Shown: one piece after another, positions 1 through 64,000 of the stretch
How positions within the stretch are numbered: position 1 is the first letter of the stretch
Layout: each line of letters opens with the position of its first letter
NCBI GenBank assembly: GCA_964639725.1
Contig: CAZXFB010000001.1
Coordinates: 180,400-244,399 of the forward strand
Length of the DNA stretch: 64,000 nucleotides
Direction of reading: 5' to 3'
DNA from: an uncultured Rikenellaceae bacterium
GTDB lineage: Bacteria > Bacteroidota > Bacteroidia > Bacteroidales > VadinHA17
The notes under the pieces: generated by a model
What the model saw: only the letters and a program-made list of their open reading frames with translations
Database searches by the model: none
Told to the model about the DNA's origin: nothing
Position numbers and translations under genes: made by a program

Positions 1-1392
1 ATGGCAAGTCTGTTTGGAAAAGCTCAGCAACCAGGGGAACATGCCAATGTTGTATTTATTCTGGTTGACGATCTTGGATGGGCTGACCTGGGTTACCAGG
101 GCAGCAGGATATATGAATCTCCAAATGTTGACCGTCTGGCTTCTGAAGGTATGATATTCTCCCAGTTTTATTCAGGAGGCCCCGTGAGCTCACCATCAAG
201 GGCGGCAATTATGACAGGTAGAGCATGTGCAAGAACAGGAATAACAGGAGTACTGGTGACACCTGAAAAAGATCCTGAATATCTGACACATCAGCTTGAT
301 CATTCAGAGTTTAATATTGGGGAAGCATTTCTTAAAAACAAGTATGCCACTGGTTATTTCGGGAAATGGCATCTGGGTTATGCTATGAAAGACTGGGCTG
401 GTAATCAGGGTTTTCAGACCGCCATAGGCGGCTCAACCTCTTATAATGACTGGAGTGAAGCCTATCCGGATAAGAAACCTCCCATCCCATCAGATCAACT
501 TGAAACCTTTTATTTTAGTCCGCATTATTTTACTCATATGAAAGATGGGCCTGTAGGAGAATATCTTACTGATCGTCTGACCAATGAAACAGTTAAATTC
601 ATTGCAGATAATAAAGAGAGACCCTTCTTTGCATTTCTTTCATTTCATACAGTTCACACACCTCTTGAGGCTAAAGACGAAACTGTAGCAAGGTTCAGAA
701 AAAAAATAATTGAACTGGAGCTTCTGAACAAGAATGATATGGGTACAGGATCGCGGGTTTATCAGAATCTGCCTGAATATGCTGCCATGGTTAGCCATAT
801 GGATGAAAACGTTGGACGTCTTTTGCATGCTATTGATTCACTCGGATTAAAAGAAAAGACAATAGTGATATTTACTTCTGATAACGGAGGCAAAGGGAAT
901 GTCACATCCAATGCACCTTTAAGAGGTGCTAAACATGATCTGTATGAGGGCGGTATAAGGGTTCCGTTTATTGTAAGGTGGCCAGGAAAAATTAAGGCTG
1001 GATCAGTTAATCGTACTCCTTTATACTTTGTTGATTGTTATCCAACTCTCCTGGATCTGGCAGGACTCCCGTTGGAACCTTCACAACATATTGATGGATT
1101 AAGTTTTAAATCCATTTTGTGCGGTGATAGCAAAAATATCAAACGGAATACTTTATTCTGGCATTATCCACATGGAGTTTTTCAGGGGGCGGTGCGATGG
1201 AACGATTTTAAGTTAGTATATCATTATAAAACAGGTGAAGCCGAGTTATTTGACCTCTCAAAGGATATAGGTGAGAAAAATGACCTTAGCAAACGAAATG
1301 CTGAATTGACTTCCAGAATGAAAATAATGTTACATGACTGGTTATTGGAAACAGGTGCCAGATTCCCAAAAACAGGTATGATAATGCCCTAG
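1..1392 (+). CDS. Sulfatase, Ser-type (true start may lie upstream of the window)
   Basis: DDLGWADLG N-terminus, SSPSRAAIMTG signature, GKWHLG, SDNGG, LYEGGIRVP; no signal peptide visible at the window edge. Confidence 0.92.
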   Translation: MASLFGKAQQPGEHANVVFILVDDLGWADLGYQGSRIYESPNVDRLASEGMIFSQFYSGGPVSSPSRAAIMTGRACARTGITGVLVTPEKDPEYLTHQLDHSEFNIGEAFLKNKYATGYFGKWHLGYAMKDWAGNQGFQTAIGGSTSYNDWSEAYPDKKPPIPSDQLETFYFSPHYFTHMKDGPVGEYLTDRLTNETVKFIADNKERPFFAFLSFHTVHTPLEAKDETVARFRKKIIELELLNKNDMGTGSRVYQNLPEYAAMVSHMDENVGRLLHAIDSLGLKEKTIVIFTSDNGGKGNVTSNAPLRGAKHDLYEGGIRVPFIVRWPGKIKAGSVNRTPLYFVDCYPTLLDLAGLPLEPSQHIDGLSFKSILCGDSKNIKRNTLFWHYPHGVFQGAVRWNDFKLVYHYKTGEAELFDLSKDIGEKNDLSKRNAELTSRMKIMLHDWLLETGARFPKTGMIMP

Positions 1393-1451
1393 TAATATTT
1401 CATATGTATAAACTATATTGGAAACTGATATCATTAATAAATAGTTAAACC

Positions 1452-2966
1452 ATGAATAAAAGTATTAGTCAACTACAGTATTTCTTTCTCGTGATTGTTG
1501 GTTTCCTGATCTCTGCCTGTACTACCAGGAGTGACAGGAATGCATCAAAGGAAAAGGGAGATAAAGGTAAAAGACCCAATATCTTACTTATTGTTTCAGA
1601 GGATAACGGACCTCATCTTTCGTGCTACGGTGATCCTGTTATAAAGACTCCAAACCTTGATAATATTGCCGAAAAGGGGATCCTGTTTAGGAATGCATAT
1701 GTCACTCAGGCTGTTTCCAGTCCTTCACGGAGTTCTATCCTTACAGGACTATATCCTCATCAGAACGGCCACCTCGGTCTTGCAACACACGGTTATCACT
1801 TTGTTGGTAAAGTCAGGAACATATATCAGATCATGAAAGATGCAGGATACAGAACTGGCATGATTGGTAAATTGCACCTTAACCCTGAAAGCGATTTTCC
1901 AATTGATTTTCATCCGATAAAAGGATCTAATTTTGAAAAAAAAGGACTCGCCGGTTATTCAGAATTTGCCGGCAATTTTATAAACGAGTCAGATGACCCT
2001 TTCTTTCTGATGGTTAACTTCCCGGATGCCCATTTCCCATTTCAGGATACAGTCGAAAACCGACCTGCAAAAGTGGTTGATCCTGAAAATGTTAAAGTTT
2101 TTCCATATATTGGTTTTGAAAACGAGCGATTAAAAAAAATCAATTCAAATATATACAACTGCATGCTTCGTCTGGATGAGTGTGTCGGTGAACTAATGAA
2201 TAAATTATCCGACTCAGGCAAGGAAGACAATACAATAGTTATCTATCTGGGTGATCACGGATGCCAGATGGCAAGAGCGAAAATATGGGTCTATGAGGCA
2301 TCTGATAAAATTCCGTTTATAGTTAAATGGAAAGGTAAAGTAAAGGAAGGAATTCAGTCTGATGCATTAATTTCCACTATAGATATAGTTCCGACTTTAT
2401 GTGAGGTTTTAGGAGTGGAGATTCCTGATAAAGTTTCAGGAAAAAGCCTATTACCTCTTTTCAATAACCCTGATTTAAAATTCAGGGAGCATATGTTTGT
2501 TGAGAGAAATTGTGATGCAAGAGAGTTCTACTTTCCACAGAGAGCAATAAGAGATGGCAGGTATAAATTAATTTATACTCTGCTTAACGACAGAAAAGAT
2601 CCTGCAGTTCTTCTTTATACCGGGAAGACCCCTCATCCTGCTTACAGAGGTACTCTTACTCAAGAGGAATTAAAATCAGCTCCACAAAACATAATAGATA
2701 CATATAATACCTGGCTTCAGCCACCAGAATTGCAACTTTATGATCTTCAAAATGACCCTTGGGAATTTAAAAATCTGGCAAACAAACCAGGATATGAGAA
2801 GATAAGGGATGAACTCTTTGAAAAATTGAAAAAGTGGCAGGTAGATACAGATGATCCTTTAAGATTTCCGGAAAGATTGAAAGCCCTGACAACAGAGCAT
2901 GATACAATTATTACGTCTTCTAAAAGGAATAACTGGCTTTACCCTAAGTACCTGTATGATCAGTAG
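1452..2966 (+). CDS. Sulfatase, Ser-type (sulfamidase-like), lipoprotein
   Basis: Lipobox ISAC, PNILLIVSED, SSPSRSSILTGLYPHQNG, GDHG, LYDLQNDPWE. Confidence 0.92.
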   Translation: MNKSISQLQYFFLVIVGFLISACTTRSDRNASKEKGDKGKRPNILLIVSEDNGPHLSCYGDPVIKTPNLDNIAEKGILFRNAYVTQAVSSPSRSSILTGLYPHQNGHLGLATHGYHFVGKVRNIYQIMKDAGYRTGMIGKLHLNPESDFPIDFHPIKGSNFEKKGLAGYSEFAGNFINESDDPFFLMVNFPDAHFPFQDTVENRPAKVVDPENVKVFPYIGFENERLKKINSNIYNCMLRLDECVGELMNKLSDSGKEDNTIVIYLGDHGCQMARAKIWVYEASDKIPFIVKWKGKVKEGIQSDALISTIDIVPTLCEVLGVEIPDKVSGKSLLPLFNNPDLKFREHMFVERNCDAREFYFPQRAIRDGRYKLIYTLLNDRKDPAVLLYTGKTPHPAYRGTLTQEELKSAPQNIIDTYNTWLQPPELQLYDLQNDPWEFKNLANKPGYEKIRDELFEKLKKWQVDTDDPLRFPERLKALTTEHDTIITSSKRNNWLYPKYLYDQ

Positions 2967-3081
2967 CCTTTTTTAGTTAAAGATTAATTCCTTAATTTGA
3001 ATTAAATGTTTGCAAAAAGTCACACGGATATTCTGACTAATAAACGGCGAAATCTATAAAATTAACTTATAAACTACTAAA

Positions 3082-3993
3082 ATGAAAAAAGGGTTACTTT
3101 ATACAGCTTCAATAATTATTTCATGGCTTCTGGTCAATTCCTGCACCGACACTTCGATAAGAGCCAACCGTCTTATATTGATTGCTCTTGATGGTATCAG
3201 TGTTGAAGGATTTAATACTGCGAAACATCCCAATCTTGACCAGCTAATAGCAGAAGGTATACTTTCTCTCAATACAAGGAATGTTATGCCCTCTGTAACT
3301 CTGCCTAACTGGACAAGTCATCTTACCGGCAGTGGTCCTGAACAACATGGAGTGGATAATAACAGCTGGGAATTTAATAACAATAAGCTTCCTCCAATCG
3401 ATATGGATAGTAAGGGTTTTTATCCTTCAATATATAAAGTACTGAAGGAACAGGTACCTGAAGTTAAAACAGCTTTTTATTACAACTGGAATAAACTGAT
3501 ATATCCATATAACCAGGAATATATTGATGAAGTCAGCTTTGAGGAGAATGATAGTTATATGGTTAATTATAATAAAGCTATTGATTTCATAATAAAAAAC
3601 AGGCAGAAACCAACATTTGTTTTTCTCTATTCTGTACATACCGATCATGCCGGGCATAAATATAACTGGATGTCCCCTGAGTATATAAGCTCAATTGAAG
3701 AAGCTGATGTGCGTATAGGGGAGTTTCTTAAAAAACTTAAAGCTGAAGGATTGTATAACAATACACATTTCATGTTTCTGAGTGATCATGGTGGCATTGA
3801 GAAAAGCCACGGTGGAATGAGTAGAACCGAGATGGAAGTTCCATGGGTTATTGCAGGTCCTGGGATAAAAAAAGGAAAGATGCTTGAAGAACCAAATAAT
3901 ACTGTTAATACGGCAGCTACAGTTTCATATCTCTTTGGCTGTAAACCTCCTCTTTCATGGATTGGCGAGGTACCATTGTCAATATTTGAATAA
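3082..3993 (+). CDS. Alkaline phosphatase superfamily / type I phosphodiesterase
   Basis: LIALDG, PSVTLPNWTSHLTG, DHAGH, SDHGG motifs. Confidence 0.85.
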   Translation: MKKGLLYTASIIISWLLVNSCTDTSIRANRLILIALDGISVEGFNTAKHPNLDQLIAEGILSLNTRNVMPSVTLPNWTSHLTGSGPEQHGVDNNSWEFNNNKLPPIDMDSKGFYPSIYKVLKEQVPEVKTAFYYNWNKLIYPYNQEYIDEVSFEENDSYMVNYNKAIDFIIKNRQKPTFVFLYSVHTDHAGHKYNWMSPEYISSIEEADVRIGEFLKKLKAEGLYNNTHFMFLSDHGGIEKSHGGMSRTEMEVPWVIAGPGIKKGKMLEEPNNTVNTAATVSYLFGCKPPLSWIGEVPLSIFE

Positions 3994-4078
3994 AGATATG
4001 CTTCTGTGATATGAATGCACTTCTTACATAGTTTTATTTGAAAATGTAAATTATAAGTTAATTAATTATTTTTTTATA

Positions 4079-5332
4079 ATGGATTCAGAATTATCATCGT
4101 TAACCAAAGATAGTTCTAAACTGCCTTCGGGTGCCTGGCTGGTGGTAATTCTCCTTTTTTTTGTAGGAGCCCTGAATTACATCGACCGCACTCTCATCCT
4201 TACGATGCGCGTTTCTGTAATTGAGGTAATCCCCATGAACGAGACAAGGTTCGGCCTTCTTACTTCAGTTTTTTTGTGGACATATGGACTTCTAAGCCCT
4301 TTCGGAGGGTTCCTTGCTGACCGCTTTAAACGCAGCAGGGTTATTTTTGTGAGCCTCCTGGTGTGGTCAGTGATCACATGTTTGACAGCGTATTCATCCT
4401 CATTCGGGCAGTTGCTAACCTTACGAATACTCCTCAGCATCAGTCAGGCCTGTTACATTCCGGCAGCTCTTGCTCTTATTGCAGATTATCATCGCGGATC
4501 CACAAGGTCCCTGGCAACCGGAATACATATGACCGGAATTATGGTCGGATTGGGTATGAGTTTCATGGGTGGATGGATTGCGGAAAAACAAGAATGGAAT
4601 ACAGTATTTCTGATCTTTGGTATTGCAGGAGTTGTATATTCTTTTATTGTACTTCTAACTCTGCGTGATATTTCTGAAAACCATGATGATCATATTCCGG
4701 AAATACCAGAAAAGAATATCAGCTTTTTCATGGTAATTAAAGATCTTTTCAGCAAAGGTGCTTTCATTCTGACCTTACTATACTGGGGTTTACTTGGTAT
4801 TGTTGGTTCTTTACTCCTGGGATGGCTTCCTACATACTATAAAGAGCATTTTAATCTTACCCAGGGGATTGCAGGTCTCTATGCCACAGGGTATCTTTAC
4901 CCTATGGCTATAATCGGATTGCTTTTTGGTGGTTTCTGGGCTGACCGCTGGAGCAGAACCAATCCATATGCAAGAATACTTGTACCAGTAATCGGACTAT
5001 CTGTTGCTGCTCCATGCATTTATCTTGCAAGCAGTACAGCAATCCTGCCTGCAGCAATAATATTTTTCGCAATTATGCGATTATTTTTAGCATTTTGTGA
5101 TTCAAATATGATGCCTATCCTTTGCCTTATTGCTAACAAACAATTTCGTGCCACAGGATATGGAGTCCTGAATTTTTTCAGCACAATATTAGGCGGATTC
5201 GGGCTTTATGCCGGTGGGGTTTTACGTGATTTGAATGTAAATCTGAGTAATATGATTCAACTCGCCGGAATTATATTACTAATCTGTGCTTTATTGTTAT
5301 ATATGGTCAAATTGAAGTTAAAAACTTTATAA
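4079..5332 (+). CDS. MFS transporter
   Basis: Multiple hydrophobic segments, LNYIDR, GFLADRFKR and GFWADRW motif A. Confidence 0.9.
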   Translation: MDSELSSLTKDSSKLPSGAWLVVILLFFVGALNYIDRTLILTMRVSVIEVIPMNETRFGLLTSVFLWTYGLLSPFGGFLADRFKRSRVIFVSLLVWSVITCLTAYSSSFGQLLTLRILLSISQACYIPAALALIADYHRGSTRSLATGIHMTGIMVGLGMSFMGGWIAEKQEWNTVFLIFGIAGVVYSFIVLLTLRDISENHDDHIPEIPEKNISFFMVIKDLFSKGAFILTLLYWGLLGIVGSLLLGWLPTYYKEHFNLTQGIAGLYATGYLYPMAIIGLLFGGFWADRWSRTNPYARILVPVIGLSVAAPCIYLASSTAILPAAIIFFAIMRLFLAFCDSNMMPILCLIANKQFRATGYGVLNFFSTILGGFGLYAGGVLRDLNVNLSNMIQLAGIILLICALLLYMVKLKLKTL

Positions 5333-5376
5333 TTAATAACGCTGATATATTTATTTATCCAATAATAAACCAAACT

Positions 5377-6555
5377 ATGTTAATATCTGATAAAGGTTTT
5401 AAGTATATCCTGCAGGTAACAGGAATAATTTTATTTCTGATAAATGGTTTAGTGATAACAGCCCAGATTTCCAGTCCTTGGGAAATTAGTGCTGATCCTG
5501 GTAGTCAGTTTATAACTACAATTAAACCAAACGAAACAGGAACTAAAGCAATGCCCTTTTTAAGCAGCGTTCAAAAAATATGGGACGAATCTTTGTCAGG
5601 ATTGCCATATAATGCTTTCACAGATCTTATCAGGTTTAAAGGTAACTGGTATTGCACTTTTCGGGAGGGCGAATCTCATACTTCCGGAACAGGAAAAATA
5701 CGTGTTATTAAATCTGCAGATGGTAAAGCATGGAGATCAGTTTCCCTTTTTGAACTGGATGGATGCGATCTGCGTGATCCCAAGCTTTCAATTACAGCCG
5801 AAGGGGAACTCCTCTTAAACAGTCTGGTTCTTTTTATTTCCTATAAAATAAGACCAATTAAATGCCAATCTGTAACATGGCTCTCTAGTGACGGAGAACA
5901 ATGGAGTAGTGTTTATGCTTGCAGCAGTGGTACTGATTCCTGGCGCTGGGGTGTTACATGGCATTGTGGTATCGGTTACAGCTTAGCGTACTGGGGTAAA
6001 GATACAACAGGAACACTTTATGCCACATGCGATGGGAAGAGCTGGAATGTAATTGCAGAAAATGTGTTTCCCATGGGAAAGGGCAATGAGGCTTCAATAG
6101 ATTTCAGTAAGGATGGTACAGCATACTGTTTGCTTCGTGATGGACCTGGAGGAATGGCTCATTTTGGTACTGCAAAACAACCCTTTACTGAGTGGACATG
6201 GAGAGATCTGGGTATGTATGCCGGAGGTCCTGAAATAATACGTCTCAAAGATAACAGGATTCTTGCGGTAGTACGACTCCATGAGGGAGGGTTGCCCCCT
6301 GATGATAAGATGCCAGGTCTTTCATCAGTTTTAGGTGGAGGACGAACTTCTTTATGCTGGATTGATCCTGAGAAAGGCGTAATGAAAGAATTTCTGACAT
6401 TACCATCAGGCGGTCATGGAGGACACTCTTACGCAGGAATAGTTGAGCATGAGGAAATGATCTGGATAAGTTATTACTCAAGCCATGAAAATACAACCAA
6501 AAAAGAAAGACCATCTATTTACTTGGCTAAGGTGAAATTAGCCCCCAAAAAATAA
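5377..6555 (+). CDS. Secreted BNR/sialidase-fold beta-propeller protein
   Basis: Signal peptide, YNAFTDLIRF..FREG.SH, Asp-box-like SADGKAW and SSDGEQW, C-terminal SYYSSHE. Confidence 0.7.
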   Translation: MLISDKGFKYILQVTGIILFLINGLVITAQISSPWEISADPGSQFITTIKPNETGTKAMPFLSSVQKIWDESLSGLPYNAFTDLIRFKGNWYCTFREGESHTSGTGKIRVIKSADGKAWRSVSLFELDGCDLRDPKLSITAEGELLLNSLVLFISYKIRPIKCQSVTWLSSDGEQWSSVYACSSGTDSWRWGVTWHCGIGYSLAYWGKDTTGTLYATCDGKSWNVIAENVFPMGKGNEASIDFSKDGTAYCLLRDGPGGMAHFGTAKQPFTEWTWRDLGMYAGGPEIIRLKDNRILAVVRLHEGGLPPDDKMPGLSSVLGGGRTSLCWIDPEKGVMKEFLTLPSGGHGGHSYAGIVEHEEMIWISYYSSHENTTKKERPSIYLAKVKLAPKK

Positions 6556-6621
6556 TTCATCTGAATAAAGCCACAAATTATAAAAATGAACTTTTAACAA
6601 AATATTTAATCAAAAATAAAT

Positions 6622-7290
6622 ATGAACCAACCATTAAAAATTTCCGGATTTATCTCAATCATATCATTTATTTTACTTACATCTTGTGGTTCTACAGTTC
6701 AGGACTCTGAAGGTAACAAATACAAAACCATAAGAATAGGTAATCAGGAATGGATGGCTGAAAACCTGAATGTGAGTCATTTCCGCAATGGTGATACTAT
6801 TCATGAAGTCAGGAATGACAAAGAATGGGAATTAGCCGGAAGGGAAGGTAAACCAGCCTGGTGTTATTTTAATAACAATACTGATAATGGTAAAAAATAT
6901 GGAAAGTTATATAACTGGTATGCAGTTAGTGACCCTAGAGGATTAACCCCTGTTGGCTGGCATATTCCAGGTGGGGATGAATGGACTCAGCTTATTGAAA
7001 AATTGGGCGGTGAACAAATTGTTGCTGATAAATTGAAATCCACTAGCGGATGGGAGGCTGACTGTAACGGAAATAATGAAAGTGGTTTTTCGGGCCTTCC
7101 CGGCGGATATCGCCACTACACCGGTGGATTCAACCGATATGATAACGCAGGAGGTGGTTACTGGTGGGCTTCATCAGAGGGTTTCACGTATATAGCATGT
7201 TCATTCCCTTTGTATCATAGTAATGGTGGGGAAAACAGGTCATTCACCAGTAAAGCAAGGGGATTTTCTGTTCGTTGTCTTAGAGATTAG
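6622..7290 (+). CDS. Fibrobacter succinogenes major paralogous domain lipoprotein
   Basis: LTSC lipobox, YKTIRIGNQEWMAENL, YGKLYNWYAV, GFSVRCLRD. Confidence 0.9.
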   Translation: MNQPLKISGFISIISFILLTSCGSTVQDSEGNKYKTIRIGNQEWMAENLNVSHFRNGDTIHEVRNDKEWELAGREGKPAWCYFNNNTDNGKKYGKLYNWYAVSDPRGLTPVGWHIPGGDEWTQLIEKLGGEQIVADKLKSTSGWEADCNGNNESGFSGLPGGYRHYTGGFNRYDNAGGGYWWASSEGFTYIACSFPLYHSNGGENRSFTSKARGFSVRCLRD

Positions 7291-7311
7291 TTAAAAATTA
7301 ATAACTGAATA

Positions 7312-9477
7312 ATGAAAAAGTATTTATTTGCATCTTTATTATTTTTAATTAGTTTAAAATTACTTTCTCAGGATATAAAAGTATCAGGTAATGGTGTCAC
7401 AATTGATTTTGAATTATTTAATGGTAAGCATTTACGACAACTTCTAATATACCCTGATGGTTTTAATGTTCAAAATAACCTTGTTTCCAAATCAGCAGAT
7501 GTTAATCTTGAAGTAGCTGTTCATTGTACAGGAGAATCATATAGCGGAATAATGCTTGTTGATTGTCAACCCGCTATGCGTCTGGAATATATCAGTCAGA
7601 AGGAGACAACCACTTTATATGGTAAGAAGCTGGTTTTTTCACAATACGATCCTAACTTAAAATTAAGGGTAGAATCAATTTATGAGTTCTTCAGCGGGAC
7701 TTCAACTATTCGCCGTTATACGAGGCTTATTAATGAATCGGGGAAATCTATCGGCATTGATCATGTCAGCAGCGCCATGATAAATAATTATGGCAACATT
7801 GGAAAAGGGAGTTTCGAAGACAAACTCATAATTCATAAAGCCAGTAACAGCTGGATGGCAGAAGGGCAATGGAAGCAATATAAGCCATCTGAACTTGGGT
7901 GGTCTGAAAATGGTAAATCCAGCCGTTCCGGTATCTTCAGTACAAACCTTGGCTCCATGTCAACAGTTAGTGATTTACCCTTCGCAATGGTTGAAAACAA
8001 AGCAGTTGGCATTACATGGTTCTGGCAGATAGAACACAACGGATCGTGGCACTGGGAAATGTCAAATTACCGCAATAACTTCACTAATTCAATTGATAAT
8101 AACTATCCCGCATATATCTATTTAGGTGGCCCCGATGAACGCCATCATCATGCCTGGAAAGAATTAAAACCGGGAGAAACTTACGAAACTGTTAAGGTTG
8201 CAATAGGGGTTGTTAAAGGTGGATTTGAAGAGGCAGTTGAAGAAGCTACAAAATACCGCAGAATTGCATGTTTAAGACCACATCAAAATTACAAAACCTG
8301 TCCGGTGATCTTTAATGATTATATGAACTGTCTTGAGGGCAATCCGACAACAGAAAAGGAATTACCACTTATTGAGGCTGCTGCAAAAGCAGGGTGTAAT
8401 TATTTTGTAATAGATGCAGGCTGGTACTCTGAAATAAATGAAAGCTGGGGTGAAACTGTAGGGATGTGGAAACCAGGTAAAACAAGATGGCCTAATGGAA
8501 TAAAAGAGGTGATTGATTCAATACGTAACAAAGGTATGATCCCCGGCCTGTGGCTTGAGATTGAATGTGCAGGTACTAATTCCCCTTTAAAGAACAAACC
8601 AGATAGCTGGTTTTTTATGCGTCATGGTAAAAGAGTTGAAAACAGAACACGGTATTTTCTTGACTTCAGAAACCCTGAAGTAATAAAACATGCTGATGAG
8701 GTTATTGACAGAGTAGTTAATGAATATGGAGCTGGATACATTAAGATGGATTACAATCGTTCCGCTCTGATGGGTACTGAGACAAATGCCTGTAGCATGG
8801 GACAGGGGCTTCTGGAGCATCAGAAAGCTTATCTGAAATGGATTGATAATGTTTTGCTCCGGCATCCGGGATTGATTATTGAAAACTGTGGAAGCGGTGG
8901 CGGTCGAATGGATTATGCCATGCTTTCACGGCATCATTTGCAATCTGTCACTGATCAGACTGACTATACACGTATTCCTTCAATTATAACAGGAAGTATT
9001 GCGGCCGTTTTGCCGGAACAGTTAGCCGGATGGTCATATCCTCTTAAGGCGGGGAATAAATATGAAGCCTCATTCAACATGGTTAACGTAATGATGCTTC
9101 GGATTTTTCAGAGTGGTGCTTTGGCAAATCTTACTGATGAGAGTTTTGAACAGGTGGAGAAAGGAATAAAGGTTTACAAAAATGAACTGGCAGAAATAAT
9201 TCCTGAATGCATTCCGTTTTTTCCTCTTGGAATGCCGGCTTTGGAAGATCATTACTCACCTGTTGCGCTTGGTCTGAAACATGAAAAGGCTGATTATTAT
9301 GCGATATGGAGATTACAGGGTAAAAGCGCTGTTAATATTCCTCTTAAAACCAGGGGACACGCTGAAATACTTTATCCAACTGACTTGAGTATTGAAATGG
9401 AGACAGGGGATAAAACTATTTCTCTGAAATTTCCTAAGCCTGAAATGGCAGTAATTATTAAAGTAATAAAGGAGTAA
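7312..9477 (+). CDS. Glycoside hydrolase, GH36 alpha-galactosidase-like
   Basis: FVIDAGWY, GLWLEIE, YIKMDYN, ENCGSGGGRMD. Confidence 0.85.
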   Translation: MKKYLFASLLFLISLKLLSQDIKVSGNGVTIDFELFNGKHLRQLLIYPDGFNVQNNLVSKSADVNLEVAVHCTGESYSGIMLVDCQPAMRLEYISQKETTTLYGKKLVFSQYDPNLKLRVESIYEFFSGTSTIRRYTRLINESGKSIGIDHVSSAMINNYGNIGKGSFEDKLIIHKASNSWMAEGQWKQYKPSELGWSENGKSSRSGIFSTNLGSMSTVSDLPFAMVENKAVGITWFWQIEHNGSWHWEMSNYRNNFTNSIDNNYPAYIYLGGPDERHHHAWKELKPGETYETVKVAIGVVKGGFEEAVEEATKYRRIACLRPHQNYKTCPVIFNDYMNCLEGNPTTEKELPLIEAAAKAGCNYFVIDAGWYSEINESWGETVGMWKPGKTRWPNGIKEVIDSIRNKGMIPGLWLEIECAGTNSPLKNKPDSWFFMRHGKRVENRTRYFLDFRNPEVIKHADEVIDRVVNEYGAGYIKMDYNRSALMGTETNACSMGQGLLEHQKAYLKWIDNVLLRHPGLIIENCGSGGGRMDYAMLSRHHLQSVTDQTDYTRIPSIITGSIAAVLPEQLAGWSYPLKAGNKYEASFNMVNVMMLRIFQSGALANLTDESFEQVEKGIKVYKNELAEIIPECIPFFPLGMPALEDHYSPVALGLKHEKADYYAIWRLQGKSAVNIPLKTRGHAEILYPTDLSIEMETGDKTISLKFPKPEMAVIIKVIKE

Positions 9478-9503
9478 TTAATATTAACGAAAAAAATTGT
9501 CAA

Positions 9504-10655
9504 ATGAGAACGAAACTGATGATTATGATTGCTATTATGCTTACTATAAGCATAACTGCAACTTCCCAGCAAGGGAAAAAAGGTGCCAATATCTCATCAA
9601 AGGGTTATTGGTTGCATGAAAATGTCCAGGAGATACCAGGGCTGCCCTCCGGACCATTTGTCAAACTTGGTGACGGAAGTATTCTCACAATTGAAAGAAA
9701 TGTGAGCTGTATTAGCAAAGACAGAGGTAAAACATGGACAAATTATCCCATATTTAAAGATACCTCCAGGTTCGATATCAGAGTTGAAAGAGTCCTTCTT
9801 AGAACCAGAAGCGGAGTAATTATTCTGGCATTTGCCAATGATAAAGAGAGGGCAAACTGGAACTGGCAAAATGATATAGCCGATTCTCCTGGTTCAATGT
9901 TACCAACCTATGCGGTCCGAAGTCTTGACGACGGGAAGACATGGCAGGACCTTCAAAAACTTCATGATGAATGGACAGGAGCTAATCGTGATATTATTGA
10001 AACAAAAAATGGGAATATAGTATTTACATCAATGATGATGCGCCATAACCCAGGCCATCATACTGTGATAACTTATACCTCAATGACTAATGGTCTTAAC
10101 TGGATCCGTTCCAATGTAATTGATCTTGGTGGTGTGGGCCATCACAGTGGCGTAACTGAATCCACAGTTGAACAGCTGAAGGATGGCAGATTATGGATGC
10201 TGATGCGTACTAACTGGGGAGTCTTCTGGGAGACCTATTCTGAGAATGAAGGATTGACATGGAAAAACTTCAAACCAACGAAAATAGATGCCAGTTCAGC
10301 TCCCGGTATCCTAAAGCGTCTTCAGAGTGGCAGGTTGTTACTTGTATGGAACAGAAATGCAATGGAAGGTCAGACTCCTGCTCCTGGGAGACCAGGAGAC
10401 GGAATATCGGCTGAAGTTTTTACCTCTGGTAACAGGGCTGAGTTTTCAATGATGCTCTCGGATGATGATGGTAAAACATGGAGCGATCCGGTTGTAATTG
10501 CCAGGATTACAGATCAAAGCACCGTCAAACGGTTATCTTATCCACGTTTCTTTGAGCCTGAACCAGGCGAGATCTGGATAACAACAACCTACAGCGGATT
10601 CGCCGGATATCTTGCTGTAAAGTTTTATGAAAAGGATTTTATCGGTAAAAAATAG
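9504..10655 (+). CDS. Sialidase-family BNR-repeat protein (paralog A)
   Basis: Signal peptide; Asp-boxes SKDRGKTW, SLDDGKTW, SENEGLTW, SDDDGKTW; LSYP. Confidence 0.8.
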   Translation: MRTKLMIMIAIMLTISITATSQQGKKGANISSKGYWLHENVQEIPGLPSGPFVKLGDGSILTIERNVSCISKDRGKTWTNYPIFKDTSRFDIRVERVLLRTRSGVIILAFANDKERANWNWQNDIADSPGSMLPTYAVRSLDDGKTWQDLQKLHDEWTGANRDIIETKNGNIVFTSMMMRHNPGHHTVITYTSMTNGLNWIRSNVIDLGGVGHHSGVTESTVEQLKDGRLWMLMRTNWGVFWETYSENEGLTWKNFKPTKIDASSAPGILKRLQSGRLLLVWNRNAMEGQTPAPGRPGDGISAEVFTSGNRAEFSMMLSDDDGKTWSDPVVIARITDQSTVKRLSYPRFFEPEPGEIWITTTYSGFAGYLAVKFYEKDFIGKK

Positions 10656-10748
10656 CTGAACGTCGATCCTTCTAATGTCGCAAAATCAAATTCTTAAGAC
10701 TATTGAAGGATCAGGTTTTGTGAAAAGTTCTAAAATAAAATTATAACC

Positions 10749-11867
10749 ATGAAATTTTATAAACTCTTATTAACTGCCTTGTTTTTGTATGGATGGTCAA
10801 TTTCCTTTAGTTATGGATCATATCATGGGGATGTTCAAAAACAATCTTCTGTTTTTCAATTTGGTAAGCTGACCGGGGGTAAAATAACAGCAATGTTTAA
10901 GATCCCTGATTCAAAGGAAATTAATATCAACCTGTTGTGCACTAATGAAGGATTTGAAGATAAAGTATTCACAATACCCTTAGTATCCGGGGATAAATTC
11001 TATCCTCTTAATATTACTCCAAATACTGAACACAGGTTGGAAATTGAGTTTGATCTGAGGTATAACTTCTGTAAGATTTTTATTGATGGTACCTGGCTTA
11101 CTTCGATCCTTTCAAGAAAGCAAATTGGTTATCTAACAGGAATTAATGCTGAGTGCTCCTCCTGCAATAATGAAGAGCTAAAACTCTTTGACGTGAGTAC
11201 TGAAGGAAAGTTTTATGAACAGGTAAAACCTCTGAAAATTGTCACATTCGGCAATTCAACAACTGCATACCGCAAGACGATCACAGGTGTTTATAGTCAG
11301 CGGTTGCCTGAATATTTCAAAAATCAAAATATACCTGTTCAGATCTTTAATGAGGGAATAGGAGGAAGCCATACAGGGCATCTTATTGATAATTCGATGC
11401 ATAAGATACGACATGCGCTGGATCGTTTTGATGATGCAGTTCTTGCAAAGGCACCTGATTTTGTGACTATAAATTTTGGACTCAATGATTCATGGGTTGA
11501 TAGTAAAGACCCGAAGGGTGAATCAAGAATTCCGTTGGATAAATTCAGGGAGAATCTTCTTTTCATGATCAATACCATGAAAGATAGAGACATTACTGTT
11601 ATCCTCATGACTCCAAATGCCTTTGGCGACAAATTCGAACCATGGCGGCATAAGCGGACAGAGAAATATGTAAAAGTGATCAGAAGTATAGCAAAAAAGG
11701 AAAAACTGCCATTTATCGATCAATGGAAACTAATGAATAAATTAGCTGCTGAAGAGGGAAGGAGTATTGATGATTTTTTACTACCGGATGAAATGCATAC
11801 AAATGACCGGTGGCACCAGATCTCTGCTGAAACTATTTCAAGGCTGATTATTGATTTATTGAAATGA
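10749..11867 (+). CDS. SGNH/GDSL esterase with N-terminal accessory domain
   Basis: FGNSTT, NEGIGG, FGLND, DEMH blocks. Confidence 0.8.
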   Translation: MKFYKLLLTALFLYGWSISFSYGSYHGDVQKQSSVFQFGKLTGGKITAMFKIPDSKEININLLCTNEGFEDKVFTIPLVSGDKFYPLNITPNTEHRLEIEFDLRYNFCKIFIDGTWLTSILSRKQIGYLTGINAECSSCNNEELKLFDVSTEGKFYEQVKPLKIVTFGNSTTAYRKTITGVYSQRLPEYFKNQNIPVQIFNEGIGGSHTGHLIDNSMHKIRHALDRFDDAVLAKAPDFVTINFGLNDSWVDSKDPKGESRIPLDKFRENLLFMINTMKDRDITVILMTPNAFGDKFEPWRHKRTEKYVKVIRSIAKKEKLPFIDQWKLMNKLAAEEGRSIDDFLLPDEMHTNDRWHQISAETISRLIIDLLK

Positions 11868-11961
11868 TTCTGATAGAATTTAATTCATGTTCCGGGATCA
11901 GAATATTAATGAGGCTACTGTTATTTATTGACAATAAAATTTAAACCAAAACAACTTAGAT

Positions 11962-13110
11962 ATGAAAACAAGGTTCACAATTATGGTTGCACTGCTATTT
12001 GCAATTTGTGTTTCTGCAACCTCCCAACAGGTTAAAAAAGAGGGTAAGATATCCTCTAACGGGTACTGGATACATGATAAGGTGGAAGAAATTCCTGGTT
12101 TGAAAACCGGCCCTTTTGTCCGACTGGCTGACGGGAGTATCCTAACGATCGAAAGGAATATGAGTTGTATCAGTAAAGACATGGGAAAGACATGGAAACA
12201 GTATCCCATTTTTGCAGATTCCGGGAGGTTTAATATACGGGTGGAAAGAGTTCTGTTCCGTACAAGTGGCGGAGTGATTATTCTCGCTTTCGCCAATGAC
12301 AGGGAGAGAGCTAACTGGAACTGGCAAAATGATATAGCCGATTCTCCGGGTGCAATGATACCTACTTATGCTGTACGTAGTCTTGATGAAGGGAAGACTT
12401 GGCAGGACCTGCAGAAGCTCCATGATGAATGGACTGGCGCAAACCGCGATATTATCGAAACAAAGAACGGTAACATTGTATTTACTTCAATGATGTTACG
12501 TCATAATCCAGGCCATCATACTGTAATCACATATACATCAATGACAAATGGTTTTAACTGGATCCGGTCAAATGTGATTGACCTTGGTGGCGTGGGACAT
12601 CACAGCGGAGTTACCGAATCTACAGTTGAACAGCTAAAGGACGGTCGCTTATGGATGCTTATGCGCACAAACTGGGGAGTTTTCTGGGAGACATATTCAG
12701 AAAATGAAGGATTGACCTGGAAAAATTTCAAACCCACAAAAATTGATGCAAGTTCCGCACCGGGAATGTTAAAAAGGCTTAAAAGCGGCAGATTATTTCT
12801 GGTCTGGAACCGTGCAAACCCTGAAGGGAAAGCTAGTTATCCGTTTACCGGTGGCGATGGTATTTCGTCTGAGGTTGCCCATAGCAATAACCGTGAAGAG
12901 CTATCGATAATGTTTTCTGAAGATGATGGCAAAACATGGAGTGAACCTGTGGTTATTGCCAGGATTACTGATAAGAGTAAAACAAAAACTTTGTCATATC
13001 CGCGTTTTTTTGAACCTAATCCAGGAGAAATATGGATAACCACTACATATTCAGGATTTGCCGGATATCTGAGTGTAAGGTTCTTTGAAAATGATTTTAT
13101 CCGGAAGTAA
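11962..13110 (+). CDS. Sialidase-family BNR-repeat protein (paralog B)
   Basis: Near-identical in protein sequence to 9504-10655 over most of its length; same Asp-boxes. Confidence 0.8.
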   Translation: MKTRFTIMVALLFAICVSATSQQVKKEGKISSNGYWIHDKVEEIPGLKTGPFVRLADGSILTIERNMSCISKDMGKTWKQYPIFADSGRFNIRVERVLFRTSGGVIILAFANDRERANWNWQNDIADSPGAMIPTYAVRSLDEGKTWQDLQKLHDEWTGANRDIIETKNGNIVFTSMMLRHNPGHHTVITYTSMTNGFNWIRSNVIDLGGVGHHSGVTESTVEQLKDGRLWMLMRTNWGVFWETYSENEGLTWKNFKPTKIDASSAPGMLKRLKSGRLFLVWNRANPEGKASYPFTGGDGISSEVAHSNNREELSIMFSEDDGKTWSEPVVIARITDKSKTKTLSYPRFFEPNPGEIWITTTYSGFAGYLSVRFFENDFIRK

Positions 13111-13256
13111 TATCTTACTTCTCTTATGTAGGACAGTGAGAGATCATGATACCATCGGTTGATAGGTTTTATCATTATTATTAAAAGTATGATCCGATAA
13201 GTAAGGAAAAATCCTGTGTTTTAACTTTGACCTATTTAAACATAAAATTAATTCAT

Positions 13257-14669
13257 ATGACATCAATAACCAGACGTTCATTTCTGAAAAAGAGTTCTCA
13301 GGCAGGATTAGTTTCTCTTCTAAGTGCCCGGGCATTGCCGGGATATAGTGCTGGAGTTGGAACTGGAGGAAAACTTCAGAAAAGGACCAACAAACCGATC
13401 TGTAAAGTAATACGCGAGGTTCATGTCGTTTATCCAAAACCAAAAATGGCTCCTGTAACAGGGATGTCATATATTGGAAGAGGGATGAAGCGTGAAGAAA
13501 CGAGGTCTTTTATGCAGTCGAGTGACTGGAGTGAGTCGGCACAGAGACGTATTTCTGAAAACAATGGCCATGTTTGGTCCGACTGGCAACCGATGCCGAA
13601 GGAGACACAGAACCTTGGTGAATTTACCCAGAGCGGAGGAGAATCACAAAGTGGATCAGGACCCTGGGATCCTGTTTCAGGCAAACTTATTAAACCAGTA
13701 TTCCAACGCATTTTTAAAGGAGTTCCCCAGGAGGCCCTGAAGGAAATATGGAAAGGAAACAGGCTTTTTTGGGACCATGGGTATTATCAGCTTTCAGATG
13801 ATAATGGTACTACCTGGGGAAGTGCATTCCAGCTAAACTACGAGAAAGGAGCTGATTTTGATCCAGCAAACTGGGGAAATGAGGATTTCCTCTGGAAGAA
13901 TGAGATGTATATTGGAAATGCATCCGTACTAAAGAACGGATCAGTAGTAATTTGTGCAACAGTTCCTGTACTTTATGAGGATCCTGACGATATGAAGTAT
14001 CCTTCCATCTTTCCCAATAATTACAGGAAAGGTCATGTTGCAGGGGCAATCTGTTTCGTTGGCAGATGGAACAAAGGCAGAAATAATTATGACTGGAGGA
14101 ACTCAAATTCTGTTTTCCTTCCGAGGAAGGTCTCTTCCCGTGGATTGGTGGAGTTAAATATCTGTGAACTCAAAAACGGGAATCTTCTTATGATTATGCG
14201 CGGATCGAATGCAGGACTGGATATTGAAAAAACTCCAGGACGAAAATGGTTTTCGCTCTCACGCGATGGCGGTCTTACCTGGGATGATGTCAGAGATATG
14301 CGCTACGATACTGGTGAGCAGTTCTATTCTCCTGCAACCATACATAAGACCATCAGAAGCTCCAAAACAGGAAAACTGTACTGGGTAGGAAATATAAACG
14401 ATGCACCTGTGAATGCTAATGGTCCGCGTTACCCGCTCCAGATTGTTGAGATTGATGAGGAAAAACCTTCTTTCAAAAAAGATACAGTCACATTGATAGA
14501 TGACCGCGATCCGGAACATGACTCAGAAGCTCTCCAACTTTCCAACTTTTCGCTTCTGGAGGACAGGGAAACCAGGAATATGGAGATCTATTTGACCAGA
14601 CTTGGTGAGAATGGCGGCGGAGCCGATATATGGACTGCAAACTCATATAAATATACACTCTTTTTTTAA
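13257..14669 (+). CDS. Tat-exported BNR/sialidase-fold protein
   Basis: Start placed at ATG 13257; TRRSFLK twin-arginine motif; Asp-boxes SDDNGTTW and SRDGGLTW. Confidence 0.75.
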   Translation: MTSITRRSFLKKSSQAGLVSLLSARALPGYSAGVGTGGKLQKRTNKPICKVIREVHVVYPKPKMAPVTGMSYIGRGMKREETRSFMQSSDWSESAQRRISENNGHVWSDWQPMPKETQNLGEFTQSGGESQSGSGPWDPVSGKLIKPVFQRIFKGVPQEALKEIWKGNRLFWDHGYYQLSDDNGTTWGSAFQLNYEKGADFDPANWGNEDFLWKNEMYIGNASVLKNGSVVICATVPVLYEDPDDMKYPSIFPNNYRKGHVAGAICFVGRWNKGRNNYDWRNSNSVFLPRKVSSRGLVELNICELKNGNLLMIMRGSNAGLDIEKTPGRKWFSLSRDGGLTWDDVRDMRYDTGEQFYSPATIHKTIRSSKTGKLYWVGNINDAPVNANGPRYPLQIVEIDEEKPSFKKDTVTLIDDRDPEHDSEALQLSNFSLLEDRETRNMEIYLTRLGENGGGADIWTANSYKYTLFF

Positions 14670-14763
14670 ACCCGGAAATGATCCAATGATTACCATAAGA
14701 CTGGACAATATCGATATGTGATCTTGATATTTTATACTAGATTTTATTCCTTAAAATGATACA

Positions 14764-16443
14764 ATGATAAGATTATTTAGTGCATCCCTGATGCTCATGT
14801 CTGTAATGACAACTTCTCTGACAATGGCTCAGACAGATGGTTTGATGACAGGTTTTTACAATAAGCAGGTAAGTGTTCCTGTTTCTGAACGAAAGATTGA
14901 ACTCTCTGTTGATCATATTAAAGCTGTTAACCGTTCACGTAGGATCGTCCTGCAATATGATGCATTTTTTGATCTTGGCACGGATTTCAATAAATGGATC
15001 TCTAAAATTTTTGGTTCAGTTGATAAACCCGGTAGCCAGATTGATGCATTATGGTGGGATATAGGCGGTGCTAATATGGCACCGTATCCTGAAAGAGTGG
15101 GTGACAGATATGAACATCCAGGGTTAAAAAAATGGTGGGATCAGGGAATTGACTGGATTGCAGAACTGGTTAAGGAGTCCCGAAAACGAAACCTGGAGGT
15201 TTTCTGGAACCATCGCATTGCTGAAGTAGATCGAGACGCTACAGGATTCCCTCTTGGCGGTGGTAATAATCCTTTGAAAAAGGCTCATCCTGAATGGCTT
15301 GTAAAGAGCTGGTATTATTCAGGACTATGGAATTTAGCTGTTCCTGAAGTACGCACCTATAAAGTGGAATTTATTCAGGAACTATTGGAGAAGTATGAAT
15401 TTGATGGCATTCAACTTGATTTTGCCCGGCATATTCCCTGTTTACCTGTTGGACACCAATGGGAATTACGTGAGAATGTTACAGAATTTGTACGTATGGT
15501 TCGTATTATGATGCTGGATATGGAGAGGAAACTCGGCAGACCGTTACTTCTTTCAGCAAAAGTGCCTGAAAAACTAGAAGGATGCCGGGTAGATGGATTT
15601 GATGTAGAAGTATGGGCACAACAGAATCTTGTTGATATTTTCATCCTTGGTTCCCGTTCCATTGACGTTGATGTTGCTGCCTACCGCCGAATCACGAAAG
15701 GCCATAATATTAAACTCATTCCTTGCTGGGATGACCATCACTCTTCTGACGCGTACCGGAGTCCGGATATTGAAATCCATCGCGGAATATTCGGCAACTG
15801 GTGGCAGCAGGGGGCAGATGGCATAATGATATTTAACTGGTTTGTAGATGGAGAAAAGGGATACAACAGGGACAGACTTCTTACTGTAGCCCGTGAAGCA
15901 GGAACTCCTGAAACTCTTTATCTGAAGGATAAAACTTTTGTTACAGAACGACGGGGAGGCTATCCCTGGGCAGAGGGATATTTTAACCGTAATGAACTGG
16001 CTCCATTACCCTTAATGCTTTCAAATGATGGGCGACCTGCAATAATAAACATAAGAATTTGTGACAACATTAAGGCACTCAATGACAAAATAAACCGTGT
16101 TACTCTGAGAGCGGTAATATTTGGTGCAAAGGAAGGTGATGAGATAGGGGCAAGGCTTAACGGAGTCGCTTTGCCCACTTCATTGCAGGATCATAGTTGG
16201 AAAGATAATCAGATATTTTCTCCCAATCCGCAACCCAATTCAGGTTCTGGTTTGCCACCAGACAACCAGATTGATCCTAAGCAGAAGCTATTCCGGTTAG
16301 AATTTGAAGTAGATCCCGGATTGTGTCATATTGATGAAAACCAGTTTGATATTTATATCATCAAAAGAGTCCCTTATGGCCACGGCAGCACTATCCATAA
16401 TATTGTTCTGGAAAAACTCGAGCTACTTACAGATTATAAATGA
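14764..16443 (+). CDS. Secreted glycoside hydrolase-like protein (GHL10-like TIM barrel)
   Basis: Signal peptide, HPEW, WNLAVPEVR, YEFDGIQLDF, GADGIMIFNW. Confidence 0.65.
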   Translation: MIRLFSASLMLMSVMTTSLTMAQTDGLMTGFYNKQVSVPVSERKIELSVDHIKAVNRSRRIVLQYDAFFDLGTDFNKWISKIFGSVDKPGSQIDALWWDIGGANMAPYPERVGDRYEHPGLKKWWDQGIDWIAELVKESRKRNLEVFWNHRIAEVDRDATGFPLGGGNNPLKKAHPEWLVKSWYYSGLWNLAVPEVRTYKVEFIQELLEKYEFDGIQLDFARHIPCLPVGHQWELRENVTEFVRMVRIMMLDMERKLGRPLLLSAKVPEKLEGCRVDGFDVEVWAQQNLVDIFILGSRSIDVDVAAYRRITKGHNIKLIPCWDDHHSSDAYRSPDIEIHRGIFGNWWQQGADGIMIFNWFVDGEKGYNRDRLLTVAREAGTPETLYLKDKTFVTERRGGYPWAEGYFNRNELAPLPLMLSNDGRPAIINIRICDNIKALNDKINRVTLRAVIFGAKEGDEIGARLNGVALPTSLQDHSWKDNQIFSPNPQPNSGSGLPPDNQIDPKQKLFRLEFEVDPGLCHIDENQFDIYIIKRVPYGHGSTIHNIVLEKLELLTDYK

Positions 16444-16948
16444 TAATTCTCAATCCACATAAGAACTAAGTATACATTACTAAATTCATTATCACCTGAT
16501 TATCAGTTGTTGTCCACCAAATCATTCAATTAAGACCTCGGTAACATGTGATCCCAATAGTTTGTGTAACATTTGTGTATAGGGTTATATCAGTACTTCA
16601 TTGCATTATTTCTGGAAATATGAACATATATGATTACATCTGAATATATCAGGCATATTATTAGCAGCAAAGTTCTCTCAGAACTCTGCTGCATTCACAA
16701 TAACTCATTGAAATAATTTGCTCTGTGAATGCATGTGCATGATAACCAGTGACTTTAATTCGGAGTTTATTAAATAAAGTTATTCTTGGAGTTGTTGAGT
16801 TTTTTTTACCTTTACATATAGTATTTGCAATACTATGTTTTATTATTGCTTGTTCTTTATATATGGTTGATTATTAAGTTATTCAATCCATACTAAAATT
16901 ATAATAATTTAACATCAGCAGTTATGATTGTACTGTCTGATTTAAACA

Positions 16949-19921
16949 ATGAATTATATGAACCCAGAAAATCCGCATCCGGCTACTCCTTTAAGGGATA
17001 TTATACGTTTGACAGAGGAGAAAATAATAAATAGTGACTCCCTTGAATATCATGGTGGAATTAATCCTGATAAACCTGTTCTTGTTATCCTTGTAGCAGG
17101 TAAAGGAACCCGATTTGGAACTGAACCAAAGTGTATTCAGCCTGTTGATGGCACGCCTCTTGCCCGTCATTCCATCGATTCATTCAGGCGTTTTAGTCCC
17201 TCACCGGTTATATGCCTTGTTGGTTACAGACACAACGATGTAATTGCCTCGTTAGGGAAAGATAACATTTATGTTCTTTCGGATAATCCAACAGGGGGAA
17301 CTGCTTTTGCTGCTATGGAAGCTTTCAGTATTAAAAGTCTTCAGGAGAATAATCCGTTACTTATCATCACAATGGGCGACCGTATTGTTCCTTCATCTGT
17401 TTTTCGTAACCTTTGGAAGACACATAATTCTGGTAATAGTGAAGCTGATCTGACTTTTCTGACAGCCATTTATGAACCTCCTAAAAACCGTGGCAAAGGC
17501 AGGATTTTGAGGGATGAAAACAGGAAAGTAGTTGGAGTAATTGAAGAGAAAGATATATTTAATGAGGAAGATCCTCTTGCGAGGCAGACACTGCTTAATC
17601 TTACGGAGGGTAATTGCCCTCTCTATATTGTTAGGGCAGCAACATTGGAAAAGCATTTACAGAAGATAACAAATAACAATGCTCAGGGACAATATTATCT
17701 TACCGATATCATAGAGTCAATCAGTATTGAAGGGGGGGAGATAAGGACAATAACAACTACTATCAATGACCCTGAATATGATCTTCTCTGTTCAGATGTT
17801 ACGCAACCGATGGATATGGCTCTTCTTGAAGGTATTCTGGCATCGAACAGGCAATTGCTTATACCGGGTGAGATTGAGGTGGAAGAGGCTGGACAAATGA
17901 TTTCAAATAGCAGACCTGCAGGACAGGTAGCCTCTATTGCCCGTCAGTTGAGTGAGCTATATTCAATGATTAGTAAGGAGAAGCTTTCATTTGATCCGGA
18001 CGATGCTATCGGGATTGGAATATCTGGTGGACGATTAAGAATTGCTTTCATGCATCCCGATATGGTCCGTTTTTACGGTCCTGCCTGGCAGATGCCAATA
18101 GGTGCTGGTGAAGAGAAAGATGAGGAGCAGATCGTAATGCTGGTACAAAGTGCTGCTGATGGCCGCATACATCTGTTCCCGATGGATCCGAAATATCGTG
18201 AAAGCATAAACTTCATTCCAGCTGACAATGATGCCATGTATCCGGGTTTCGAAATATCTGATATGCATTCATATGAGAAATTTGGCACACAGATGAGTGA
18301 GGGTCTACTCCTCTCACTGGGCTATTTCAGTGACCTTGAACTGGAAGAGAGAAGAAAGAAAAATCTCCCTTTACCTCCATCTTCACTATGGGTGACCAGT
18401 AATCTCCGAAGACCTTTTGCCCTTGTCGGAAATACTATTGCATCCATGCGTACATTGCAAACAGGAAGCCTGGGCACAAAGGTTAAGGAGTCGCTTGGCA
18501 AAGACACTTTCCGGGGTTTGCGCCTGGTATCGGCTGGTAATATTCCACAGGGAGGTTTCTCAAGTTCATCTGCGGTTACTGTGGCCACAAAAAATGCTAT
18601 CAACTCACTTTTTAATATTGGGATTACTCCCGACCTGATGGTTCATCTGGCATGCCAGGCTGAATATGGAACCGGTGTACGAGCAGGATCACTGGATCAG
18701 GCAACTGAACAAAAGGGTAAAGCCGGTCAGGGTACATTGATCTCTTCAAATCCCAAGGACAACTATAAAATTATTGGGACTTACCCGATCCCGACCGACC
18801 GTTTTCAGATAATATTTCCTTATAGTGTTGAGCGTGACCGCATTGCCTGGCAATGGTCGTGGAATACATATGCATCGGCTGGAGGAACAGGCCCCCTTTC
18901 CACTATGGAATTCAGAAAAATGACAGGTAAAGCTGCCGAGATTGCCTCCATTTTGGTTCATCTTCCTGTTGAAACAGACTTTTTTAAACAGATTGAAGAA
19001 GATCTTGTAAGTGATGGTTTATTAAACCTTGAGAACAGACAACTTGTATGTTCAACTCTGCTTAAGTTGCCCATTCTTATTAATAAGGATGATCTTCAGC
19101 AACTTGTTTACTCTAACCATGAGTGGTATACAGGACAACTGATGGAATCAGACCGGATTGATAATTCTGCTGCCGGACAGAAAGCAGATATAACTTTGAA
19201 GTCACTTTTTACCGGTTGGAGAAATCCTGTTCTCAAAAGAACTCTTCCAGACGGAAAAGTTATTGAGGAGCATGGTGTACCTCTGAGAGCAATGGTTGCA
19301 TATCTTTTTGGGGAAGTATCCAAAAATTTCTACCTGATACACCATTCTGATAAATGGATTGAGTTCATAACATTATCTCAGCGAGGTGATTGCTGTTTTG
19401 AAATTAATCCCGACGCTCTGCCATCTGCCGGAGAAATGGCGGGAAAGCTTAGCTGGGAAAGGGGGGTTGAAGGTCCGGAACTTTTAAACATCTGGATGGA
19501 AAAATGTGGTGCCAGACCTTTCGACTTTAACAGAGGTCTTGATGATAAGTCACTTTCAGAAGGAGAGCCTCCTCAGTTTCATCACCTGGAGGGATCTAAT
19601 TTTTTCCGTGGTCTCGCTCTGATAGATCTCGCAGAGGCAATGCTCAAACGTGCGTTCGGAAGTGATGCTGTTGCCGTACGTGTTAATGCCGCAGGGCAAG
19701 GTGACTATTTTCAGGTTCATATTGATAAGCTTAAAGCAAATCCTTCTGATGTAAAAAAATTCATTCAACAAGCTTTTTTCAGAAGATTTGGTATTTTGCA
19801 TGATGAGGAATTTGTTGAGATACACCCTGGAGGAGGAGCTGTCGGTTTGCGTCTTAGCAGGTATGATGCCCTTCCGATGCTTATTCAACGTTTGAGATCA
19901 TTAAGTTCCGGAAATTCATGA
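16949..19921 (+). CDS. Fusion of GlmU-like nucleotidyltransferase and GHMP-family sugar kinase
   Basis: N-terminal LVAGKGTRF..PK, GGTAFA, NNAQGQYYLTDII; C-terminal GNIPQGGFSSSSA, GSLDQ, AAGQG. Confidence 0.7.
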   Translation: MNYMNPENPHPATPLRDIIRLTEEKIINSDSLEYHGGINPDKPVLVILVAGKGTRFGTEPKCIQPVDGTPLARHSIDSFRRFSPSPVICLVGYRHNDVIASLGKDNIYVLSDNPTGGTAFAAMEAFSIKSLQENNPLLIITMGDRIVPSSVFRNLWKTHNSGNSEADLTFLTAIYEPPKNRGKGRILRDENRKVVGVIEEKDIFNEEDPLARQTLLNLTEGNCPLYIVRAATLEKHLQKITNNNAQGQYYLTDIIESISIEGGEIRTITTTINDPEYDLLCSDVTQPMDMALLEGILASNRQLLIPGEIEVEEAGQMISNSRPAGQVASIARQLSELYSMISKEKLSFDPDDAIGIGISGGRLRIAFMHPDMVRFYGPAWQMPIGAGEEKDEEQIVMLVQSAADGRIHLFPMDPKYRESINFIPADNDAMYPGFEISDMHSYEKFGTQMSEGLLLSLGYFSDLELEERRKKNLPLPPSSLWVTSNLRRPFALVGNTIASMRTLQTGSLGTKVKESLGKDTFRGLRLVSAGNIPQGGFSSSSAVTVATKNAINSLFNIGITPDLMVHLACQAEYGTGVRAGSLDQATEQKGKAGQGTLISSNPKDNYKIIGTYPIPTDRFQIIFPYSVERDRIAWQWSWNTYASAGGTGPLSTMEFRKMTGKAAEIASILVHLPVETDFFKQIEEDLVSDGLLNLENRQLVCSTLLKLPILINKDDLQQLVYSNHEWYTGQLMESDRIDNSAAGQKADITLKSLFTGWRNPVLKRTLPDGKVIEEHGVPLRAMVAYLFGEVSKNFYLIHHSDKWIEFITLSQRGDCCFEINPDALPSAGEMAGKLSWERGVEGPELLNIWMEKCGARPFDFNRGLDDKSLSEGEPPQFHHLEGSNFFRGLALIDLAEAMLKRAFGSDAVAVRVNAAGQGDYFQVHIDKLKANPSDVKKFIQQAFFRRFGILHDEEFVEIHPGGGAVGLRLSRYDALPMLIQRLRSLSSGNS

Positions 19922-20180
19922 TTACTGTTAACAACTTATATTTTTATTGTTGGCTATCCTGATAAAATGAGATACACTGCATAATAACCTGATAAATAGG
20001 GTGATATTTTTTATATGATTATCTCTGGATAAAAACATTTCATGACAAACTGATGATTTTAAGAAAAGAATCTTAATTTTGAACCTGTTAACAATAAAAT
20101 TTTGTTATTCTGTTTTTGTTTTATGTTATATAGTAAATACTTTTAAGTGAATCAATTATTATCTTAAAAAACAAATAAAT

Positions 20181-21224
20181 ATGAAAAATAATTTTAATCG
20201 TCGTGATTTTGTAAAAACGGCAGCAATCGGGGGTATAGGTCTTGGTCTTACCGGTAATATGACATCTTTATATGGAAATAGTCAGGTACCTGCTGGCAGC
20301 AGGATTGGGATCATCGGATTGGACACATCTCATAGTGTTGCATTTACAAAAGCACTAAACAGTCCTAAAGCTGGTCCTGAGTTTGGTGGATTTAAAATAG
20401 TTGCAGCATATCCAAAAGGTAGCAATGACATTAAATCAAGTGTTGAAAGGATACCTGGTTATATTGAGGATGTAAAAAAAGAAGGTGTTGAGATCACTAA
20501 TTCTATTGATGAGCTACTTACAAAAGTTGATTTTGTATTACTTGAGACTAATGACGGGCGTCTCCACCTTGAACAGGCTCTTCCTGTTCTGAAGGCGGGT
20601 AAGCGTATGTTTATTGATAAGCCTATTGCTGCCTCTCTCTCCGATGCAATAGCAATATTTGATGCTGCAAAACACTATAACGTTCCAATATTTTCTTCCT
20701 CATCACTACGATATATATCAGGCACAGAAGATATTGCTCAGGGAAAAATTGGCAAAGTACTAGGTGCTGATACATTTTCTCCATGCAGCCTTGAAAAAAC
20801 TCATCCTGATCTTTTTTGGTATGGGATACATGGTGTTGAGATATTATTTACAATAATGGGAAAAGGTTGTAAAACTGTAAGCAGGGTAAGTACTCCGGAT
20901 ACTGATATGGCTATTGGAACCTGGCAGGATAATCGCATTGGTACTTTCCGTGGAATCCGTTCAGGAAAATCAGGTTATGGAGGTAATGTTTTCGGAGAAA
21001 AGGGAATTCTTGCCCTGGGAAATTTTGGAGGATATAATGGGTTATTAGTAAAAATTCTGGAGTTCTTTAAAACCGGCGTTCCACCGGTAAGTTCTGAAGA
21101 GACTTTGGATATATTTGCATTTATGCAGGCTGCTGATGAGAGTAAATTTAAGGGTGGTGTGCCTGTTGATGTTGCAAAAGTTGTGGAGAAAGCAACTCTT
21201 AAAGCAAAAAAAATCAAGTATTAA
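20181..21224 (+). CDS. Tat-exported Gfo/Idh/MocA oxidoreductase
   Basis: NRRDFVK, GIIGLDTSH, FIDKPIA, WYGIH. Confidence 0.88.
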   Translation: MKNNFNRRDFVKTAAIGGIGLGLTGNMTSLYGNSQVPAGSRIGIIGLDTSHSVAFTKALNSPKAGPEFGGFKIVAAYPKGSNDIKSSVERIPGYIEDVKKEGVEITNSIDELLTKVDFVLLETNDGRLHLEQALPVLKAGKRMFIDKPIAASLSDAIAIFDAAKHYNVPIFSSSSLRYISGTEDIAQGKIGKVLGADTFSPCSLEKTHPDLFWYGIHGVEILFTIMGKGCKTVSRVSTPDTDMAIGTWQDNRIGTFRGIRSGKSGYGGNVFGEKGILALGNFGGYNGLLVKILEFFKTGVPPVSSEETLDIFAFMQAADESKFKGGVPVDVAKVVEKATLKAKKIKY

Positions 21225-21275
21225 TTACTTGGTTTAAAAATAGTTAAATATTAAACAATTAATAATAAAATTATT

Positions 21276-22619
21276 ATGGAAGAAAGTCGCAGAGATTTTA
21301 TAAAGAAGGCAGTCACAGGAGCAGCCGCTGTATCAGTTGGAGGTGTTTTACCCGGATTCAGCGCCAGGAACTACGGTGCCATTTATGGAGCCAACGAACG
21401 TATTAACATCGCTATGATGGGTGTTAATTCGCGCGGGATGGCTTTAGCCAGCAGTTTTGGGAAGCAGGAGAATTGCGAAATTATATATGTCTGCGACGTT
21501 GATTCACGTGCAGAACAGACCTGCAGCGGAGGTATTGAAAAAATACAGGGAAAAAGGCCAGCTTCAATGCCTGATTTCAGAAAAGCTCTGGAGAGTAAAG
21601 ATTTGGATGTAATGGTTATTGCTGCTCCTGACCATTGGCATGCTCCCGCTGCAATTCTGGCCTCAAAAGCAGGAAAAAATGTTTATCTTGAAAAACCCTG
21701 CAGTCATAATCCTAATGAGGGAGAGATCCTGGTTGCGGCTTCCAAAAAGTATAAGAATGTTATCCAGATGGGCAATCAACGCCGGTCATTCCCGAATATT
21801 GTTGCCGGGATTACAGAACTTAAATCAGGAGCTCTGGGGAGGCCATATTTTGCTAAAACATGGTATACTAACAACAGACCATCCATTGGAGTTGGAAAAG
21901 AAGTTCCTGTACCATCATGGCTTAATTATGAATTATGGCAGGGCCCGGCTCCAAGGAAAGCTTATAAAGATAATCTTATTCACTATAACTGGCATTGGTT
22001 CTGGAACTGGGGTACAGGTGAAGCTCTTAACAACGGAACCCACTTTGTTGACCTTGCTCGCTGGGGTCTGGGTGTTGACTATCCTATCCGGGTTACTTCA
22101 GCAGGAGGTCGCTACCGTTATCAGGATGATTGGGAAACACCAGATACTCAGGTCATAACAATGGAGTTTGATAATAATACCAGCATGTCCTGGGAGGGTG
22201 TCAGTTGCAATGGACGTCAGATTGAAGGTAGTGGGGTTGGAGTGATTTTTGCATGTGATAACGGCTCATTACGAATCGATGGAGGTGATGCATATTCTGT
22301 GTTTGATGTTAAGGGTAAACTTATTAAAGAAGTAAGTAGTAAAACTCAGATCGATGCACGTAACTTAAGTAATCCTTCCGGAGGACTCGATTCAGTACAT
22401 ATTAAAAACTTTCTCGATGCAATACGTGTAGGAACATCTTTAAATGCAGATATTCTTAGCGGACATAAAAGCACTTTGCTGGTTCAGCTTGGGAATATTG
22501 CCCTGCGTTCAGGGAATACTCTTCACCTCGACCCGGCTAATGGTCATATAAAAAATGACCCTGTTGCTGCAAAATATTGGTCAAGAGAATACCAACCAGG
22601 ATGGGAACCTAAAATATAA
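21276..22619 (+). CDS. Tat-exported Gfo/Idh/MocA oxidoreductase
   Basis: SRRDFIK, PDHWHA, YLEKP, GNQRRS. Confidence 0.9.
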   Translation: MEESRRDFIKKAVTGAAAVSVGGVLPGFSARNYGAIYGANERINIAMMGVNSRGMALASSFGKQENCEIIYVCDVDSRAEQTCSGGIEKIQGKRPASMPDFRKALESKDLDVMVIAAPDHWHAPAAILASKAGKNVYLEKPCSHNPNEGEILVAASKKYKNVIQMGNQRRSFPNIVAGITELKSGALGRPYFAKTWYTNNRPSIGVGKEVPVPSWLNYELWQGPAPRKAYKDNLIHYNWHWFWNWGTGEALNNGTHFVDLARWGLGVDYPIRVTSAGGRYRYQDDWETPDTQVITMEFDNNTSMSWEGVSCNGRQIEGSGVGVIFACDNGSLRIDGGDAYSVFDVKGKLIKEVSSKTQIDARNLSNPSGGLDSVHIKNFLDAIRVGTSLNADILSGHKSTLLVQLGNIALRSGNTLHLDPANGHIKNDPVAAKYWSREYQPGWEPKI

Positions 22620-22859
22620 TTTTGAGGAGACTAATTTATTGATTTAAGGATATATGTAATCAAGCAACGAAAAACTAATGTTTGATTAAATAATGATTTT
22701 GAAATAACTGTTCTTCTTTTTTCATTGAATGGTTATTAAGTTGAAATATTATATTTGTTGAATAATTTGCAGAGTGGATAAGTACCAGACCTGAATATGT
22801 AATATCATTATCTATCTCAGTATTGAATTGTTTAGTACGTAAATTGTAAATATTAAAAC

Positions 22860-24203
22860 ATGAGAAATAAAATTGAAGTTGTAAATGTCGGATCTCTATC
22901 AACACGCCAGGTAGTCTTGTCAATAATGATTATAGCGTTGTTGTTTTTTATTTTTGGTTTTTCCACATGGATAAACGCTATTCTGATTCCTTATTTTAAA
23001 ATTTCATGCGAGCTTAATAATGTACAGTCTCTGCTGGTGGCGTTTGCATTTTATATTGCATATTTTGTGATGGCAATACCTGCCGCACATTTATTGGAGA
23101 AGGTCGGTTTTAAGAAAGGGATAATGTTTGGTTTCTGGATTATGGCCCTTGGTGCGCTTATCTTTGTACCTGCTGCATTAACAAGAACTTATGGTTTATT
23201 CCTTATGGGGCTATTTTCGATTGGCACAGGTCTGGCGATACTTCAGCCTGCAGCAAATACCTATATTACAATGATAGGTTCGAAAGAGAGAGCAGCCCAG
23301 AGAATGAGTATTATGGGTGTCTGTAACAAAACTGCAGGTATAATTGCTCCGTTGTTGCTAGCCGCAGTAATACTGAGACCTACAGATACTGAGTTGTTCA
23401 AGCAGATCCCTTTAATGGATGAGGTAACACGAAATGCCGCATTGGATGAATTGATTCAAAGAGTGATCGTACCTTATGCAAGTATGGCCGTTGTTCTTTT
23501 CGGACTTGGCTTGATGATCAGGTATTCAATTTTGCCGGAGATAGATACAAATAATGAAAATACTTCAGTGGCTGATGCAAATTCCGGCAAAACAAGTATA
23601 ATTCAGTTTCCACATCTTATTCTTGGTGCTGTGGCTATATTCCTTCATGTTGGATCCCAGGTAACTGGTATCAATACTGTAATTGGTTATGCACAGTCAC
23701 TTGATTTACCTTTGCTGGAAGCTAAAGTATTCCCTTCTTATATTCTGGGTGTTACAATGTTTGGATTTTTAATGGGTATAGTCCTTATTCCTAAATTTAT
23801 AAATCACCTTAGTATATTGCGCATTTGTACATCATCCGCCCTGTTACTTACACTGGTTTTTTTCATGGTACATGGTAATTTGGTCACGTTTCTGGGACAT
23901 ACAGCCGACCTTTCTATCTGGTTACTTGTAATACTGGGCCTTTCTAATTCTTTGATGTGGTCAGCAATATGGCCACTGGCACTGAACGGATTAGGTAGAT
24001 TTACTAAAATGGGAGGCTCTATCCTCATTATGGGACTTTGTGGAAGTGCAATTGTTCCAATTTTTTATGGGTATTTTGCAGATAAATTTAGTCCGCACAT
24101 TGCATATTGGGTTTTGGTTCCTTGTTATATCTACCTGCTGTTCTATGCATTTTATGGTTATCGTATTAAAAGCTGGTCATTTAAGAAATCCGCAGGCATG
24201 TAA
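22860..24203 (+). CDS. Sugar:H+ symporter, MFS (FucP/GluP-like)
   Basis: FFIFGFSTWINAILIP, AFYIAYFVMAIPA, NSLMWSAIWPL. Confidence 0.88.
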   Translation: MRNKIEVVNVGSLSTRQVVLSIMIIALLFFIFGFSTWINAILIPYFKISCELNNVQSLLVAFAFYIAYFVMAIPAAHLLEKVGFKKGIMFGFWIMALGALIFVPAALTRTYGLFLMGLFSIGTGLAILQPAANTYITMIGSKERAAQRMSIMGVCNKTAGIIAPLLLAAVILRPTDTELFKQIPLMDEVTRNAALDELIQRVIVPYASMAVVLFGLGLMIRYSILPEIDTNNENTSVADANSGKTSIIQFPHLILGAVAIFLHVGSQVTGINTVIGYAQSLDLPLLEAKVFPSYILGVTMFGFLMGIVLIPKFINHLSILRICTSSALLLTLVFFMVHGNLVTFLGHTADLSIWLLVILGLSNSLMWSAIWPLALNGLGRFTKMGGSILIMGLCGSAIVPIFYGYFADKFSPHIAYWVLVPCYIYLLFYAFYGYRIKSWSFKKSAGM

Positions 24204-24315
24204 CCCATAATAGGCAGAAAAGTTATCTGAGTTCATGATCAGATTAAAGCAATGAGTTTCTGAAAAATATATCAGTTGAACCAGTAAGAAATTTTCATAA
24301 CCAAGGCCCGGTTCT
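24185..24315. repeat. 131-bp direct repeat, copy 1
   Basis: Matches 25159-25289 with two mismatches. Confidence 0.95.
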
Positions 24316-24429
24316 ACCGTTTTGAGAGGCTTTTAGTCACTTGAAAATATAACTATTTGATAAGTGGCAAATAATAGAAATATTTAATGTAAATATGGGT
24401 GTCGCTCCATTCTTGATAACCGAATTCGA

Positions 24430-24624
24430 GAGATTCCTCGCTGACACCTTCGCTTCTCTCTGGGTTTCAGCTCGGAATGACATAGCGAGAGTGTGGTAGA
24501 GGAGGGAAAGAAGTGGCGATTCGCAAACTCTGCTTTGGCCCTCTTCGATATTTAAGAGAATCGCCACTTCTTTCCCCCAAACAATATAACAAATTGTCAT
24601 CCCGAAGCGCCAGCGAGGGATCTC
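24430..24624. repeat. Nested palindromic (REP-like) element
   Basis: Perfect 19-bp inverted repeat GGGAAAGAAGTGGCGATTC (24504-24522 and 24558-24576) inside outer arms GAGATTCCTCGCTG..CGGAATGACA / TGTCATCCCG..CAGCGAGGGATCTC. Confidence 0.8.
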
Positions 24625-24765
24625 CTGCACCAGTTTTGAATTTAAAAATAATTTCCGTTTCAAGCATTTCATAATTTTTTGTCAAGTATTATTCATTCCG
24701 GACACTCAATTAAAAATATATGTAATTTGGAGCTCATAACTGATTCGTCAATATTCTGCTAATCA

Positions 24766-25074
24766 ATGAGAATCCATCTATATTATGTTTATATATTAAC
24801 AAATTCACATCATAATGTTCTTTATACTGGAGTTACTAATGACTTAGAGAGAAGGTGTTATGAACATAAAAAGAAGAAAATAAAGGGATTTACACAGAAA
24901 TATAATGTTGATAAACTGATTTATTTTGAAAGGTTTGATTCAATAGATTCAGCTATTGCCAGGGAAAAACAGATTAAAGGGTTTTCCAGAGCAAAAAAAC
25001 TGGCACTCATTAATAAGGTTAATAATGAGTGGAAGGAATTATCGCATACAGGATTATATAAGACTCGATTGTAA
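24766..25074 (+). CDS. GIY-YIG nuclease family protein
   Basis: YYVYIL..VLYTGVTNDLERR..EH, AIAREKQIKG. Confidence 0.92.
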   Translation: MRIHLYYVYILTNSHHNVLYTGVTNDLERRCYEHKKKKIKGFTQKYNVDKLIYFERFDSIDSAIAREKQIKGFSRAKKLALINKVNNEWKELSHTGLYKTRL

Positions 25075-25158
25075 TTTATTAATGTCAGTAATGAGAAGTT
25101 TTAAATTTTTATTTTTTCTTTCTAACTTAACTTGCGTCTCTTTCGCACAAAGCAGGGT

Positions 25159-25289
25159 GAAATCCGCAGGCATGTAACCCATAATAGGCAGAAAAGTTAT
25201 CTGAGTTCAGGATCAGATAAAAGCAATGAGTTTCTGAAAAATATATCAGTTGAACCAGTAAGAAATTTTCATAACCAAGGCCCGGTTCT
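25159..25289. repeat. 131-bp direct repeat, copy 2
   Basis: Matches 24185-24315. Confidence 0.95.
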
Positions 25290-27477
25290 TCTCAACCATG
25301 TATTCGGGGAAGTAGTTATCTGTATAGACTATGAAGAAATCGGAAACCGGTTTGTAACGCCATTGAAAGCGTGCATTAATATTTAAATTGTCAGCCTGCT
25401 GGTTATATTGGACATAAGTGCTGAAGAATAACTTATCTGTAAAAGTTATATCAACCTTTGTACCTAAAAGCCATAACTCTGACCGTCCCCATGGTTCAGG
25501 CAGAATAAGATGATTATAGCTGTAAATCAGCGATATATAGCCGTATGGCTGAACCCGGTAATTAAAATTACCTTCAGCAAACCATCGCTTCCCGTTATAA
25601 TAACCGCCATAACCTGAATGTATAATGTACTTAAAGAGCTTGCTGTTATCAGATATGAAATTCATTTCGAATCCATACCATTTATAAATGCTTCCAGCTT
25701 TTAAATAGTGTTCTCCTCTTTTTGAAGGATCATAATCTTTCTGAAGCATTATGTACCAAATGTTGTTTTTGATATCCAGATGAGACCGATCCTTGAATTG
25801 CAAAATAATATCAGCGTTTATCTGGCGGTCAGTCAGATTCATGTTGCCGGGAGAATATAAATTATTTAATTCAGTAAGAAATCCGATTGATTCAATATGT
25901 GTGCTTTTTGGAAGATATTTCAGAGTAGATCTGGGATTTATTCTTAAGAAATCAGTTCTGGGAACATATCCTGTTTCAGCATTGAAATCTCTACCGACGT
26001 AAGATTGTTTCATCTCCAGAAGATATGACTTCCTGGAATATATCAGGTCGATACCTTGCGCATACTCTTCTGCTGCTGTTTTACCAGGCGTAAAGGATTT
26101 TTGTCCAAAAAACTTGGTATTGAGGAAGTTATTGCGGCTTGACAGGTTATATTCCAATCCTGCAACACGGTTATACTGGTTACCCATAAAATCTGCCGGA
26201 GTATTGATCTGTTCTTTGTTCACAAAGATCATACCCACATGCGATCTTGCAAAGACCTTTTTCTGAACTGTTGTAACGAAAAAATTTCTGGCTAACAAAT
26301 CTCCTTCTGTTCCTGTTTGCATATCCATCAGCCCAACACGCCAGTCATTTCCTATTTTACCGCTTAATCTGGCTCCGCCGATTACTGGCGCATCAAGGCC
26401 TATCCTGCGTGAAAAGAAGGGACGGATATTCTGAATTCCAAAATTGCCAAAAAGATCACTATTCTCCAGGAAAAACTGTCTCTTTTCAGGAAAGTATAAT
26501 TCATAACGGTCAAGATTTGTGACCTGATCATCAACTTCAGCCTGTGAAAAATCAGGATTATATGTTAAGTCAAGATTAAGTGAGGTTGAAAGTCCAACCT
26601 TTGCATCAAATCCAAAATTGTATTTATATTTAATATCTTCTTTTTTTTCAATGTTTTGTGATGCGCTCCCGTTTAAATATGGGATGACTGACAATCTTAA
26701 TCCTGACCTGGGTGGAGGGGTTTCCCATAAAAGTTGTCCCGCATATGCAAGAGTAGCGGTTGCAAATTGACGCGGAACTGGTGCCCAGGCTGATTTTTCA
26801 TTCAGTTTCATATCATTACGGGATATCTGAATGCCCCAATGATCAACACCTGTTTTGTACCTGATGGATTTAAATGGAATACGCACCTCACCTGTCCACT
26901 TGTCACTGTAATTCTTTGTTATTGACTCCCATTTACAGTCCCACATCGTGTTATTAACATTCCCGTCGCTTATAGATCCGTCTCGCTGTGCACCGGCTGC
27001 ATTTATTCCAAGAGAATAACCGGTTGTCTGATCGTTGAAAGGATCAATATAGATCATAAAATTATCATTGCTGGTAAACACAAAATCGCGACGCAATGAC
27101 TCAACAGGTCTTTTGCCGGGAATGGTGTCATGAAAAATAAAGGCAAGGTAAAATGCCTTTTCATCATATGTCATCATAACTTCAGATTTCGCCACGCTAT
27201 GTCCGGTATCATATGGCAGTACCATATGAGAAAGATTCACTGCATTACTATTGAGCCAGTCCTTCTCCTCAATAATTCCATCAAGCTTAATTTCACCAGT
27301 ACTCCTTTTGACCCTGAATTTATAATCTTTATTTATTGAATTGGATATATCGGTGTTCTGTTTTTTTGTAATGATTGGGTTTTTACCGGTTGAGTCTGTT
27401 TCAATACTGAATGCACCTACCTTTACCGGAAATAGAAAATGAATCGTAATGAGTATTATGATAATGCTTTTGAACAT
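25246..27477 (-). CDS. CBM9-like / DUF5916 outer-membrane protein
   Basis: IKLDGIIEEKDW, NPDFSQAEVD, FPEKRQFFLE, FFSRRIG, C-terminal SYWFN. Confidence 0.8.
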   Translation of the reverse strand: MFKSIIIILITIHFLFPVKVGAFSIETDSTGKNPIITKKQNTDISNSINKDYKFRVKRSTGEIKLDGIIEEKDWLNSNAVNLSHMVLPYDTGHSVAKSEVMMTYDEKAFYLAFIFHDTIPGKRPVESLRRDFVFTSNDNFMIYIDPFNDQTTGYSLGINAAGAQRDGSISDGNVNNTMWDCKWESITKNYSDKWTGEVRIPFKSIRYKTGVDHWGIQISRNDMKLNEKSAWAPVPRQFATATLAYAGQLLWETPPPRSGLRLSVIPYLNGSASQNIEKKEDIKYKYNFGFDAKVGLSTSLNLDLTYNPDFSQAEVDDQVTNLDRYELYFPEKRQFFLENSDLFGNFGIQNIRPFFSRRIGLDAPVIGGARLSGKIGNDWRVGLMDMQTGTEGDLLARNFFVTTVQKKVFARSHVGMIFVNKEQINTPADFMGNQYNRVAGLEYNLSSRNNFLNTKFFGQKSFTPGKTAAEEYAQGIDLIYSRKSYLLEMKQSYVGRDFNAETGYVPRTDFLRINPRSTLKYLPKSTHIESIGFLTELNNLYSPGNMNLTDRQINADIILQFKDRSHLDIKNNIWYIMLQKDYDPSKRGEHYLKAGSIYKWYGFEMNFISDNSKLFKYIIHSGYGGYYNGKRWFAEGNFNYRVQPYGYISLIYSYNHLILPEPWGRSELWLLGTKVDITFTDKLFFSTYVQYNQQADNLNINARFQWRYKPVSDFFIVYTDNYFPEYMVEKNRALVMKISYWFN

Positions 27478-27633
27478 ATTTTAAAAATTGAACGTGCGAA
27501 TATATGAAAAAATACTCTATTGTTCAGGCCGGTTATTTTTAAGATTTAAATTATTATTCCGACGCACATGTATTTATGTAATAATATATTATCTTAAACG
27601 TCGATTTCTTGATAAACCTTAAAAAATGTTAAA

Positions 27634-28854
27634 ATGAATTGGTATAAAAAATGTAGACATCGGATTATTTTTCTGGCAGGATTTTCAGTATTTTGTCTTT
27701 CAATCTCTTTGACCGGAAACAGCCAGAAAAGTACAACTCCTGTTAAGAGTCCTGAAACAATGCTTTGTGTGGGTAATCATTGGACAGAGGCAGAAGGGAA
27801 GGCTTTTCTTGAAAAGATGAGGGGAACCTACACAACAGCTGAGGCATGGAAAAAGCGCGCTGTGGAGATAAAGGCACAGATACTTAAAGGAACCGGTTTG
27901 GATAAATTTCCTGCAAAATGTCCTCTTAATCCTGTTTTTGGTGAAAAACGTACTTTTGATGGTTACCAGGTACAAAATGTTGCTTTTGAAAGTCTTCCAG
28001 GTGTTTTTGTGACCGGAAGCCTTTATACTCCTCTCAATGTAAAAGGTAAAATTCCCGGAATACTGAATACTCACGGACACTGGTCAAAAAAGGAGGATTA
28101 CGGGCGTTATCGTCCTGATGCGCAAAAGAGGTTTGCAGTTATGGCACGAATGGGAGCTATGGTTTTTGCTTATGATATGGTTGGTTACGGACAACTTGAA
28201 GAATTCGGGTGGACACATAAGCATCCTGAAGCTCTTAAACAACAGCTTTGGAACAGTATCCGGAGTGTCGATTTTATTATTTCAATGGGCGCGGATCCCA
28301 AGAGGATAGGCATGACCGGTGCCTCCGGCGGAGGTACTCAGACATTCCTGCTTACTGCTGTTGATGACAGGATAGCCGTATCTGTTCCTGTTGTAATGGT
28401 TTCATCATATTTCTTTGGTGGTTGTATTTGTGAAAGCGGAATGCCTATTCATAAAAGAGCTGATTTTCAGACTAATAACGTTGAAATAGCTGCATGTGCA
28501 GCACCTCGTCCCATGTTGCTTGTTTCAGATGGTGATGACTGGACAAAAAATAACCCGGAAGTCGAATACCCTCACCTGAAGTATATCTACGGGTTATTAG
28601 GAAAACCAGAAATGGTGGCAAATGTCCATCTCCCTAATGATAAACACGGTTATGATTATAACAAGCGTGTGGCAGTTTACCCATTTCTTGCCAAACACCT
28701 GGGACTTGATGTCACAAAATCAATAAACAGTGATGGCACTTTAAATGAAAATACCATAACAATTGAAGATATTAAAACACTTTACCCGTTTAACGATAAA
28801 CATCCATTTCCGGCATATGGTGTCAAAACAAATGATGATGTAGTCTGGAAATAA
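27634..28854 (+). CDS. Alpha/beta hydrolase, acetylxylan-esterase-like
   Basis: GASGGG nucleophile elbow, GGCICE, APRPMLL. Confidence 0.8.
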   Translation: MNWYKKCRHRIIFLAGFSVFCLSISLTGNSQKSTTPVKSPETMLCVGNHWTEAEGKAFLEKMRGTYTTAEAWKKRAVEIKAQILKGTGLDKFPAKCPLNPVFGEKRTFDGYQVQNVAFESLPGVFVTGSLYTPLNVKGKIPGILNTHGHWSKKEDYGRYRPDAQKRFAVMARMGAMVFAYDMVGYGQLEEFGWTHKHPEALKQQLWNSIRSVDFIISMGADPKRIGMTGASGGGTQTFLLTAVDDRIAVSVPVVMVSSYFFGGCICESGMPIHKRADFQTNNVEIAACAAPRPMLLVSDGDDWTKNNPEVEYPHLKYIYGLLGKPEMVANVHLPNDKHGYDYNKRVAVYPFLAKHLGLDVTKSINSDGTLNENTITIEDIKTLYPFNDKHPFPAYGVKTNDDVVWK

Positions 28855-28917
28855 ACTAAATAGGCTTCATATTAATATTTATTAATTCAGTAATTATAAA
28901 CTTTTAATCCAATCAAA

Positions 28918-29982
28918 ATGAAACTACGTTCATTAATACTTTTATGTGTTGCTTTCATCCTGTGCTTATCAATCAGTGTGCAACCAGCACAATGTCAAAA
29001 AGGCAAAGCCCTTAAAGTTGCTTTTGTCAACAAGGAAGCAGAAAAAAAGATTGATGTCATGATTGACGGAAAGATCTTTACATCTTTTTTCTGGCCTGAT
29101 AATGTTTATAAGCCGATCCTATATCCAGTTTATACTTCAACCGGAACGGAAATCACCCGTGGGTTTCCACTAAAACCCAGGGCTGGTGAGCGCAATGACC
29201 ATATTCACCAGGTAGGTATCTGGTTAAACTATGGAAATGTAAACGGATTTGATTTCTGGGGTAATGGTTCCACAGGTAAAAGGAGCCCCAATGGAGGTGA
29301 AATCAAGCATCTAAATATTGAGAAGTTATCAGGAGGAAAAGATCAAGGAACATTGATCTCCAACGAAAGCTGGCTTGATCCTTCAGGGAAAGAACTCATG
29401 ACTGAAAGAACAGAATATCATTTTATAGGTAAAGGATCTGTCCGTATTATTGACAGGATTACCACTTTAAATGCTACAGCTGGTCCTGTAGTAATGAAAG
29501 ATACAAAAGAAGGTATGTTTGGTATTCGTGTTGCACGTCAGCTGGAGCTGCCTTCTAAAGACAACGCATTTCTTATAGATGCACAGGGAAACCGTTCAAC
29601 TGTTAAAGCAAGTGCGAACGAAGGTGTTACAGGTAATTACAGAAGCAGCGAAGGTGTAACCGGCGAAGCTGTGTGGAGTACCCGCGCTAAATGGATGGAT
29701 CTATATGGAAGTATTGGTAATGAGAAAATATCCATAGTTGTTTGTGATCATCCCAAAAACCAAAGCTATCCTACCTACTGGCACGCCCGTGGTTATGGAT
29801 TATTCTCAGCAAACCCGTTTGGAGCTAAGGATTTTACAAATGGGAAAGAAGAACTAAATTTTACAATTAATCCGGGCAAACCGGCTGTTATCAGGTTCAG
29901 AGTAATTGTAAACTCAGGTGCCGATCTGACTGATGCTGAAATTAATGCCTATGCATCTGATTTTGCAAAAAAGTATAATTAA
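28918..29982 (+). CDS. PmoA-family (DUF6807-like) secreted protein
   Basis: KPILYP, TRGFP, DHIHQ.G.W, KEGMFGIR, WHARGYGLFSANPFG. Confidence 0.75.
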   Translation: MKLRSLILLCVAFILCLSISVQPAQCQKGKALKVAFVNKEAEKKIDVMIDGKIFTSFFWPDNVYKPILYPVYTSTGTEITRGFPLKPRAGERNDHIHQVGIWLNYGNVNGFDFWGNGSTGKRSPNGGEIKHLNIEKLSGGKDQGTLISNESWLDPSGKELMTERTEYHFIGKGSVRIIDRITTLNATAGPVVMKDTKEGMFGIRVARQLELPSKDNAFLIDAQGNRSTVKASANEGVTGNYRSSEGVTGEAVWSTRAKWMDLYGSIGNEKISIVVCDHPKNQSYPTYWHARGYGLFSANPFGAKDFTNGKEELNFTINPGKPAVIRFRVIVNSGADLTDAEINAYASDFAKKYN

Positions 29983-30035
29983 TTTCTAATCGGGAGAGAT
30001 TTCTCTTCTCCCAAGTTAATACTCACAATTTTTTA

Positions 30036-30066
30036 TTCCCCCTCTGAATCGTAAGGAGGGGGAATT
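30036..30066 (+). terminator. Probable intrinsic terminator between convergent genes
   Basis: TTCCCCCTC..GAGGGGGAA stem with AT-rich flanks. Confidence 0.55.
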
Positions 30067-30214
30067 TGTTTATATACAACGCATTCCCTGGCTGCTTGCC
30101 GATGGGATATCATCCCAAAATCAATAAGGTAAAATGAAAGAATAGCACGTAGAGCCTGCCCCGATTTATCGGGGGCTTATGCTATTGTAGATACTAAGTA
30201 TAATTAATTTTCTA

Positions 30215-30853
30215 TTATAGTACCTGTTGGAAATATCTTTCACTCACTTTGTTAAAATATAGTTGAACGAGAGAGTTATCCCCTTTAATTGGTATAAAAA
30301 GAAGTTTTAATGAAAAACTTTCATCCAGAATAAAATAGTATGGAAGACCTTTATCGACTGCTGTAAATTCTATGTTATGCAGATTAAACACTTTAAAATC
30401 TATTTGATTCATTCTGACAAATTGTGACAAATCTCTTGGTGAATTGTAATTAGCTAAAATTATTATATTTTCCGATCCTATTTTTTCTGAGGCTTTTTTT
30501 AATAAAGCTAGTTGTTCGTCGACGCAAACATTGCAATTAAGAACTGAGTATTTGAATGTGAGCCTAGGTTTTTTATTTGCCAGCTGTTTCAAGAATATCC
30601 TGTTATTGTTTTCATCCGACAAAACGATGGTACTATCTATATTTTCAGACTGGGAATCAAATATTAATGAAAAATTCAGAAACATATTATCATGCTGATT
30701 ATTGAGATTCATAATGGAATCGTTGCATGCTTGAAGCAATAGTTTAAATTTTAAGTTTTCATTACTTTTCACACTTACAAAAAATAATAAACAAATATTG
30801 AGAAAGAACAGTAAAAAAAACACTAATTTTAAGAAAGTAGAAGGGATTTTCAT
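30215..30853 (-). CDS. Membrane-anchored CxxC thioredoxin-like protein (cassette 1)
   Basis: N-terminal TM, CNVC, LPYYFILD..LFIP; paralog of the other three cassette copies. Confidence 0.7.
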   Translation of the reverse strand: MKIPSTFLKLVFFLLFFLNICLLFFVSVKSNENLKFKLLLQACNDSIMNLNNQHDNMFLNFSLIFDSQSENIDSTIVLSDENNNRIFLKQLANKKPRLTFKYSVLNCNVCVDEQLALLKKASEKIGSENIIILANYNSPRDLSQFVRMNQIDFKVFNLHNIEFTAVDKGLPYYFILDESFSLKLLFIPIKGDNSLVQLYFNKVSERYFQQVL

Positions 30854-30866
30854 AATTAAAACATGG

Positions 30867-32084
30867 TTAATAGTTTCTCATTGAACAAATAAACAGAATT
30901 GGATTATCAGTGGGTTTAATATTGGCAAGTCTTTCAATAATTTTCTTTTCTGACATAGAAAGGCTTTTGGTATTCAATTCTTTGCATTTTTTGATTTGTT
31001 CAATGATATAATCTGGATCCATAAAAGTTACAAAGTTTTCATTATAACATGTATAAATCATCCATGGTGCAATACGTCCTGCAACATATGGATAAACCGT
31101 GGAAAGAAAAGATTTTTTAAGGCTCTTCGAATAATAAACATTATATATCCTCATTTTATAATCAAATCTAAAATAAATCCAATCATTTGTCTCATTAAAA
31201 CCCTCAATGGTATGGTAGTATAACTGGCCAACTCTCATTTTAAAATCTGCAAGCGAATTAAAACTATTAGGGACTGGTATATTTAGTGTCTTATTGCCAA
31301 AATCAATATTATACCTTGCTTTTATCCCTTCTTTATTAATTGAATAAATAATATTAGTACCGAAAACAGGATCTATTAGTGTCATGTTTTTGTAAGGTAT
31401 AAAGCGATGATTTTGAACACCTCCCTGAGTGCTATACTTTACTGGAAAATACTTATTTATGACCTTTCCCTTTTCCGTCATTTCATATAATGAACAAAAC
31501 TTATTATTAGGATTTTTATCAATTCCGAAACTACCTCCCCAAAGGTAGAAATTACCATTAGTAGCTACTGCGAATTCAAGTGGATTACAAAATATATTAT
31601 TGTCTGTTCGAGATAAAAAGTTAAATGAAATCTTGTCTTTAAAAGTACCATCATTATTATATTTGAGTATCTTTCTAAAATCCAAAATATAGATATTACC
31701 ATCTTTATCAATATCAAAATCCCTTAATTCAATGTATTCACCTGGACCTCTACCCTTTTTACCAATTTCATATAAATATTTGCCATTTATTTTAAATACG
31801 AATAGTTTTCCAATCTTATCTTTTATAAATATTTTATCTCCATAAAGTATTATCTTAAAAATTTGACTGATCAAACATTCATTTCTTGTTTCTATTGGAA
31901 TAATACTTAATTCTGAAAAAATAGAATCAATCTGAAGCAACTGTTTTGTATCACCTGTAATTTTAATATTTAGACAATTAGTATTTGTTATCATACTACT
32001 AACCTCCGATTCCACATTGCATGATGTAATGAAAATAATTAAGCTACTCAACATTAAGAATAGAAATCTGTTCATTTCATTCAT
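30867..32084 (-). CDS. 6-bladed beta-propeller lipoprotein (cassette 1)
   Basis: ITSC lipobox, IPIET, KGRGPGEY, C-terminal DNPILF. Confidence 0.85.
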   Translation of the reverse strand: MNEMNRFLFLMLSSLIIFITSCNVESEVSSMITNTNCLNIKITGDTKQLLQIDSIFSELSIIPIETRNECLISQIFKIILYGDKIFIKDKIGKLFVFKINGKYLYEIGKKGRGPGEYIELRDFDIDKDGNIYILDFRKILKYNNDGTFKDKISFNFLSRTDNNIFCNPLEFAVATNGNFYLWGGSFGIDKNPNNKFCSLYEMTEKGKVINKYFPVKYSTQGGVQNHRFIPYKNMTLIDPVFGTNIIYSINKEGIKARYNIDFGNKTLNIPVPNSFNSLADFKMRVGQLYYHTIEGFNETNDWIYFRFDYKMRIYNVYYSKSLKKSFLSTVYPYVAGRIAPWMIYTCYNENFVTFMDPDYIIEQIKKCKELNTKSLSMSEKKIIERLANIKPTDNPILFICSMRNY

Positions 32085-32158
32085 TTTAAATATAAACTAA
32101 CAAATAGAAAAGGACAATGTTGAGTCCTTTTCTATTATAACAAAATGTTGAAGGTTTA

Positions 32159-32434
32159 TCAACATACTCCATAACTGCATGGATAAAAAAAACAATCATA
32201 GTGATCCATAGTAATACAGGAATAATAAATCTGAGGTTGCCCGTAATGATCAATGCAACGACCACATACCCAGTGTGTGAGATCTTCTGGTGGGTCTTCA
32301 CCATCAGCAAGAGCACTTTTGGTGAGAGAAACTGAAATGTTCAGAGGGTCATTCTTGCCTAATACAACTTTAACATTCACAAAAACAACCCCCAGCATTA
32401 ATAAAGCTACGGTAATCATAATTTTCTTTTTCAT
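32159..32434 (-). CDS. Cys-rich secreted peptide precursor, NVEALA-like (cassette 1)
   Basis: MKKK plus hydrophobic segment, SALA|DGEDPP, 6-Cys core. Confidence 0.75.
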   Translation of the reverse strand: MKKKIMITVALLMLGVVFVNVKVVLGKNDPLNISVSLTKSALADGEDPPEDLTHWVCGRCIDHYGQPQIYYSCITMDHYDCFFYPCSYGVC

Positions 32435-32502
32435 AATTGTAAGGTTTTAAATGAATACTACTCTGTAAAGTTCAACAATCAGGGTGAATTGAAAGTGCTA
32501 GA

Positions 32503-32703
32503 TTATGTGGAAATTTGAGGAAAATTGGGGGTTTTTGGGACTCCAAAGGTTTCATAAATTATTATTAGATGGCATGGTTTAATTATTCCTGAAGGAATTA
32601 TGAGATCTTCCATTATTAACCATTTGTTAAGAGTTTTTCTGTCTATGCCATACTCATCGGCGATTTCCTGTCTGGTTTTGGCTCTAATTATCGGTGTCTC
32701 CAT
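32503..32703 (-). CDS. Small helix-turn-helix protein (DUF4248-like)
   Basis: KTRQEIADEYGIDRKTLNKWL..IYETFGVP; TAAATTTG (minus strand) at 32719-32726 favours ATG 32703 as the start. Confidence 0.6.
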   Translation of the reverse strand: METPIIRAKTRQEIADEYGIDRKTLNKWLIMEDLIIPSGIIKPCHLIIIYETFGVPKTPNFPQIST

Positions 32704-32963
32704 AATCGGTATTATTTGCAAATTTAAGTTAATACTTCGTTTCTCTTAAACGGTTTATTTTGGTACTCACCCACGAAAAGAAGAAGAACTCCAAAAAATT
32801 AAAGTGTTTTTATTTGCATGAAAGGATGCATATTAATAAATCAGTAGTAGATTGAAAAAATATTAACTTGGTTATTCTTTATGTCATTTGACTCCACTGT
32901 CATTTTTTGTCATTATTAATTCTTTCATTAAAAAATTCTTTTCTAATCTCTTTCGGGTTAGTT

Positions 32964-33490
32964 CGCCGCTTGCGGCGTAAAAGTAATATCTTTGTATGTA
33001 TGAGCGAAAGCGAATACATTCATAATCGCGTAATGTTTCGGTATTGTTATTTCATTTTGTATGTCCGGCCAAATATCGGAGAGTGGTAGTAAGTAATGAG
33101 GTTGATAAAACGTTGAAAGACACATGTCTTGAAATAGAAAAGAGATATGAACTTCACTTTCTTGAGATAGGGACGGACAACGATCATATCCATTTTTTGA
33201 TACAATCGATTCCAAGAATTAGTCCGACCCAAATTATATCGATTGTGAAAAGTATTACGGCCCGAGAGGTTTTCAGAAAAAATCCAAAAGTGAAAGAAAA
33301 GCTTTGGGAAGGAGAATTTTGGAGTGATGGGTATTTTGTTAACACTGTCAGTAAATTTGGAGATGAGACAAGTATTTCGAAATATGTTCGAGATCAAGGA
33401 CTTGAAAAAGAGTTCGTAGTTTTGCATCAAAGTAAACAGTTGGTTTTGGTTTAAGATACCCAGTTGTTTGTGGCTGGGAGCTTCATTTTT
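32964..33490 (+). mobile_element. tnpA: IS200/IS605-family element with frameshifted tnpA
   Basis: ATG 33000 (MSESEYIH) is out of frame with HFVCPAKYRR..DHIH..FWSDGYF..YVRDQ ending at 33454; left hairpin CGCCGC-TT-GCGGCG, right imperfect hairpin CCCAGT..GCTGGG. Confidence 0.85.
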
Positions 33491-33559
33491 AAATGCGTTT
33501 TTAATTAAAACAAAATGACTATCAGGAATGAATAATAATAGTTCAGCATGCTTCATGTA

Positions 33560-33642
33560 CGCCCCCTTCTCTTGCAGGCAAAAGAAGGGGGAGCAAATGT
33601 TTTGCCCCGCTTTGCGAAGCAGAGAGGGGTTGGGGTGAGTTC
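33560..33642. repeat. REP-like palindromes
   Basis: CCCCCTTCT..AGAAGGGGG stem followed by CCCC..GAGAGGGGTTGGGGTGAG, resembling the ends at 54317 and 54499. Confidence 0.5.
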
Positions 33643-33752
33643 ATAAAATAATATGATTGATATATAATCACTTAATATAATTTATTACTGATAACAAATA
33701 GTCATATAAACAAATTAAACAAAAGCCATTTTGTAAGTGGTACTGATATTTT

Positions 33753-33905
33753 TATAACTGGTCATTTTGGGACTTTAATTTCGTCAGAATTTTACAATAT
33801 TTTCTTCTGAATACCGGTATATTGTTGCCCAAAACGTCATTTTTTTATTTTTCTATTAAGTTTTTAACTTTTCAGGCATTTATCAGGTACGAGTAATTTG
33901 AAGTC
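33753..33905 (-). pseudogene. LytTR 3' remnant
   Basis: Minus strand reads NYSYLINA*KV and VLGNNIPVFRRKY; compare HYSYLINIKKV..IPISRRK in 46370-46771. Confidence 0.7.
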
Positions 33906-34008
33906 ATTTGCTGCTAGTCATTGACTTACACAATAATATTTTATCGAAGTTATTATGAGGTTTTAAATTAAACAATAGGGTATTTTTCCAAAGACTTAAA
34001 ATCCTTTG

Positions 34009-34077
34009 TAATTGGTCGAAATTTTTCATAACTGGTCATTATATTTCATAAATGGTCAAAATATTTATTAACTGGTC
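34009..34077 (-). promoter_or_regulatory. Four LytTR-type direct-repeat boxes, 20-bp period
   Basis: GACCA(G/T/A)TTA on the minus strand at 34069, 34049, 34029, 34009; two more boxes at 33755 and 33734. Confidence 0.75.
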
Positions 34078-34079
34078 AT

Positions 34080-34230
34080 TTAAAACCGTCAATTTCATAA
34101 TAGTTTTGCAACATTTTCTTCATTGAACCCGAAATATTTTTGCCTAAAGCATTCATTTTTTCATTTATCTATCAAGTTTATCAACTTTTCTGGCATTAAT
34201 CAGGTATGAGTTATTTGTAATCCTTATTTG
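34080..34230 (-). pseudogene. Second LytTR 3' remnant
   Basis: Minus strand reads IRITNNSYLINARKVDKLDR*; diverged tandem copy of 33753-33905. Confidence 0.65.
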
Positions 34231-34596
34231 CATTCGGCGTATATGACAACAAAGATTCAAAGACCTGAAGGGGCTTATTATTATTGGAAGTCATCTAATA
34301 TTAATTTATTTTTGTACTCTCTCGCTGTATTACAAACTAAATACTTAAAAAATGTCAAGTTATCGTCAACATCTGAATCATCTTGTTTTCAGAACGAAGA
34401 ACCGAAGCGAAGCGGAGCTCGACGAAGTCAAAATCAATGGATTTGTATGAATGATTGACGGCACTCATATTATTCTATTCAAACCAAATCTGTCTGATTA
34501 ATATGGCAGTATTACTCCGTGAAAACTCTGTGTTACACCGTGGTTAAAATGTGTAACCCCATGGTTAAAAACAATACGATGTTCTGTATTATTTAT

Positions 34597-37095
34597 CTAT
34601 TCTCCAACAACCTCATAACTTCCTGATGTACCTGAAAATTTAACCTTCATCTCAGAGATATCTTCCTTCTTCACTGACAATCCTCCGGAACAAATAACTA
34701 AAGGCCTGGCTCTAAAAGGTAAACTAAATTCTAAAGTTTCTCCTCCAACAGCTAATCCTGTAATCCGACGCTCAGAATTAAGATTTGAACGTGAATCGTA
34801 GCTGAACATACCCAGCACTTCCACTGGCGTTCCCTTTGCTTCAATACGAACTTTATGGATACCGTAGCCTAAATTTAATATCCCTTTTCGGTTCTCCAGA
34901 TAATTCACCTTTTTATCCGTATCAACAAATCCGGTAATAGCTGCTATTGATGAGTTTAGCAGGTCATCAATGTAAACATCAAGAGTGCCTCCATCCGGTT
35001 TATCAACAAATGCTATGGAAATATCAGTACATACAACTTCTATCTCAGCAGATTTCCCGGGTTCCAGAACGATCTTTTTTGATCCGTATGGAGCGCCCCA
35101 TTCCGACGAAAAATCCTGAATTGTAAGCCCGGAAATATTCCAGTTGGAATTATCTACAGGAAAGAATCTTCTGTTTGGATTTATTTTTGAATCTACAAAA
35201 GTCAGTCTGGCGCCGGCACCTGCTATTTCCAGTATATGCCTGTCGCCCAGACTGGTGCGTCCGTAGCGAAACAATGAATTGCGTATGTCACGGTTTGGAC
35301 TTGATCTTCGTGATTCCTGTTTTACTCCGTCAACATAAGGTACCGGTGGTTCTGTTTCTACTTTGCCCCAGCAGTTAATGGCTCCATCTTCAAATATAAA
35401 TCTGTTTGTTTTTATTCTCGCACTGTTGGTATCGAAGCTCACCATATCGCCTTCCCATCCGTATGAATTCTGATGAAGACGTTCCGGCAGCTGAAGCTGA
35501 GCCTGACCCGGTACAACAGGATCCCAGCACTCAAATGCCTTCTCAAGTGCTTTGAACCAAAGATAATGACCCGCTGCCTGTGGATGGCCGTCAAAAGGGA
35601 CCAGGGCATACCTGTTACACCATCTGATAATTTCGTCACCTGTTTTCCCATAATCGAGATATGGGATCTGATACCTTAAAGAAAGCGCCTGCAGGTCTCC
35701 TGCAGTTGCAGTATATCCGCCAAAATTCTGAAAAGGGCAAAACAAAAATTCTGTGTTCGGGTAATGACTCTGGATCCATCGCATAGCGCCCTCAAACACC
35801 GCAACTTCGTCGGGAGTGTCAGTTTTTTCATTTGCCCCGCTTCCATAAATTATCAGATCCGGACCAGGACCTTCAGTACGGGTAAACAATCCGGGATATA
35901 ATTCCTTCCAGCTTTTTCCTTTTTTCTGACCATTTTTTTCCGGATCGGGCGCTATGGAAAGAGAGCAATACTCTTTTAATCCTGAATGAGATTCGCCGAC
36001 AGAAGACCCGTCGCATGCCATAAAATTAAGGCAAATCTTGTCGGGTGAGAGGTTGAATTTTCTCATCAGTTCAAGTTTTAACCTTCCTGCATAACTGAAA
36101 TAGTGTCTCCATTCTCCATAATATCCCTCAAGATCGGGACGACCTGCTTTCGCCGGATCAAAAAGCCCATCAGCCAGCGGTTGCTTGAATGTTTTTGAAC
36201 TGCTATCCTCATCATACAGATACATTGACGGATTGGCGCTTCCGCGGTCGATACTCGATCCCATAACAATAATGTGTATTGGTTCGCCTTTCCATAGTTT
36301 TTGAATAGTTCTGGGAATATACCTGTAGTAAGGTGTCATTTCCCTTGAAGCAGTAGAAGGGTTCTGTGAAGCCCTCAATGAAGTAAGATTGGGAGAATAG
36401 ATCCAAACCGTATCTGAAAGGCCTGTATTCTCAAATTCCACCTGGATCCCGATTGTATTAATATCTTTTGAAGATGATTTATTACCATCACTTCTTTTAC
36501 CGGTAATAACTGCATTCTTTATTTTGAGTTCAATTGTACCGGTCTTATTATCTGAGATGCTGTACTCTTTTGCAACAACCAGTTCACCTCTCGAATGTCT
36601 TGGGAACTTACGGGAATCATTCATTCCAAAATCTTTCGGATTCCATTCTCCGTCTTCACTATCCAATTTCATAAGTTTGATCCTGGCTTTGAGAAGATTC
36701 CCCTTTTTCTGATATCCATAAACAGAGAGGTTTATTTGTTCTCCGTGGGCAAGCCCTGCTTCGGGGAGAGTGAAAAACTGCCAAATTTTTTTACCGGGAT
36801 TTATTGCCACAAGGTTGTGAGTTGAAAATACCGGACGGATTATATCTGGAACATGCGATTCCCGCATCACTTCAATATCACCCCAGGTATCAGTGTTCCA
36901 GAAGGCAACATTATGCGACGAAAAGCTTACCGGTACACCATCGCGATGATTGATAAATGAATGAAAATCAAAAACCGGATTTTTCAGAAGATTGGCGGAT
37001 GCATTTTTAACCTGCGAAAATGAAGGTGATGCACCTGTTAATATTAAAATTATTAAAATAAAAATTGACTTCCTGAGGTTTAATGAATTCTCCAT
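34597..37095 (-). CDS. Large secreted protein with a putative SGNH-hydrolase core
   Basis: Signal peptide, IVMGSSID, YGSGAN, FDGHP. Confidence 0.55.
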   Translation of the reverse strand: MENSLNLRKSIFILIILILTGASPSFSQVKNASANLLKNPVFDFHSFINHRDGVPVSFSSHNVAFWNTDTWGDIEVMRESHVPDIIRPVFSTHNLVAINPGKKIWQFFTLPEAGLAHGEQINLSVYGYQKKGNLLKARIKLMKLDSEDGEWNPKDFGMNDSRKFPRHSRGELVVAKEYSISDNKTGTIELKIKNAVITGKRSDGNKSSSKDINTIGIQVEFENTGLSDTVWIYSPNLTSLRASQNPSTASREMTPYYRYIPRTIQKLWKGEPIHIIVMGSSIDRGSANPSMYLYDEDSSSKTFKQPLADGLFDPAKAGRPDLEGYYGEWRHYFSYAGRLKLELMRKFNLSPDKICLNFMACDGSSVGESHSGLKEYCSLSIAPDPEKNGQKKGKSWKELYPGLFTRTEGPGPDLIIYGSGANEKTDTPDEVAVFEGAMRWIQSHYPNTEFLFCPFQNFGGYTATAGDLQALSLRYQIPYLDYGKTGDEIIRWCNRYALVPFDGHPQAAGHYLWFKALEKAFECWDPVVPGQAQLQLPERLHQNSYGWEGDMVSFDTNSARIKTNRFIFEDGAINCWGKVETEPPVPYVDGVKQESRRSSPNRDIRNSLFRYGRTSLGDRHILEIAGAGARLTFVDSKINPNRRFFPVDNSNWNISGLTIQDFSSEWGAPYGSKKIVLEPGKSAEIEVVCTDISIAFVDKPDGGTLDVYIDDLLNSSIAAITGFVDTDKKVNYLENRKGILNLGYGIHKVRIEAKGTPVEVLGMFSYDSRSNLNSERRITGLAVGGETLEFSLPFRARPLVICSGGLSVKKEDISEMKVKFSGTSGSYEVVGE

Positions 37096-37358
37096 GGTGT
37101 AAATTTTAATGATTTAAAATGCTGAAAGTTAATGTTTTCGTAAATACAAATCAGGTACTAAAATCTCACCTTCCGCCTTCTTTTATGTTGTCGCCATCAT
37201 ATTCCTGAAATAGAATGCATATTAGTGATTATTTCTGAATCCTTCTTCAGAAATACAATTCCTGTTAATGTTTTTTGTATTGGGAAAGTGAAATAATCAC
37301 ACACTCTGATTAAAGTAGTAATGACGGTAATATACGTATGGCAACAAATAGATATTAC

Positions 37359-38744
37359 TCAAAAAAAACTACCAAACTGGTTTGAAATATGGCTGGTTTG
37401 TTTTTTTACTATCTCGTCAAGCATTTCTATAATCTTCTCGTTATTAATAATTAACAATCCAATCCGTTCTTTAGAGACTCCTTCTTTTAGTTTAAAATCA
37501 TAAACTGGGTGCTGTTCCACAAGGTCTGATTCAAAGCATCTGAAAAGTATAGAATCGTTATCAGCAAGGTTTTCTGCAACTTCCAGAATGTGTGTTGAAA
37601 TGAAAAAGAAGTTGTCTCGGATTTTAGCTAATGATGAAATGATCGCCAATGATGCATCGTAAGCATCTTTTACATTTGTCCCACGGAACAACTCATCAAA
37701 TATGATGAACAGATTTCTCTTAGAATTCATTTTTATTACCAAATCCTTGACCCGTTTTACCTCAGAGTAGAAATGACTATATCCCAAATTAAGGTTGTCT
37801 GTCAGGTTAATAGTCGTGAATAGTCCGTCAAATATGGAGGTAGTAAGTCTCTTTGCTGGAACAGGAAATCCTAAGTGGGCAAGATAAACCATAACTCCCA
37901 TTGTCTTGAGGAAAGTTGATTTTCCTGACATATTTGGACCTGTAATGAAACAAAGGTTTGAATTATTAATAAAAGTGTAACTATTTGATACAGGAGAAGG
38001 AATAAGAGGATGAACCGCATCTATTACCTCAAATATAGGTCTTGGCCCTGAGCTAAATTCTGGCAAATTAAATCCTTCGTTTCTAATAAGGTGGCTTAAG
38101 GTCTGAAGAATATCAATTTTATAAACAGTTTCGAGAAACTCCCTGAAAGCATTTTTATTGCTAACTCTAAAAAAGTAGTCCAGTTTATTAATTTGGGTGA
38201 AGCTTAAGTCCTCGGATTGGCTAATTACATTTTTTAAAGACTTGGATTCTATAAAACTCTTAATCTTCTCCAGATCATTTTCTAATGATATTGGAACTTG
38301 AAAAGATTTGACTTCTTCCACAAACTCATTAAGCTTAACAAGCAGTCGAATAATGTGTAAAATGCCTTCAGATATAGTATTGTAGTCAGTATCAGGTTTA
38401 AGCTTGTTTTTTACGCTATCATAGGCAGCGTCAATGACATTATCTTTAAGTGGGACTCTTCGATTCCGAAGATACCATTCTATATAATCAAGTTGACCGG
38501 AATTGAATTTTATAAAACAATCATTAGCAACAAAAAAGTGAATCTCGTTTTTACGATTTTGTAGATATTCCAGATTAGAAATAGGATTACTAAATACCTC
38601 ACACAGTAAATCACGCCCTCCAATTGTAGCTGTCTTTCCATAAATTGACAATATAGACTTATCGTTTCTTTTCTCTGGGAAAAGTTCTAGATCTCTAATT
38701 GTCTGTTTGTCAATGTCAAATGTCATGATGTTTATATTTTGCAT
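37359..38744 (-). CDS. Short MutS-related ATPase (MutS domain V)
   Basis: TGPNMSGKST, SHFYSEVKR, FDELFRGTN, ISTH. Confidence 0.88.
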   Translation of the reverse strand: MQNINIMTFDIDKQTIRDLELFPEKRNDKSILSIYGKTATIGGRDLLCEVFSNPISNLEYLQNRKNEIHFFVANDCFIKFNSGQLDYIEWYLRNRRVPLKDNVIDAAYDSVKNKLKPDTDYNTISEGILHIIRLLVKLNEFVEEVKSFQVPISLENDLEKIKSFIESKSLKNVISQSEDLSFTQINKLDYFFRVSNKNAFREFLETVYKIDILQTLSHLIRNEGFNLPEFSSGPRPIFEVIDAVHPLIPSPVSNSYTFINNSNLCFITGPNMSGKSTFLKTMGVMVYLAHLGFPVPAKRLTTSIFDGLFTTINLTDNLNLGYSHFYSEVKRVKDLVIKMNSKRNLFIIFDELFRGTNVKDAYDASLAIISSLAKIRDNFFFISTHILEVAENLADNDSILFRCFESDLVEQHPVYDFKLKEGVSKERIGLLIINNEKIIEMLDEIVKKQTSHISNQFGSFF

Positions 38745-38991
38745 GACTTTTTTCTGTCATAAATATAATTTATTTAGTAAAACGAAATTGGAGGCAACAG
38801 AACCCAGCATTAACTTCGATAACATATTGAGTAGGTTTATTTGAATTAAGATTAGCCTTACTAAAAGGTAAAGTATTATATTGAATATTAATAATTTCAT
38901 GTATATTGTTGACAAAAATAATATCCAAAGGGATTCGAGTATTAGGAACTTTTATAAAATAGTGAATAATTTACAAACCCTCGAAAAAAGT

Positions 38992-39603
38992 CTAATTATT
39001 TCCAATAATGGTTCTTATAGTTTCAATATATTTATCTGTTAAATCAGGAAATAAACTGTTTGGTGAAAAGAAATAATCAATTTTTCTGTTTTTCGAAATA
39101 ATAAAATAATGTGGAATTTTTTCATTATCAGCAGGAATACCTAACTGTGGATTAGCAGGTATTAAATGATAAATTTTCTTCTTAAAGACTCTTTCCTTAA
39201 TATTCGGATTATATTTTGAAGTAATGATGATAATTTGATTATTTACTTCAAAGTCAGAAAAGGAAGACTTAATCTTATCAATTGCAAAACTAATACATGA
39301 TACGCAAACATCTTCAGAATAAGGCAGATATATCACTAAAGCGGGCAACTGTAAACTTTCTGGGATTATTTCGATTATTGAATCGTTCATGTCGGATGAA
39401 ATTAAAGCTCTGTTTACCTCTTTATCGTCGTTTGTGAATGTAGAAATTAAGTCTCTTTTAAGCATCCCATTTAATGATACAGTCGAATAATAATAGTCTT
39501 TCAGCTTCTTAAAATCTCTAAATTTGAGAAATAGAAATATATCAATGGAAAGAAGTAAAATTATTCCAAAAACAATGATGAATTTTACAAACTTTTTGCT
39601 CAT
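38992..39603 (-). CDS. Membrane-anchored CxxC thioredoxin-like protein (cassette 2)
   Basis: N-terminal TM, CVSC, IPHYFII..FFSP; start placed at MSKK. Confidence 0.65.
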   Translation of the reverse strand: MSKKFVKFIIVFGIILLLSIDIFLFLKFRDFKKLKDYYYSTVSLNGMLKRDLISTFTNDDKEVNRALISSDMNDSIIEIIPESLQLPALVIYLPYSEDVCVSCISFAIDKIKSSFSDFEVNNQIIIITSKYNPNIKERVFKKKIYHLIPANPQLGIPADNEKIPHYFIISKNRKIDYFFSPNSLFPDLTDKYIETIRTIIGNN

Positions 39604-39613
39604 AATTAATAAT

Positions 39614-40771
39614 TTATTTAAGTTTGTATTTAACAATTATTGGATTATCATCTTCCTTTATTCTCTTTAGTCTGTCATTAGAATTATTATCTAATAGATC
39701 TGTCGAAATTACATATTTTACATAACTTGGTTCACTAAAGAAATATAAATAATTATTATCCAATAAATTAGGCACAGGTAATTGTCCGATTGAATGTGTG
39801 AGATTATGCCCCAATTGTAATTCTTTAGTTGTTTTATTATATTTAACTACATGAATTTTTTTTTCAAATAAATAGAAAACTAATAGGAATTCATTATTTT
39901 CTTTAATATCAGTCACAAATGCGTACTTATTATCATTGTTGAGAATAAAAGACCTGTAAAATTCTTTTTGTCTTTTATTAGGCAATAAATCTAAAGTGAA
40001 ATTATGATCTCCAAAATTCAACTCAATATCCTTTTTGATATCTAATTTTAGTGGATCAACTAAATAAACAATATTAGAAGGGAATTTGTGAAAAAAATAA
40101 AGTTGATCATTAAAAAAATTGAATGGATTGCTAATTGTAGAGGAAAGATTTTTAATTTTTTTAGGTAAAGGAGCTGCTTTGTTTAATATTTTACCGCTAG
40201 TTAAAGAATAGAAGATTAAACTTCCTTTTCTATTTTGACTAAATTGAGAATAAAAAAGATATACATCTTCTGAGAGAGCTTTGAAGTTAACTAAGAAGGG
40301 TGAAATTTCAGGAGCTAAAGGAATAAAATTCTTATAGTTTCCATCAATATCATATAATTTAATTTTCCTGCTAGGTGCATCTAGTATCTCTAAGTTTTCG
40401 GTATAGGGATTTATATTGAAATCCATTAAATTTGAATATTGCCCTGGTCCACGGCCTTTCTGATTTAAAGTATTAAACAAAAACTCCCCTTCTTTATCGA
40501 ATACAAAAATGGCATGATTTATTCTATCATGAATATAAAATCTATCCTTATAGATTTCAACTTTGTGACAATTACCTAAAATGCTTTGTTTATTAGTTTG
40601 TAGGGGAATTAGTTCAATAGATGAGCAAAATGCATTTAATTCTAGATTTTTTGAATCCTGGGGATTTATTTCTAAAATAAGGCTGCCGTCTTGTTTGGAT
40701 TTTTTAGAACAACTAAAAAAAATCACTAACCCTAACAATGTTAGGAACATGTAAAAATGTTCTTTTTTCAT
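39614..40771 (-). CDS. 6-bladed beta-propeller lipoprotein (cassette 2)
   Basis: FFSC lipobox, IPLQT, KGRGPGQY, DDNPIIV. Confidence 0.85.
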   Translation of the reverse strand: MKKEHFYMFLTLLGLVIFFSCSKKSKQDGSLILEINPQDSKNLELNAFCSSIELIPLQTNKQSILGNCHKVEIYKDRFYIHDRINHAIFVFDKEGEFLFNTLNQKGRGPGQYSNLMDFNINPYTENLEILDAPSRKIKLYDIDGNYKNFIPLAPEISPFLVNFKALSEDVYLFYSQFSQNRKGSLIFYSLTSGKILNKAAPLPKKIKNLSSTISNPFNFFNDQLYFFHKFPSNIVYLVDPLKLDIKKDIELNFGDHNFTLDLLPNKRQKEFYRSFILNNDNKYAFVTDIKENNEFLLVFYLFEKKIHVVKYNKTTKELQLGHNLTHSIGQLPVPNLLDNNYLYFFSEPSYVKYVISTDLLDNNSNDRLKRIKEDDNPIIVKYKLK

Positions 40772-40901
40772 TTTATTAAAATGAATACTACCCTTAAGAA
40801 AAATAAGAAATTAAAATAGCACTATTTAAAAGCAGAATTATTATCAGTATATAGCATTATTAGAGCGACATTTTAGTAAATCTCACTCCAAAGCAATATG
40901 T

Positions 40902-41213
40902 CTAACAGGGCATATGAAGAGCACAAAAATCACTCATATAGCCAGTCCAATCACACTCTGTCCACCAAAAGGGTCCAAAGGGAGTCCATTCCATAACACA
41001 ATCATCTTGAAAACATTGTCCCTCATTGCCTGACGAACATATTATTTCTACCGGAGGTAACTCAATTTGAGCATTTGCTTTCTGCATTAAAGAAGATAAC
41101 GTGAATGCAGTGGAGATACTTTTGCCATTTTCTTTATTAAAAATACTGACATTAGAAATAAGTACACCAACAAAAAAAGCACTTACTATCAAGTACAAAA
41201 TTCTTTTTTTCAT
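40902..41213 (-). CDS. Cys-rich secreted peptide precursor, NVEALA-like (cassette 2)
   Basis: MKKR plus TM, KANA|QIELPPVEIIC, 6-Cys core. Confidence 0.78.
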   Translation of the reverse strand: MKKRILYLIVSAFFVGVLISNVSIFNKENGKSISTAFTLSSLMQKANAQIELPPVEIICSSGNEGQCFQDDCVMEWTPFGPFWWTECDWTGYMSDFCALHMPC

Positions 41214-41316
41214 GATTTTAAGAATTAAATAACAATTTAAGATACTAATTATGTTTACATTTCTGTAATAGTAAAGATAAACATGTGTTTATTAAAGATC
41301 AAGTATCTTCTGCCAA

Positions 41317-41763
41317 TCAAAACATTAATCCGGTTGCTTTAATATATAATCCAGATAAAATGATGCATAATCCGGGTAAAATAGTATACAATTTCATGTT
41401 AGTGCGTGGTGGTATTTCATCCTTTCCTTTTAACAACCGGTTAACTATTACTTTTCGGTCTTTTGCGACGGTTATTAATTGCTTATTTATCAATTCAATT
41501 TCACGGTTTTTAGAATCATAAATTAGGCGGAAGTCAAGGTTAACTAAGCATTTGGCATGGCAGCGTAAAAACCTATAACTTTTAAGTTTTTCTGCTATCT
41601 CTTTTAAACTGTGTGTAGCTATTATAATCTCATTTGAAATTAAAATAATATCCACCTTTCTGCCTTTCGATATGCAGTATACTATTTCATCTGGGTTTAT
41701 TAGCTGTATGTTTTGCCTAGTTTTAATAAATATTGACTTTATTTTGAAATTGTTCATATGCAT
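41317..41763 (-). CDS. Stand-alone LytTR DNA-binding protein
   Basis: INPDEIVYC, SLKEIAEKL..FLRCHAKCLVNL; no receiver domain. Confidence 0.85.
   Translation of the reverse strand: MHMNNFKIKSIFIKTRQNIQLINPDEIVYCISKGRKVDIILISNEIIIATHSLKEIAEKLKSYRFLRCHAKCLVNLDFRLIYDSKNREIELINKQLITVAKDRKVIVNRLLKGKDEIPPRTNMKLYTILPGLCIILSGLYIKATGLMF
41326..41376 (-). promoter_or_regulatory. Three direct-repeat boxes, 21-bp period
   Basis: TAATCC(G/A)G on the plus strand at 41326, 41347, 41368. Confidence 0.65.
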
Positions 41764-41988
41764 TTGATTTTGTAGAATTATCTGGTGTTACTCAAATGTC
41801 TTATTTTAGTCAATAAATTATTTTTTATTACGTGTTCAATCCCGATTGATTTAAAAAGTATCTTGTTAAAGTGGAATATTTATGGGAACGAAGGTTTGCA
41901 GTTATTATCACGACTGATATTTTATTATCCCAAAAATTCACTTATAGATAGATCCCGGGATTCTATTTATTATTGATCTTCAACAATA

Positions 41989-42846
41989 TTAGTCTGAACA
42001 GGCTGTGCCTGAAGATGAACAACTGCCCATATACTCACCTATTAATCCTGTCCAACTACAAGTTGTTTGACAGCAGATACTACAGGAGCTGTTAGAACAT
42101 AATCCGTTTACTTCCGAATCAGATGAAGAACAACACCCTGTTTGTGACCAGGCATAGTAAGTTTCTGATTGATAGGTTGGACCATCACAAGCCGGATCTT
42201 CAGACCGGCTTATAGCAGATAATTCTAATTCTTTAAGCGTTAAATTTATTGGGTCAACAGGCGCCTTCATGATATAAATTTTAGAAGGTTGAAAAAAAGA
42301 TTGATTAAAATCGGCTGCAATTGCAGCTATTTTTTTCAGGATGTAAGAATACTGCATAAGTGCTTCTTCATTCCCGTTTATGTATTTCCATGTCAAATCC
42401 TGGATTGATGACTCAATAACAAATTCTTTACCATTAATTATTATTCTGATAGTTCCGGTAATTTTTCTGTCCCACCATAAATGAATTGTTTCACTGCCAT
42501 TATCATAATATATGTAATCATTATTCCCTTCTATTGATAAAATTATTTGTTCATCATCTTGTCCTTTAATCGGCTTATTCTCACGTAGTACAATTAATAA
42601 TGAGCCATTTACCATTTTAGTTAAATATTCAACCACACCGAACTTAGTGCTCTCCTCTGGTATAATTGTCAATGGATTTACAGGTGTTTTTTCAACTGGA
42701 TTGAATAATGATTTATACAGGTCTTCCTGCGTGACTTTAGAGCAGGAAATTATCTGCAGAATAACAAAAAAAGAAAAAAATAAACCAGTAAGAAAAATAG
42801 TTTTTCCTTTGATAGTTTCCCTCGAATGAGTGAGTTGCTTTTTCAT
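41989..42846 (-). CDS. Lipoprotein with C-terminal 10-Cys domain
   Basis: IISC lipobox; Cys/Ser-rich tail after SRSEDP. Confidence 0.6.
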   Translation of the reverse strand: MKKQLTHSRETIKGKTIFLTGLFFSFFVILQIISCSKVTQEDLYKSLFNPVEKTPVNPLTIIPEESTKFGVVEYLTKMVNGSLLIVLRENKPIKGQDDEQIILSIEGNNDYIYYDNGSETIHLWWDRKITGTIRIIINGKEFVIESSIQDLTWKYINGNEEALMQYSYILKKIAAIAADFNQSFFQPSKIYIMKAPVDPINLTLKELELSAISRSEDPACDGPTYQSETYYAWSQTGCCSSSDSEVNGLCSNSSCSICCQTTCSWTGLIGEYMGSCSSSGTACSD

Positions 42847-43022
42847 GCTAATTGTTTTAAAGTGAATATTAATTAAAAATTTGCCGGGATTATTTTAACG
42901 CTTTTATGCATATCCTTAAAGATTTCATCATGTGTTGTACTTCCGCCTTGTTTATGGTTAAATGTTTTTGATAATAACTATATATCAAATGTACAACATA
43001 AATTATTAAATACTCAATCTAT

Positions 43023-43055
43023 TTTGAATTTGCATATTTATTATTAATACATTTG
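43023..43055 (+). promoter_or_regulatory. Bacteroidetes sigma-A promoter
   Basis: TTTG (43023) - 21 nt - TACATTTG (43048); a divergent TACATTTG lies on the minus strand at 42986-42993. Confidence 0.6.
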
Positions 43056-43193
43056 TATTGAATAACAATATATTCATATTCAATATTAATATGCTTATGA
43101 AACCCAAATGATTGACCTCAATCACAAACACTTTAAGATTGTAATTTACAATCATGTGCGGTTCCATCATACCATTAAATTCAAAATTATATT

Positions 43194-43889
43194 ATGATGA
43201 AAACACAATTAATTAGTTTTATTGCGATTATTTTAAAAATCTTATTGTCCATAATTTCTATACTTATATTAACTCATTTAGTTTTTATAATTATATCTGT
43301 TACAGGCTTAAAGATACCTTCAATCGCCCAAACAAAATCTGTCAACTTTCCACTTCAGATTTTTATGACTGATGAAACAGCCAATTACAAAAGAAAATTG
43401 CCCGGTGGCTCTTTTAAAGACATTGAGAAATATCCTTTTAATTTCACTCTTTACAACATTAAAGATTCAGCAGATTTTATTCATGTAACATCTGTAACAG
43501 GTAATCTGGCAATTGATGTAAATAATAAAAGAGAGATTTTATTAGTAGTGTTCTTGAAAAGGATCGCCTTTTTAGTTATTTTCTTTATCCTTTTATATCA
43601 ATTAGATAAGGTGTACTCAACATTTAAAAAGAAAGAACCATTTAATCCGGAAAATGTTCGCAGTTTAAAAATAGTTGCATATTCAATAATTAGTTTATCT
43701 CCGGTTATTTTGGTATATAATATTTTAGCTATCCAGATATTTAAAAACTACAAAATTACCGGATTCAGCACTATTATATCTAATAGTCTGAACCTGCAGT
43801 ATATTTTCTTCGGATTGCTTATCCTTATAATCGCGTATGTCTTCGATAGAGGAGCGCAATTACAGGAAGATTCTGATTTCACAGTTTAA
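43194..43889 (+). CDS. DUF2975 membrane protein
   Basis: PFNPENVRSLK, C-terminal VFDRGAQLQEDSDFTV; paired with an XRE gene. Confidence 0.85.
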   Translation: MMKTQLISFIAIILKILLSIISILILTHLVFIIISVTGLKIPSIAQTKSVNFPLQIFMTDETANYKRKLPGGSFKDIEKYPFNFTLYNIKDSADFIHVTSVTGNLAIDVNNKREILLVVFLKRIAFLVIFFILLYQLDKVYSTFKKKEPFNPENVRSLKIVAYSIISLSPVILVYNILAIQIFKNYKITGFSTIISNSLNLQYIFFGLLILIIAYVFDRGAQLQEDSDFTV

Positions 43890-43900
43890 TAATTTTCGAT

Positions 43901-44146
43901 ATGCCTATAGATGTCAAATTGGATTTAATGATGACGAAAAACCGTATTTCTTCAACTGAATTGGCTTCCAGACTTGGAATAACGATGGCTAATTTGTCAA
44001 TATTAAAAAACAATAAGGCAAGAGCTATTAGATTAACCACCCTTGACAAGCTCTGCAAAATTTTAAATTGTACCCCTGGAGATTTGATAGTATATTATGA
44101 AGGTCAACAAACAAACGGAGAATCCAACCTTCAAAATGAAGGTTAG
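43901..44146 (+). CDS. XRE-family HTH regulator (YozG-like)
   Basis: ITMANLSILKNNKARAIRLTTL..CTPGDL. Confidence 0.9.
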   Translation: MPIDVKLDLMMTKNRISSTELASRLGITMANLSILKNNKARAIRLTTLDKLCKILNCTPGDLIVYYEGQQTNGESNLQNEG

Positions 44147-44226
44147 CATTAAACTATAAAATATCTTATTGAAAAACTCCATTTTAACGGGTAACCAAAA
44201 ATTGACAGTTAGCAATAAGTAATAAA

Positions 44227-46326
44227 TTGAAAATGAGAAGATCACTTATATACTCATTGCTGATTTCACTAATTATTATCACACTCTTTATCTATTCAAA
44301 TAATCTGTATAACGGTTTAATTACAACAAAGCAAATTTGGTTTATAGGAGCAATGGCTTTCCTGATAATGGTCTTTTGCCTTGATTTGCTTTTATGTAAA
44401 AAGAATATCCCACTCTGCCTTAATATTATAGATATTTCATTACTTACATTTTATACCTACTTCTTTATCCGTACTGTTTTTACTCCTTACACACCTGTAT
44501 TATATAATACTCGTTTCTTGAATTATACCCTTCTCATAATATTTTATTTTATTTTAAAATATGCCAACTCAGACTCGGTTACCAGTAAGCATAACACCAA
44601 TCAGAATTCGCATGATGAAGTAGTGAAGAAAGTAATCATTCCTTTTTCGGAAATCTTGGTTATTGTTTTAATGCTAACAGGACTGATTCAGGCAATCTGG
44701 GGTTTACTACAGTTATATGGCATCACGAGGAGTTTCCACTCCGGTTTTAAAATAACCGGAACCTTTTTTAACCCGGCGCCTTACGCACTATATCTGGCAG
44801 CCATATTTCCCTTAGCCCTGGGAAAACTTTTAGAAAAGCACAGGGCTCAAGACACAGAATGTTGTATACAACCAATGATGCGCGAAGCGCAAATGATAGC
44901 CCAAGTCTCATTGACACCCGAAGGGCTAACGACTTTAATTCATAAACTCATATATTTTATTTCACTCCTTACTGTGATTTCGATAATACTGGTATTACCT
45001 GCCACGATGAACCGTGCCTCCTGGCTTGGAATTGCAGCAAGTTCCCTTTATGTATTCAATTACAGGTACAACCTTACTAATAGGGCTAAATCATCTCTGA
45101 ACAACACTGCCAGGAAGCTGTGTGCCTTAGCAATTGTTATCCTGTTAATCAGCTTTATGGGTGCAGGATTATACCTTTTAAAAAAGGGTTCATCTGATGG
45201 CAAATTACTTATATGGGAGGTAACCATTGGTAAAATCTCTGAAAAACCTTTGTTTGGATATGGAGTCGGCAGATTTGAAGCAGAATATAATAATTGGCAA
45301 GCCGGTTATTTTCAGAAACATCGTGAAGAGATGGACGGCCTCAAAGGAATGGCGGCAGGTAATACAAAATACTGCTTCAACGAGTATCTCGAAATGGCTT
45401 CCGAAATCGGTCTCGTTGGTTTGCTGTTGTTTTTGGCAGTTATTGCATCTCTCTTCTTAGGAATCAGGAAAGGAATAGTAACCACCATTGACGTGCGCAG
45501 CAAGTATGACGCGCGAAACGCAAATAACAATCGAATGACACTGAAGGTAAATGACTCACGAAGTGCAAATGACACCGTAGGAATAATGACGCGCGAAGCG
45601 CAAATGACCTTTCTTCCTTCATTAATATCCCTGATTGTGCTGGCAATGATCTCATTTCCGCTATACTCTCTCCCAACTCTTATTGTTTTCTACTCTCTTG
45701 GTGCTATTATTTCTTCCCATGTAACAACCAATGTTTTTCGTGCTAAAGAAAATATTACATTTAACTTTATCCTGCTACGAAGGTTTCTGATATTTTTTGT
45801 ACTCCTGCCGTTTTCAGTTCTGCTTTTAATATTCACCGGTCAACAATATAAAGCTTATTATACTTTCGATGAAGCTGTTATGATTTATCAAACCGGGAAT
45901 TATGAAGAAGCTTGTCAATCATTCTCTGAGGTTTACATTCCATTGCAATGCAACGGATCTTATCTGCAATACTATGGCAAAGCGTTTTATTTAAATGAAG
46001 AATACCCAAAAAGTATTGAAATGCTCGAACGTGCAGCACAATTTACTTCCGACGAAATATTATACACAACCCTCGGAGATACTTACAAAGCCTTAAAGAG
46101 ATATTCTGAGGCTGAAGCAGCCTATCAGCATGCTTCATACATGGTTCCGCATAAGCTTTACCCAATTTATCTGCTTGCAAATTTATTTTTTATAACAGGG
46201 CAGAAGGAAAGGGCGCTCAGAACAGCGAAAGAGGTGTTAACCAAAAAAATAAAAATTGAATCAACTGCTACAAAAGAAATTATTTGTGACATGAAAGATT
46301 TAACTGGAAAGCTTAAAAATCAATAA
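44227..46326 (+). CDS. O-antigen ligase (Wzy_C) family membrane protein with C-terminal TPR
   Basis: GTFFNPAPY, RASW, IWEVT..KPLFGYGVGRF, FNEYLEMASEIGLVG; TPR-like tail. Confidence 0.8.
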   Translation: MKMRRSLIYSLLISLIIITLFIYSNNLYNGLITTKQIWFIGAMAFLIMVFCLDLLLCKKNIPLCLNIIDISLLTFYTYFFIRTVFTPYTPVLYNTRFLNYTLLIIFYFILKYANSDSVTSKHNTNQNSHDEVVKKVIIPFSEILVIVLMLTGLIQAIWGLLQLYGITRSFHSGFKITGTFFNPAPYALYLAAIFPLALGKLLEKHRAQDTECCIQPMMREAQMIAQVSLTPEGLTTLIHKLIYFISLLTVISIILVLPATMNRASWLGIAASSLYVFNYRYNLTNRAKSSLNNTARKLCALAIVILLISFMGAGLYLLKKGSSDGKLLIWEVTIGKISEKPLFGYGVGRFEAEYNNWQAGYFQKHREEMDGLKGMAAGNTKYCFNEYLEMASEIGLVGLLLFLAVIASLFLGIRKGIVTTIDVRSKYDARNANNNRMTLKVNDSRSANDTVGIMTREAQMTFLPSLISLIVLAMISFPLYSLPTLIVFYSLGAIISSHVTTNVFRAKENITFNFILLRRFLIFFVLLPFSVLLLIFTGQQYKAYYTFDEAVMIYQTGNYEEACQSFSEVYIPLQCNGSYLQYYGKAFYLNEEYPKSIEMLERAAQFTSDEILYTTLGDTYKALKRYSEAEAAYQHASYMVPHKLYPIYLLANLFFITGQKERALRTAKEVLTKKIKIESTATKEIICDMKDLTGKLKNQ

Positions 46327-46369
46327 GAAGATTGTAATTGAAAATAAGATTCTCATTTATTATAACACA

Positions 46370-46771
46370 TTGTTTATGGAAAATATAAGAGATCTTTTAC
46401 CATTTTTAAAAGATGCAGGAATACTCCATCTTAAATACCATTCAAGGCATATATCTGTTAATCCTGAAGAAATCCTATTTTGTAAAGCCGAAGGCAGCTA
46501 TACAAAAGTTGTTATTGAAGGTAACTTTTCGGATATTTTAGTTTCTAAACCTCTTAAACTATTTCAAAGGTGCATTCCTTTAGAAATGTTTCTGCGATGC
46601 CATTACTCCTATTTGATTAATATTAAGAAAGTTCAATCTTTTGACAGTAAGAAGAAAATTATTGCATTTGAAGAATGCTTTATTCCGATTTCAAGAAGAA
46701 AAGCCAATAATATCTTTAGTATTTTATCAGATTTGGGCATTCATGATGTTAGAAATAGTAGCCAAATATAA
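46370..46771 (+). CDS. Stand-alone LytTR DNA-binding protein
   Basis: ILFCKAEGSYT, FLRCHYSYLIN, IPISRRK. Confidence 0.88.
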   Translation: MFMENIRDLLPFLKDAGILHLKYHSRHISVNPEEILFCKAEGSYTKVVIEGNFSDILVSKPLKLFQRCIPLEMFLRCHYSYLINIKKVQSFDSKKKIIAFEECFIPISRRKANNIFSILSDLGIHDVRNSSQI

Positions 46772-46830
46772 AATATTTCGACCACTTAAAAGAAAAATTG
46801 ACCAGTTATGAAAAATATCAACCACTTACA
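46761..46830 (+). promoter_or_regulatory. LytTR-type direct-repeat boxes, 20-bp period
   Basis: ACCA(C/G)TTA at 46781, 46801, 46821; degenerate copy at 46761. Confidence 0.78.
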
Positions 46831-47243
46831 AAGAATTTTCATAATTCGGAAAAATACACTGTTGTCTTATACAAAGATGCATTTTAATTTTAAAAGCATT
46901 TTATAATGAAAGAATATGGGATTAATTTTTGAAGAATGACAAAAGCAAATAATAATAAATGGCAGCAAAGCAAATGACAACTGAATGACGGCGAAGCCGA
47001 ATGATGCACGAAGTGTAAATGACGAATAGTAAATAACTATATAAGTATTACCCACGGAAAGAAAAAGGGCAGAAAGCATTACAAGTTTACGACTTTAGCT
47101 TACTGCCCCGGAACCTTTCCTAAAAAAGAAAGGAGTAAGGGCATAAAAATAGTAAAAAATCAATAGTAAGCAAATGGTTTGCCGGCCAGATTGGAAAAGC
47201 TGAACTTGATATAAACATAAATATGAATTTACCTCTAAATTTT

Positions 47244-47534
47244 ATGAAAATGAAAAGGATAAGTCTAATAATTTCATCAATTGCATTAATATTTGCAATT
47301 ATTTTAAGCGTTTTGCCTGCTAACCTGAATTTCAATTCAGTCAAATTACATACTTTTCTTCAGATAGCAATTGCTGAAGGAGAAGATCCACCACTAGAAA
47401 TGAAATGGACTGATGATATAAATTGTGATTACCCATGTCCAGGTGATTATAATAAATGCAGTTACCTCGGAGAAGGTAATGTTTGTGATACTTGGGGAGA
47501 AACAACTTGTACTTGTTGTGTGAATTGTATGTAA
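47244..47534 (+). CDS. Cys-rich secreted peptide precursor (cassette 3)
   Basis: MKMKR plus TM, IAIA|EGEDPP, 8-Cys core. Confidence 0.78.
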   Translation: MKMKRISLIISSIALIFAIILSVLPANLNFNSVKLHTFLQIAIAEGEDPPLEMKWTDDINCDYPCPGDYNKCSYLGEGNVCDTWGETTCTCCVNCM

Positions 47535-47640
47535 TCAAAATATTAAGGGCTTCATATTAATTCATTCAGGGAAAGTTTAAGTATTTACCATACAGTTTTC
47601 TTTTCAGAGATTTATGAGAAGCCCTTATAATTATTCAATT

Positions 47641-48768
47641 ATGAAAAAGAAAGTAATATTATTGATTTGTATCGTTTTTTTTCTGACTTTTTGCCATAAC
47701 AATAATAATAAAAAAACCGACACGATTCCGACATTAAAAATTGCCGAGGATCTAATTATACATAATGTAAAATATTCCGATATAATTAAGGATTATAAGT
47801 TTATCCCGCTGGAAACAACAAAAGAGAGTGTTATAGGACAAATTGATAAAATAATATTCCATAATAATCAATTTTTTATTTTTGACATCCTGAAGGCAAA
47901 GTCAATATTTGTTTTTTCGTTGGAGGGTAAATTCTTATGGAAACTTTCTAAAATTGGAAAAGGGCCCGGGGAATTTATTGAACCGGTTGATTTTTGTTTT
48001 GAGCCTGTGACAAACAATTTAGTTGTTATGAATTTAAAGCAGCTGATATATTATGATGATAAAGATGGCACTTATCTAAAAACACTGACTTTACCTACTT
48101 TCGGATATAAATTTGATTTTCCTGATGGAAATCATATTTCATACGTAAATGCAAAAAGGGATTACAATTTAGTTGTCATAGATACCAGGGGAAAAAAGGA
48201 AAATAGTTTTTTTAAATATATTAAAGAAACCAGATTGGTACTTAATTGTCCATTTATCAGGAATGATGCATCTGAATTGTTATATTTAGCTAATCTGGAT
48301 TATGTCATATACAAAATAGACGGGAGCAATTTAATCCCATATATCAGAATAGATTTTACAAAAGATATGTACTCACCGGATGATTTGAATTTATTAAAAG
48401 AAGATAAATCGAACCGCAATAATTTTTATCATATAACAAATTATTTTGAGGGTGCAGATAAAATTTTTATTCAATATCTGTATAAGAAAACACCATATTA
48501 TTTAATTAGCGATAAGGAGGCTGAAAAGACAATAATTTTAAATTACAATGAAATCGAAAACGACATTACATTCACTGATTTATTACCAAGGATAATTACA
48601 TGTAATTCAGATGATAAAATTATTTCAATTCTTGAAACAAGCGAATTAAAAAACGCTGTTAAAAATAAAGATATTTCTAATGATAAACTTAAGAAAATGC
48701 TACAAGGAATAACAGATTCCATGGAATTAACAGATAATCCTATTTTATTCTTATTCAAATTTAAATAG
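47641..48768 (+). CDS. 6-bladed beta-propeller lipoprotein (cassette 3)
   Basis: LTFC lipobox, IPLET, GKGPGEF, DNPILF. Confidence 0.85.
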   Translation: MKKKVILLICIVFFLTFCHNNNNKKTDTIPTLKIAEDLIIHNVKYSDIIKDYKFIPLETTKESVIGQIDKIIFHNNQFFIFDILKAKSIFVFSLEGKFLWKLSKIGKGPGEFIEPVDFCFEPVTNNLVVMNLKQLIYYDDKDGTYLKTLTLPTFGYKFDFPDGNHISYVNAKRDYNLVVIDTRGKKENSFFKYIKETRLVLNCPFIRNDASELLYLANLDYVIYKIDGSNLIPYIRIDFTKDMYSPDDLNLLKEDKSNRNNFYHITNYFEGADKIFIQYLYKKTPYYLISDKEAEKTIILNYNEIENDITFTDLLPRIITCNSDDKIISILETSELKNAVKNKDISNDKLKKMLQGITDSMELTDNPILFLFKFK

Positions 48769-48769
48769 A

Positions 48770-49393
48770 ATGTTGCGAAATATTACAACAATAATTTTAT
48801 CAGTATTTCTTTTGTTTCTGGCTGTAAATTGTTATTTTCTGAAGAGAAAAGTTACGCATTTTAGTTTTAATAATAAAGCTATATCAGAAGAAGTTGATTA
48901 TCTTAATGAAGATATCTCACAAATACTTGAAAATGAAAAATTGATGACTAAATCGGAGTATTCAGTTATTGACCCGTTAACACAACTTATTACAATCAGG
49001 AATGATACCGTTCTTTTAAAAGAGCTGGTTCGAAAAAAAGGTAAACTAATTCTCTATTACAGCGAGCAATATTGTGACATATGTTATAAAAACCTTCTTC
49101 GACACATAAACGATTATATAACAAATACAGGTACCAAAAATATTATAATACTTGCAGAATATGAAAACCCAAGAAACTTTAATTATTTTATAAATCATAA
49201 TGAAATTAGAGCAAAAATATATTTAACTCACAAGGGTATTATTTTCCCATCCCAGAAAGGGAATCAACCATTTTTTTTTATGCTTGATAATTCTTTCCTG
49301 GCTAAATATGTAAATGTCCCAAATAAGAAGTATCTTAAAAATATTGATTTGTATTTACGCACTGTTGATGAATATATAACCAAAAAAAATTAA
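48770..49393 (+). CDS. Membrane-anchored CxxC thioredoxin-like protein (cassette 3)
   Basis: N-terminal TM, CDIC, QPFFFMLD..VP. Confidence 0.7.
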   Translation: MLRNITTIILSVFLLFLAVNCYFLKRKVTHFSFNNKAISEEVDYLNEDISQILENEKLMTKSEYSVIDPLTQLITIRNDTVLLKELVRKKGKLILYYSEQYCDICYKNLLRHINDYITNTGTKNIIILAEYENPRNFNYFINHNEIRAKIYLTHKGIIFPSQKGNQPFFFMLDNSFLAKYVNVPNKKYLKNIDLYLRTVDEYITKKN

Positions 49394-49406
49394 GAATATT
49401 TTATTT

Positions 49407-52400
49407 GTGAAACCCAAATTCCCATCATTTACCATAATAATCATTTTCATCCTCCTCATCCTTTGCGGAATACCGCTTATTCATTACCTTAACCTGGAAT
49501 TAAGTCCCAGCTCAACATCATCTTCACTTTCGGTGCGGTTCTCGTGGAATGGCGCCGAACCACGTATCATAGAACAGGAAGCAACATCGAAGCTCGAGGC
49601 CCTCTTTGCCAAAGTTAATGGAATAAGAAATATAAGTTCCACTTCGGGCAACGGAAGCGGCAATATTAATCTTACCCTCGATAAACATGCAGATCCGGAT
49701 GCTGTCAGGTTTGAAATAAGTACTCTAATAAGGCAGGTTTGGCCTGATATGCCTGCCGGCACGCGTTTCCCGGGATTGTATGTTAACAGCTCCGATCAGG
49801 AAAAACGTCGCCCACTGCTGACTTACAAGCTGAATGCTCCCCATTCGCCTCCTCTGGTGAACCAATATGCCGATGACAATATTAAACCTGTGCTGTCTCA
49901 AATACCGGGTATAAGTAAAATTGATATTTACGGAGCGTCTCCTCTTGAATGGATCATAGAATACAATGCAGAAAAACTAAAATCAGCAGGCATAACCACT
50001 GGCGATATTCAAAATATTGTTAATCTCGGACTTAAGAAAATAAACATGGGAGTTGGTTTGTTGCCTGTAAAGAAACCCAATAATGAAAATCAACCGGTTT
50101 ACACATCCACTATACCGGTTACTTTACAAACCCGCTTTTTAACAGGAGAAGATATTCTTAATATACCAGTCAAAAAATCTGGTGACCGTATTGTCTATTT
50201 AGCGGATGTTGCCACCCTGAAGCATGTTGAGGGTCAACCTTCATCCTATTACCGTATCAATGGCCTCAATACCATCAATATCCTTGTAGATGCCGGTCCG
50301 GGTGAAAATAATCTGGTAGTTGGGAAAAAGGTTAAAGAAACCGCTCAACAAATCTCCTCCACATTACCGCCAGGTTATGAATTGCTTCTGAGCGACGATT
50401 CAACCGAATATATTACCCATGAGTTACACAATATTGCTCTGCGCTCGCTATGTACATTTTTAATATTATTGTTTTTTATATTACTGGTTACCAGAAAAAT
50501 AAAGCATGCTCTTCTGATCCTGATAATGCTAGTTGGCAACCTTAGCATTGCAGTAATTTTATATTATCTCTTCAGACTCGAAATACACCTGTATGCTCTT
50601 GCCGGAATCACAGTGTCGCTGGGACTGATGACTGATAACATCATCATAATGAGCGACCATATTCGTACGCGCGGAAACAGAAAAGCATTTCTTGCAATCC
50701 TGGCGGGCACGCTTGCAACAATATCGTCTCTTGTTGTTATCTTTTTCCTGAAAGAACAGATAAAAGCCAACCTGGTCGATTTTGCACTTGTTATAATCAT
50801 CAACCAGTCGGTTTCGCTTCTCACGGCCCTTTTTGTCATCCCGGCTCTGATGGATAAATTGAAACTTGATAAACAGCATCTGCAGGTAAAAAACCAAAAT
50901 CTCAATATTCAATCTTCTTCGTCTGATGTAATAATAAAAATTACCAGGAGAAAAAAGAGTGGAACAAAGCGGAAACGGAGATTCATTATCCGTTTTACAA
51001 ATTTATATCGAAAGGTGTTTTTGTTCTTCAGAAGATGGAAAGCAATAGCCATAATTGTTTTTATCCTGGGGTTTGGATTGCCAATATATATGCTGCCTGA
51101 TAAATGGGAGGGCGAAAATTGGTATAACAGAAGTTATAACGCCACTATTGGTACCGTTTGGTACAATGAGAACCTTAAATCCTGGGCAGATAAATTTACC
51201 GGAGGAGCTTTACGCCTCTTTACCACTAAAGTTTCAGATGGTTCATATTTCAGGACTCCTGAGGAAACATCGCTATACATCACTGCAACAATGCCAAGGG
51301 GAACAACTTTGTCACAGGCAAATGATATTGTAACAGGAATGGAAACCTACCTTAAACAATTTAATGAGATAAAATTATTCCAGACCAATATTACTTCGCG
51401 CAATGCCTCTTTAAGTGTTTACTTTAAAAAAGAGTATCAACTTAGTGAATTCCCTTACATCTTAAAAGGAGAAGTAATATCCAGAGCTATTGATCTTGGC
51501 GGAGCTGATTGGTCGGTTTATGGTTTCGGCGACGGTTTCAGCAACAGGATTTATGAAAGTGCCGGTAATTATTCAATAAGCATGCTTGGCTATAATTATG
51601 ATAAGTTAATTTCCATGGCAGAAATTCTTATGGATAGTCTTACTCAAAACCCCCGCATAAAACAGGTTTATGTTGTATCGGAACGCACATATTACAAACC
51701 CGATAATACCGAGTTCGTGGTTCATGTAGATAAGGAACACGCCATTACAACTGGTATAGTACCTGCCAATATGTATAGTTCATTGCAAAACTGGTCGCTT
51801 AATCAGCCCTCCTTTGCTGCGCTGGTAACTGACAGGGGGCTGGAAGGCATAAGTCTCAGACAACAAAAGAGAAATGAGCCCGATGTATGGACTCTTGCCC
51901 GCCAGCCCCTTAATCGCGATTCGGTTATGTACAAGTTTAATGTCTTTTCTACGATAGAGAAGGAGGCAACTGCTCCGGTCATAAGTAAAACAAACCAGCA
52001 GTACCAGGTTTACCTGCAATTTGATTATATAGGTTCCGACCAGTTTGCACGTAAATATATTAACGAAAAAGTCGATAATTTCAAACCTCTTGTTCCATTA
52101 GGTTATACTGTCTCATCAGGTAATACAGGTTTCTACTGGTGGGGGCAGCAGGATAAAAAGCAATATTGGTTATTGCTGCTTATCGTGGTAATGATCTTCT
52201 TTATCTGTGCTGTTTTGTTTGAGTCGTTATTGCAGCCTTTTGCAGTGATATTGACAATTCCTGTCGCATACATCGGTATCTTTCTTACGTTTTATCTTTT
52301 TGGTCTTAATTTCGATCAGGGCGGGTTTGCTGCGTTGGTAATGCTTAGTGGTATTACAGTTAATGCTGCCATCTACATCCTTAACGATTTCAACAACCTG

Positions 52401-52679
52401 CGCAGGCAAAATAAAGAAAGAATTATACCTGATATTAGGCTCTATTTCAAAGCATTCAATTACAAAATTATTCCTATATTGCTAACAGTGGTCTCTACTG
52501 TACTGGGCTTTGTTCCCTTTCTGATTGGCGAAAAGCAACCTTTCTGGTTTGCCCTTGCAGCAGGTACAATCGGAGGGTTACTATTCTCACTTTTAGGAAT
52601 TGTGTTTTATTTACCATTGTTTCTTGGAATTAAGAAGCAGTCGGAAGTCGGAAGTCGGAAGTCAGAAGTTAAAAGTTGA
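49407..52679 (+). CDS. RND efflux permease (AcrB/CzcA family) 1
   Basis: 1090 aa, two TM bundles, LFESLLQPF, GITVNAAI. Confidence 0.9.
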   Translation: MKPKFPSFTIIIIFILLILCGIPLIHYLNLELSPSSTSSSLSVRFSWNGAEPRIIEQEATSKLEALFAKVNGIRNISSTSGNGSGNINLTLDKHADPDAVRFEISTLIRQVWPDMPAGTRFPGLYVNSSDQEKRRPLLTYKLNAPHSPPLVNQYADDNIKPVLSQIPGISKIDIYGASPLEWIIEYNAEKLKSAGITTGDIQNIVNLGLKKINMGVGLLPVKKPNNENQPVYTSTIPVTLQTRFLTGEDILNIPVKKSGDRIVYLADVATLKHVEGQPSSYYRINGLNTINILVDAGPGENNLVVGKKVKETAQQISSTLPPGYELLLSDDSTEYITHELHNIALRSLCTFLILLFFILLVTRKIKHALLILIMLVGNLSIAVILYYLFRLEIHLYALAGITVSLGLMTDNIIIMSDHIRTRGNRKAFLAILAGTLATISSLVVIFFLKEQIKANLVDFALVIIINQSVSLLTALFVIPALMDKLKLDKQHLQVKNQNLNIQSSSSDVIIKITRRKKSGTKRKRRFIIRFTNLYRKVFLFFRRWKAIAIIVFILGFGLPIYMLPDKWEGENWYNRSYNATIGTVWYNENLKSWADKFTGGALRLFTTKVSDGSYFRTPEETSLYITATMPRGTTLSQANDIVTGMETYLKQFNEIKLFQTNITSRNASLSVYFKKEYQLSEFPYILKGEVISRAIDLGGADWSVYGFGDGFSNRIYESAGNYSISMLGYNYDKLISMAEILMDSLTQNPRIKQVYVVSERTYYKPDNTEFVVHVDKEHAITTGIVPANMYSSLQNWSLNQPSFAALVTDRGLEGISLRQQKRNEPDVWTLARQPLNRDSVMYKFNVFSTIEKEATAPVISKTNQQYQVYLQFDYIGSDQFARKYINEKVDNFKPLVPLGYTVSSGNTGFYWWGQQDKKQYWLLLLIVVMIFFICAVLFESLLQPFAVILTIPVAYIGIFLTFYLFGLNFDQGGFAALVMLSGITVNAAIYILNDFNNLRRQNKERIIPDIRLYFKAFNYKIIPILLTVVSTVLGFVPFLIGEKQPFWFALAAGTIGGLLFSLLGIVFYLPLFLGIKKQSEVGSRKSEVKS

Positions 52680-53172
52680 AATAATTATGAACAAAACGAT
52701 GATAGAATTTAAATTTGAAAAACTCATTTTTTGGCAAAAAGCTATGGATTATGGAGAAAGTATTTATCAATTAACATACAAATTTCCTAAAGAAGAAATG
52801 TATAATCTTTCTTCACAAATCCGGAGAGCTGTCGATTCTATTGCATTAAACATTTCGGAGGGATCAATCGGGCAATCAAATCCTGAATTTAAAAAATTTA
52901 TCGGTTTTTCTATTCGCTCATTGGCTGAAGTAGTAACTTGTTTACACAAAGCATCCAGAAGAAATTATATTTCTGAAGATGAATTCAGAGAACATTACGA
53001 ATATGCATTTAATTTAATGAATATGATGGTAGCATTTAAAAATAAAATAAGGTGAGACAGAAGTCGGAAGTCGGAAGTCAAGACAAGAATAATTATTTTT
53101 TTCTGTTCTTCGGTCTTCGGTCTTCGGTCTTCCGTCTTCGGACTTCGGTCTTCGGACTTCGGTCTTCCGACT
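52639..53172. repeat. Heptamer tandem repeats flanking the four-helix-bundle gene
   Basis: (GTCGGAA)n at 52639-52677 and about 53058-53082; inverted (TCTTCGG)n at 53107-53172. Confidence 0.85.
52687..53055 (+). CDS. Four-helix-bundle protein (23S rRNA intervening-sequence protein family)
   Basis: FEKLIFWQKAM, FPKEEMYNLSSQIRRAVDSIALNISEG. Confidence 0.9.
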   Translation: MNKTMIEFKFEKLIFWQKAMDYGESIYQLTYKFPKEEMYNLSSQIRRAVDSIALNISEGSIGQSNPEFKKFIGFSIRSLAEVVTCLHKASRRNYISEDEFREHYEYAFNLMNMMVAFKNKIR

Positions 53173-53206
53173 AAATTTTACTTAAAAACCCTAATTTAAC
53201 TCCAAT

Positions 53207-54310
53207 ATGAAAAAATACTATAATATGAATATCCTAAAAACCCTCCCATTTCATTTAATTCTCCTTTGCCTTGTGATAAGTTCCTGCAAACAGAAAGGTA
53301 GCGAAACCAAAACTGCTGCTGAAGATAAAAAGGAGTCAGTTGCTGTAAATGAAGATAAACAGAAGGTATCTGTCATGGTACTTCGTTATGGTGAATTTAA
53401 TAAGGAGATCATCAGCAATGGTAAACTGATAGCATTAAAAAAGGCAGATCTTAAATTCCGCACCACCGAGAATGTTGCCACTGTTTATGTAAAAAATGGT
53501 GACAGGGTTATGTATGGTCAGGTTATTGCAAAACTCGAAAACTTTACCCTGTCCAATACATTAAAACAGAGCCGGAACCAATTCGATAGAGCAAGGATAG
53601 ATTTTCAGGATGTCCTTATAAGTCAGGGTTATAATATCAAAGACACATTAACTATTCCTGAAGGTATTATGAAAACTTCACGGATAAAAAGTGGTATTGA
53701 TAAAGCAGAGTCCGACCTTGAGATGGCCGAATACAACCTTAGGGCCTCAGTATTGAAATCTCCGATTTCCGGGATTGTAGCCAACCTTTTCTCAAAGGAA
53801 GATAATTTATCAAATCAGTCTGAAAAGTTCTGTACCATAATAGACGACAGTCGCTTCGAAGCCGAATTTCCAGTTCTCGAAAGCGAGCTGGCTTCGGTAA
53901 AAATAGGACAAACAGTTAGAATCATACCTTACTCTTACAACAATGTTGTGGTAAAAGGTGAAGTAATAAAAATAAATCCTGTTGTGGACCAGAATGGTAT
54001 GGTAAAGGTTGATGCTGTTTGTAACAATGTAGATCACAAACTATTTGAAGGAATGAACATCAAAATCGTGCTGGAAGAAAAAGTCCCGCATAAGCTGGTT
54101 ATCCCAAAACAAGCCGTTGTTCTTCGCAGCGAAAGACAGGTGGTATTCACGTACAAAGCCGGTAAAGCTATGTGGGTATATGTCAAAACCGGACTGGAAA
54201 ACATATCATCGTTTGTTGTAACTGAAGGATTACAGGAGGGTGATTCGGTTATTTATGAAGGGAATCTTAATCTGGCGCATGAGGCTGGTGTGGTTATTGA
54301 TAGTAATTAA
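53207..54310 (+). CDS. RND periplasmic adaptor (MFP) lipoprotein
   Basis: ISSC lipobox, VKNGDRV..GQVIA, LKSPISGIV, IPKQAVV. Confidence 0.9.
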   Translation: MKKYYNMNILKTLPFHLILLCLVISSCKQKGSETKTAAEDKKESVAVNEDKQKVSVMVLRYGEFNKEIISNGKLIALKKADLKFRTTENVATVYVKNGDRVMYGQVIAKLENFTLSNTLKQSRNQFDRARIDFQDVLISQGYNIKDTLTIPEGIMKTSRIKSGIDKAESDLEMAEYNLRASVLKSPISGIVANLFSKEDNLSNQSEKFCTIIDDSRFEAEFPVLESELASVKIGQTVRIIPYSYNNVVVKGEVIKINPVVDQNGMVKVDAVCNNVDHKLFEGMNIKIVLEEKVPHKLVIPKQAVVLRSERQVVFTYKAGKAMWVYVKTGLENISSFVVTEGLQEGDSVIYEGNLNLAHEAGVVIDSN

Positions 54311-54316
54311 CAAGGA

Positions 54317-54529
54317 TCCCCTCCTGGGAGGGGCAAGGGGTGGGTTTCTGCTTTTTAATAAAAAAATATGAACACTAAAAGAAAAATTATACCATATAAT
54401 CCGGTGTTCATTTTCTGAGGTTTGAAGATATTGAAGTGAAAAAAATATGTCAAATGTTCTTAGAGTTATTAAAGCATGGATAGAGAAAAATGAAAATCAA
54501 ACCCACCCCTAACCCCTCCAGGGAGGGGA
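54317..54529 (+). mobile_element. Internally deleted DUF559 endonuclease element with inverted ends
   Basis: About 30-bp inverted repeats enclosing MNTKRKIIPYNP joined to GVHFLRFEDIEVKK..NVLRVIKAWIE. Confidence 0.7.
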
Positions 54530-54618
54530 ACTCAAACATCAAGACAAAATGCCAAACAAAGGCCAAATGACACGCGAAGCGCAAATGACAGTGAAGCAAA
54601 TGACTAATATTAACCAGA

Positions 54619-57600
54619 ATGATTAAGTTCTTAATAACCCGCCCGATAGCAGTAATAATGGTCTTCATCGCAGCCGTTGTTCTGGGTATTGTAGCATACC
54701 ACACACTGCCTGTTTCTCTCATGCCCGACATTCCTATTCCTGTGGTAACGGTAAACATAACCTATAAAAACAGTTCAGCACGTGAGCTGGAGAATGCAGT
54801 CGTAAAGCCAGTGCGGGCTCAGCTTATGCAGGTGGCACATCTTAGTGAAATAAAGAGCGAAACCCGCGACGGACAGGCAGTCATTAACCTGAGCTTTGAC
54901 TACGGTACAAATGTTGACTATGCATTTATTGAGGTAAACGAGAAAATTGACGGCGCCATGAACTCCTTTCCCCGCGATATGGAGCGTCCTCGGGTTATAA
55001 AGGCAAGCGCCACTGATATACCTGTTTTCTACCTGAATTTATCGTTAAAAGATGCAGATTCACTTCGTTCCGATAATTCCGACGAAGCAGATGACCGGTT
55101 TATCGAACTGAGCGAATTTGCCGAATCTGTCATCCGTAAACGGATAGAACAGTTACCCGAAGTGGCCCTGGTTGACATCAGTGGCACAGTAAGTCCTCAG
55201 CTTACCATTGAGCCAGACATGCAGAAAATGCAGAGTCTTAACTTTTCGCTTTCACAGCTGGAAAATGCTTTAACGCAGAACAATGTGAATGCAGGCAGCA
55301 TGATGGTACGCGACGGGCATTACCAGTATAATATCCGCTTTACATCTGTGTTACGCAATAAAGAAGATGTAGAAAAGATATTCATTAAAGCTTCCGGGAA
55401 AATATTCCAGCTTAAAGATATTGCGCAGGTTAGCATTGATCCTCAGAAACGTACCGGCATGTTTGCAGCCAACAGCAAACCGGCAATAACAATGGCAGTA
55501 ATAAAACAGGCAAATGCCAGGCTTGCCGATATGAAAGATAAGATCAGGCAAATGGTCAACCGGTTTGAAAAGGACTATCCGGGTATTCATTTCGAAGCTA
55601 CCCAGGACCAGACACAGCTTCTCGATTACTCCATTTCAAACCTGAAGCAAAACCTGGGTCAGGGATTGTTGCTGGTAATATTAGTGGTTTTCATCTTCAT
55701 GAAAGATCTGAAGCTGCCTTTACTGATCGGCTTGTCATTAATGGTTTCCGTTATCATTTCGCTGCTGTTTTTCAGTATGATGCATCTCTCCATCAACATC
55801 ATTTCTCTTGCCGGTCTTATTCTTGCTGTTGGAAATATGATGGATAATTCCATTGTGGTAACAGATAATATAAGTCAGTACCGCGAACGAAACTTCACGG
55901 TTGATGAAGCCTGTGTTAAAGGTACAGGTGAAGTGATCATTCCCCAGCTTAGCTCCATGCTGGTTAACGTGGCTGTATTTCTGCCACTGATTTTCCTTAG
56001 CGGGATTGCAGGGGCTCTTATGTATGATGAAGCAATTTCGGTTTCTATCGGACTCTCGGTTTCATATATTGTCGGTATCACCTTTATGCCGGTTATTTAC
56101 CGGTTGGCATACAAGCGTGTCTACAAAGCCGAAAACAAGATCCTGCAGGTTAAAGAAAAATTGTTTAATGTTCTGGGAACCGGCTTTAAAAAAATCTTCG
56201 ACCTCGATAAAGTTTACACATCGGGACTGGACTTTACTTTCAAACACAGGAAACTGAATATTATAATGTACCTGATGATGCTCCCTATCGGGTTTATTGT
56301 GCTTATGGCAATACGTAAAGAAAAGATGCCTGCTCTCACACAGACAGAAACGATCATTACGGTTGACTGGAACGAGAACATAAACGCAGGCGAGAACAAG
56401 CTCCGTGTTTCCCGTTTACTTAAGACTATTGAACCTGAAACATTGCAAAGTAATTCTTTTATCGGCCGTCAGCAGTTCCTTCTTAACCGCGACAAGGAAA
56501 TGAGCCCATCCGAAGCGCGGATATATATTAAAACAGATATTCCTGAGAACGTCAACCGGATTGAGGATAAGGTGAAAAAGTTTGTTACTGAGCAGTATGG
56601 CAGAGCGAGGTTCGGATTTGAAGCTCCCACTTCCATTTTTGAGAAACTGTTTACCAGCAGCGAACCTCCCCTGGTTGCAGAACTTTCGATGATTAGCACC
56701 AATATTGAACCCGACATATCCGCTCTTTTAAAGACCTGCGGAGAATTGAATGGTGACAGAGTGCTAATGTCAGCAAACAAAATACCTCTTCAGGAGCATA
56801 TAGTACTTACTGTTGATATGGAGAAGCTATTGTTATACAATGTCTCCTACGATGCTTTGCTTAAGGAGCTTAGAACCGGTTTCAAGGAAAACAGTATTGG
56901 GATGTTACGCTCTTTTCAACGATTTATCCCTATTGTAATTACAGGTAAAGAAATGCTTGTAACCGAAATAATAGGTACCAGGGGGATCACCAATAACGAA
57001 AACGTAGTTATCCCGTTAAGTGCCCTTGTAACAATCTCTAAAGGTCAGGATCTGAAGACGATCACAGCGGGAAAAGAAGGGGAATTTATACCACTCCTGT
57101 TTTCACCCGAAGGAAATCAAAAAGACCGGTTTGTTAAACAAATCAAAAATTCGGTGCAAAAATCCGGGGTGTTCGATGTCCGTTTTTCAGGTTCTGTTTT
57201 TTCCAACCTGAAGCTACTGAAGGAAATAGGCATTTTGCTGATTATTTCAGTACTGCTGTTGTATTTTATCCTTGCCGCACAGTTTGAATCACTTGTCCAG
57301 CCACTCCTGGTGCTTATGGAAATACCCATTGATATTGCTGCAGCATTACTTGTCCTGTATATTGCAGGTCAGTCACTTAACCTTATGTCGGCAATGGGCA
57401 TGGTAATTATGTGCGGGATCATCATCACCGATTCAATCCTGAAACTCGATGTTATTAACCAGCTGCGAAAAGAGGGGTATCCATTGCTTGAGGCTATCAG
57501 GACAGGAGGTCATCGCAGATTAAGAGCTATAATAATGACAAGCTTAACCAGTATCCTTGCCATGTTGCCTCTGTTATTCACCAACGATCTTGGAAGCGAA

Positions 57601-57720
57601 CTGCAAAAACCATTTTCCTATGCACTTATAGGAGGAATGGTGGTTGGAACAGTGGTAAGCTTGTTTCTCGTGCCGTTAGTGTATTGGTACATTTATAGGA
57701 ATGAAGAAATTAAGAAATAG
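54619..57720 (+). CDS. RND efflux permease (AcrB/CzcA family) 2
   Basis: ITRPIAV, MMDNSIVV, AQFESL.QP, RLRAIIMTSLT. Confidence 0.92.
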   Translation: MIKFLITRPIAVIMVFIAAVVLGIVAYHTLPVSLMPDIPIPVVTVNITYKNSSARELENAVVKPVRAQLMQVAHLSEIKSETRDGQAVINLSFDYGTNVDYAFIEVNEKIDGAMNSFPRDMERPRVIKASATDIPVFYLNLSLKDADSLRSDNSDEADDRFIELSEFAESVIRKRIEQLPEVALVDISGTVSPQLTIEPDMQKMQSLNFSLSQLENALTQNNVNAGSMMVRDGHYQYNIRFTSVLRNKEDVEKIFIKASGKIFQLKDIAQVSIDPQKRTGMFAANSKPAITMAVIKQANARLADMKDKIRQMVNRFEKDYPGIHFEATQDQTQLLDYSISNLKQNLGQGLLLVILVVFIFMKDLKLPLLIGLSLMVSVIISLLFFSMMHLSINIISLAGLILAVGNMMDNSIVVTDNISQYRERNFTVDEACVKGTGEVIIPQLSSMLVNVAVFLPLIFLSGIAGALMYDEAISVSIGLSVSYIVGITFMPVIYRLAYKRVYKAENKILQVKEKLFNVLGTGFKKIFDLDKVYTSGLDFTFKHRKLNIIMYLMMLPIGFIVLMAIRKEKMPALTQTETIITVDWNENINAGENKLRVSRLLKTIEPETLQSNSFIGRQQFLLNRDKEMSPSEARIYIKTDIPENVNRIEDKVKKFVTEQYGRARFGFEAPTSIFEKLFTSSEPPLVAELSMISTNIEPDISALLKTCGELNGDRVLMSANKIPLQEHIVLTVDMEKLLLYNVSYDALLKELRTGFKENSIGMLRSFQRFIPIVITGKEMLVTEIIGTRGITNNENVVIPLSALVTISKGQDLKTITAGKEGEFIPLLFSPEGNQKDRFVKQIKNSVQKSGVFDVRFSGSVFSNLKLLKEIGILLIISVLLLYFILAAQFESLVQPLLVLMEIPIDIAAALLVLYIAGQSLNLMSAMGMVIMCGIIITDSILKLDVINQLRKEGYPLLEAIRTGGHRRLRAIIMTSLTSILAMLPLLFTNDLGSELQKPFSYALIGGMVVGTVVSLFLVPLVYWYIYRNEEIKK

Positions 57721-57780
57721 CCGGAAGACGGAAGACGGAAGGTGGAAGTACTTCGGACTTCCGTCTTCGGACTTCGGACT
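57721..57780. repeat. Head-to-head heptamer repeats with no gene
   Basis: (CGGAAGA)n followed by (CTTCGGA)n. Confidence 0.75.
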
Positions 57781-57814
57781 AATTGAAAAATGACATAAAG
57801 AAACTACACAACCC

Positions 57815-59293
57815 ATGAAGCTAAATAGAATAATTTTACCAGTGCTGCTTTTAGTAACAGTTTCCGTTTCCGGACAAACAACTATGTCCCTTACAGATGC
57901 GATAAAATCTGCCACCGACAGTTCACTTGCTGCCTTTAAAGCACAAAACCTTTATTTGTCTGGCTATTGGGAATATCGTACTTACACAGCCCAGAAAAAA
58001 CCTGTTCTATCACTTAATGCCAACCTGTTCGATTACAACAGAGCATTGACCAAGGTCTATAATTCGGTGCTTAATATCAACGAATATATTGAACAACAGG
58101 ATATTTATTCCTATGCCAATGCCTCAGTCAGGCAGAACCTTCCTTTCAGTGGAGGGACTCTCTATTTTGATTCAGAACTCAGCCGGCTGCAAAATTTTGG
58201 ACAAAACAGGTATACCCAGTTTTCGACAGTACCCTTAAGGGTTGGACTAAGCCAGCCTGTTTACGGTTATAATCCATTTAAATGGCAAAAGAAAATAGCT
58301 CCGTTAAAATACGAGAAAGCAAAAAAAAGCTATCTGCAATCGGTGGAATTGATCTCCTCCAGAATGGTTGATTATTTTTTCGATCTGTTAGTTGCCAGGA
58401 TAAGAGTTTCCATGTCTGTTACAAATGTCGCCAATTCTGATACGTTGTATAGGATCGGTCAAAAACGTCTTGAAATTGCTTCACTTTCACTTGCTGAGGT
58501 TCTCACACTGAAAGTTGACGCTCTTAATGCACGTAACGATTTGGCAGAAGCGAATAAGCAACTAAAAAATGCACAATATGTTTTTAATTCATATCTGCGG
58601 TTTGATGAAAATAAAACAGTAGTACTTTCAATACCTGAAAATCTGCCCTCATACCAGATAAATTATAACGAAGTACTGCAGATGGCTATGTTAAACAATC
58701 CTGACCTCCTGGGATATCAGCAACAGATGCTTGAATCGGAAAGTGAACTTGAAAGGACAAAGCGGCAAAATCTTTTTAATGCATCCCTCAATGCCAGTTT
58801 TGGATTGAACCAGCAGAATCCGTTGCTCTCAGCAGCATACCGGGATCCGATGGACCAGCAGCGGGCATCAATTGCGTTAACTGTTCCTATAATAGATTGG
58901 GGTCAGGGCCGCGGAAAAGTGAATATGGCACAAAAGAACTATGAAGTAACCCGGCTGACGGTTGAACAGGCAAATGTTGATTTTCATCAGCAGGTAATAA
59001 TGGCTGTAACTAATTTTAACATGCAGCTTGATATTGTAAAAAGCGCAAGTGAAACAAAAAGTGCGGCACAGCAGGCTTATGAAATGAACAAACAACGTTT
59101 TGTGATTGGAAAAGCAGATGTCAACAGCCTTGGTCTTGCTCTTAACCGGCAGGATCAGGCTAATATCAATTATCTAAATGCACTGCGTTTATACTGGAAA
59201 TATTATTATAATATCAGGCAGCTCACTTTATACGATTTTGAGAACAGAAAGGCTCTTATACAGAATTTCGATGAAATATTTGGGGTAAGGTAG
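57815..59293 (+). CDS. TolC-family outer-membrane efflux protein
   Basis: Signal peptide, helical repeats, PIIDWG; follows RND and MFP genes. Confidence 0.88.
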   Translation: MKLNRIILPVLLLVTVSVSGQTTMSLTDAIKSATDSSLAAFKAQNLYLSGYWEYRTYTAQKKPVLSLNANLFDYNRALTKVYNSVLNINEYIEQQDIYSYANASVRQNLPFSGGTLYFDSELSRLQNFGQNRYTQFSTVPLRVGLSQPVYGYNPFKWQKKIAPLKYEKAKKSYLQSVELISSRMVDYFFDLLVARIRVSMSVTNVANSDTLYRIGQKRLEIASLSLAEVLTLKVDALNARNDLAEANKQLKNAQYVFNSYLRFDENKTVVLSIPENLPSYQINYNEVLQMAMLNNPDLLGYQQQMLESESELERTKRQNLFNASLNASFGLNQQNPLLSAAYRDPMDQQRASIALTVPIIDWGQGRGKVNMAQKNYEVTRLTVEQANVDFHQQVIMAVTNFNMQLDIVKSASETKSAAQQAYEMNKQRFVIGKADVNSLGLALNRQDQANINYLNALRLYWKYYYNIRQLTLYDFENRKALIQNFDEIFGVR

Positions 59294-59439
59294 AATGATG
59301 GTCATTGGTAGTCATTCAATGGTCATTCTAAAGTAAAACAAGTGTATGACAATCGAACGAAGCAAATGACACCGAAGGCTGAATGACTGCGAAGCCAAAT
59401 AACGTGAGAAACGCGAATGACAATTGAATGATATGGACC

Positions 59440-60020
59440 TTATTCCGATTTCAAGAAGAAAAGCCAACAATATCTTTAGTATTTTATCAGATTTGGGCAT
59501 TCAGGATTTCAGAAATCGTGACCAAGTGTAAAATATTTCGACCACTTATAAGAAATATTGACCAGTTATGAAAAATTTCAACCACTTACAAAGAATTTTC
59601 ATGATTCGGAAAAATACACCATAGTTTATTACAGAAATGCTTTTTAATTTTAAAAGTATTTTATAATGAAAAAGAATATGGGATTTATTTTTGAATATGA
59701 CAAAAGCAAATGATAATAAATGTCAGCAAACCAAATGACAACTGAATGACGGCGAAACCGAATGATGCACGAAGTGTAAATGACACATAGTAAATAACAA
59801 TATAATTATTAACCTACGGAAATAAAAAGGCCGGAAACATTTAAAGGGTGACTTTTTGGATCTGCCCCGTGCTCTGAGCCCTGCGCCCTGCGCCCTGCGC
59901 CCTGAGCTATTTGCTTCCCGCCCGGAACCTTTAAATAAAAGAAAGGAGTTAAGGCATAAAAATTGTTGAAAATCAATAATATGAAAATGGTTTTGCCAGC
60001 CAGAGAAGTTGAAGATGATA
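59440..60020 (+). repeat. Diverged duplicate of 46680-47210 (LytTR 3' end, boxes, leader region)
   Basis: TATTCCGATTTCAAGAAGAAAAGCCAA.. shared; boxes at 59521, 59541, 59561, 59581. Confidence 0.9.
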
Positions 60021-60052
60021 AATTTAATAATAAACACTTAAAATTATTGAAA

Positions 60053-60349
60053 ATGAAAAAGAAAGAAATCTTAATAATCAGTTCATTAGTTGGACTGTTT
60101 ATTTTCATTAATCTCTCGATTGGCTTAAAGATTACTCAATCAGGTCAGAAAACAGAGTTGATTTCTATTATTAAATCTGCATTTGCAGATGATGAAAACC
60201 CATCATATTGTGAAGTATGTGGCACAGGTGATTGCGGATTAGTGATGGGCACTTATTCATGTACCGATAAAATTAATACATATAAGCTTTGCGGAGTCGT
60301 CTGCTACACAAGTTCTTGTAATGTCTCAGAACAAACCACTTGTCCTTGA
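60053..60349 (+). CDS. Cys-rich secreted peptide precursor (cassette 4)
   Basis: MKKKE plus TM, SAFA|DDENP, 8-Cys core. Confidence 0.78.
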   Translation: MKKKEILIISSLVGLFIFINLSIGLKITQSGQKTELISIIKSAFADDENPSYCEVCGTGDCGLVMGTYSCTDKINTYKLCGVVCYTSSCNVSEQTTCP

Positions 60350-60559
60350 TTTGAATTGCAGGGGTATATCTATGACCCTGGCAAATAAGGGCTAAAGCCT
60401 GATTCTTAAGGTCGTTTGATATCCCCGGACATAAGTCCGGGGTTATTGATAATTATTGACTTTAGTCTAAAGCCCGATTTTTTTTAATGATGCATTAAAA
60501 AGTAGCTTTATCAAAAAAATTGTGGATTTATTACTCACTCCAGACACTCATATTTTATA

Positions 60560-61756
60560 ATGATGAAAAAGGTATTAGGATTTGTTTTATTAGTTATTAC
60601 ATTATTTGTTTCTTCGTGCGAAAGCAAAAAAGAAGTATATAAATTGAAGGAGATTCCTGTCTTGTTTGAAGGTGAAGGATTTAGGGAAAAACTATCTAAG
60701 TTTGTATTATCTACTTCATATATTCAACTTGAGACAAGATCCGATTTTCTTATTGGGGCAATACAAAAATTAATAATACTTGATAAGATATATTGCGTTC
60801 AATCCAAAAAATTAAACGTATGTGATCTTAAAGGTAATGCATTATTTGAGATTAATCACTATGGGGTAAAGGGTCCTGAAGGATATATAGAACTATCTGC
60901 ATTACAGGTTGATACAATAGATAATGTTATTGAAATATGGGATCGAATGACTAGAAAAATTATTCTTTTTGACAGTAATAATGGTAGATTTATCAATACT
61001 AAAAGATTTAATGTTAATGCATATAATTTTGTTCATGATCAGGAAAAGAATTACTATTTCTATTCCGGTTATGCTCCAAATCCTTTATATATGAAAAAAG
61101 ATGAAGTATATCAGTTAATTAAATTTAATAAAGACGGCAAATTTCTTAATAAATTTCTAAAGGAGGAAAATATAAATAAAAAAATAATTGTTTTCAATAA
61201 TAATATTCTTTATTTATATAAAGGCGATATTTATTTAAATCCTCCTGCAAATAATTTTGTTTATATTATAAAGGAAGATAAATTGTCTGAAATATTTAAG
61301 ATTGATTTTGGCAAATATGAGTTAAAAGATAACTTTTTTGAAGGAAAGAAACAAGTGAACATAACTGGATTAGAAGAAACTAACTTTGCTTGGAATTGGG
61401 GTTCTTTTCGTGAATTTAGATATGGATATTCTTATTGCTATTTTAAAGATAAAAAAATATTTAGAGGCTTTATTTCAAAAACTTCTAAAAAAAATTTTGT
61501 TTCCTTGCAATTTGAGAATGATTTTGACGGTGGTTACCCAATAGTTGTTGATTGTATTCAGGATGATATATTTTTTACCTACTATGAAGCTTCAATAATG
61601 AAAGACTATTACTTGGATATTAAGAAAAAACTATCAGGTGAACAATGGAACAAGTTTAAAGCAGATCATCCTAAATTTAGCAAAATATGTGAAAAGCTAT
61701 CAAATTCAGATATCGATAATCCTGTAATTGTGGTTATGGTACCCAAAGAATTTTAA
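60560..61756 (+). CDS. 6-bladed beta-propeller lipoprotein (cassette 4)
   Basis: VSSC lipobox, IQLET, KGPEGY, DNPVIV. Confidence 0.85.
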   Translation: MMKKVLGFVLLVITLFVSSCESKKEVYKLKEIPVLFEGEGFREKLSKFVLSTSYIQLETRSDFLIGAIQKLIILDKIYCVQSKKLNVCDLKGNALFEINHYGVKGPEGYIELSALQVDTIDNVIEIWDRMTRKIILFDSNNGRFINTKRFNVNAYNFVHDQEKNYYFYSGYAPNPLYMKKDEVYQLIKFNKDGKFLNKFLKEENINKKIIVFNNNILYLYKGDIYLNPPANNFVYIIKEDKLSEIFKIDFGKYELKDNFFEGKKQVNITGLEETNFAWNWGSFREFRYGYSYCYFKDKKIFRGFISKTSKKNFVSLQFENDFDGGYPIVVDCIQDDIFFTYYEASIMKDYYLDIKKKLSGEQWNKFKADHPKFSKICEKLSNSDIDNPVIVVMVPKEF

Positions 61757-61760
61757 TCAC

Positions 61761-62393
61761 ATGAAGAAGAAATCTTTAATAGTCTTTGTAATTCTTCTCT
61801 TGGTAGCTATTGATTTAGTTTTTATTATACTTTGTACAAGCTTAAATAAGAATCTGCATTTAGTTGAGTATAAGTATAAATTGTTTTTAAAACAAGATTC
61901 ACTTAAGGCGAAAATGTATATTGAGAATATTTTGCAATATACCATTAATACCAGAGAAAAAGTTAAAGAGAACCTTGAACTTATTTCTGAAAATGGACAA
62001 AAAACCACTCTTCAAAGATTGGTCATTAAACGACCGGTAATTTTTTTCAAGTATTTTCAAGAAAGCTGTAATTCCTGTGTTGAGAGTGAATTCAGAATTA
62101 TGCGAGAAATATTTTCAACCGAAGAGTTGCAGAATATAATTGTCTTAACTACAGATAAGGATCCAATTAATATAAGTCAGTTTAAAGACATGAATAGGAT
62201 CAAAAACCCTGTCTACATAATAAAGAATACTTATTCAGATTTGCCTGTTGATAAGCTTGGGATACCTTATATGTTTGTTTTGAATGATTCATTATATATT
62301 GAGAATTTATTTATTCCTCTAAAACTTATATCAGCTCCATCAGTTGCGTATTATAAATATATAAAGTGTCAGTATTTTGAATGTTGTGAATAA
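61761..62393 (+). CDS. Membrane-anchored CxxC thioredoxin-like protein (cassette 4)
   Basis: N-terminal TM, CNSC, IPYMFVLN..LFIP. Confidence 0.7.
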   Translation: MKKKSLIVFVILLLVAIDLVFIILCTSLNKNLHLVEYKYKLFLKQDSLKAKMYIENILQYTINTREKVKENLELISENGQKTTLQRLVIKRPVIFFKYFQESCNSCVESEFRIMREIFSTEELQNIIVLTTDKDPINISQFKDMNRIKNPVYIIKNTYSDLPVDKLGIPYMFVLNDSLYIENLFIPLKLISAPSVAYYKYIKCQYFECCE

Positions 62394-62666
62394 TACATGA
62401 TTATTGAATATTATCTACAAAAATATTTGGGAGTGTAAATGAATTGGTAGCTATATTAGGTACCCCAATCGGGTTGGAGCCGGAAATAGAGCTCAAATGC
62501 CAGTTGGTTATCATAACAACAATGGATCTAAAACTGAAAAAATATGTAAACAGCGTGTATGGTGCGGAATATTCAAGGAATATAACAAAACAGTCAGAAG
62601 CAGGAAGACAGAAGTTTTTGTTCCTGCTTCGGTCTTCCAACTTAATGATAAAAACTATCTGGAACA

Positions 62667-63842
62667 ATGAAATACCACCAAAAAGCAATACTTATTTTCC
62701 TGTTCCTCAGCAGTTTTGTCTTAATATTTGTTGGAGTAGCCTGGCTTTCCATTGGTTTGCTTGCAACTGCTTTATTGTATTGGATGACTATCTCAGATAA
62801 AAAAATCATCGCACGATTCAGAAAAATGAAGTTGATATCGTACCCGTTGTATGTTTTAGCTATAATCCTTTTTTCTATCGGAATTCGAATATTTGTTATT
62901 GAGATCTTCGCTATACCTTCTGATTCTATGAAAGACACTCTTGTTTCGGGGGATATAATTTTGATGAACAAGCTTGCCTATGGTCCAAAGATGCCAGGTT
63001 CCCCATTTGAAATTCCATGGGTAAATATTGTTTTTTACCTCAATAAAGAATGCAGGTCAAAAATTGACTCCTTATGGTGGGAGTATAAAAGACTCCATGG
63101 GTTTTCAAAAATAAGACATAGCGAGGTCATTGTTTTTATTTCCCCGAAAAACTCTGAGGAAATATTAATAAAACGTTGTATGGGTTTACCTGGTGATACT
63201 ATACTTATCAGTGATGAGAAAGTTTATGCGAACCATAAAGAAATACCAGAGGAAGGTACTGTAAAGCTTAGATCCCGTATTTTGTTCAATAATTATGCCC
63301 TGGCAAACACACTTTTTGACAGTTCGGGTCTGGAGGAGTATAACAATAAATCCGTTTTGAAGAATTATTTCAGTACAAGTATTAATAATAATCAGAGGCA
63401 GATACTATTAACATATGATTGCATTGATTCCATTGTCATTGAAAAGAACAGACCCGATTCCGCTTATAACACTTTTCCACACAGCAGCCATTTCCGGTGG
63501 CCCATTGATGACTTCGGTCCACTGTTAATACCCGCAAAAGGAATGACAATAAAGCTGAATGAAGAGAATTATGAAATTTATAACGATATCATAAGGCATT
63601 TTGAAATGATGGAAATATCAACATCAGGAGGAGAATATTTTCTTAAAGGTGTTAAAGCGTCAAGCTTTACTTTTAAAAATAATTATTATTTCATGCTTGG
63701 TGATAACCGGCACGATTCAAATGATTCACGTTATTGGGGTTTTGTACCTGAAAATTACATAATCGGTAAAGCTGTTCTGGTAATTCTCTCAAATGGTGAG
63801 GATGGTTTTAGATGGAACAGGTTGTTTAGAATAATCAAATAG
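62667..63842 (+). CDS. Signal peptidase I (LepB family)
   Basis: IPSDSMKDTL..GD, IKRCMGLPGD, GDNRHDSNDSRYWGFVP. Confidence 0.92.
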   Translation: MKYHQKAILIFLFLSSFVLIFVGVAWLSIGLLATALLYWMTISDKKIIARFRKMKLISYPLYVLAIILFSIGIRIFVIEIFAIPSDSMKDTLVSGDIILMNKLAYGPKMPGSPFEIPWVNIVFYLNKECRSKIDSLWWEYKRLHGFSKIRHSEVIVFISPKNSEEILIKRCMGLPGDTILISDEKVYANHKEIPEEGTVKLRSRILFNNYALANTLFDSSGLEEYNNKSVLKNYFSTSINNNQRQILLTYDCIDSIVIEKNRPDSAYNTFPHSSHFRWPIDDFGPLLIPAKGMTIKLNEENYEIYNDIIRHFEMMEISTSGGEYFLKGVKASSFTFKNNYYFMLGDNRHDSNDSRYWGFVPENYIIGKAVLVILSNGEDGFRWNRLFRIIK

Positions 63843-63915
63843 TATTTTTTTAAAATTAAAAGCATATTAGATTTTTACCGGTAGTCTAGATTCTTTTAAC
63901 TAAAAGTAGTACAGT

Positions 63916-64000
63916 ATGATAAAGATCTCATTAACAACTTTTCTTATTTTATTATTAATCTCCTGCAACCCCCTGCCAAAAGATGTCAGGATGGTTCTTA
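63916..64000 (+). CDS. Lipoprotein, truncated by the window end
   Basis: MIKISLTTFLILLLISCNP lipobox; frame is open to the end of the window. Confidence 0.55.
   Translation, partial: MIKISLTTFLILLLISCNPLPKDVRMVL

Follow-up and report, generated by a model that had tools for sequence, protein, structure and literature searches.

Cassettes of cysteine-rich peptide, β-propeller lipoprotein and redoxin around a two-subunit RND pump suggest an exported disulfide-peptide system with paired self-protection in Bacteroidota

Five diverged cassettes are grouped around one two-subunit efflux pump, and each is likely, judging from sequence, to be a swappable unit for one acidic, disulfide-bonded peptide of about 50 residues, which would be exported, plus a periplasm-facing propeller predicted to bind it. 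In our preferred reading, to which we give about an even chance, the peptides are polymorphic and the propeller is a periplasmic catcher, likely feeding the pump and so giving both export and immunity; peptide and propeller would then probably form a weapon-and-immunity pair among Bacteroidota.

The window analysed, a stretch of 64,000 nt to which positions refer unless prefixed G000:C1, comes from a lake-dwelling Bacteroidota bacterium with a 4.99-Mb genome. Its open reading frames give a Cys-rich peptide, a propeller lipoprotein and a CxxC redoxin in the same order four times, as a sequence-only reading had reported; a fifth triplet lies just outside (G000:C1:246769-249530), downstream of a 644-aa transglutaminase-like lipoprotein gene whose start lies at 63916..64000 (+). 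The strong divergence it saw among the copies is confirmed by pairwise identities of 18–28% for the cores, 24–30% for the propellers and 21–32% for the redoxins of the five paralogs. Cassette GC content is low at 0.275–0.287; the pump has 0.401 and the whole genome 0.376. Overall, its observation is partly confirmed and its interpretation partly supported.

The precursors have an NVEALA-type layout, in which a hydrophobic, signal-like N-terminus and a linker lead to a distal AxA near residue 43 and the tail is rich in Cys. The layout is shared by 18 long-leader precursors, and A-x-A-x-x-E is invariant across the four in the window. Peptide 1 (32159..32434, −; 91 aa) has an ALA site at 41–43 and a predicted 48-aa core with 6 Cys; peptide 2 (40902..41213, −; 103 aa) an ANA site at 46–48 and a 55-aa core with 6 Cys; peptide 3 (47244..47534, +; 96 aa) an AIA site at 42–44 and a 52-aa core with 8 Cys; and peptide 4 (60053..60349, +; 98 aa) an AFA site at 43–45 and a 53-aa core with 8 Cys. 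The earlier label 'NVEALA-like' holds for layout and not for the Pfam cut-off (PF14055, 27 bits): peptide 1 scores 16.5 bits, peptides 2–4 gave no match to this profile, and the peptide of a related cassette, L153, passes with 45.6 bits. Predicted cores are net acidic in 33 of 36 cases (−5 to −9 in the window), have an even Cys number in 29 of 36 and in several instances open with Ser/Gly-rich stretches. Expression of the peptide genes, which the sequence-only reading had made a condition of its proposal, is supported by RNA-library contigs covering all four, and a hairpin lies downstream of peptide genes 1, 2 and 4, a strong one after the last. P0168 is a relative of peptide 2 (94%), and P0171 has a first half 72% identical to peptide 1 and an unrelated core; P0171, together with a 405-bp promoter block shared at 90% identity by cassettes 3 and 4 (protein identity ~24%), suggests a swapping of leader and core.

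The second protein is a six-bladed DUF5128 (PF17170) propeller lipoprotein, encoded at 30867..32084 (−; Pfam E 6e-43), 39614..40771 (−), 47614..48768 (+) and 60560..61756 (+); all four pass the 22.9-bit cut-off (105–148 bits) and carry a lipobox-like Cys. A model of propeller 1 (pLDDT 86) best matches PDB entry 4RAA (TM 0.73) and then NHL domains, and neither the model nor the profile scan revealed an output domain. An acidic surface-export signal, as defined in PMC5080379, is present in 10 of 67 propellers versus 7 of 7 SusD-like proteins. Orphan propellers, lacking a peptide, make up 33 of 35 in 20 loci not chosen for cassettes, reach arrays of 10 members at pumps and are intermixed on the tree with peptide-linked ones (37 changes; shuffles 36–49). 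Four of the five other copies of the family in this genome directly follow double-glycine peptides, and the family does so in G278 too.

The redoxins, at 30215..30853 (−; CNVC), 38992..39603 (−; CVSC), 48770..49393 (+; CDIC) and 61761..62393 (+; CNSC), have a predicted ResA-like thioredoxin fold with CxxC, conserved Pro and N-terminal membrane anchor, and on the models these are features of TlpA/ResA-type thiol-disulfide oxidoreductases; none reached a Pfam or NCBIfam cut-off. The CxxC is kept in 135 of 135, with 28 kinds of dipeptide among 39. ResA-type proteins are usually reductases, the genome carries DsbD, and its only VKOR sits in the double-glycine cluster; these points, which bear on re-oxidation of the redoxin, count against our reading. 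A genome search did not find DsbB, which, like the invariant CxxC and the mostly even Cys numbers of the cores, speaks for it.

The synteny survey and tree comparison proposed earlier both came out in favour of the triplet, which is conserved outside this genome: across 21 sources, a secreted Cys peptide adjoins 36 of 39 propeller–redoxin pairs, and distances on the propeller tree correlate with those on the redoxin tree (rho 0.62, n=39; matched by 0/2000 free and 2/2000 within-genome shuffles). Core similarity follows propeller distance weakly (rho 0.10, n=36; matched by 10/1000 free and 2/1000 within-genome shuffles). Cassettes 1 and 2 have twins in G042 (L068, from another family) and G011 (L175), respectively, each pair mutually nearest in propeller and redoxin and with a common Cys frame. 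These comparisons support inheritance of peptide, propeller and redoxin as typed units, and the layout is that of polymorphic toxin–immunity loci, with conserved leader, variable core, adjacent putative cognate partner and orphan partners. Plain operon linkage would, however, produce the same congruence, and this counts against our reading, as do the small core–propeller correlation and the core pairs ranked 5, 6 and 9 among the nine best, whose propellers are not near each other.

The pump comprises RND permease 1 (49407..52679, +; TM4 Asp, TM10 motif without a charged residue), a periplasmic adaptor (MFP; 53207..54310, +; over the TIGR01730 cut-off), permease 2 (54619..57720, +; D409, D938 and K942, invariant in 59/59 aligned orthologs) and a TolC-family outer-membrane channel (57815..59293, +; PF02321). 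E. coli MdtBC is a heteromeric RND pump with two unequal permeases, one with a fuller charge set, and the pair here is alike in this; permease 2 differs from AcrB in having a TM10 Asp with a Lys four residues on. Assignment to CusA/CzcA heavy-metal RND was rejected (118 and 293 bits; TIGR00914 cut-off 701). An O-antigen-ligase-like Wzy_C membrane protein with C-terminal TPR (44227..46326, +; Wzy_C domain 52.5, cut-off 31.7) and a second signal peptidase I (SPase; S26, 62667..63842, +; TIGR02227 128.6, cut-off 47; Ser/Lys motifs intact) are also present, and the profile matches agree with the earlier statement that all six genes are co-oriented with cassettes 3 and 4. The housekeeping lepB lies on a separate contig. 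Wzy_C-TPR is present in 13/19 long-leader versus 0/9 short-leader genomes, an extra SPase in 15/19 versus 2/9, and G125 fuses Wzy_C-TPR to an S26 peptidase; these distributions mark the Wzy_C-TPR protein as an SPase partner and not a bystander. Only one SPase accompanies the long-leader peptides of G147 and G163, which we count against our reading.

Pump and DUF5128 co-occur (41/59 versus 18/241 genomes, which are not independent of one another), incompletely in that 18 of the 59 pump genomes gave no DUF5128 match at E<=1e-8, a further point against us. The DNA examined around pumps holds no propeller at 29 of 61 loci (8 of 33 where it extends to at least 25 kb), and G272 has six redoxin cassettes with no pump match among two candidates scored per genome. 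The propeller is the gene directly 5′ of the MFP in 10/50 pump loci. Since the nearest paralogs of the RND pair in this genome adjoin double-glycine peptides with their own PCAT and HlyD, the pair is not merely an exporter of the Sec-type peptides; by genomic distribution it follows the propeller more than the peptide. The earlier proposal of RND–TolC as peptide exporter needs changing accordingly, to a pair that tracks the propeller and occurs also at double-glycine peptides.

We propose that LytTR proteins would switch cassettes on through 9-bp direct repeats, which are observed, their binding being predicted. The precursor would pass the inner membrane via Sec and remain tethered there through its long leader. 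The ResA-like protein of the same cassette, on a predicted long helical stalk, would set or reshuffle the disulfides, and the second signal peptidase with Wzy_C-TPR would cut at the distal AxA, ~20 residues past the hydrophobic stretch. In the periplasm, the propeller would then catch the peptide of its cassette and pass it to the RND–MFP–TolC pump. In a producer this route would serve export and self-protection; cells with orphan propellers and pump alone would be protected from neighbours' peptides. NisI/NisFEG is a precedent for immunity by lipoprotein plus pump, and STb, a Sec-exported disulfide peptide with TolC-dependent export, for passage of a folded disulfide peptide from periplasm to TolC; STb uses an ABC-type pump without a cognate binding lipoprotein, whereas the cassettes have an RND pump and a propeller lipoprotein. 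More tentatively, and with the chances leaning against it, the system may amount to phylum-wide peptide warfare in which a generic RND–TolC pump is made specific by interchangeable propellers, each catching one disulfide peptide, the same path exporting a cell's own Sec-made peptides (released by the dedicated SPase/Wzy_C-like pair) and expelling those of rivals; orphan propellers in Bacteroidota would then form an acquired immunity library. If true, this would be a new logic, the specificity of one two-subunit pump being lent by swappable lipoproteins.

Stand-alone LytTR genes (PF04397) precede cassette 2 (41317..41763, −) and cassette 3 (46370..46771, +), and cassette 4 is preceded at 59439..59590 (+) by a 3′ remnant (59439-59528; 30 codons, sharing 80% identity with the last part of the LytTR gene before cassette 3) with four boxes (59521, 59541, 59561, 59581). 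Three boxes of period 20 precede cassette 3 (46781..46829, +), within the 405-bp block. Two repeat groups at 33733..34078 (−; four boxes at 34076-34016, period 20, and two at 33762 and 33741) are separated from peptide gene 1 by a transposase-like ORF (33044..33454, +; presumably IS200-like, from an HUH-type motif) and, directly before the peptide, a 66-aa gene (32503..32703, −). We take its product to be HTH-like; it gave no family profile match over cut-off, and a copy with 55% identity lies ahead of cassette 5. Genome-wide, arrays of at least three ACCAnT boxes at ~20-bp period occur at three sites, preceding cassettes 1, 3 and 4, and the scan found none upstream of cassettes 2 or 5; no LytTR trace was found in the DNA upstream of cassette 1. 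The earlier claim of a LytTR gene or remnant with periodic boxes at every cassette thus survives for the genes at 2 and 3, the remnant at 4 and the boxes at 1, 3 and 4, and fails for LytTR at 1 and boxes at 2. As only 1 of 61 pump loci carries LytTR in the DNA examined, it is not a fixed part of the system.

In LytTR Regulatory Systems (LRS), as described in Zou 2018 (PMC6193735), 9-bp ACCACTTA(T/C/A)-type repeats with 11–13-bp spacers drive bacteriocin genes. This locus likewise has stand-alone LytTR and repeats of matching type, length and spacing, but has no membrane inhibitor gene adjoining downstream, peptide genes following both lytTR genes, and its boxes lie 3′ of lytTR, ahead of the peptide, as three or four repeats versus the two described there. 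The LRS-type boxes, confined to these cassettes, would suit an exported peptide acting as a strain-specific pheromone and a propeller acting as its receptor, signalling to LytTR via a membrane partner (Wzy_C-TPR, DUF2975 or TPR-regulator) as in LRS. Acidic cores, which count against our own reading in being unlike membrane-lytic cationic bacteriocins, would fit a pheromone, as would the typed pairs, the adjacency of Wzy_C-TPR and LytTR here and in L013, and orphans as eavesdropping receptors. Such signalling is nevertheless unlikely, given a propeller without output domain, the rarity of LytTR at pumps, a window locus without a kinase and a Wzy_C-TPR protein bound up with SPase and leader type.

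The orphans, outnumbering peptide-linked propellers, also fit a peptide-independent job, and this weighs against our reading. The propeller could be a general envelope or pump accessory, such as a protein that binds small-molecule substrates to be expelled by the RND pair, with the peptide a resident subunit, plug or inhibitor that stays in the cell; the pump's tracking of propellers and their placement before the MFP would agree. We consider this quite unlikely: propellers also follow double-glycine peptides whose PCAT and HlyD exporters imply release, the long leader goes with a dedicated peptidase, and hairpins follow peptide genes. Recurrence of Wzy_C and transglutaminase-like genes at long-leader loci, with the Ser/Gly-rich core starts, could instead indicate surface or matrix components, glycosylated by Wzy_C-TPR or cross-linked to the envelope by the transglutaminase-like lipoprotein; this is very unlikely, as short-leader cassettes manage without Wzy_C-TPR and G077 and G157, both with Ser/Gly-rich cores, gave no match to it. 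Least plausible is metal handling, in which reduced acidic Cys-rich peptides, kept so by the ResA-like protein via DsbD, bind periplasmic metal for RND export: core composition, redoxin fold and DsbD without a detected DsbB would suit it, but cores, Cys spacing and CxxC dipeptides vary freely, a chelator needs no one-to-one typed partners, and the permeases fall far below the CusA/CzcA cut-off.

Returning to exported peptides with cognate propellers, the closest known systems include bacteroidetocins, likewise small Cys-containing Bacteroidota peptides with a dedicated thiol oxidoreductase, on which, according to the main text of Coyne 2019 (PMC6671954), their activity depends; the hosts are described there as without general disulfide machinery. 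They use a double-glycine leader and PCAT export, whereas the cassettes have a Sec-type leader, distal AxA, their own SPase and RND–TolC; and bacteroidetocin loci are reported there to work without an immunity gene, which counts against our reading, whereas a putative cognate lipoprotein follows each cassette peptide. The word 'propeller' is absent from that main text. Membership of this class by leader was rejected: the leaders are of AxA type, and a scan of the 30 proteins at 27634-63842 showed no PCAT. In this genome, PCAT is encoded on C61, beside other peptides. Class II microcin and bacteriocin toxin–immunity pairs share with the cassettes the order of peptide gene then cognate partner, typed pairs and orphan partners, but the validated microcin immunity proteins in PMC12219008 are small, not exceeding 216 aa, and sit in the inner membrane, whereas the partner here is a 385–430-aa propeller lipoprotein.

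We also compared annotation neighbourhoods of NVEALA, DUF5128, TolB_like (PF15869) and DUF1573, which are database labels, the window peptides falling below the NVEALA cut-off. Plasmid NZ_CP096966.1 of P. vulgatus carries NVEALA, propeller, CxxC protein and orphan propeller, the same gene kinds as the cassettes; Chondrinema NZ_CP111046.1 has peptides, propellers, redoxin, lepB, MFP, RND, TolC and RND, as here; and B. thetaiotaomicron BT0662-BT0669, by annotation names alone, is similar (O-antigen ligase, hypothetical, propeller, lepB, MFP). The same gene kinds are thus already annotated in human gut Bacteroides, in line with the earlier remark that NVEALA peptides and propellers are annotated in Bacteroidales without assigned function; the literature searched yielded no function and no paper naming NVEALA. 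Beside cassette 2, a probable lipoprotein of 285 aa (41989..42846, −), of no family, has a 10-Cys C-terminal tail and is possibly a lipoprotein-borne peptide; a single RNA-library contig spans its gene and the LytTR gene upstream of cassette 2.

Each cassette joins genes for a Cys-rich peptide, a DUF5128 propeller lipoprotein and a CxxC redoxin, and the four triplets of the sequence-only reading were all found where it had placed them (window 32434-30215, 41213-38992, 47244-49393 and 60053-62393). Their precursors (91-103 aa) have a hydrophobic N terminus followed by a linker and an AxA motif at residues 43-48, giving predicted cores of 48-55 aa with 6 or 8 Cys; the second gene encodes a DUF5128 propeller above the Pfam cut-off and the third a 203-212 aa protein with a CxxC. 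A fifth triplet (G000:C1:246769-249530) lies 2.4 kb beyond the window end, behind a transglutaminase-like lipoprotein gene. Identity among the five cassettes is 18-32%, and recent tandem duplication of whole cassettes is rejected, the cassette genes having no DNA match to each other at E 1e-4. GC content is 0.28 in the cassettes vs 0.40 in the neighbouring RND pump. Homologue searches returned one match for peptide 2 (with Atlas leads under 0.9 only) and four for the peptide 1 profile, two being the input sequences. The host genome (G000; window at C1:180400-244399) is 4.99 Mb, 98.9% complete and, by the labels of its relatives, probably Bacteroidota; the sequencing runs that best represent the window are labelled freshwater or lake metagenomes, and no cassette swap was seen over window 45001-64000 in two DNA runs of other studies.

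A synteny survey, proposed earlier as a check, finds the triplet conserved elsewhere. In a single sample of 300 genomes from the order, permease 1 of the pump has an ortholog in 59, DUF5128 a match in 59 and the redoxin a match in 25, about six of these being weak and generic; DNA was fetched around all 59 pump genomes (61 loci) and 32 redoxin sites, and related-locus searches gave six loci and one locus. Among 44 labelled redoxin genes (five from this genome), 39 adjoin a DUF5128 propeller; of the remaining five, one is a duplicate, two lie at edges, one neighbours a TolB-like propeller and one is separated from a propeller by 365 bp. With five peptide calls corrected by hand, a secreted Cys peptide lies alongside 36 of the 39 propeller–redoxin pairs, in three gene orders and from 21 sources. 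Seven weak redoxin matches (G314 twice, G215, G112, G289, G160 and G198; none better than E 4e-11) lacked a labelled cassette in the fetched DNA and were left out of this count, so 25/300 overstates the cassette genomes. A P. vulgatus plasmid carries an NVEALA peptide, a propeller, a CxxC protein and a second propeller, and a Chondrinema replicon carries peptides, propellers, redoxin, lepB and pump. For B. thetaiotaomicron, PMC10434189 tabulates BT0662 (O-antigen ligase family), BT0663 (hypothetical), BT0664 (propeller), BT0667 (lepB) and BT0669 (adaptor), counterparts matched by annotation and not by sequence comparison. Two loci have more than one peptide gene: Chondrinema (L197:8514-10940) has three long-leader genes, two of them identical, with Cys as the residue after the AAA site, and in G283 (L155:5726-6605) a propeller is followed in a row by two Sec-type Cys peptides and one more small ORF, whose leader differs.

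In the suggested tree-congruence check, distances on the propeller tree correlate with those on the redoxin tree (rho 0.62, a value reached in 0 of 2000 free shuffles and 2 of 2000 within-genome ones). Core similarity correlates weakly with either partner (rho 0.10, reached by 10 and 7 of 1000 free and 2 and 3 of 1000 within-genome shuffles, for propeller and redoxin respectively). Cassette 1 and a cassette of G042, a genome of another family, are mutual nearest neighbours (propeller 42%, redoxin 29%) with a common six-Cys frame; cassette 2 pairs likewise with one in G011 (31%, 28%), whose peptide has the core type of peptide 2 on a short leader. Six of the nine best core pairs have partners that rank first or second, three do not, and one relative (P0171) carries the leader of peptide 1 (72% over half the length) on an unrelated core. 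By these comparisons the cassettes are units whose parts are inherited together and whose leaders are exchanged. Plain operon linkage alone could give much of the pattern, and typed inheritance is therefore no demonstration of binding.

The redoxin model (alignment of 135 sequences, pLDDT 94) has one 63-residue helix and then a thioredoxin fold, with ResA structures as best matches. Both Cys of the CxxC are invariant in 135/135 rows and Pro at 171 is retained by 90% or more, the intervening dipeptide taking 28 forms among 39 redoxins; at E≤1e-10 the profile retrieves 2069 clusters. For the propeller (model pLDDT 86) the best match is 4RAA (TM 0.73), a B. fragilis protein that is itself uncharacterised, followed by NHL-type binding domains. 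Complex prediction of propeller 1 with the predicted peptide 1 core scored 0.02, a value that, with the controls left unfolded, weighs neither for nor against the pairing.

The pump (two RND permeases, MFP adaptor and TolC; window 49407-59293, +) had been read as the peptide exporter. It does lie beside cassettes, but it follows the propeller and is also found at peptides that have an exporter of their own. DUF5128 occurs in 41 of 59 pump genomes vs 18 of 241 others, and a propeller in the fetched DNA at 32 of 61 pump loci (25 of 33 where at least 25 kb was available). In this genome, both permeases and the adaptor have their closest paralogs (38%, 48% and 34%; other full-length RND matches reach ~25% or less) on contig C61, beside double-glycine peptides, propellers, PCAT and HlyD, and G278 has the same layout with TolC. 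Since double-glycine peptides already have an exporter, the pump beside them likely has another job, for instance periplasmic clearance. Permease 2 retains D409, D938 and K942 in 59/59 orthologs; permease 1 has the TM4 Asp and a TM10 motif without charge. These charge patterns are those expected for an unequal, active heteromer, with MdtBC as the comparison. In the second peptide cluster of this genome (G000:C61:585-18395, C103 and C146; probably fragmented), a DUF5128 propeller comes after every double-glycine Cys peptide, and PCAT, HlyD, a VKOR-containing protein, a glycosyltransferase and a paralogous RND pair are also present; one C61 peptide gene (near 2000-2210) has an in-frame stop. At five further loci (L055-L059, in G035, G284 and G172) the same RND pair stands amid genes for Radical-SAM-like proteins, glycosyltransferases, a TPR protein and as many as ten propellers, with no peptide called automatically. 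The pump operon also contains a four-helix-bundle gene (23S rRNA IVP family; window 52600-53055), as does that of Chondrinema.

Many propellers stand apart from peptides. Among DUF5128 loci chosen without regard to cassettes, 20 high-scoring ones were used (loci already fetched were skipped, as were two whose upstream side is cut). Only 2 of their 35 full propellers are immediately preceded by a secreted Cys peptide; the other 33 stand singly or in arrays, in varied settings, and some adjoin genes that read from sequence as toxin–antitoxin-like pairs. The tree intermingles orphan and peptide-linked propellers (37 changes, against 36-49 with a mean of 42.6 in shuffles), the orphan labels being noisy. 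PMC5080379 gives net negative charge after the lipobox Cys as the surface signal; two acidic residues there occur in 10 of 67 propellers with a parsable lipobox vs 7 of 7 SusD-like controls, and the propellers are therefore likely to face the periplasm. The pump as a flippase for surface propellers is rejected, as propellers lack the acidic export signal; on a second ground, two 2026 preprints reportedly attribute the export of surface lipoproteins to the LPS translocon.

The reading we favour, in which our confidence is evenly divided, is that the cassettes make exported polymorphic disulfide peptides. A propeller would catch its cognate peptide in the periplasm and hand it to the pump; this path would serve export in producer cells and immunity in carriers of orphan propellers. 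Counted against it are predicted cores that are acidic in 33 of 36, peptides without a known target, incomplete pump–propeller co-occurrence together with relatedness of the genomes, and the oxidant of the redoxin, which is not accounted for: DsbB was not found in this genome, DsbD is present and the only VKOR lies in the double-glycine cluster. The cassettes work like a disulfide-peptide bacteriocin operon such as that of the bacteroidetocins, which need a dedicated thiol oxidoreductase (PMC6671954), but by leader and exporter they fall outside that family. A signalling role for the peptides is unlikely though it deserves some weight, and a resident-subunit role is a little less likely still.

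The 36 precursors divide equally between a long leader (cut at 40-48) and an ordinary short signal, whose cut sites are rough. Leader classes were set by hand in 28 genomes. A signal peptidase encoded away from the housekeeping lepB cluster, like that at window 62667..63842 (+), is clear in 15 of 19 long-leader genomes (two without, two unclear) vs 2 of 9 short-leader ones; the locus-level test, with automatic classes that contain errors (G163, G248), was not significant (7/10 vs 2/8, p 0.15). Wzy_C-TPR, an O-antigen-ligase-like membrane protein (window 44227..46326, +), occurs in 13 of 19 vs 0 of 9, the latter being the informative part, as the profile was built mostly from long-leader loci, and including three genomes of one genus; this alignment search supersedes a single-protein search at E 1e-25 that missed known copies. 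The two genes are neighbours in several genomes and fused in G125 into one 901-aa protein (L018:11685-14387, G125:C76). Because both track the long leader, adjoin and can be fused, we infer that they act together on it; Wzy_C-TPR may add a glycan or may only present the substrate. That the peptides are glycosylated envelope peptides is improbable, and metal handling marginally more so.

Literature searches on NVEALA, the DUF names, B. theta tags and combined terms, with subscription papers mostly outside scope, found no functional description: no paper for NVEALA, none relevant for DUF5128, DUF4934, DUF4221, PF17170, PF14055 or BF3164, and nothing relevant on propeller, bacteriocin and orphan-immunity combinations; the BT0662-0670 tags gave one paper. 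'Propeller' is absent from the main text of PMC10352776, PMC12219008, PMC6671954 and bioRxiv 2024.04.29.590671, a preprint whose supplements could list such genes. If true, the favoured reading would assign roles to three large Bacteroidota families that so far lack an explanation (NVEALA peptides, DUF5128/TolB-like propellers and the redoxin family), and to an RND pair carried by 59 of the 300 genomes sampled from the order. It suggests that folded peptides may leave by Sec followed by RND, and that the O-antigen-ligase-like protein may serve as signal peptidase partner. Through the B. thetaiotaomicron counterparts (by annotation) and the P. vulgatus plasmid, the idea is open to test in gut strains that are easily manipulated, and the cores offer many disulfide peptides that have yet to be studied.

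LytTR control had been claimed upstream of every cassette. Genes precede cassettes 2 and 3 and a remnant cassette 4, but none was found before cassette 1, and a LytTR gene ahead of every cassette is rejected. Arrays of at least three ACCAnT boxes with ~20-bp period occur at three places genome-wide, before cassettes 1, 3 and 4; the periodic boxes also claimed for each cassette thus hold for these and not for cassette 2, boxes ahead of cassettes 2 and 5 being rejected by the whole-genome scan. The arrays agree with the 9-bp repeats known from LytTR Regulatory Systems (for example ACCACTTAT-11 bp-GCCACTTAT, in tables of PMC6193735), but the defining membrane inhibitor downstream of lytTR is absent here, so we grade them LRS-like, not LRS. 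A 405-bp block ahead of cassettes 3 and 4 is 90% identical and the cassettes behind it ~24% identical: a common front end for unlike cargo. Hairpins lie 3' of peptide genes 1-4 (-14.6, -11.6, -5.6 and -18.5 kcal/mol; raw energies with no shuffle control). In three metatranscriptome runs, all from a single study, contigs extend over the peptide genes with no differing letters: 32116-32583, 40693-41273, 47006-47588 and 59804-60414 in X6; 32043-32476, 40565-41250, 59823-60455 and two pieces over peptide 3 in X7; and peptide 1 with parts of peptides 2 and 3 in X10. The runs were picked by a cassette 3 match, leaving peptides 1, 2 and 4 independent of the choice, and the contigs are strandless, carry no expression level and may contain DNA; they hint at transcription and do not prove it.

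Several neighbouring genes deserve mention. The transglutaminase-like lipoprotein (window 63916 onward, G000:C1:244315-246249; 644 aa, with Cys and His motifs) has relatives that recur at long-leader loci, often paired. A small HTH-like gene has three copies (window 32503-32703; G000:C1:246470-246640; C40:1476-1676), two directly preceding peptide genes and the third near a fragment common to the start of C61. A DUF2975 membrane protein and Cro/C1 HTH pair (window 43194-44146, +) stands immediately before Wzy_C-TPR, and a short MutS-like ATPase gene (window 37359-38744) directly after redoxin 2. A 285-aa probable lipoprotein (window 41989-42846, −), for which no family matched and Atlas leads were all under 0.9, has a 10-Cys C-terminal tail whose CxWTG motif resembles that of peptide 2, and RNA-library contigs cover its gene jointly with the LytTR gene.

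Follow-up and report, generated by a model that had tools for sequence, protein, structure and literature searches.

Three-gene cassettes of a candidate exported Cys-rich peptide, a propeller lipoprotein, and a thioredoxin-like protein in an uncultured Rikenellaceae bacterium

We analyzed a 64,000-nucleotide stretch of the genome of an uncultured Rikenellaceae bacterium (the whole stretch is referred to here as the window; Table 1). The genome contains five three-gene cassettes, each ordered as a precursor, a DUF5128 propeller lipoprotein, and a membrane-anchored CxxC thioredoxin, and all five precursors of the genome (5/5) have the propeller and CxxC genes downstream. Cassettes 1 to 4 are inside the window, and cassette 5 sits immediately beyond it. 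Amid the cassettes are common genes, namely those of a second signal peptidase I and of an RND pump with two subunits, its adaptor, and TolC, along with genes for a Wzy_C-TPR protein, a transglutaminase-like protein, and LytTR regulators. Judged by gene content and order, the cassettes are swappable units surrounding an extra signal peptidase and an efflux pump that they share. Loci fetched by the thioredoxin contained propellers in 54 of 59 cases, and those fetched by the Wzy_C-TPR gene contained long-leader precursors in 20 of 23; a peptidase or RND subunit was inside the fetched stretch in only 12 of the 59 thioredoxin loci. The gene families are already listed in databases, and no description of the cassette system was found among the matches listed for the literature searched (subscription journals and supplements excluded).

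Table 1. Features of the cassette region (positions in the window)
Feature	Position	Strand	Remarks
CxxC (CNVC) protein 1, membrane-anchored	30215..30853	-	Predicted long helix and ResA/TlpA-type thioredoxin fold
Propeller lipoprotein 1 (DUF5128)	30867..32075	-	Fold model resembles 4RAA (Z 29.6; rmsd 3.2 over 339 residues)
Precursor 1	32159..32434	-	43-aa leader ending ALA; 48-aa core; 6 Cys; weak PF14055 (NVEALA) match, 16.5 bits (cut-off, 27)
Small HTH-like ORF immediately upstream of precursor 1	32503..32706	-	HTH matches all sub-threshold
IS200-family transposase	33044..33454	+	Separates cassette 1 from the shared upstream element
Element of ~95 bp with 20-bp-period ACCA(C/G)TTA repeats	33969..34066	-	80-83% like the elements preceding precursors 3 and 4; putative LytTR box
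CxxC (CVSC) thioredoxin-like protein 2, membrane-anchored	38992..39603	-	
Propeller lipoprotein 2 (DUF5128)	39614..40771	-	
Precursor 2	40902..41213	-	48-aa leader ending ANA; 55-aa core; 6 Cys
LytTR-only regulator	41317..41763	-	Upstream of precursor 2
285-aa lipoprotein-like ORF	41989..42846	-	10-Cys C-terminal tail; no family match
Wzy_C (O-antigen-ligase-like) membrane protein	44227..46326	+	TPR repeats at C-terminus
LytTR-only regulator	46370..46771	+	Before precursor 3
LytTR gene end and repeat element	46680..47080	+	Duplicated at 59440-59841 (90% over 404 bp)
Precursor 3	47244..47534	+	44-aa leader ending AIA; 52-aa core; 8 Cys
Propeller lipoprotein 3 (DUF5128)	47641..48768	+	
CxxC (CDIC) thioredoxin-like protein 3, membrane-anchored	48770..49393	+	
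RND permease subunit 1	49407..52679	+	
RND periplasmic adaptor	53207..54310	+	TIGR01730 above cut-off
RND permease subunit 2	54619..57720	+	
TolC-family outer-membrane channel	57815..59293	+	
Duplicated upstream region with repeat element	59440..59841	+	Before precursor 4
Precursor 4	60053..60349	+	45-aa leader ending AFA; 53-aa core; 8 Cys
Propeller lipoprotein 4 (DUF5128)	60560..61756	+	
CxxC (CNSC) thioredoxin-like protein 4, membrane-anchored	61761..62393	+	
Second signal peptidase I	62667..63842	+	TIGR02227 above cut-off; Ser and Lys motifs; 32% identical to the other copy (contig C2)

The leader and core lengths, Cys counts, and A-x-A leader ends that a preliminary description had given for the four precursors were all re-derived from the ORF translations, with the length of leader 3 hinging on the start codon (44 aa; alternatives, 42 or 51 aa). 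The cores are acidic, as claimed (net charge of -7, -9, -9, and -5 for cores 1 to 4), and so are those of 79 of 90 relatives. Six positional candidates (three non-precursor-like ORFs, one lipoprotein, one propeller fragment, and one truncated gene) were left out of these counts. The last small-x-Ala site was at least 16 residues past the hydrophobic segment in 66 of the 90 precursors, <12 residues past it in 18, and absent in 6, with none at 12 to 15 residues; it was also distal in 48 of 51 matches of an independent library search, consistent with the distal site proposed earlier. Export of the precursors through Sec is likely, as is cleavage at the distal Ala-x-Ala site. The shared long leader of the preliminary description is common yet dispensable, because 18 of the 90 relatives bear a short classical signal peptide. 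A peptide 2 homologue of this short form (in locus L038) has its first Cys 11 residues past the site, the same as peptide 2, and a precursor 4 homologue (P0107) retains the 8 Cys and the distal AxA.

The cores had also been called hypervariable, which applies between paralogues but not inside one core family: in the peptide 1 family (53 aligned sequences), five Cys are invariant, the sixth is present at 96%, and the Y-G-x-C end is kept. Comparison of relatives revealed near-identical leaders carrying exchanged cores, and three loci (L047, L057, and L107) have tandem precursors ahead of one propeller. A word-based search with peptide 2 retrieved one relative, and an Atlas search with peptide 1 gave leads that were all <0.9 and one cluster with 14% PF14055. 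A clustering of cores at 35% identity was set aside, together with its 16/17 figure, as unrelated sequences were chained.

Four even Cys counts by themselves would arise by chance in 1 of 16 cases, which is weak evidence for disulfide pairing. Relatives, including those recovered by the leader profile search that had been proposed earlier, upheld the bias: 72 of the 90 have an even number (p ~1e-8, kin not being independent), as do 35 of 40 leader-profile matches from other genomes (p 7e-7) and 35 of 45 precursors chosen by position only. With at least three Cys, 33 of 38 leader-profile precursors were even versus 123 of 375 control ORFs; with at least two, the control ORFs were even in 496 of 748 cases. 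The core Cys spacings are many and varied, CxxC is present in 28 of the 90 cores, and His is scarce (mean, 0.84 per core).

The cassette's third protein has a CxxC that is invariant in 29 of 29 aligned members. Its sequence gave only a sub-cut-off AhpC-TSA match in one of the four window proteins, and its predicted model (pLDDT 91.7 for the thioredoxin fold) and the fold search revealed the thioredoxin fold, CxxC, and N-terminal membrane anchor of ResA/TlpA-type proteins, with ResA as the best fold match. Proteins with a ResA-type fold typically act as reductants and not as oxidants. DsbD is present in this 98.9%-complete genome, and DsbB was not found in it. According to a published report, Bacteroides are without general disulfide machinery, and bacteroidetocin clusters require their own thiol oxidoreductase (PMC6671954). 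Given the even counts, the invariant CxxC, the predicted thioredoxin fold, and the missing DsbB, the mini-protein disulfides are likely formed by the cassette's own thioredoxin. The preliminary description had seen no radical-SAM or lanthipeptide enzyme, which stands (contig C1 has 0 of the genome's 24 radical-SAM matches, and no Lan family was found among the window proteins scanned), but it overlooked the separate propeller and thioredoxin-fold genes of every peptide as well as candidate maturation proteins, i.e., the per-cassette CxxC protein, the extra signal peptidase I, the Wzy_C-TPR protein, and the transglutaminase-like protein.

The extra signal peptidase I (S26) matched TIGR02227 at 128.6 bits (cut-off, 47) and has the catalytic Ser and Lys motifs. 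Long leaders were present in 10 of 11 loci with the extra peptidase versus 8 of 18 without it (p 0.019). Four genomes with long leaders (G022, G014, G039, and G053), all fragmented assemblies, each gave only three matches to fragments, as a single peptidase gene typically does; on this evidence, the extra peptidase does not appear to be obligatory for long leaders. A genome-level peptidase count was rejected as a test of a dedicated copy: it counts pieces of genes, tandem copies occur in several genomes, and dedicated and housekeeping copies cannot be split. The RND subunits scored higher with the general RND model than with CusA/CzcA, and none reached a cut-off.

The Wzy_C domain (52.5 bits; cut-off, 31.7) adjoins small exported proteins, as in PglL/WaaL-type oligosaccharyltransferases in a published account (PMC3643930). 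It differs from these in its C-terminal TPRs and in Phe-Asn-Glu at the expected functional-His motif in 24 of 24 aligned members, where equivalence to WaaL H338/PglL H349 is suggested by motif position, the attempted alignment to WaaL/PglL having matched the TPRs only. The Bacteroidetes glycosylation motif is D-(S/T)-(A/I/L/V/M/T). Core glycosylation gained no support from this motif, which is present in 6 of 90 cores versus 11.7 in shuffles (no enrichment).

Window propellers 1 to 4 scored 105 to 148 bits against PF17170 (DUF5128, a six-bladed propeller family; cut-off, 22.9), and the fold match of propeller 1 agrees with this assignment (Table 1). Among propellers with a readable upstream peptide, all 15 scoring >160 bits with the propeller-1 profile (12 distinct peptides) follow peptide 1's six-Cys frame, versus 1 of 12 scoring <160 bits, the frame pattern having been defined post hoc. 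For similar-core pairs across genomes, the propellers ranked 1 to 4 of ~80 in 7 of 9 cases; the other two pairs (Ser/Gly-rich) had no propeller co-variation. The closest relative of propeller 3 (75% identical) comes after two peptide-3-like genes. These sequence comparisons indicate that core and propeller are inherited together and co-vary, which for neighboring genes can arise from linkage alone. A candidate charge complementarity between core and propeller (rho -0.35 over 82 pairs) was rejected, as it fell to r -0.15 (p 0.24) within genomes (57 pairs, 21 genomes). The small upstream gene is missing for 53 of 138 propellers, and one locus (L141) has one peptide gene followed by a run of up to nine propellers. 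Orphan immunity genes form such arrays in polymorphic toxin systems, which the cassettes resemble in gene pattern only (a variable effector, a co-varying partner next to it, and arrays of orphan partners).

NVEALA (PF14055) peptides beside DUF5128 or TolB_like (PF15869) propellers in Bacteroidales are known as database families only, and no description of the function of NVEALA or DUF5128 was found in the literature searched. The window peptides share with NVEALA the basic start, hydrophobic segment, Asn, spacer, amphipathic stretch to A-x-A, Cys-rich tail, and neighbors; they differ in lacking the literal motif and in falling below the cut-off, peptides 2 to 4 giving no match (nor does peptide 5, beyond the window). 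However, three peptides with the peptide 1 frame and propeller subfamily (L135, L129, and L125) pass PF14055 at 46, 44.7, and 29.1 bits, and the 52 matches of a peptide-1 profile include literal NVEALA members. By this sequence evidence, the window leaders are distantly related to the Pfam NVEALA family, which the preliminary description missed.

Bacteroidetocins (PMC6671954) are likewise Bacteroidetes peptides with an even Cys number and a dedicated thiol oxidoreductase gene, of which the window has one per cassette. Their double-glycine leader of 15 to 16 aa is cleaved by a peptidase-ABC transporter, their cores are basic, and they lack an immunity protein, whereas the window system has a Sec-type leader of 42 to 48 aa ending in A-x-A, acidic cores, and a propeller for each, and none of the 31 scanned window proteins is a peptidase-ABC transporter. 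Three TIGR04149 (GG-Bacteroidales) RiPP-like clusters of the same genome (C61, C103, and C146) have the same propeller family downstream of the peptide, and that on C61 has paralogues of both RND subunits. In place of the window's signal peptidase, thioredoxin, and Wzy_C-TPR, these clusters have a GG leader (sub-cut-off matches), a peptidase-ABC transporter, HlyD, VKOR, and a cytoplasmic glycosyltransferase. Sec-dependent class II bacteriocins and sublancin-type clusters have signal-peptide export or dedicated thiol-disulfide oxidoreductases with a cognate immunity gene, but they come from Gram-positive bacteria, are mostly cationic, and use small immunity proteins; they are not known to have a propeller, RND pump, or extended leader. 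Radical-SAM forms of TIGR04149 clusters exist, according to a published report (PMC4573289).

We consider it about an even bet (probability, roughly 0.5) that the cassettes make Sec-exported, periplasm-folded disulfide mini-proteins that are cut at AxA and matched by a cognate binding or immunity propeller, most likely for antagonism. Its sequence-level basis is the way the cassettes are laid out, together with the conserved site, the bias to even Cys numbers, and the core-propeller co-variation. The precursor would leave via Sec, with the hydrophobic segment perhaps tethering it to the inner membrane during folding, while the cassette's thioredoxin would introduce disulfides. The second signal peptidase would then cut ~25 residues out, and the RND/TolC pump may move the peptide over the outer membrane; LytTR proteins may work through the common upstream repeats. 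The freed acidic mini-protein would be an extracellular antibacterial effector, bound and neutralised by its own propeller. Antagonism is the weakest link; it is suggested by the low cassette GC (27-29% versus 37.6% for the genome), core exchange behind near-identical leaders, propeller runs, and the same propellers after GG-leader peptides. The acidic cores (unlike those of bacteroidetocins), the ResA-like fold, and the DsbD gene count against this explanation. A fuller version, which we regard as doubtful, is an entirely extracytoplasmic Bacteroidia peptide pathway with a private thioredoxin, possible Wzy_C-TPR/transglutaminase-like tailoring, the dedicated signal peptidase as leader peptidase, RND export, and one propeller immunity protein per disulfide frame. 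If true, it would be widespread and undescribed in Bacteroidia and a periplasmic counterpart of the GG-leader clusters, using the same propellers and pump paralogues. The antagonism reading would give a testable role to NVEALA, DUF5128, and the associated extra signal peptidase and RND pair, and it points to a large natural library of disulfide frames with matched binders.

The same biogenesis could instead yield strain-specific signals, with the propeller receiving or capturing them and a feedback loop closed by the LytTR-only regulators. The acidic cores would fit, as would the LytTR-only genes before precursors 2 and 3 and the 20-bp-period repeat, which occurs three times in the genome, always upstream of a cassette. 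We nevertheless consider signaling unlikely: the scan of 31 window proteins revealed neither a sensor kinase nor an anti-sigma gene, the lipoprotein propeller has no signaling segment of its own, and peptide-less propeller arrays suit immunity better. The exact repeat pattern had no match in 186 loci, a looser pattern matched L058 and a tandem repeat in L066/L072, and a sigma-70 scan was at chance level.

A reduced, metal-binding peptide, kept so by the ResA-like protein and passed as a periplasmic metal carrier to the RND pump or propeller, would account for the core CxxC motifs, the ResA fold matches, and DsbD without DsbB, and even counts equally suit Cys4 or Cys6 sites. The diverse spacings, the few His, and RND subunits nearer the general model than CusA/CzcA (all below cut-off) make it improbable, and a metal carrier needs no separate propeller per core family. 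Finally, the small proteins may be accessory subunits, chaperones, or inhibitors of a propeller that is itself the functional surface protein, retained in the envelope while the shared genes mature lipoproteins. Co-variation suits any binding partner, propellers often lack the small gene, and short-leader forms are often without the shared machinery nearby, but conserved leaders with exchangeable cores and tandem precursors typify secreted peptide products, and we regard this alternative as improbable.

In RNA-library contigs from one study, the four precursor genes were covered in 4 of 4 runs (X1 covers precursor 3 partially); DNA carry-over is possible, because the same runs span 24 to 28 of 30 bins of the first stretch. 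Of 300 genomes sampled from the order, 25 gave matches to thioredoxin-marked cassettes at E 1e-8 or better, the weakest of which may include ordinary thioredoxins, and a class-wide search matched 4 of 300 genomes. A laboratory strain of Bacteroides thetaiotaomicron probably carries the locus, because a gene table in one article (PMC10434189) lists an O-antigen ligase (BT0662), a propeller (BT0664), a signal peptidase (BT0667), and an RND adaptor (BT0669).

Every number that the preliminary description had given for the four Cys-rich precursors of the window (positions, leaders, cores, and cysteines) was correct; what it had not described was the larger system to which all four belong. The same contig carries a fifth precursor just past the window, with 6 Cys, a charge of -7, and a 44-aa leader that ends in AMA. 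Within the cassettes, the precursor gene is followed by one for a DUF5128 propeller lipoprotein (105 to 148 bits against DUF5128 for the window propellers) and then by one for a ~210-aa protein with a single membrane segment and a CxxC motif. The predicted model of CxxC protein 1 (pLDDT, 91.7) combines a long helix with a thioredoxin fold, with ResA as the top fold match, and propeller 1 matched 4RAA, a solved protein of Bacteroides fragilis, over 339 residues (Z, 29.6; rmsd, 3.2). The G+C content of the cassettes was 27 to 29%, versus 37.6% for the genome.

Between and beyond the cassettes are genes for a Wzy_C-TPR protein, two LytTR-only proteins, two RND permeases with an adaptor and TolC, and an additional signal peptidase I, the second of the genome, in which the Ser and Lys motifs are present; a transglutaminase-like gene lies past the window. 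A ~95-bp element of 20-bp-period repeats is located upstream of cassettes 1, 3, and 4, and this pattern was not found elsewhere in the genome. An IS200 element lies between the repeats and cassette 1. A 404-bp duplication (90% identity) that includes a LytTR gene end suggests that the upstream region of cassette 3 was copied to cassette 4.

Features of the precursor cassettes and their surroundings
Feature	Location	Strand	Remarks
Precursor 1	window 32159-32434	-	leader 43 aa; core 48 aa; 6 Cys; core charge -7
Small HTH-like gene	window 32503-32706	-	upstream of precursor 1
832-aa exported protein	window 34597-37095	-	between cassettes 1 and 2; without family match
MutS-like ATPase	window 37359-38744	-	between cassettes 1 and 2
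Precursor 2	window 40902-41213	-	leader 48 aa; core 55 aa; 6 Cys; core charge -9
285-aa lipoprotein-like ORF	window 41989-42846	-	Ser-rich 10-Cys tail at end
DUF2975 membrane protein and Cro-type HTH pair	window 43194-44146	+	divergent from 285-aa lipoprotein gene
Wzy_C-TPR protein	window 44227-46326	+	
Duplicated segment	window 46680-47080 and 59440-59841		
Precursor 3	window 47244-47534	+	leader 44 aa; core 52 aa; 8 Cys; core charge -9
Four-helix-bundle (23S rRNA IVP) gene	window 52600-53055	+	within RND operon
Precursor 4	window 60053-60349	+	leader 45 aa; core 53 aa; 8 Cys; core charge -5
Transglutaminase-like + F5/8 domain lipoprotein	C1:244309-246246 (locus L001)		
Small HTH-like ORF and fifth cassette	C1:246769-249527 (locus L001)		
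Tandem peptide-3-like precursors	L057:2569-3164		relative's locus; 6 Cys each

A leader profile was built (seeds, the genome's five leaders), and it recovered 45 distinct precursors from 1,728 small ORFs. Their leaders were 42 to 48 aa long, with Ala at -1 in 45/45 and at -3 in 41/45, an agreement that is partly circular because the seed leaders end in AxA. Together with 45 precursors selected by position only (six rows removed), these formed a set of 90, in which the small-x-Ala site was distal in 66, close to the hydrophobic segment in 18, and missing from 6; a gap separated the distal sites from the close ones. When the library was searched with a profile of peptide 1, 52 matches were obtained, and the site was distal in 48 of the 51 small ones. 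Peptide 2 has a homologue at L038 whose signal peptide is short; in both proteins, the first Cys lies 11 residues past the site, and this comparison supports the mature end as predicted from the sequence. Leaders were more alike than cores in 12/12 paralogue groups (two narrowly), and one library relative (P0094) joins a leader near that of peptide 1 to an unlike core. Long leaders occurred at 10/11 loci with a nearby peptidase versus 8/18 without one (P = 0.019, the related loci not being independent). These peptidase-less long leaders, and the loss of the distal site in several members of the peptide-1 family (L119, L121, L130, P0092, and P0112), argue against a strict rule.

The other features claimed for the precursors also held up across the wider set. 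Cores were net acidic in 79/90, and the Cys count was even in 72/90, i.e., in 40/45 profile matches (35/40 outside the genome) and 35/45 positional ones; among control ORFs, it was even in 123/375 with at least three Cys and 496/748 with at least two. Peptide 3 has two more Cys than either tandem precursor at L057, gained as a pair. The simplest reading is that the cysteines are paired as disulfides. We found no DsbB in the genome; one DsbD and one VKOR are present. Of the genome's radical-SAM matches, 0/24 lay on this contig.

Five further propellers of the genome are on contigs C61, C103, and C146, and three of them come after double-glycine (GG)-leader peptides with sub-cutoff TIGR04149 matches. 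Both RND subunits have paralogues on C61, and the single VKOR sits in a GG cluster. The GG-leader Cys peptides of these contigs (L002 to L004) occur with propellers of the cassettes' family and also with a peptidase-ABC transporter, HlyD, VKOR, a glycosyltransferase, a LanC-like fragment, and a paralogous RND pair. Bacteroidetocin clusters are reported to need their own thiol oxidoreductase (PMC6671954).

Loci of relatives were collected with three anchors (thioredoxin, Wzy_C-TPR protein, and propeller 1). Named records of Wzy_C-TPR relatives were mostly Bacteroidia. At 23 Wzy loci, we found a long-leader precursor in 20, a propeller in 20, a thioredoxin in 16, a transglutaminase-like gene in 9, the first RND subunit in 7, and a signal peptidase in 6. 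The 59 thioredoxin loci contained a propeller in 54, a recognized precursor in 36, a signal peptidase in 12, an RND subunit in 12, and the small HTH-like gene, which also precedes precursor 5, in 5. Therefore, the unit is the three-gene cassette, and the shared machinery is frequent nearby rather than universal. The Wzy_C-TPR gene was present in 11/39 thioredoxin-positive genomes (one of which gave a query row) versus 0/25 negative ones. Phe-Asn-Glu occupies, in 24/24 members, the position presumed equivalent to that of the functional His of WaaL/PglL; the protein may not be a glycan transferase. Clusters were also seen, by possible transfer or misbinning, in records labeled Ignavibacteriaceae (L055; peptidase 63% identical to that of the window) and Clostridium (L064).

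Cores and propellers varied together. Among loci retrieved through similarity to propeller 1 only, where a propeller scored >160 bits against propeller 1 and had a readable upstream peptide, that peptide carried the six-Cys spacing of peptide 1 (the frame, defined post hoc after the peptides were inspected) in 15/15 cases (12 distinct peptides; five more rows lacked a readable peptide). Across 15 aligned cores, six Cys were invariant. Below 160 bits, the frame occurred in 1/12, a truncated propeller behind a peptide already among the carriers. In the 90-precursor set, it occurred in four, three of which preceded the three top-scoring propellers. For similar cores in different genomes, the propellers ranked 1 to 4 of ~80 in 7/9 pairs; same-genome propellers with unlike cores had a median score of only 50 bits. 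The nearest relative of propeller 3 comes after two peptide-3-like genes. Linkage alone could produce this covariation. Charge complementarity between cores and propellers failed within genomes and was rejected.

We favor, at a probability of about 0.5, the reading that the peptides are disulfide-bonded mini-proteins that are exported, have matched propeller partners, and probably serve in antagonism; its biogenesis half is firmer than its function. Sec would export the precursor, which the hydrophobic segment would tether; the cassette's own thioredoxin would fold it; a signal peptidase, either the extra one or the housekeeping one, would cut at AxA; RND/TolC would provide the exit route; and the cognate propeller would bind the peptide. 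Antagonism with immunity is favored because the cassettes are AT rich and swappable, propeller arrays without peptides exist (L139, L141, L120, and L176), and the propeller family is shared with bacteriocin-type GG peptides. At L139 and L141, one precursor is followed by six to nine propellers in tandem.

The same exported peptides might instead act in signaling, which we consider unlikely. Metal carriage, in which the thiols would bind metal and the thioredoxin would have a reducing role rather than pairing the cysteines, is less likely still, and an accessory subunit of the envelope is about as unlikely.

Among known systems, bacteroidetocins, TIGR04149 RiPPs, and radical-SAM products were rejected as identities of the window peptides. 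These peptides missed the cutoff of NVEALA (PF14055), which was reached by three relatives with the frame and propeller of peptide 1; the window peptides are therefore divergent kin of NVEALA, not scored members. The system's parts are already in Pfam, with no function given, and we found no published description of the cassette system in the literature searched. The measurements made here concern the leaders and the parity of Cys counts, how frames pair with propellers, and the association of the cassettes with the peptidase/RND/Wzy block.

In four RNA libraries from one freshwater study, each of the four precursor genes was matched by contigs of high identity (X1 on precursor 3 was partial), including precursors 1 and 4, which had not been part of the stretch by which the runs were identified. 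Most bins of the first stretch were also thinly covered by the same runs, and expression is therefore only faintly suggested. The precursor-4 contigs from four runs start no more than 25 bp apart (window 59798-59823); a start site cannot be read from contigs.

The four-helix-bundle gene is likewise found between RND genes on C61 and at L066, L069, L078, and L133. The 285-aa lipoprotein-like ORF had no Pfam match, and all of its Atlas leads were <0.9; its 10-Cys tail looks like a fused core.
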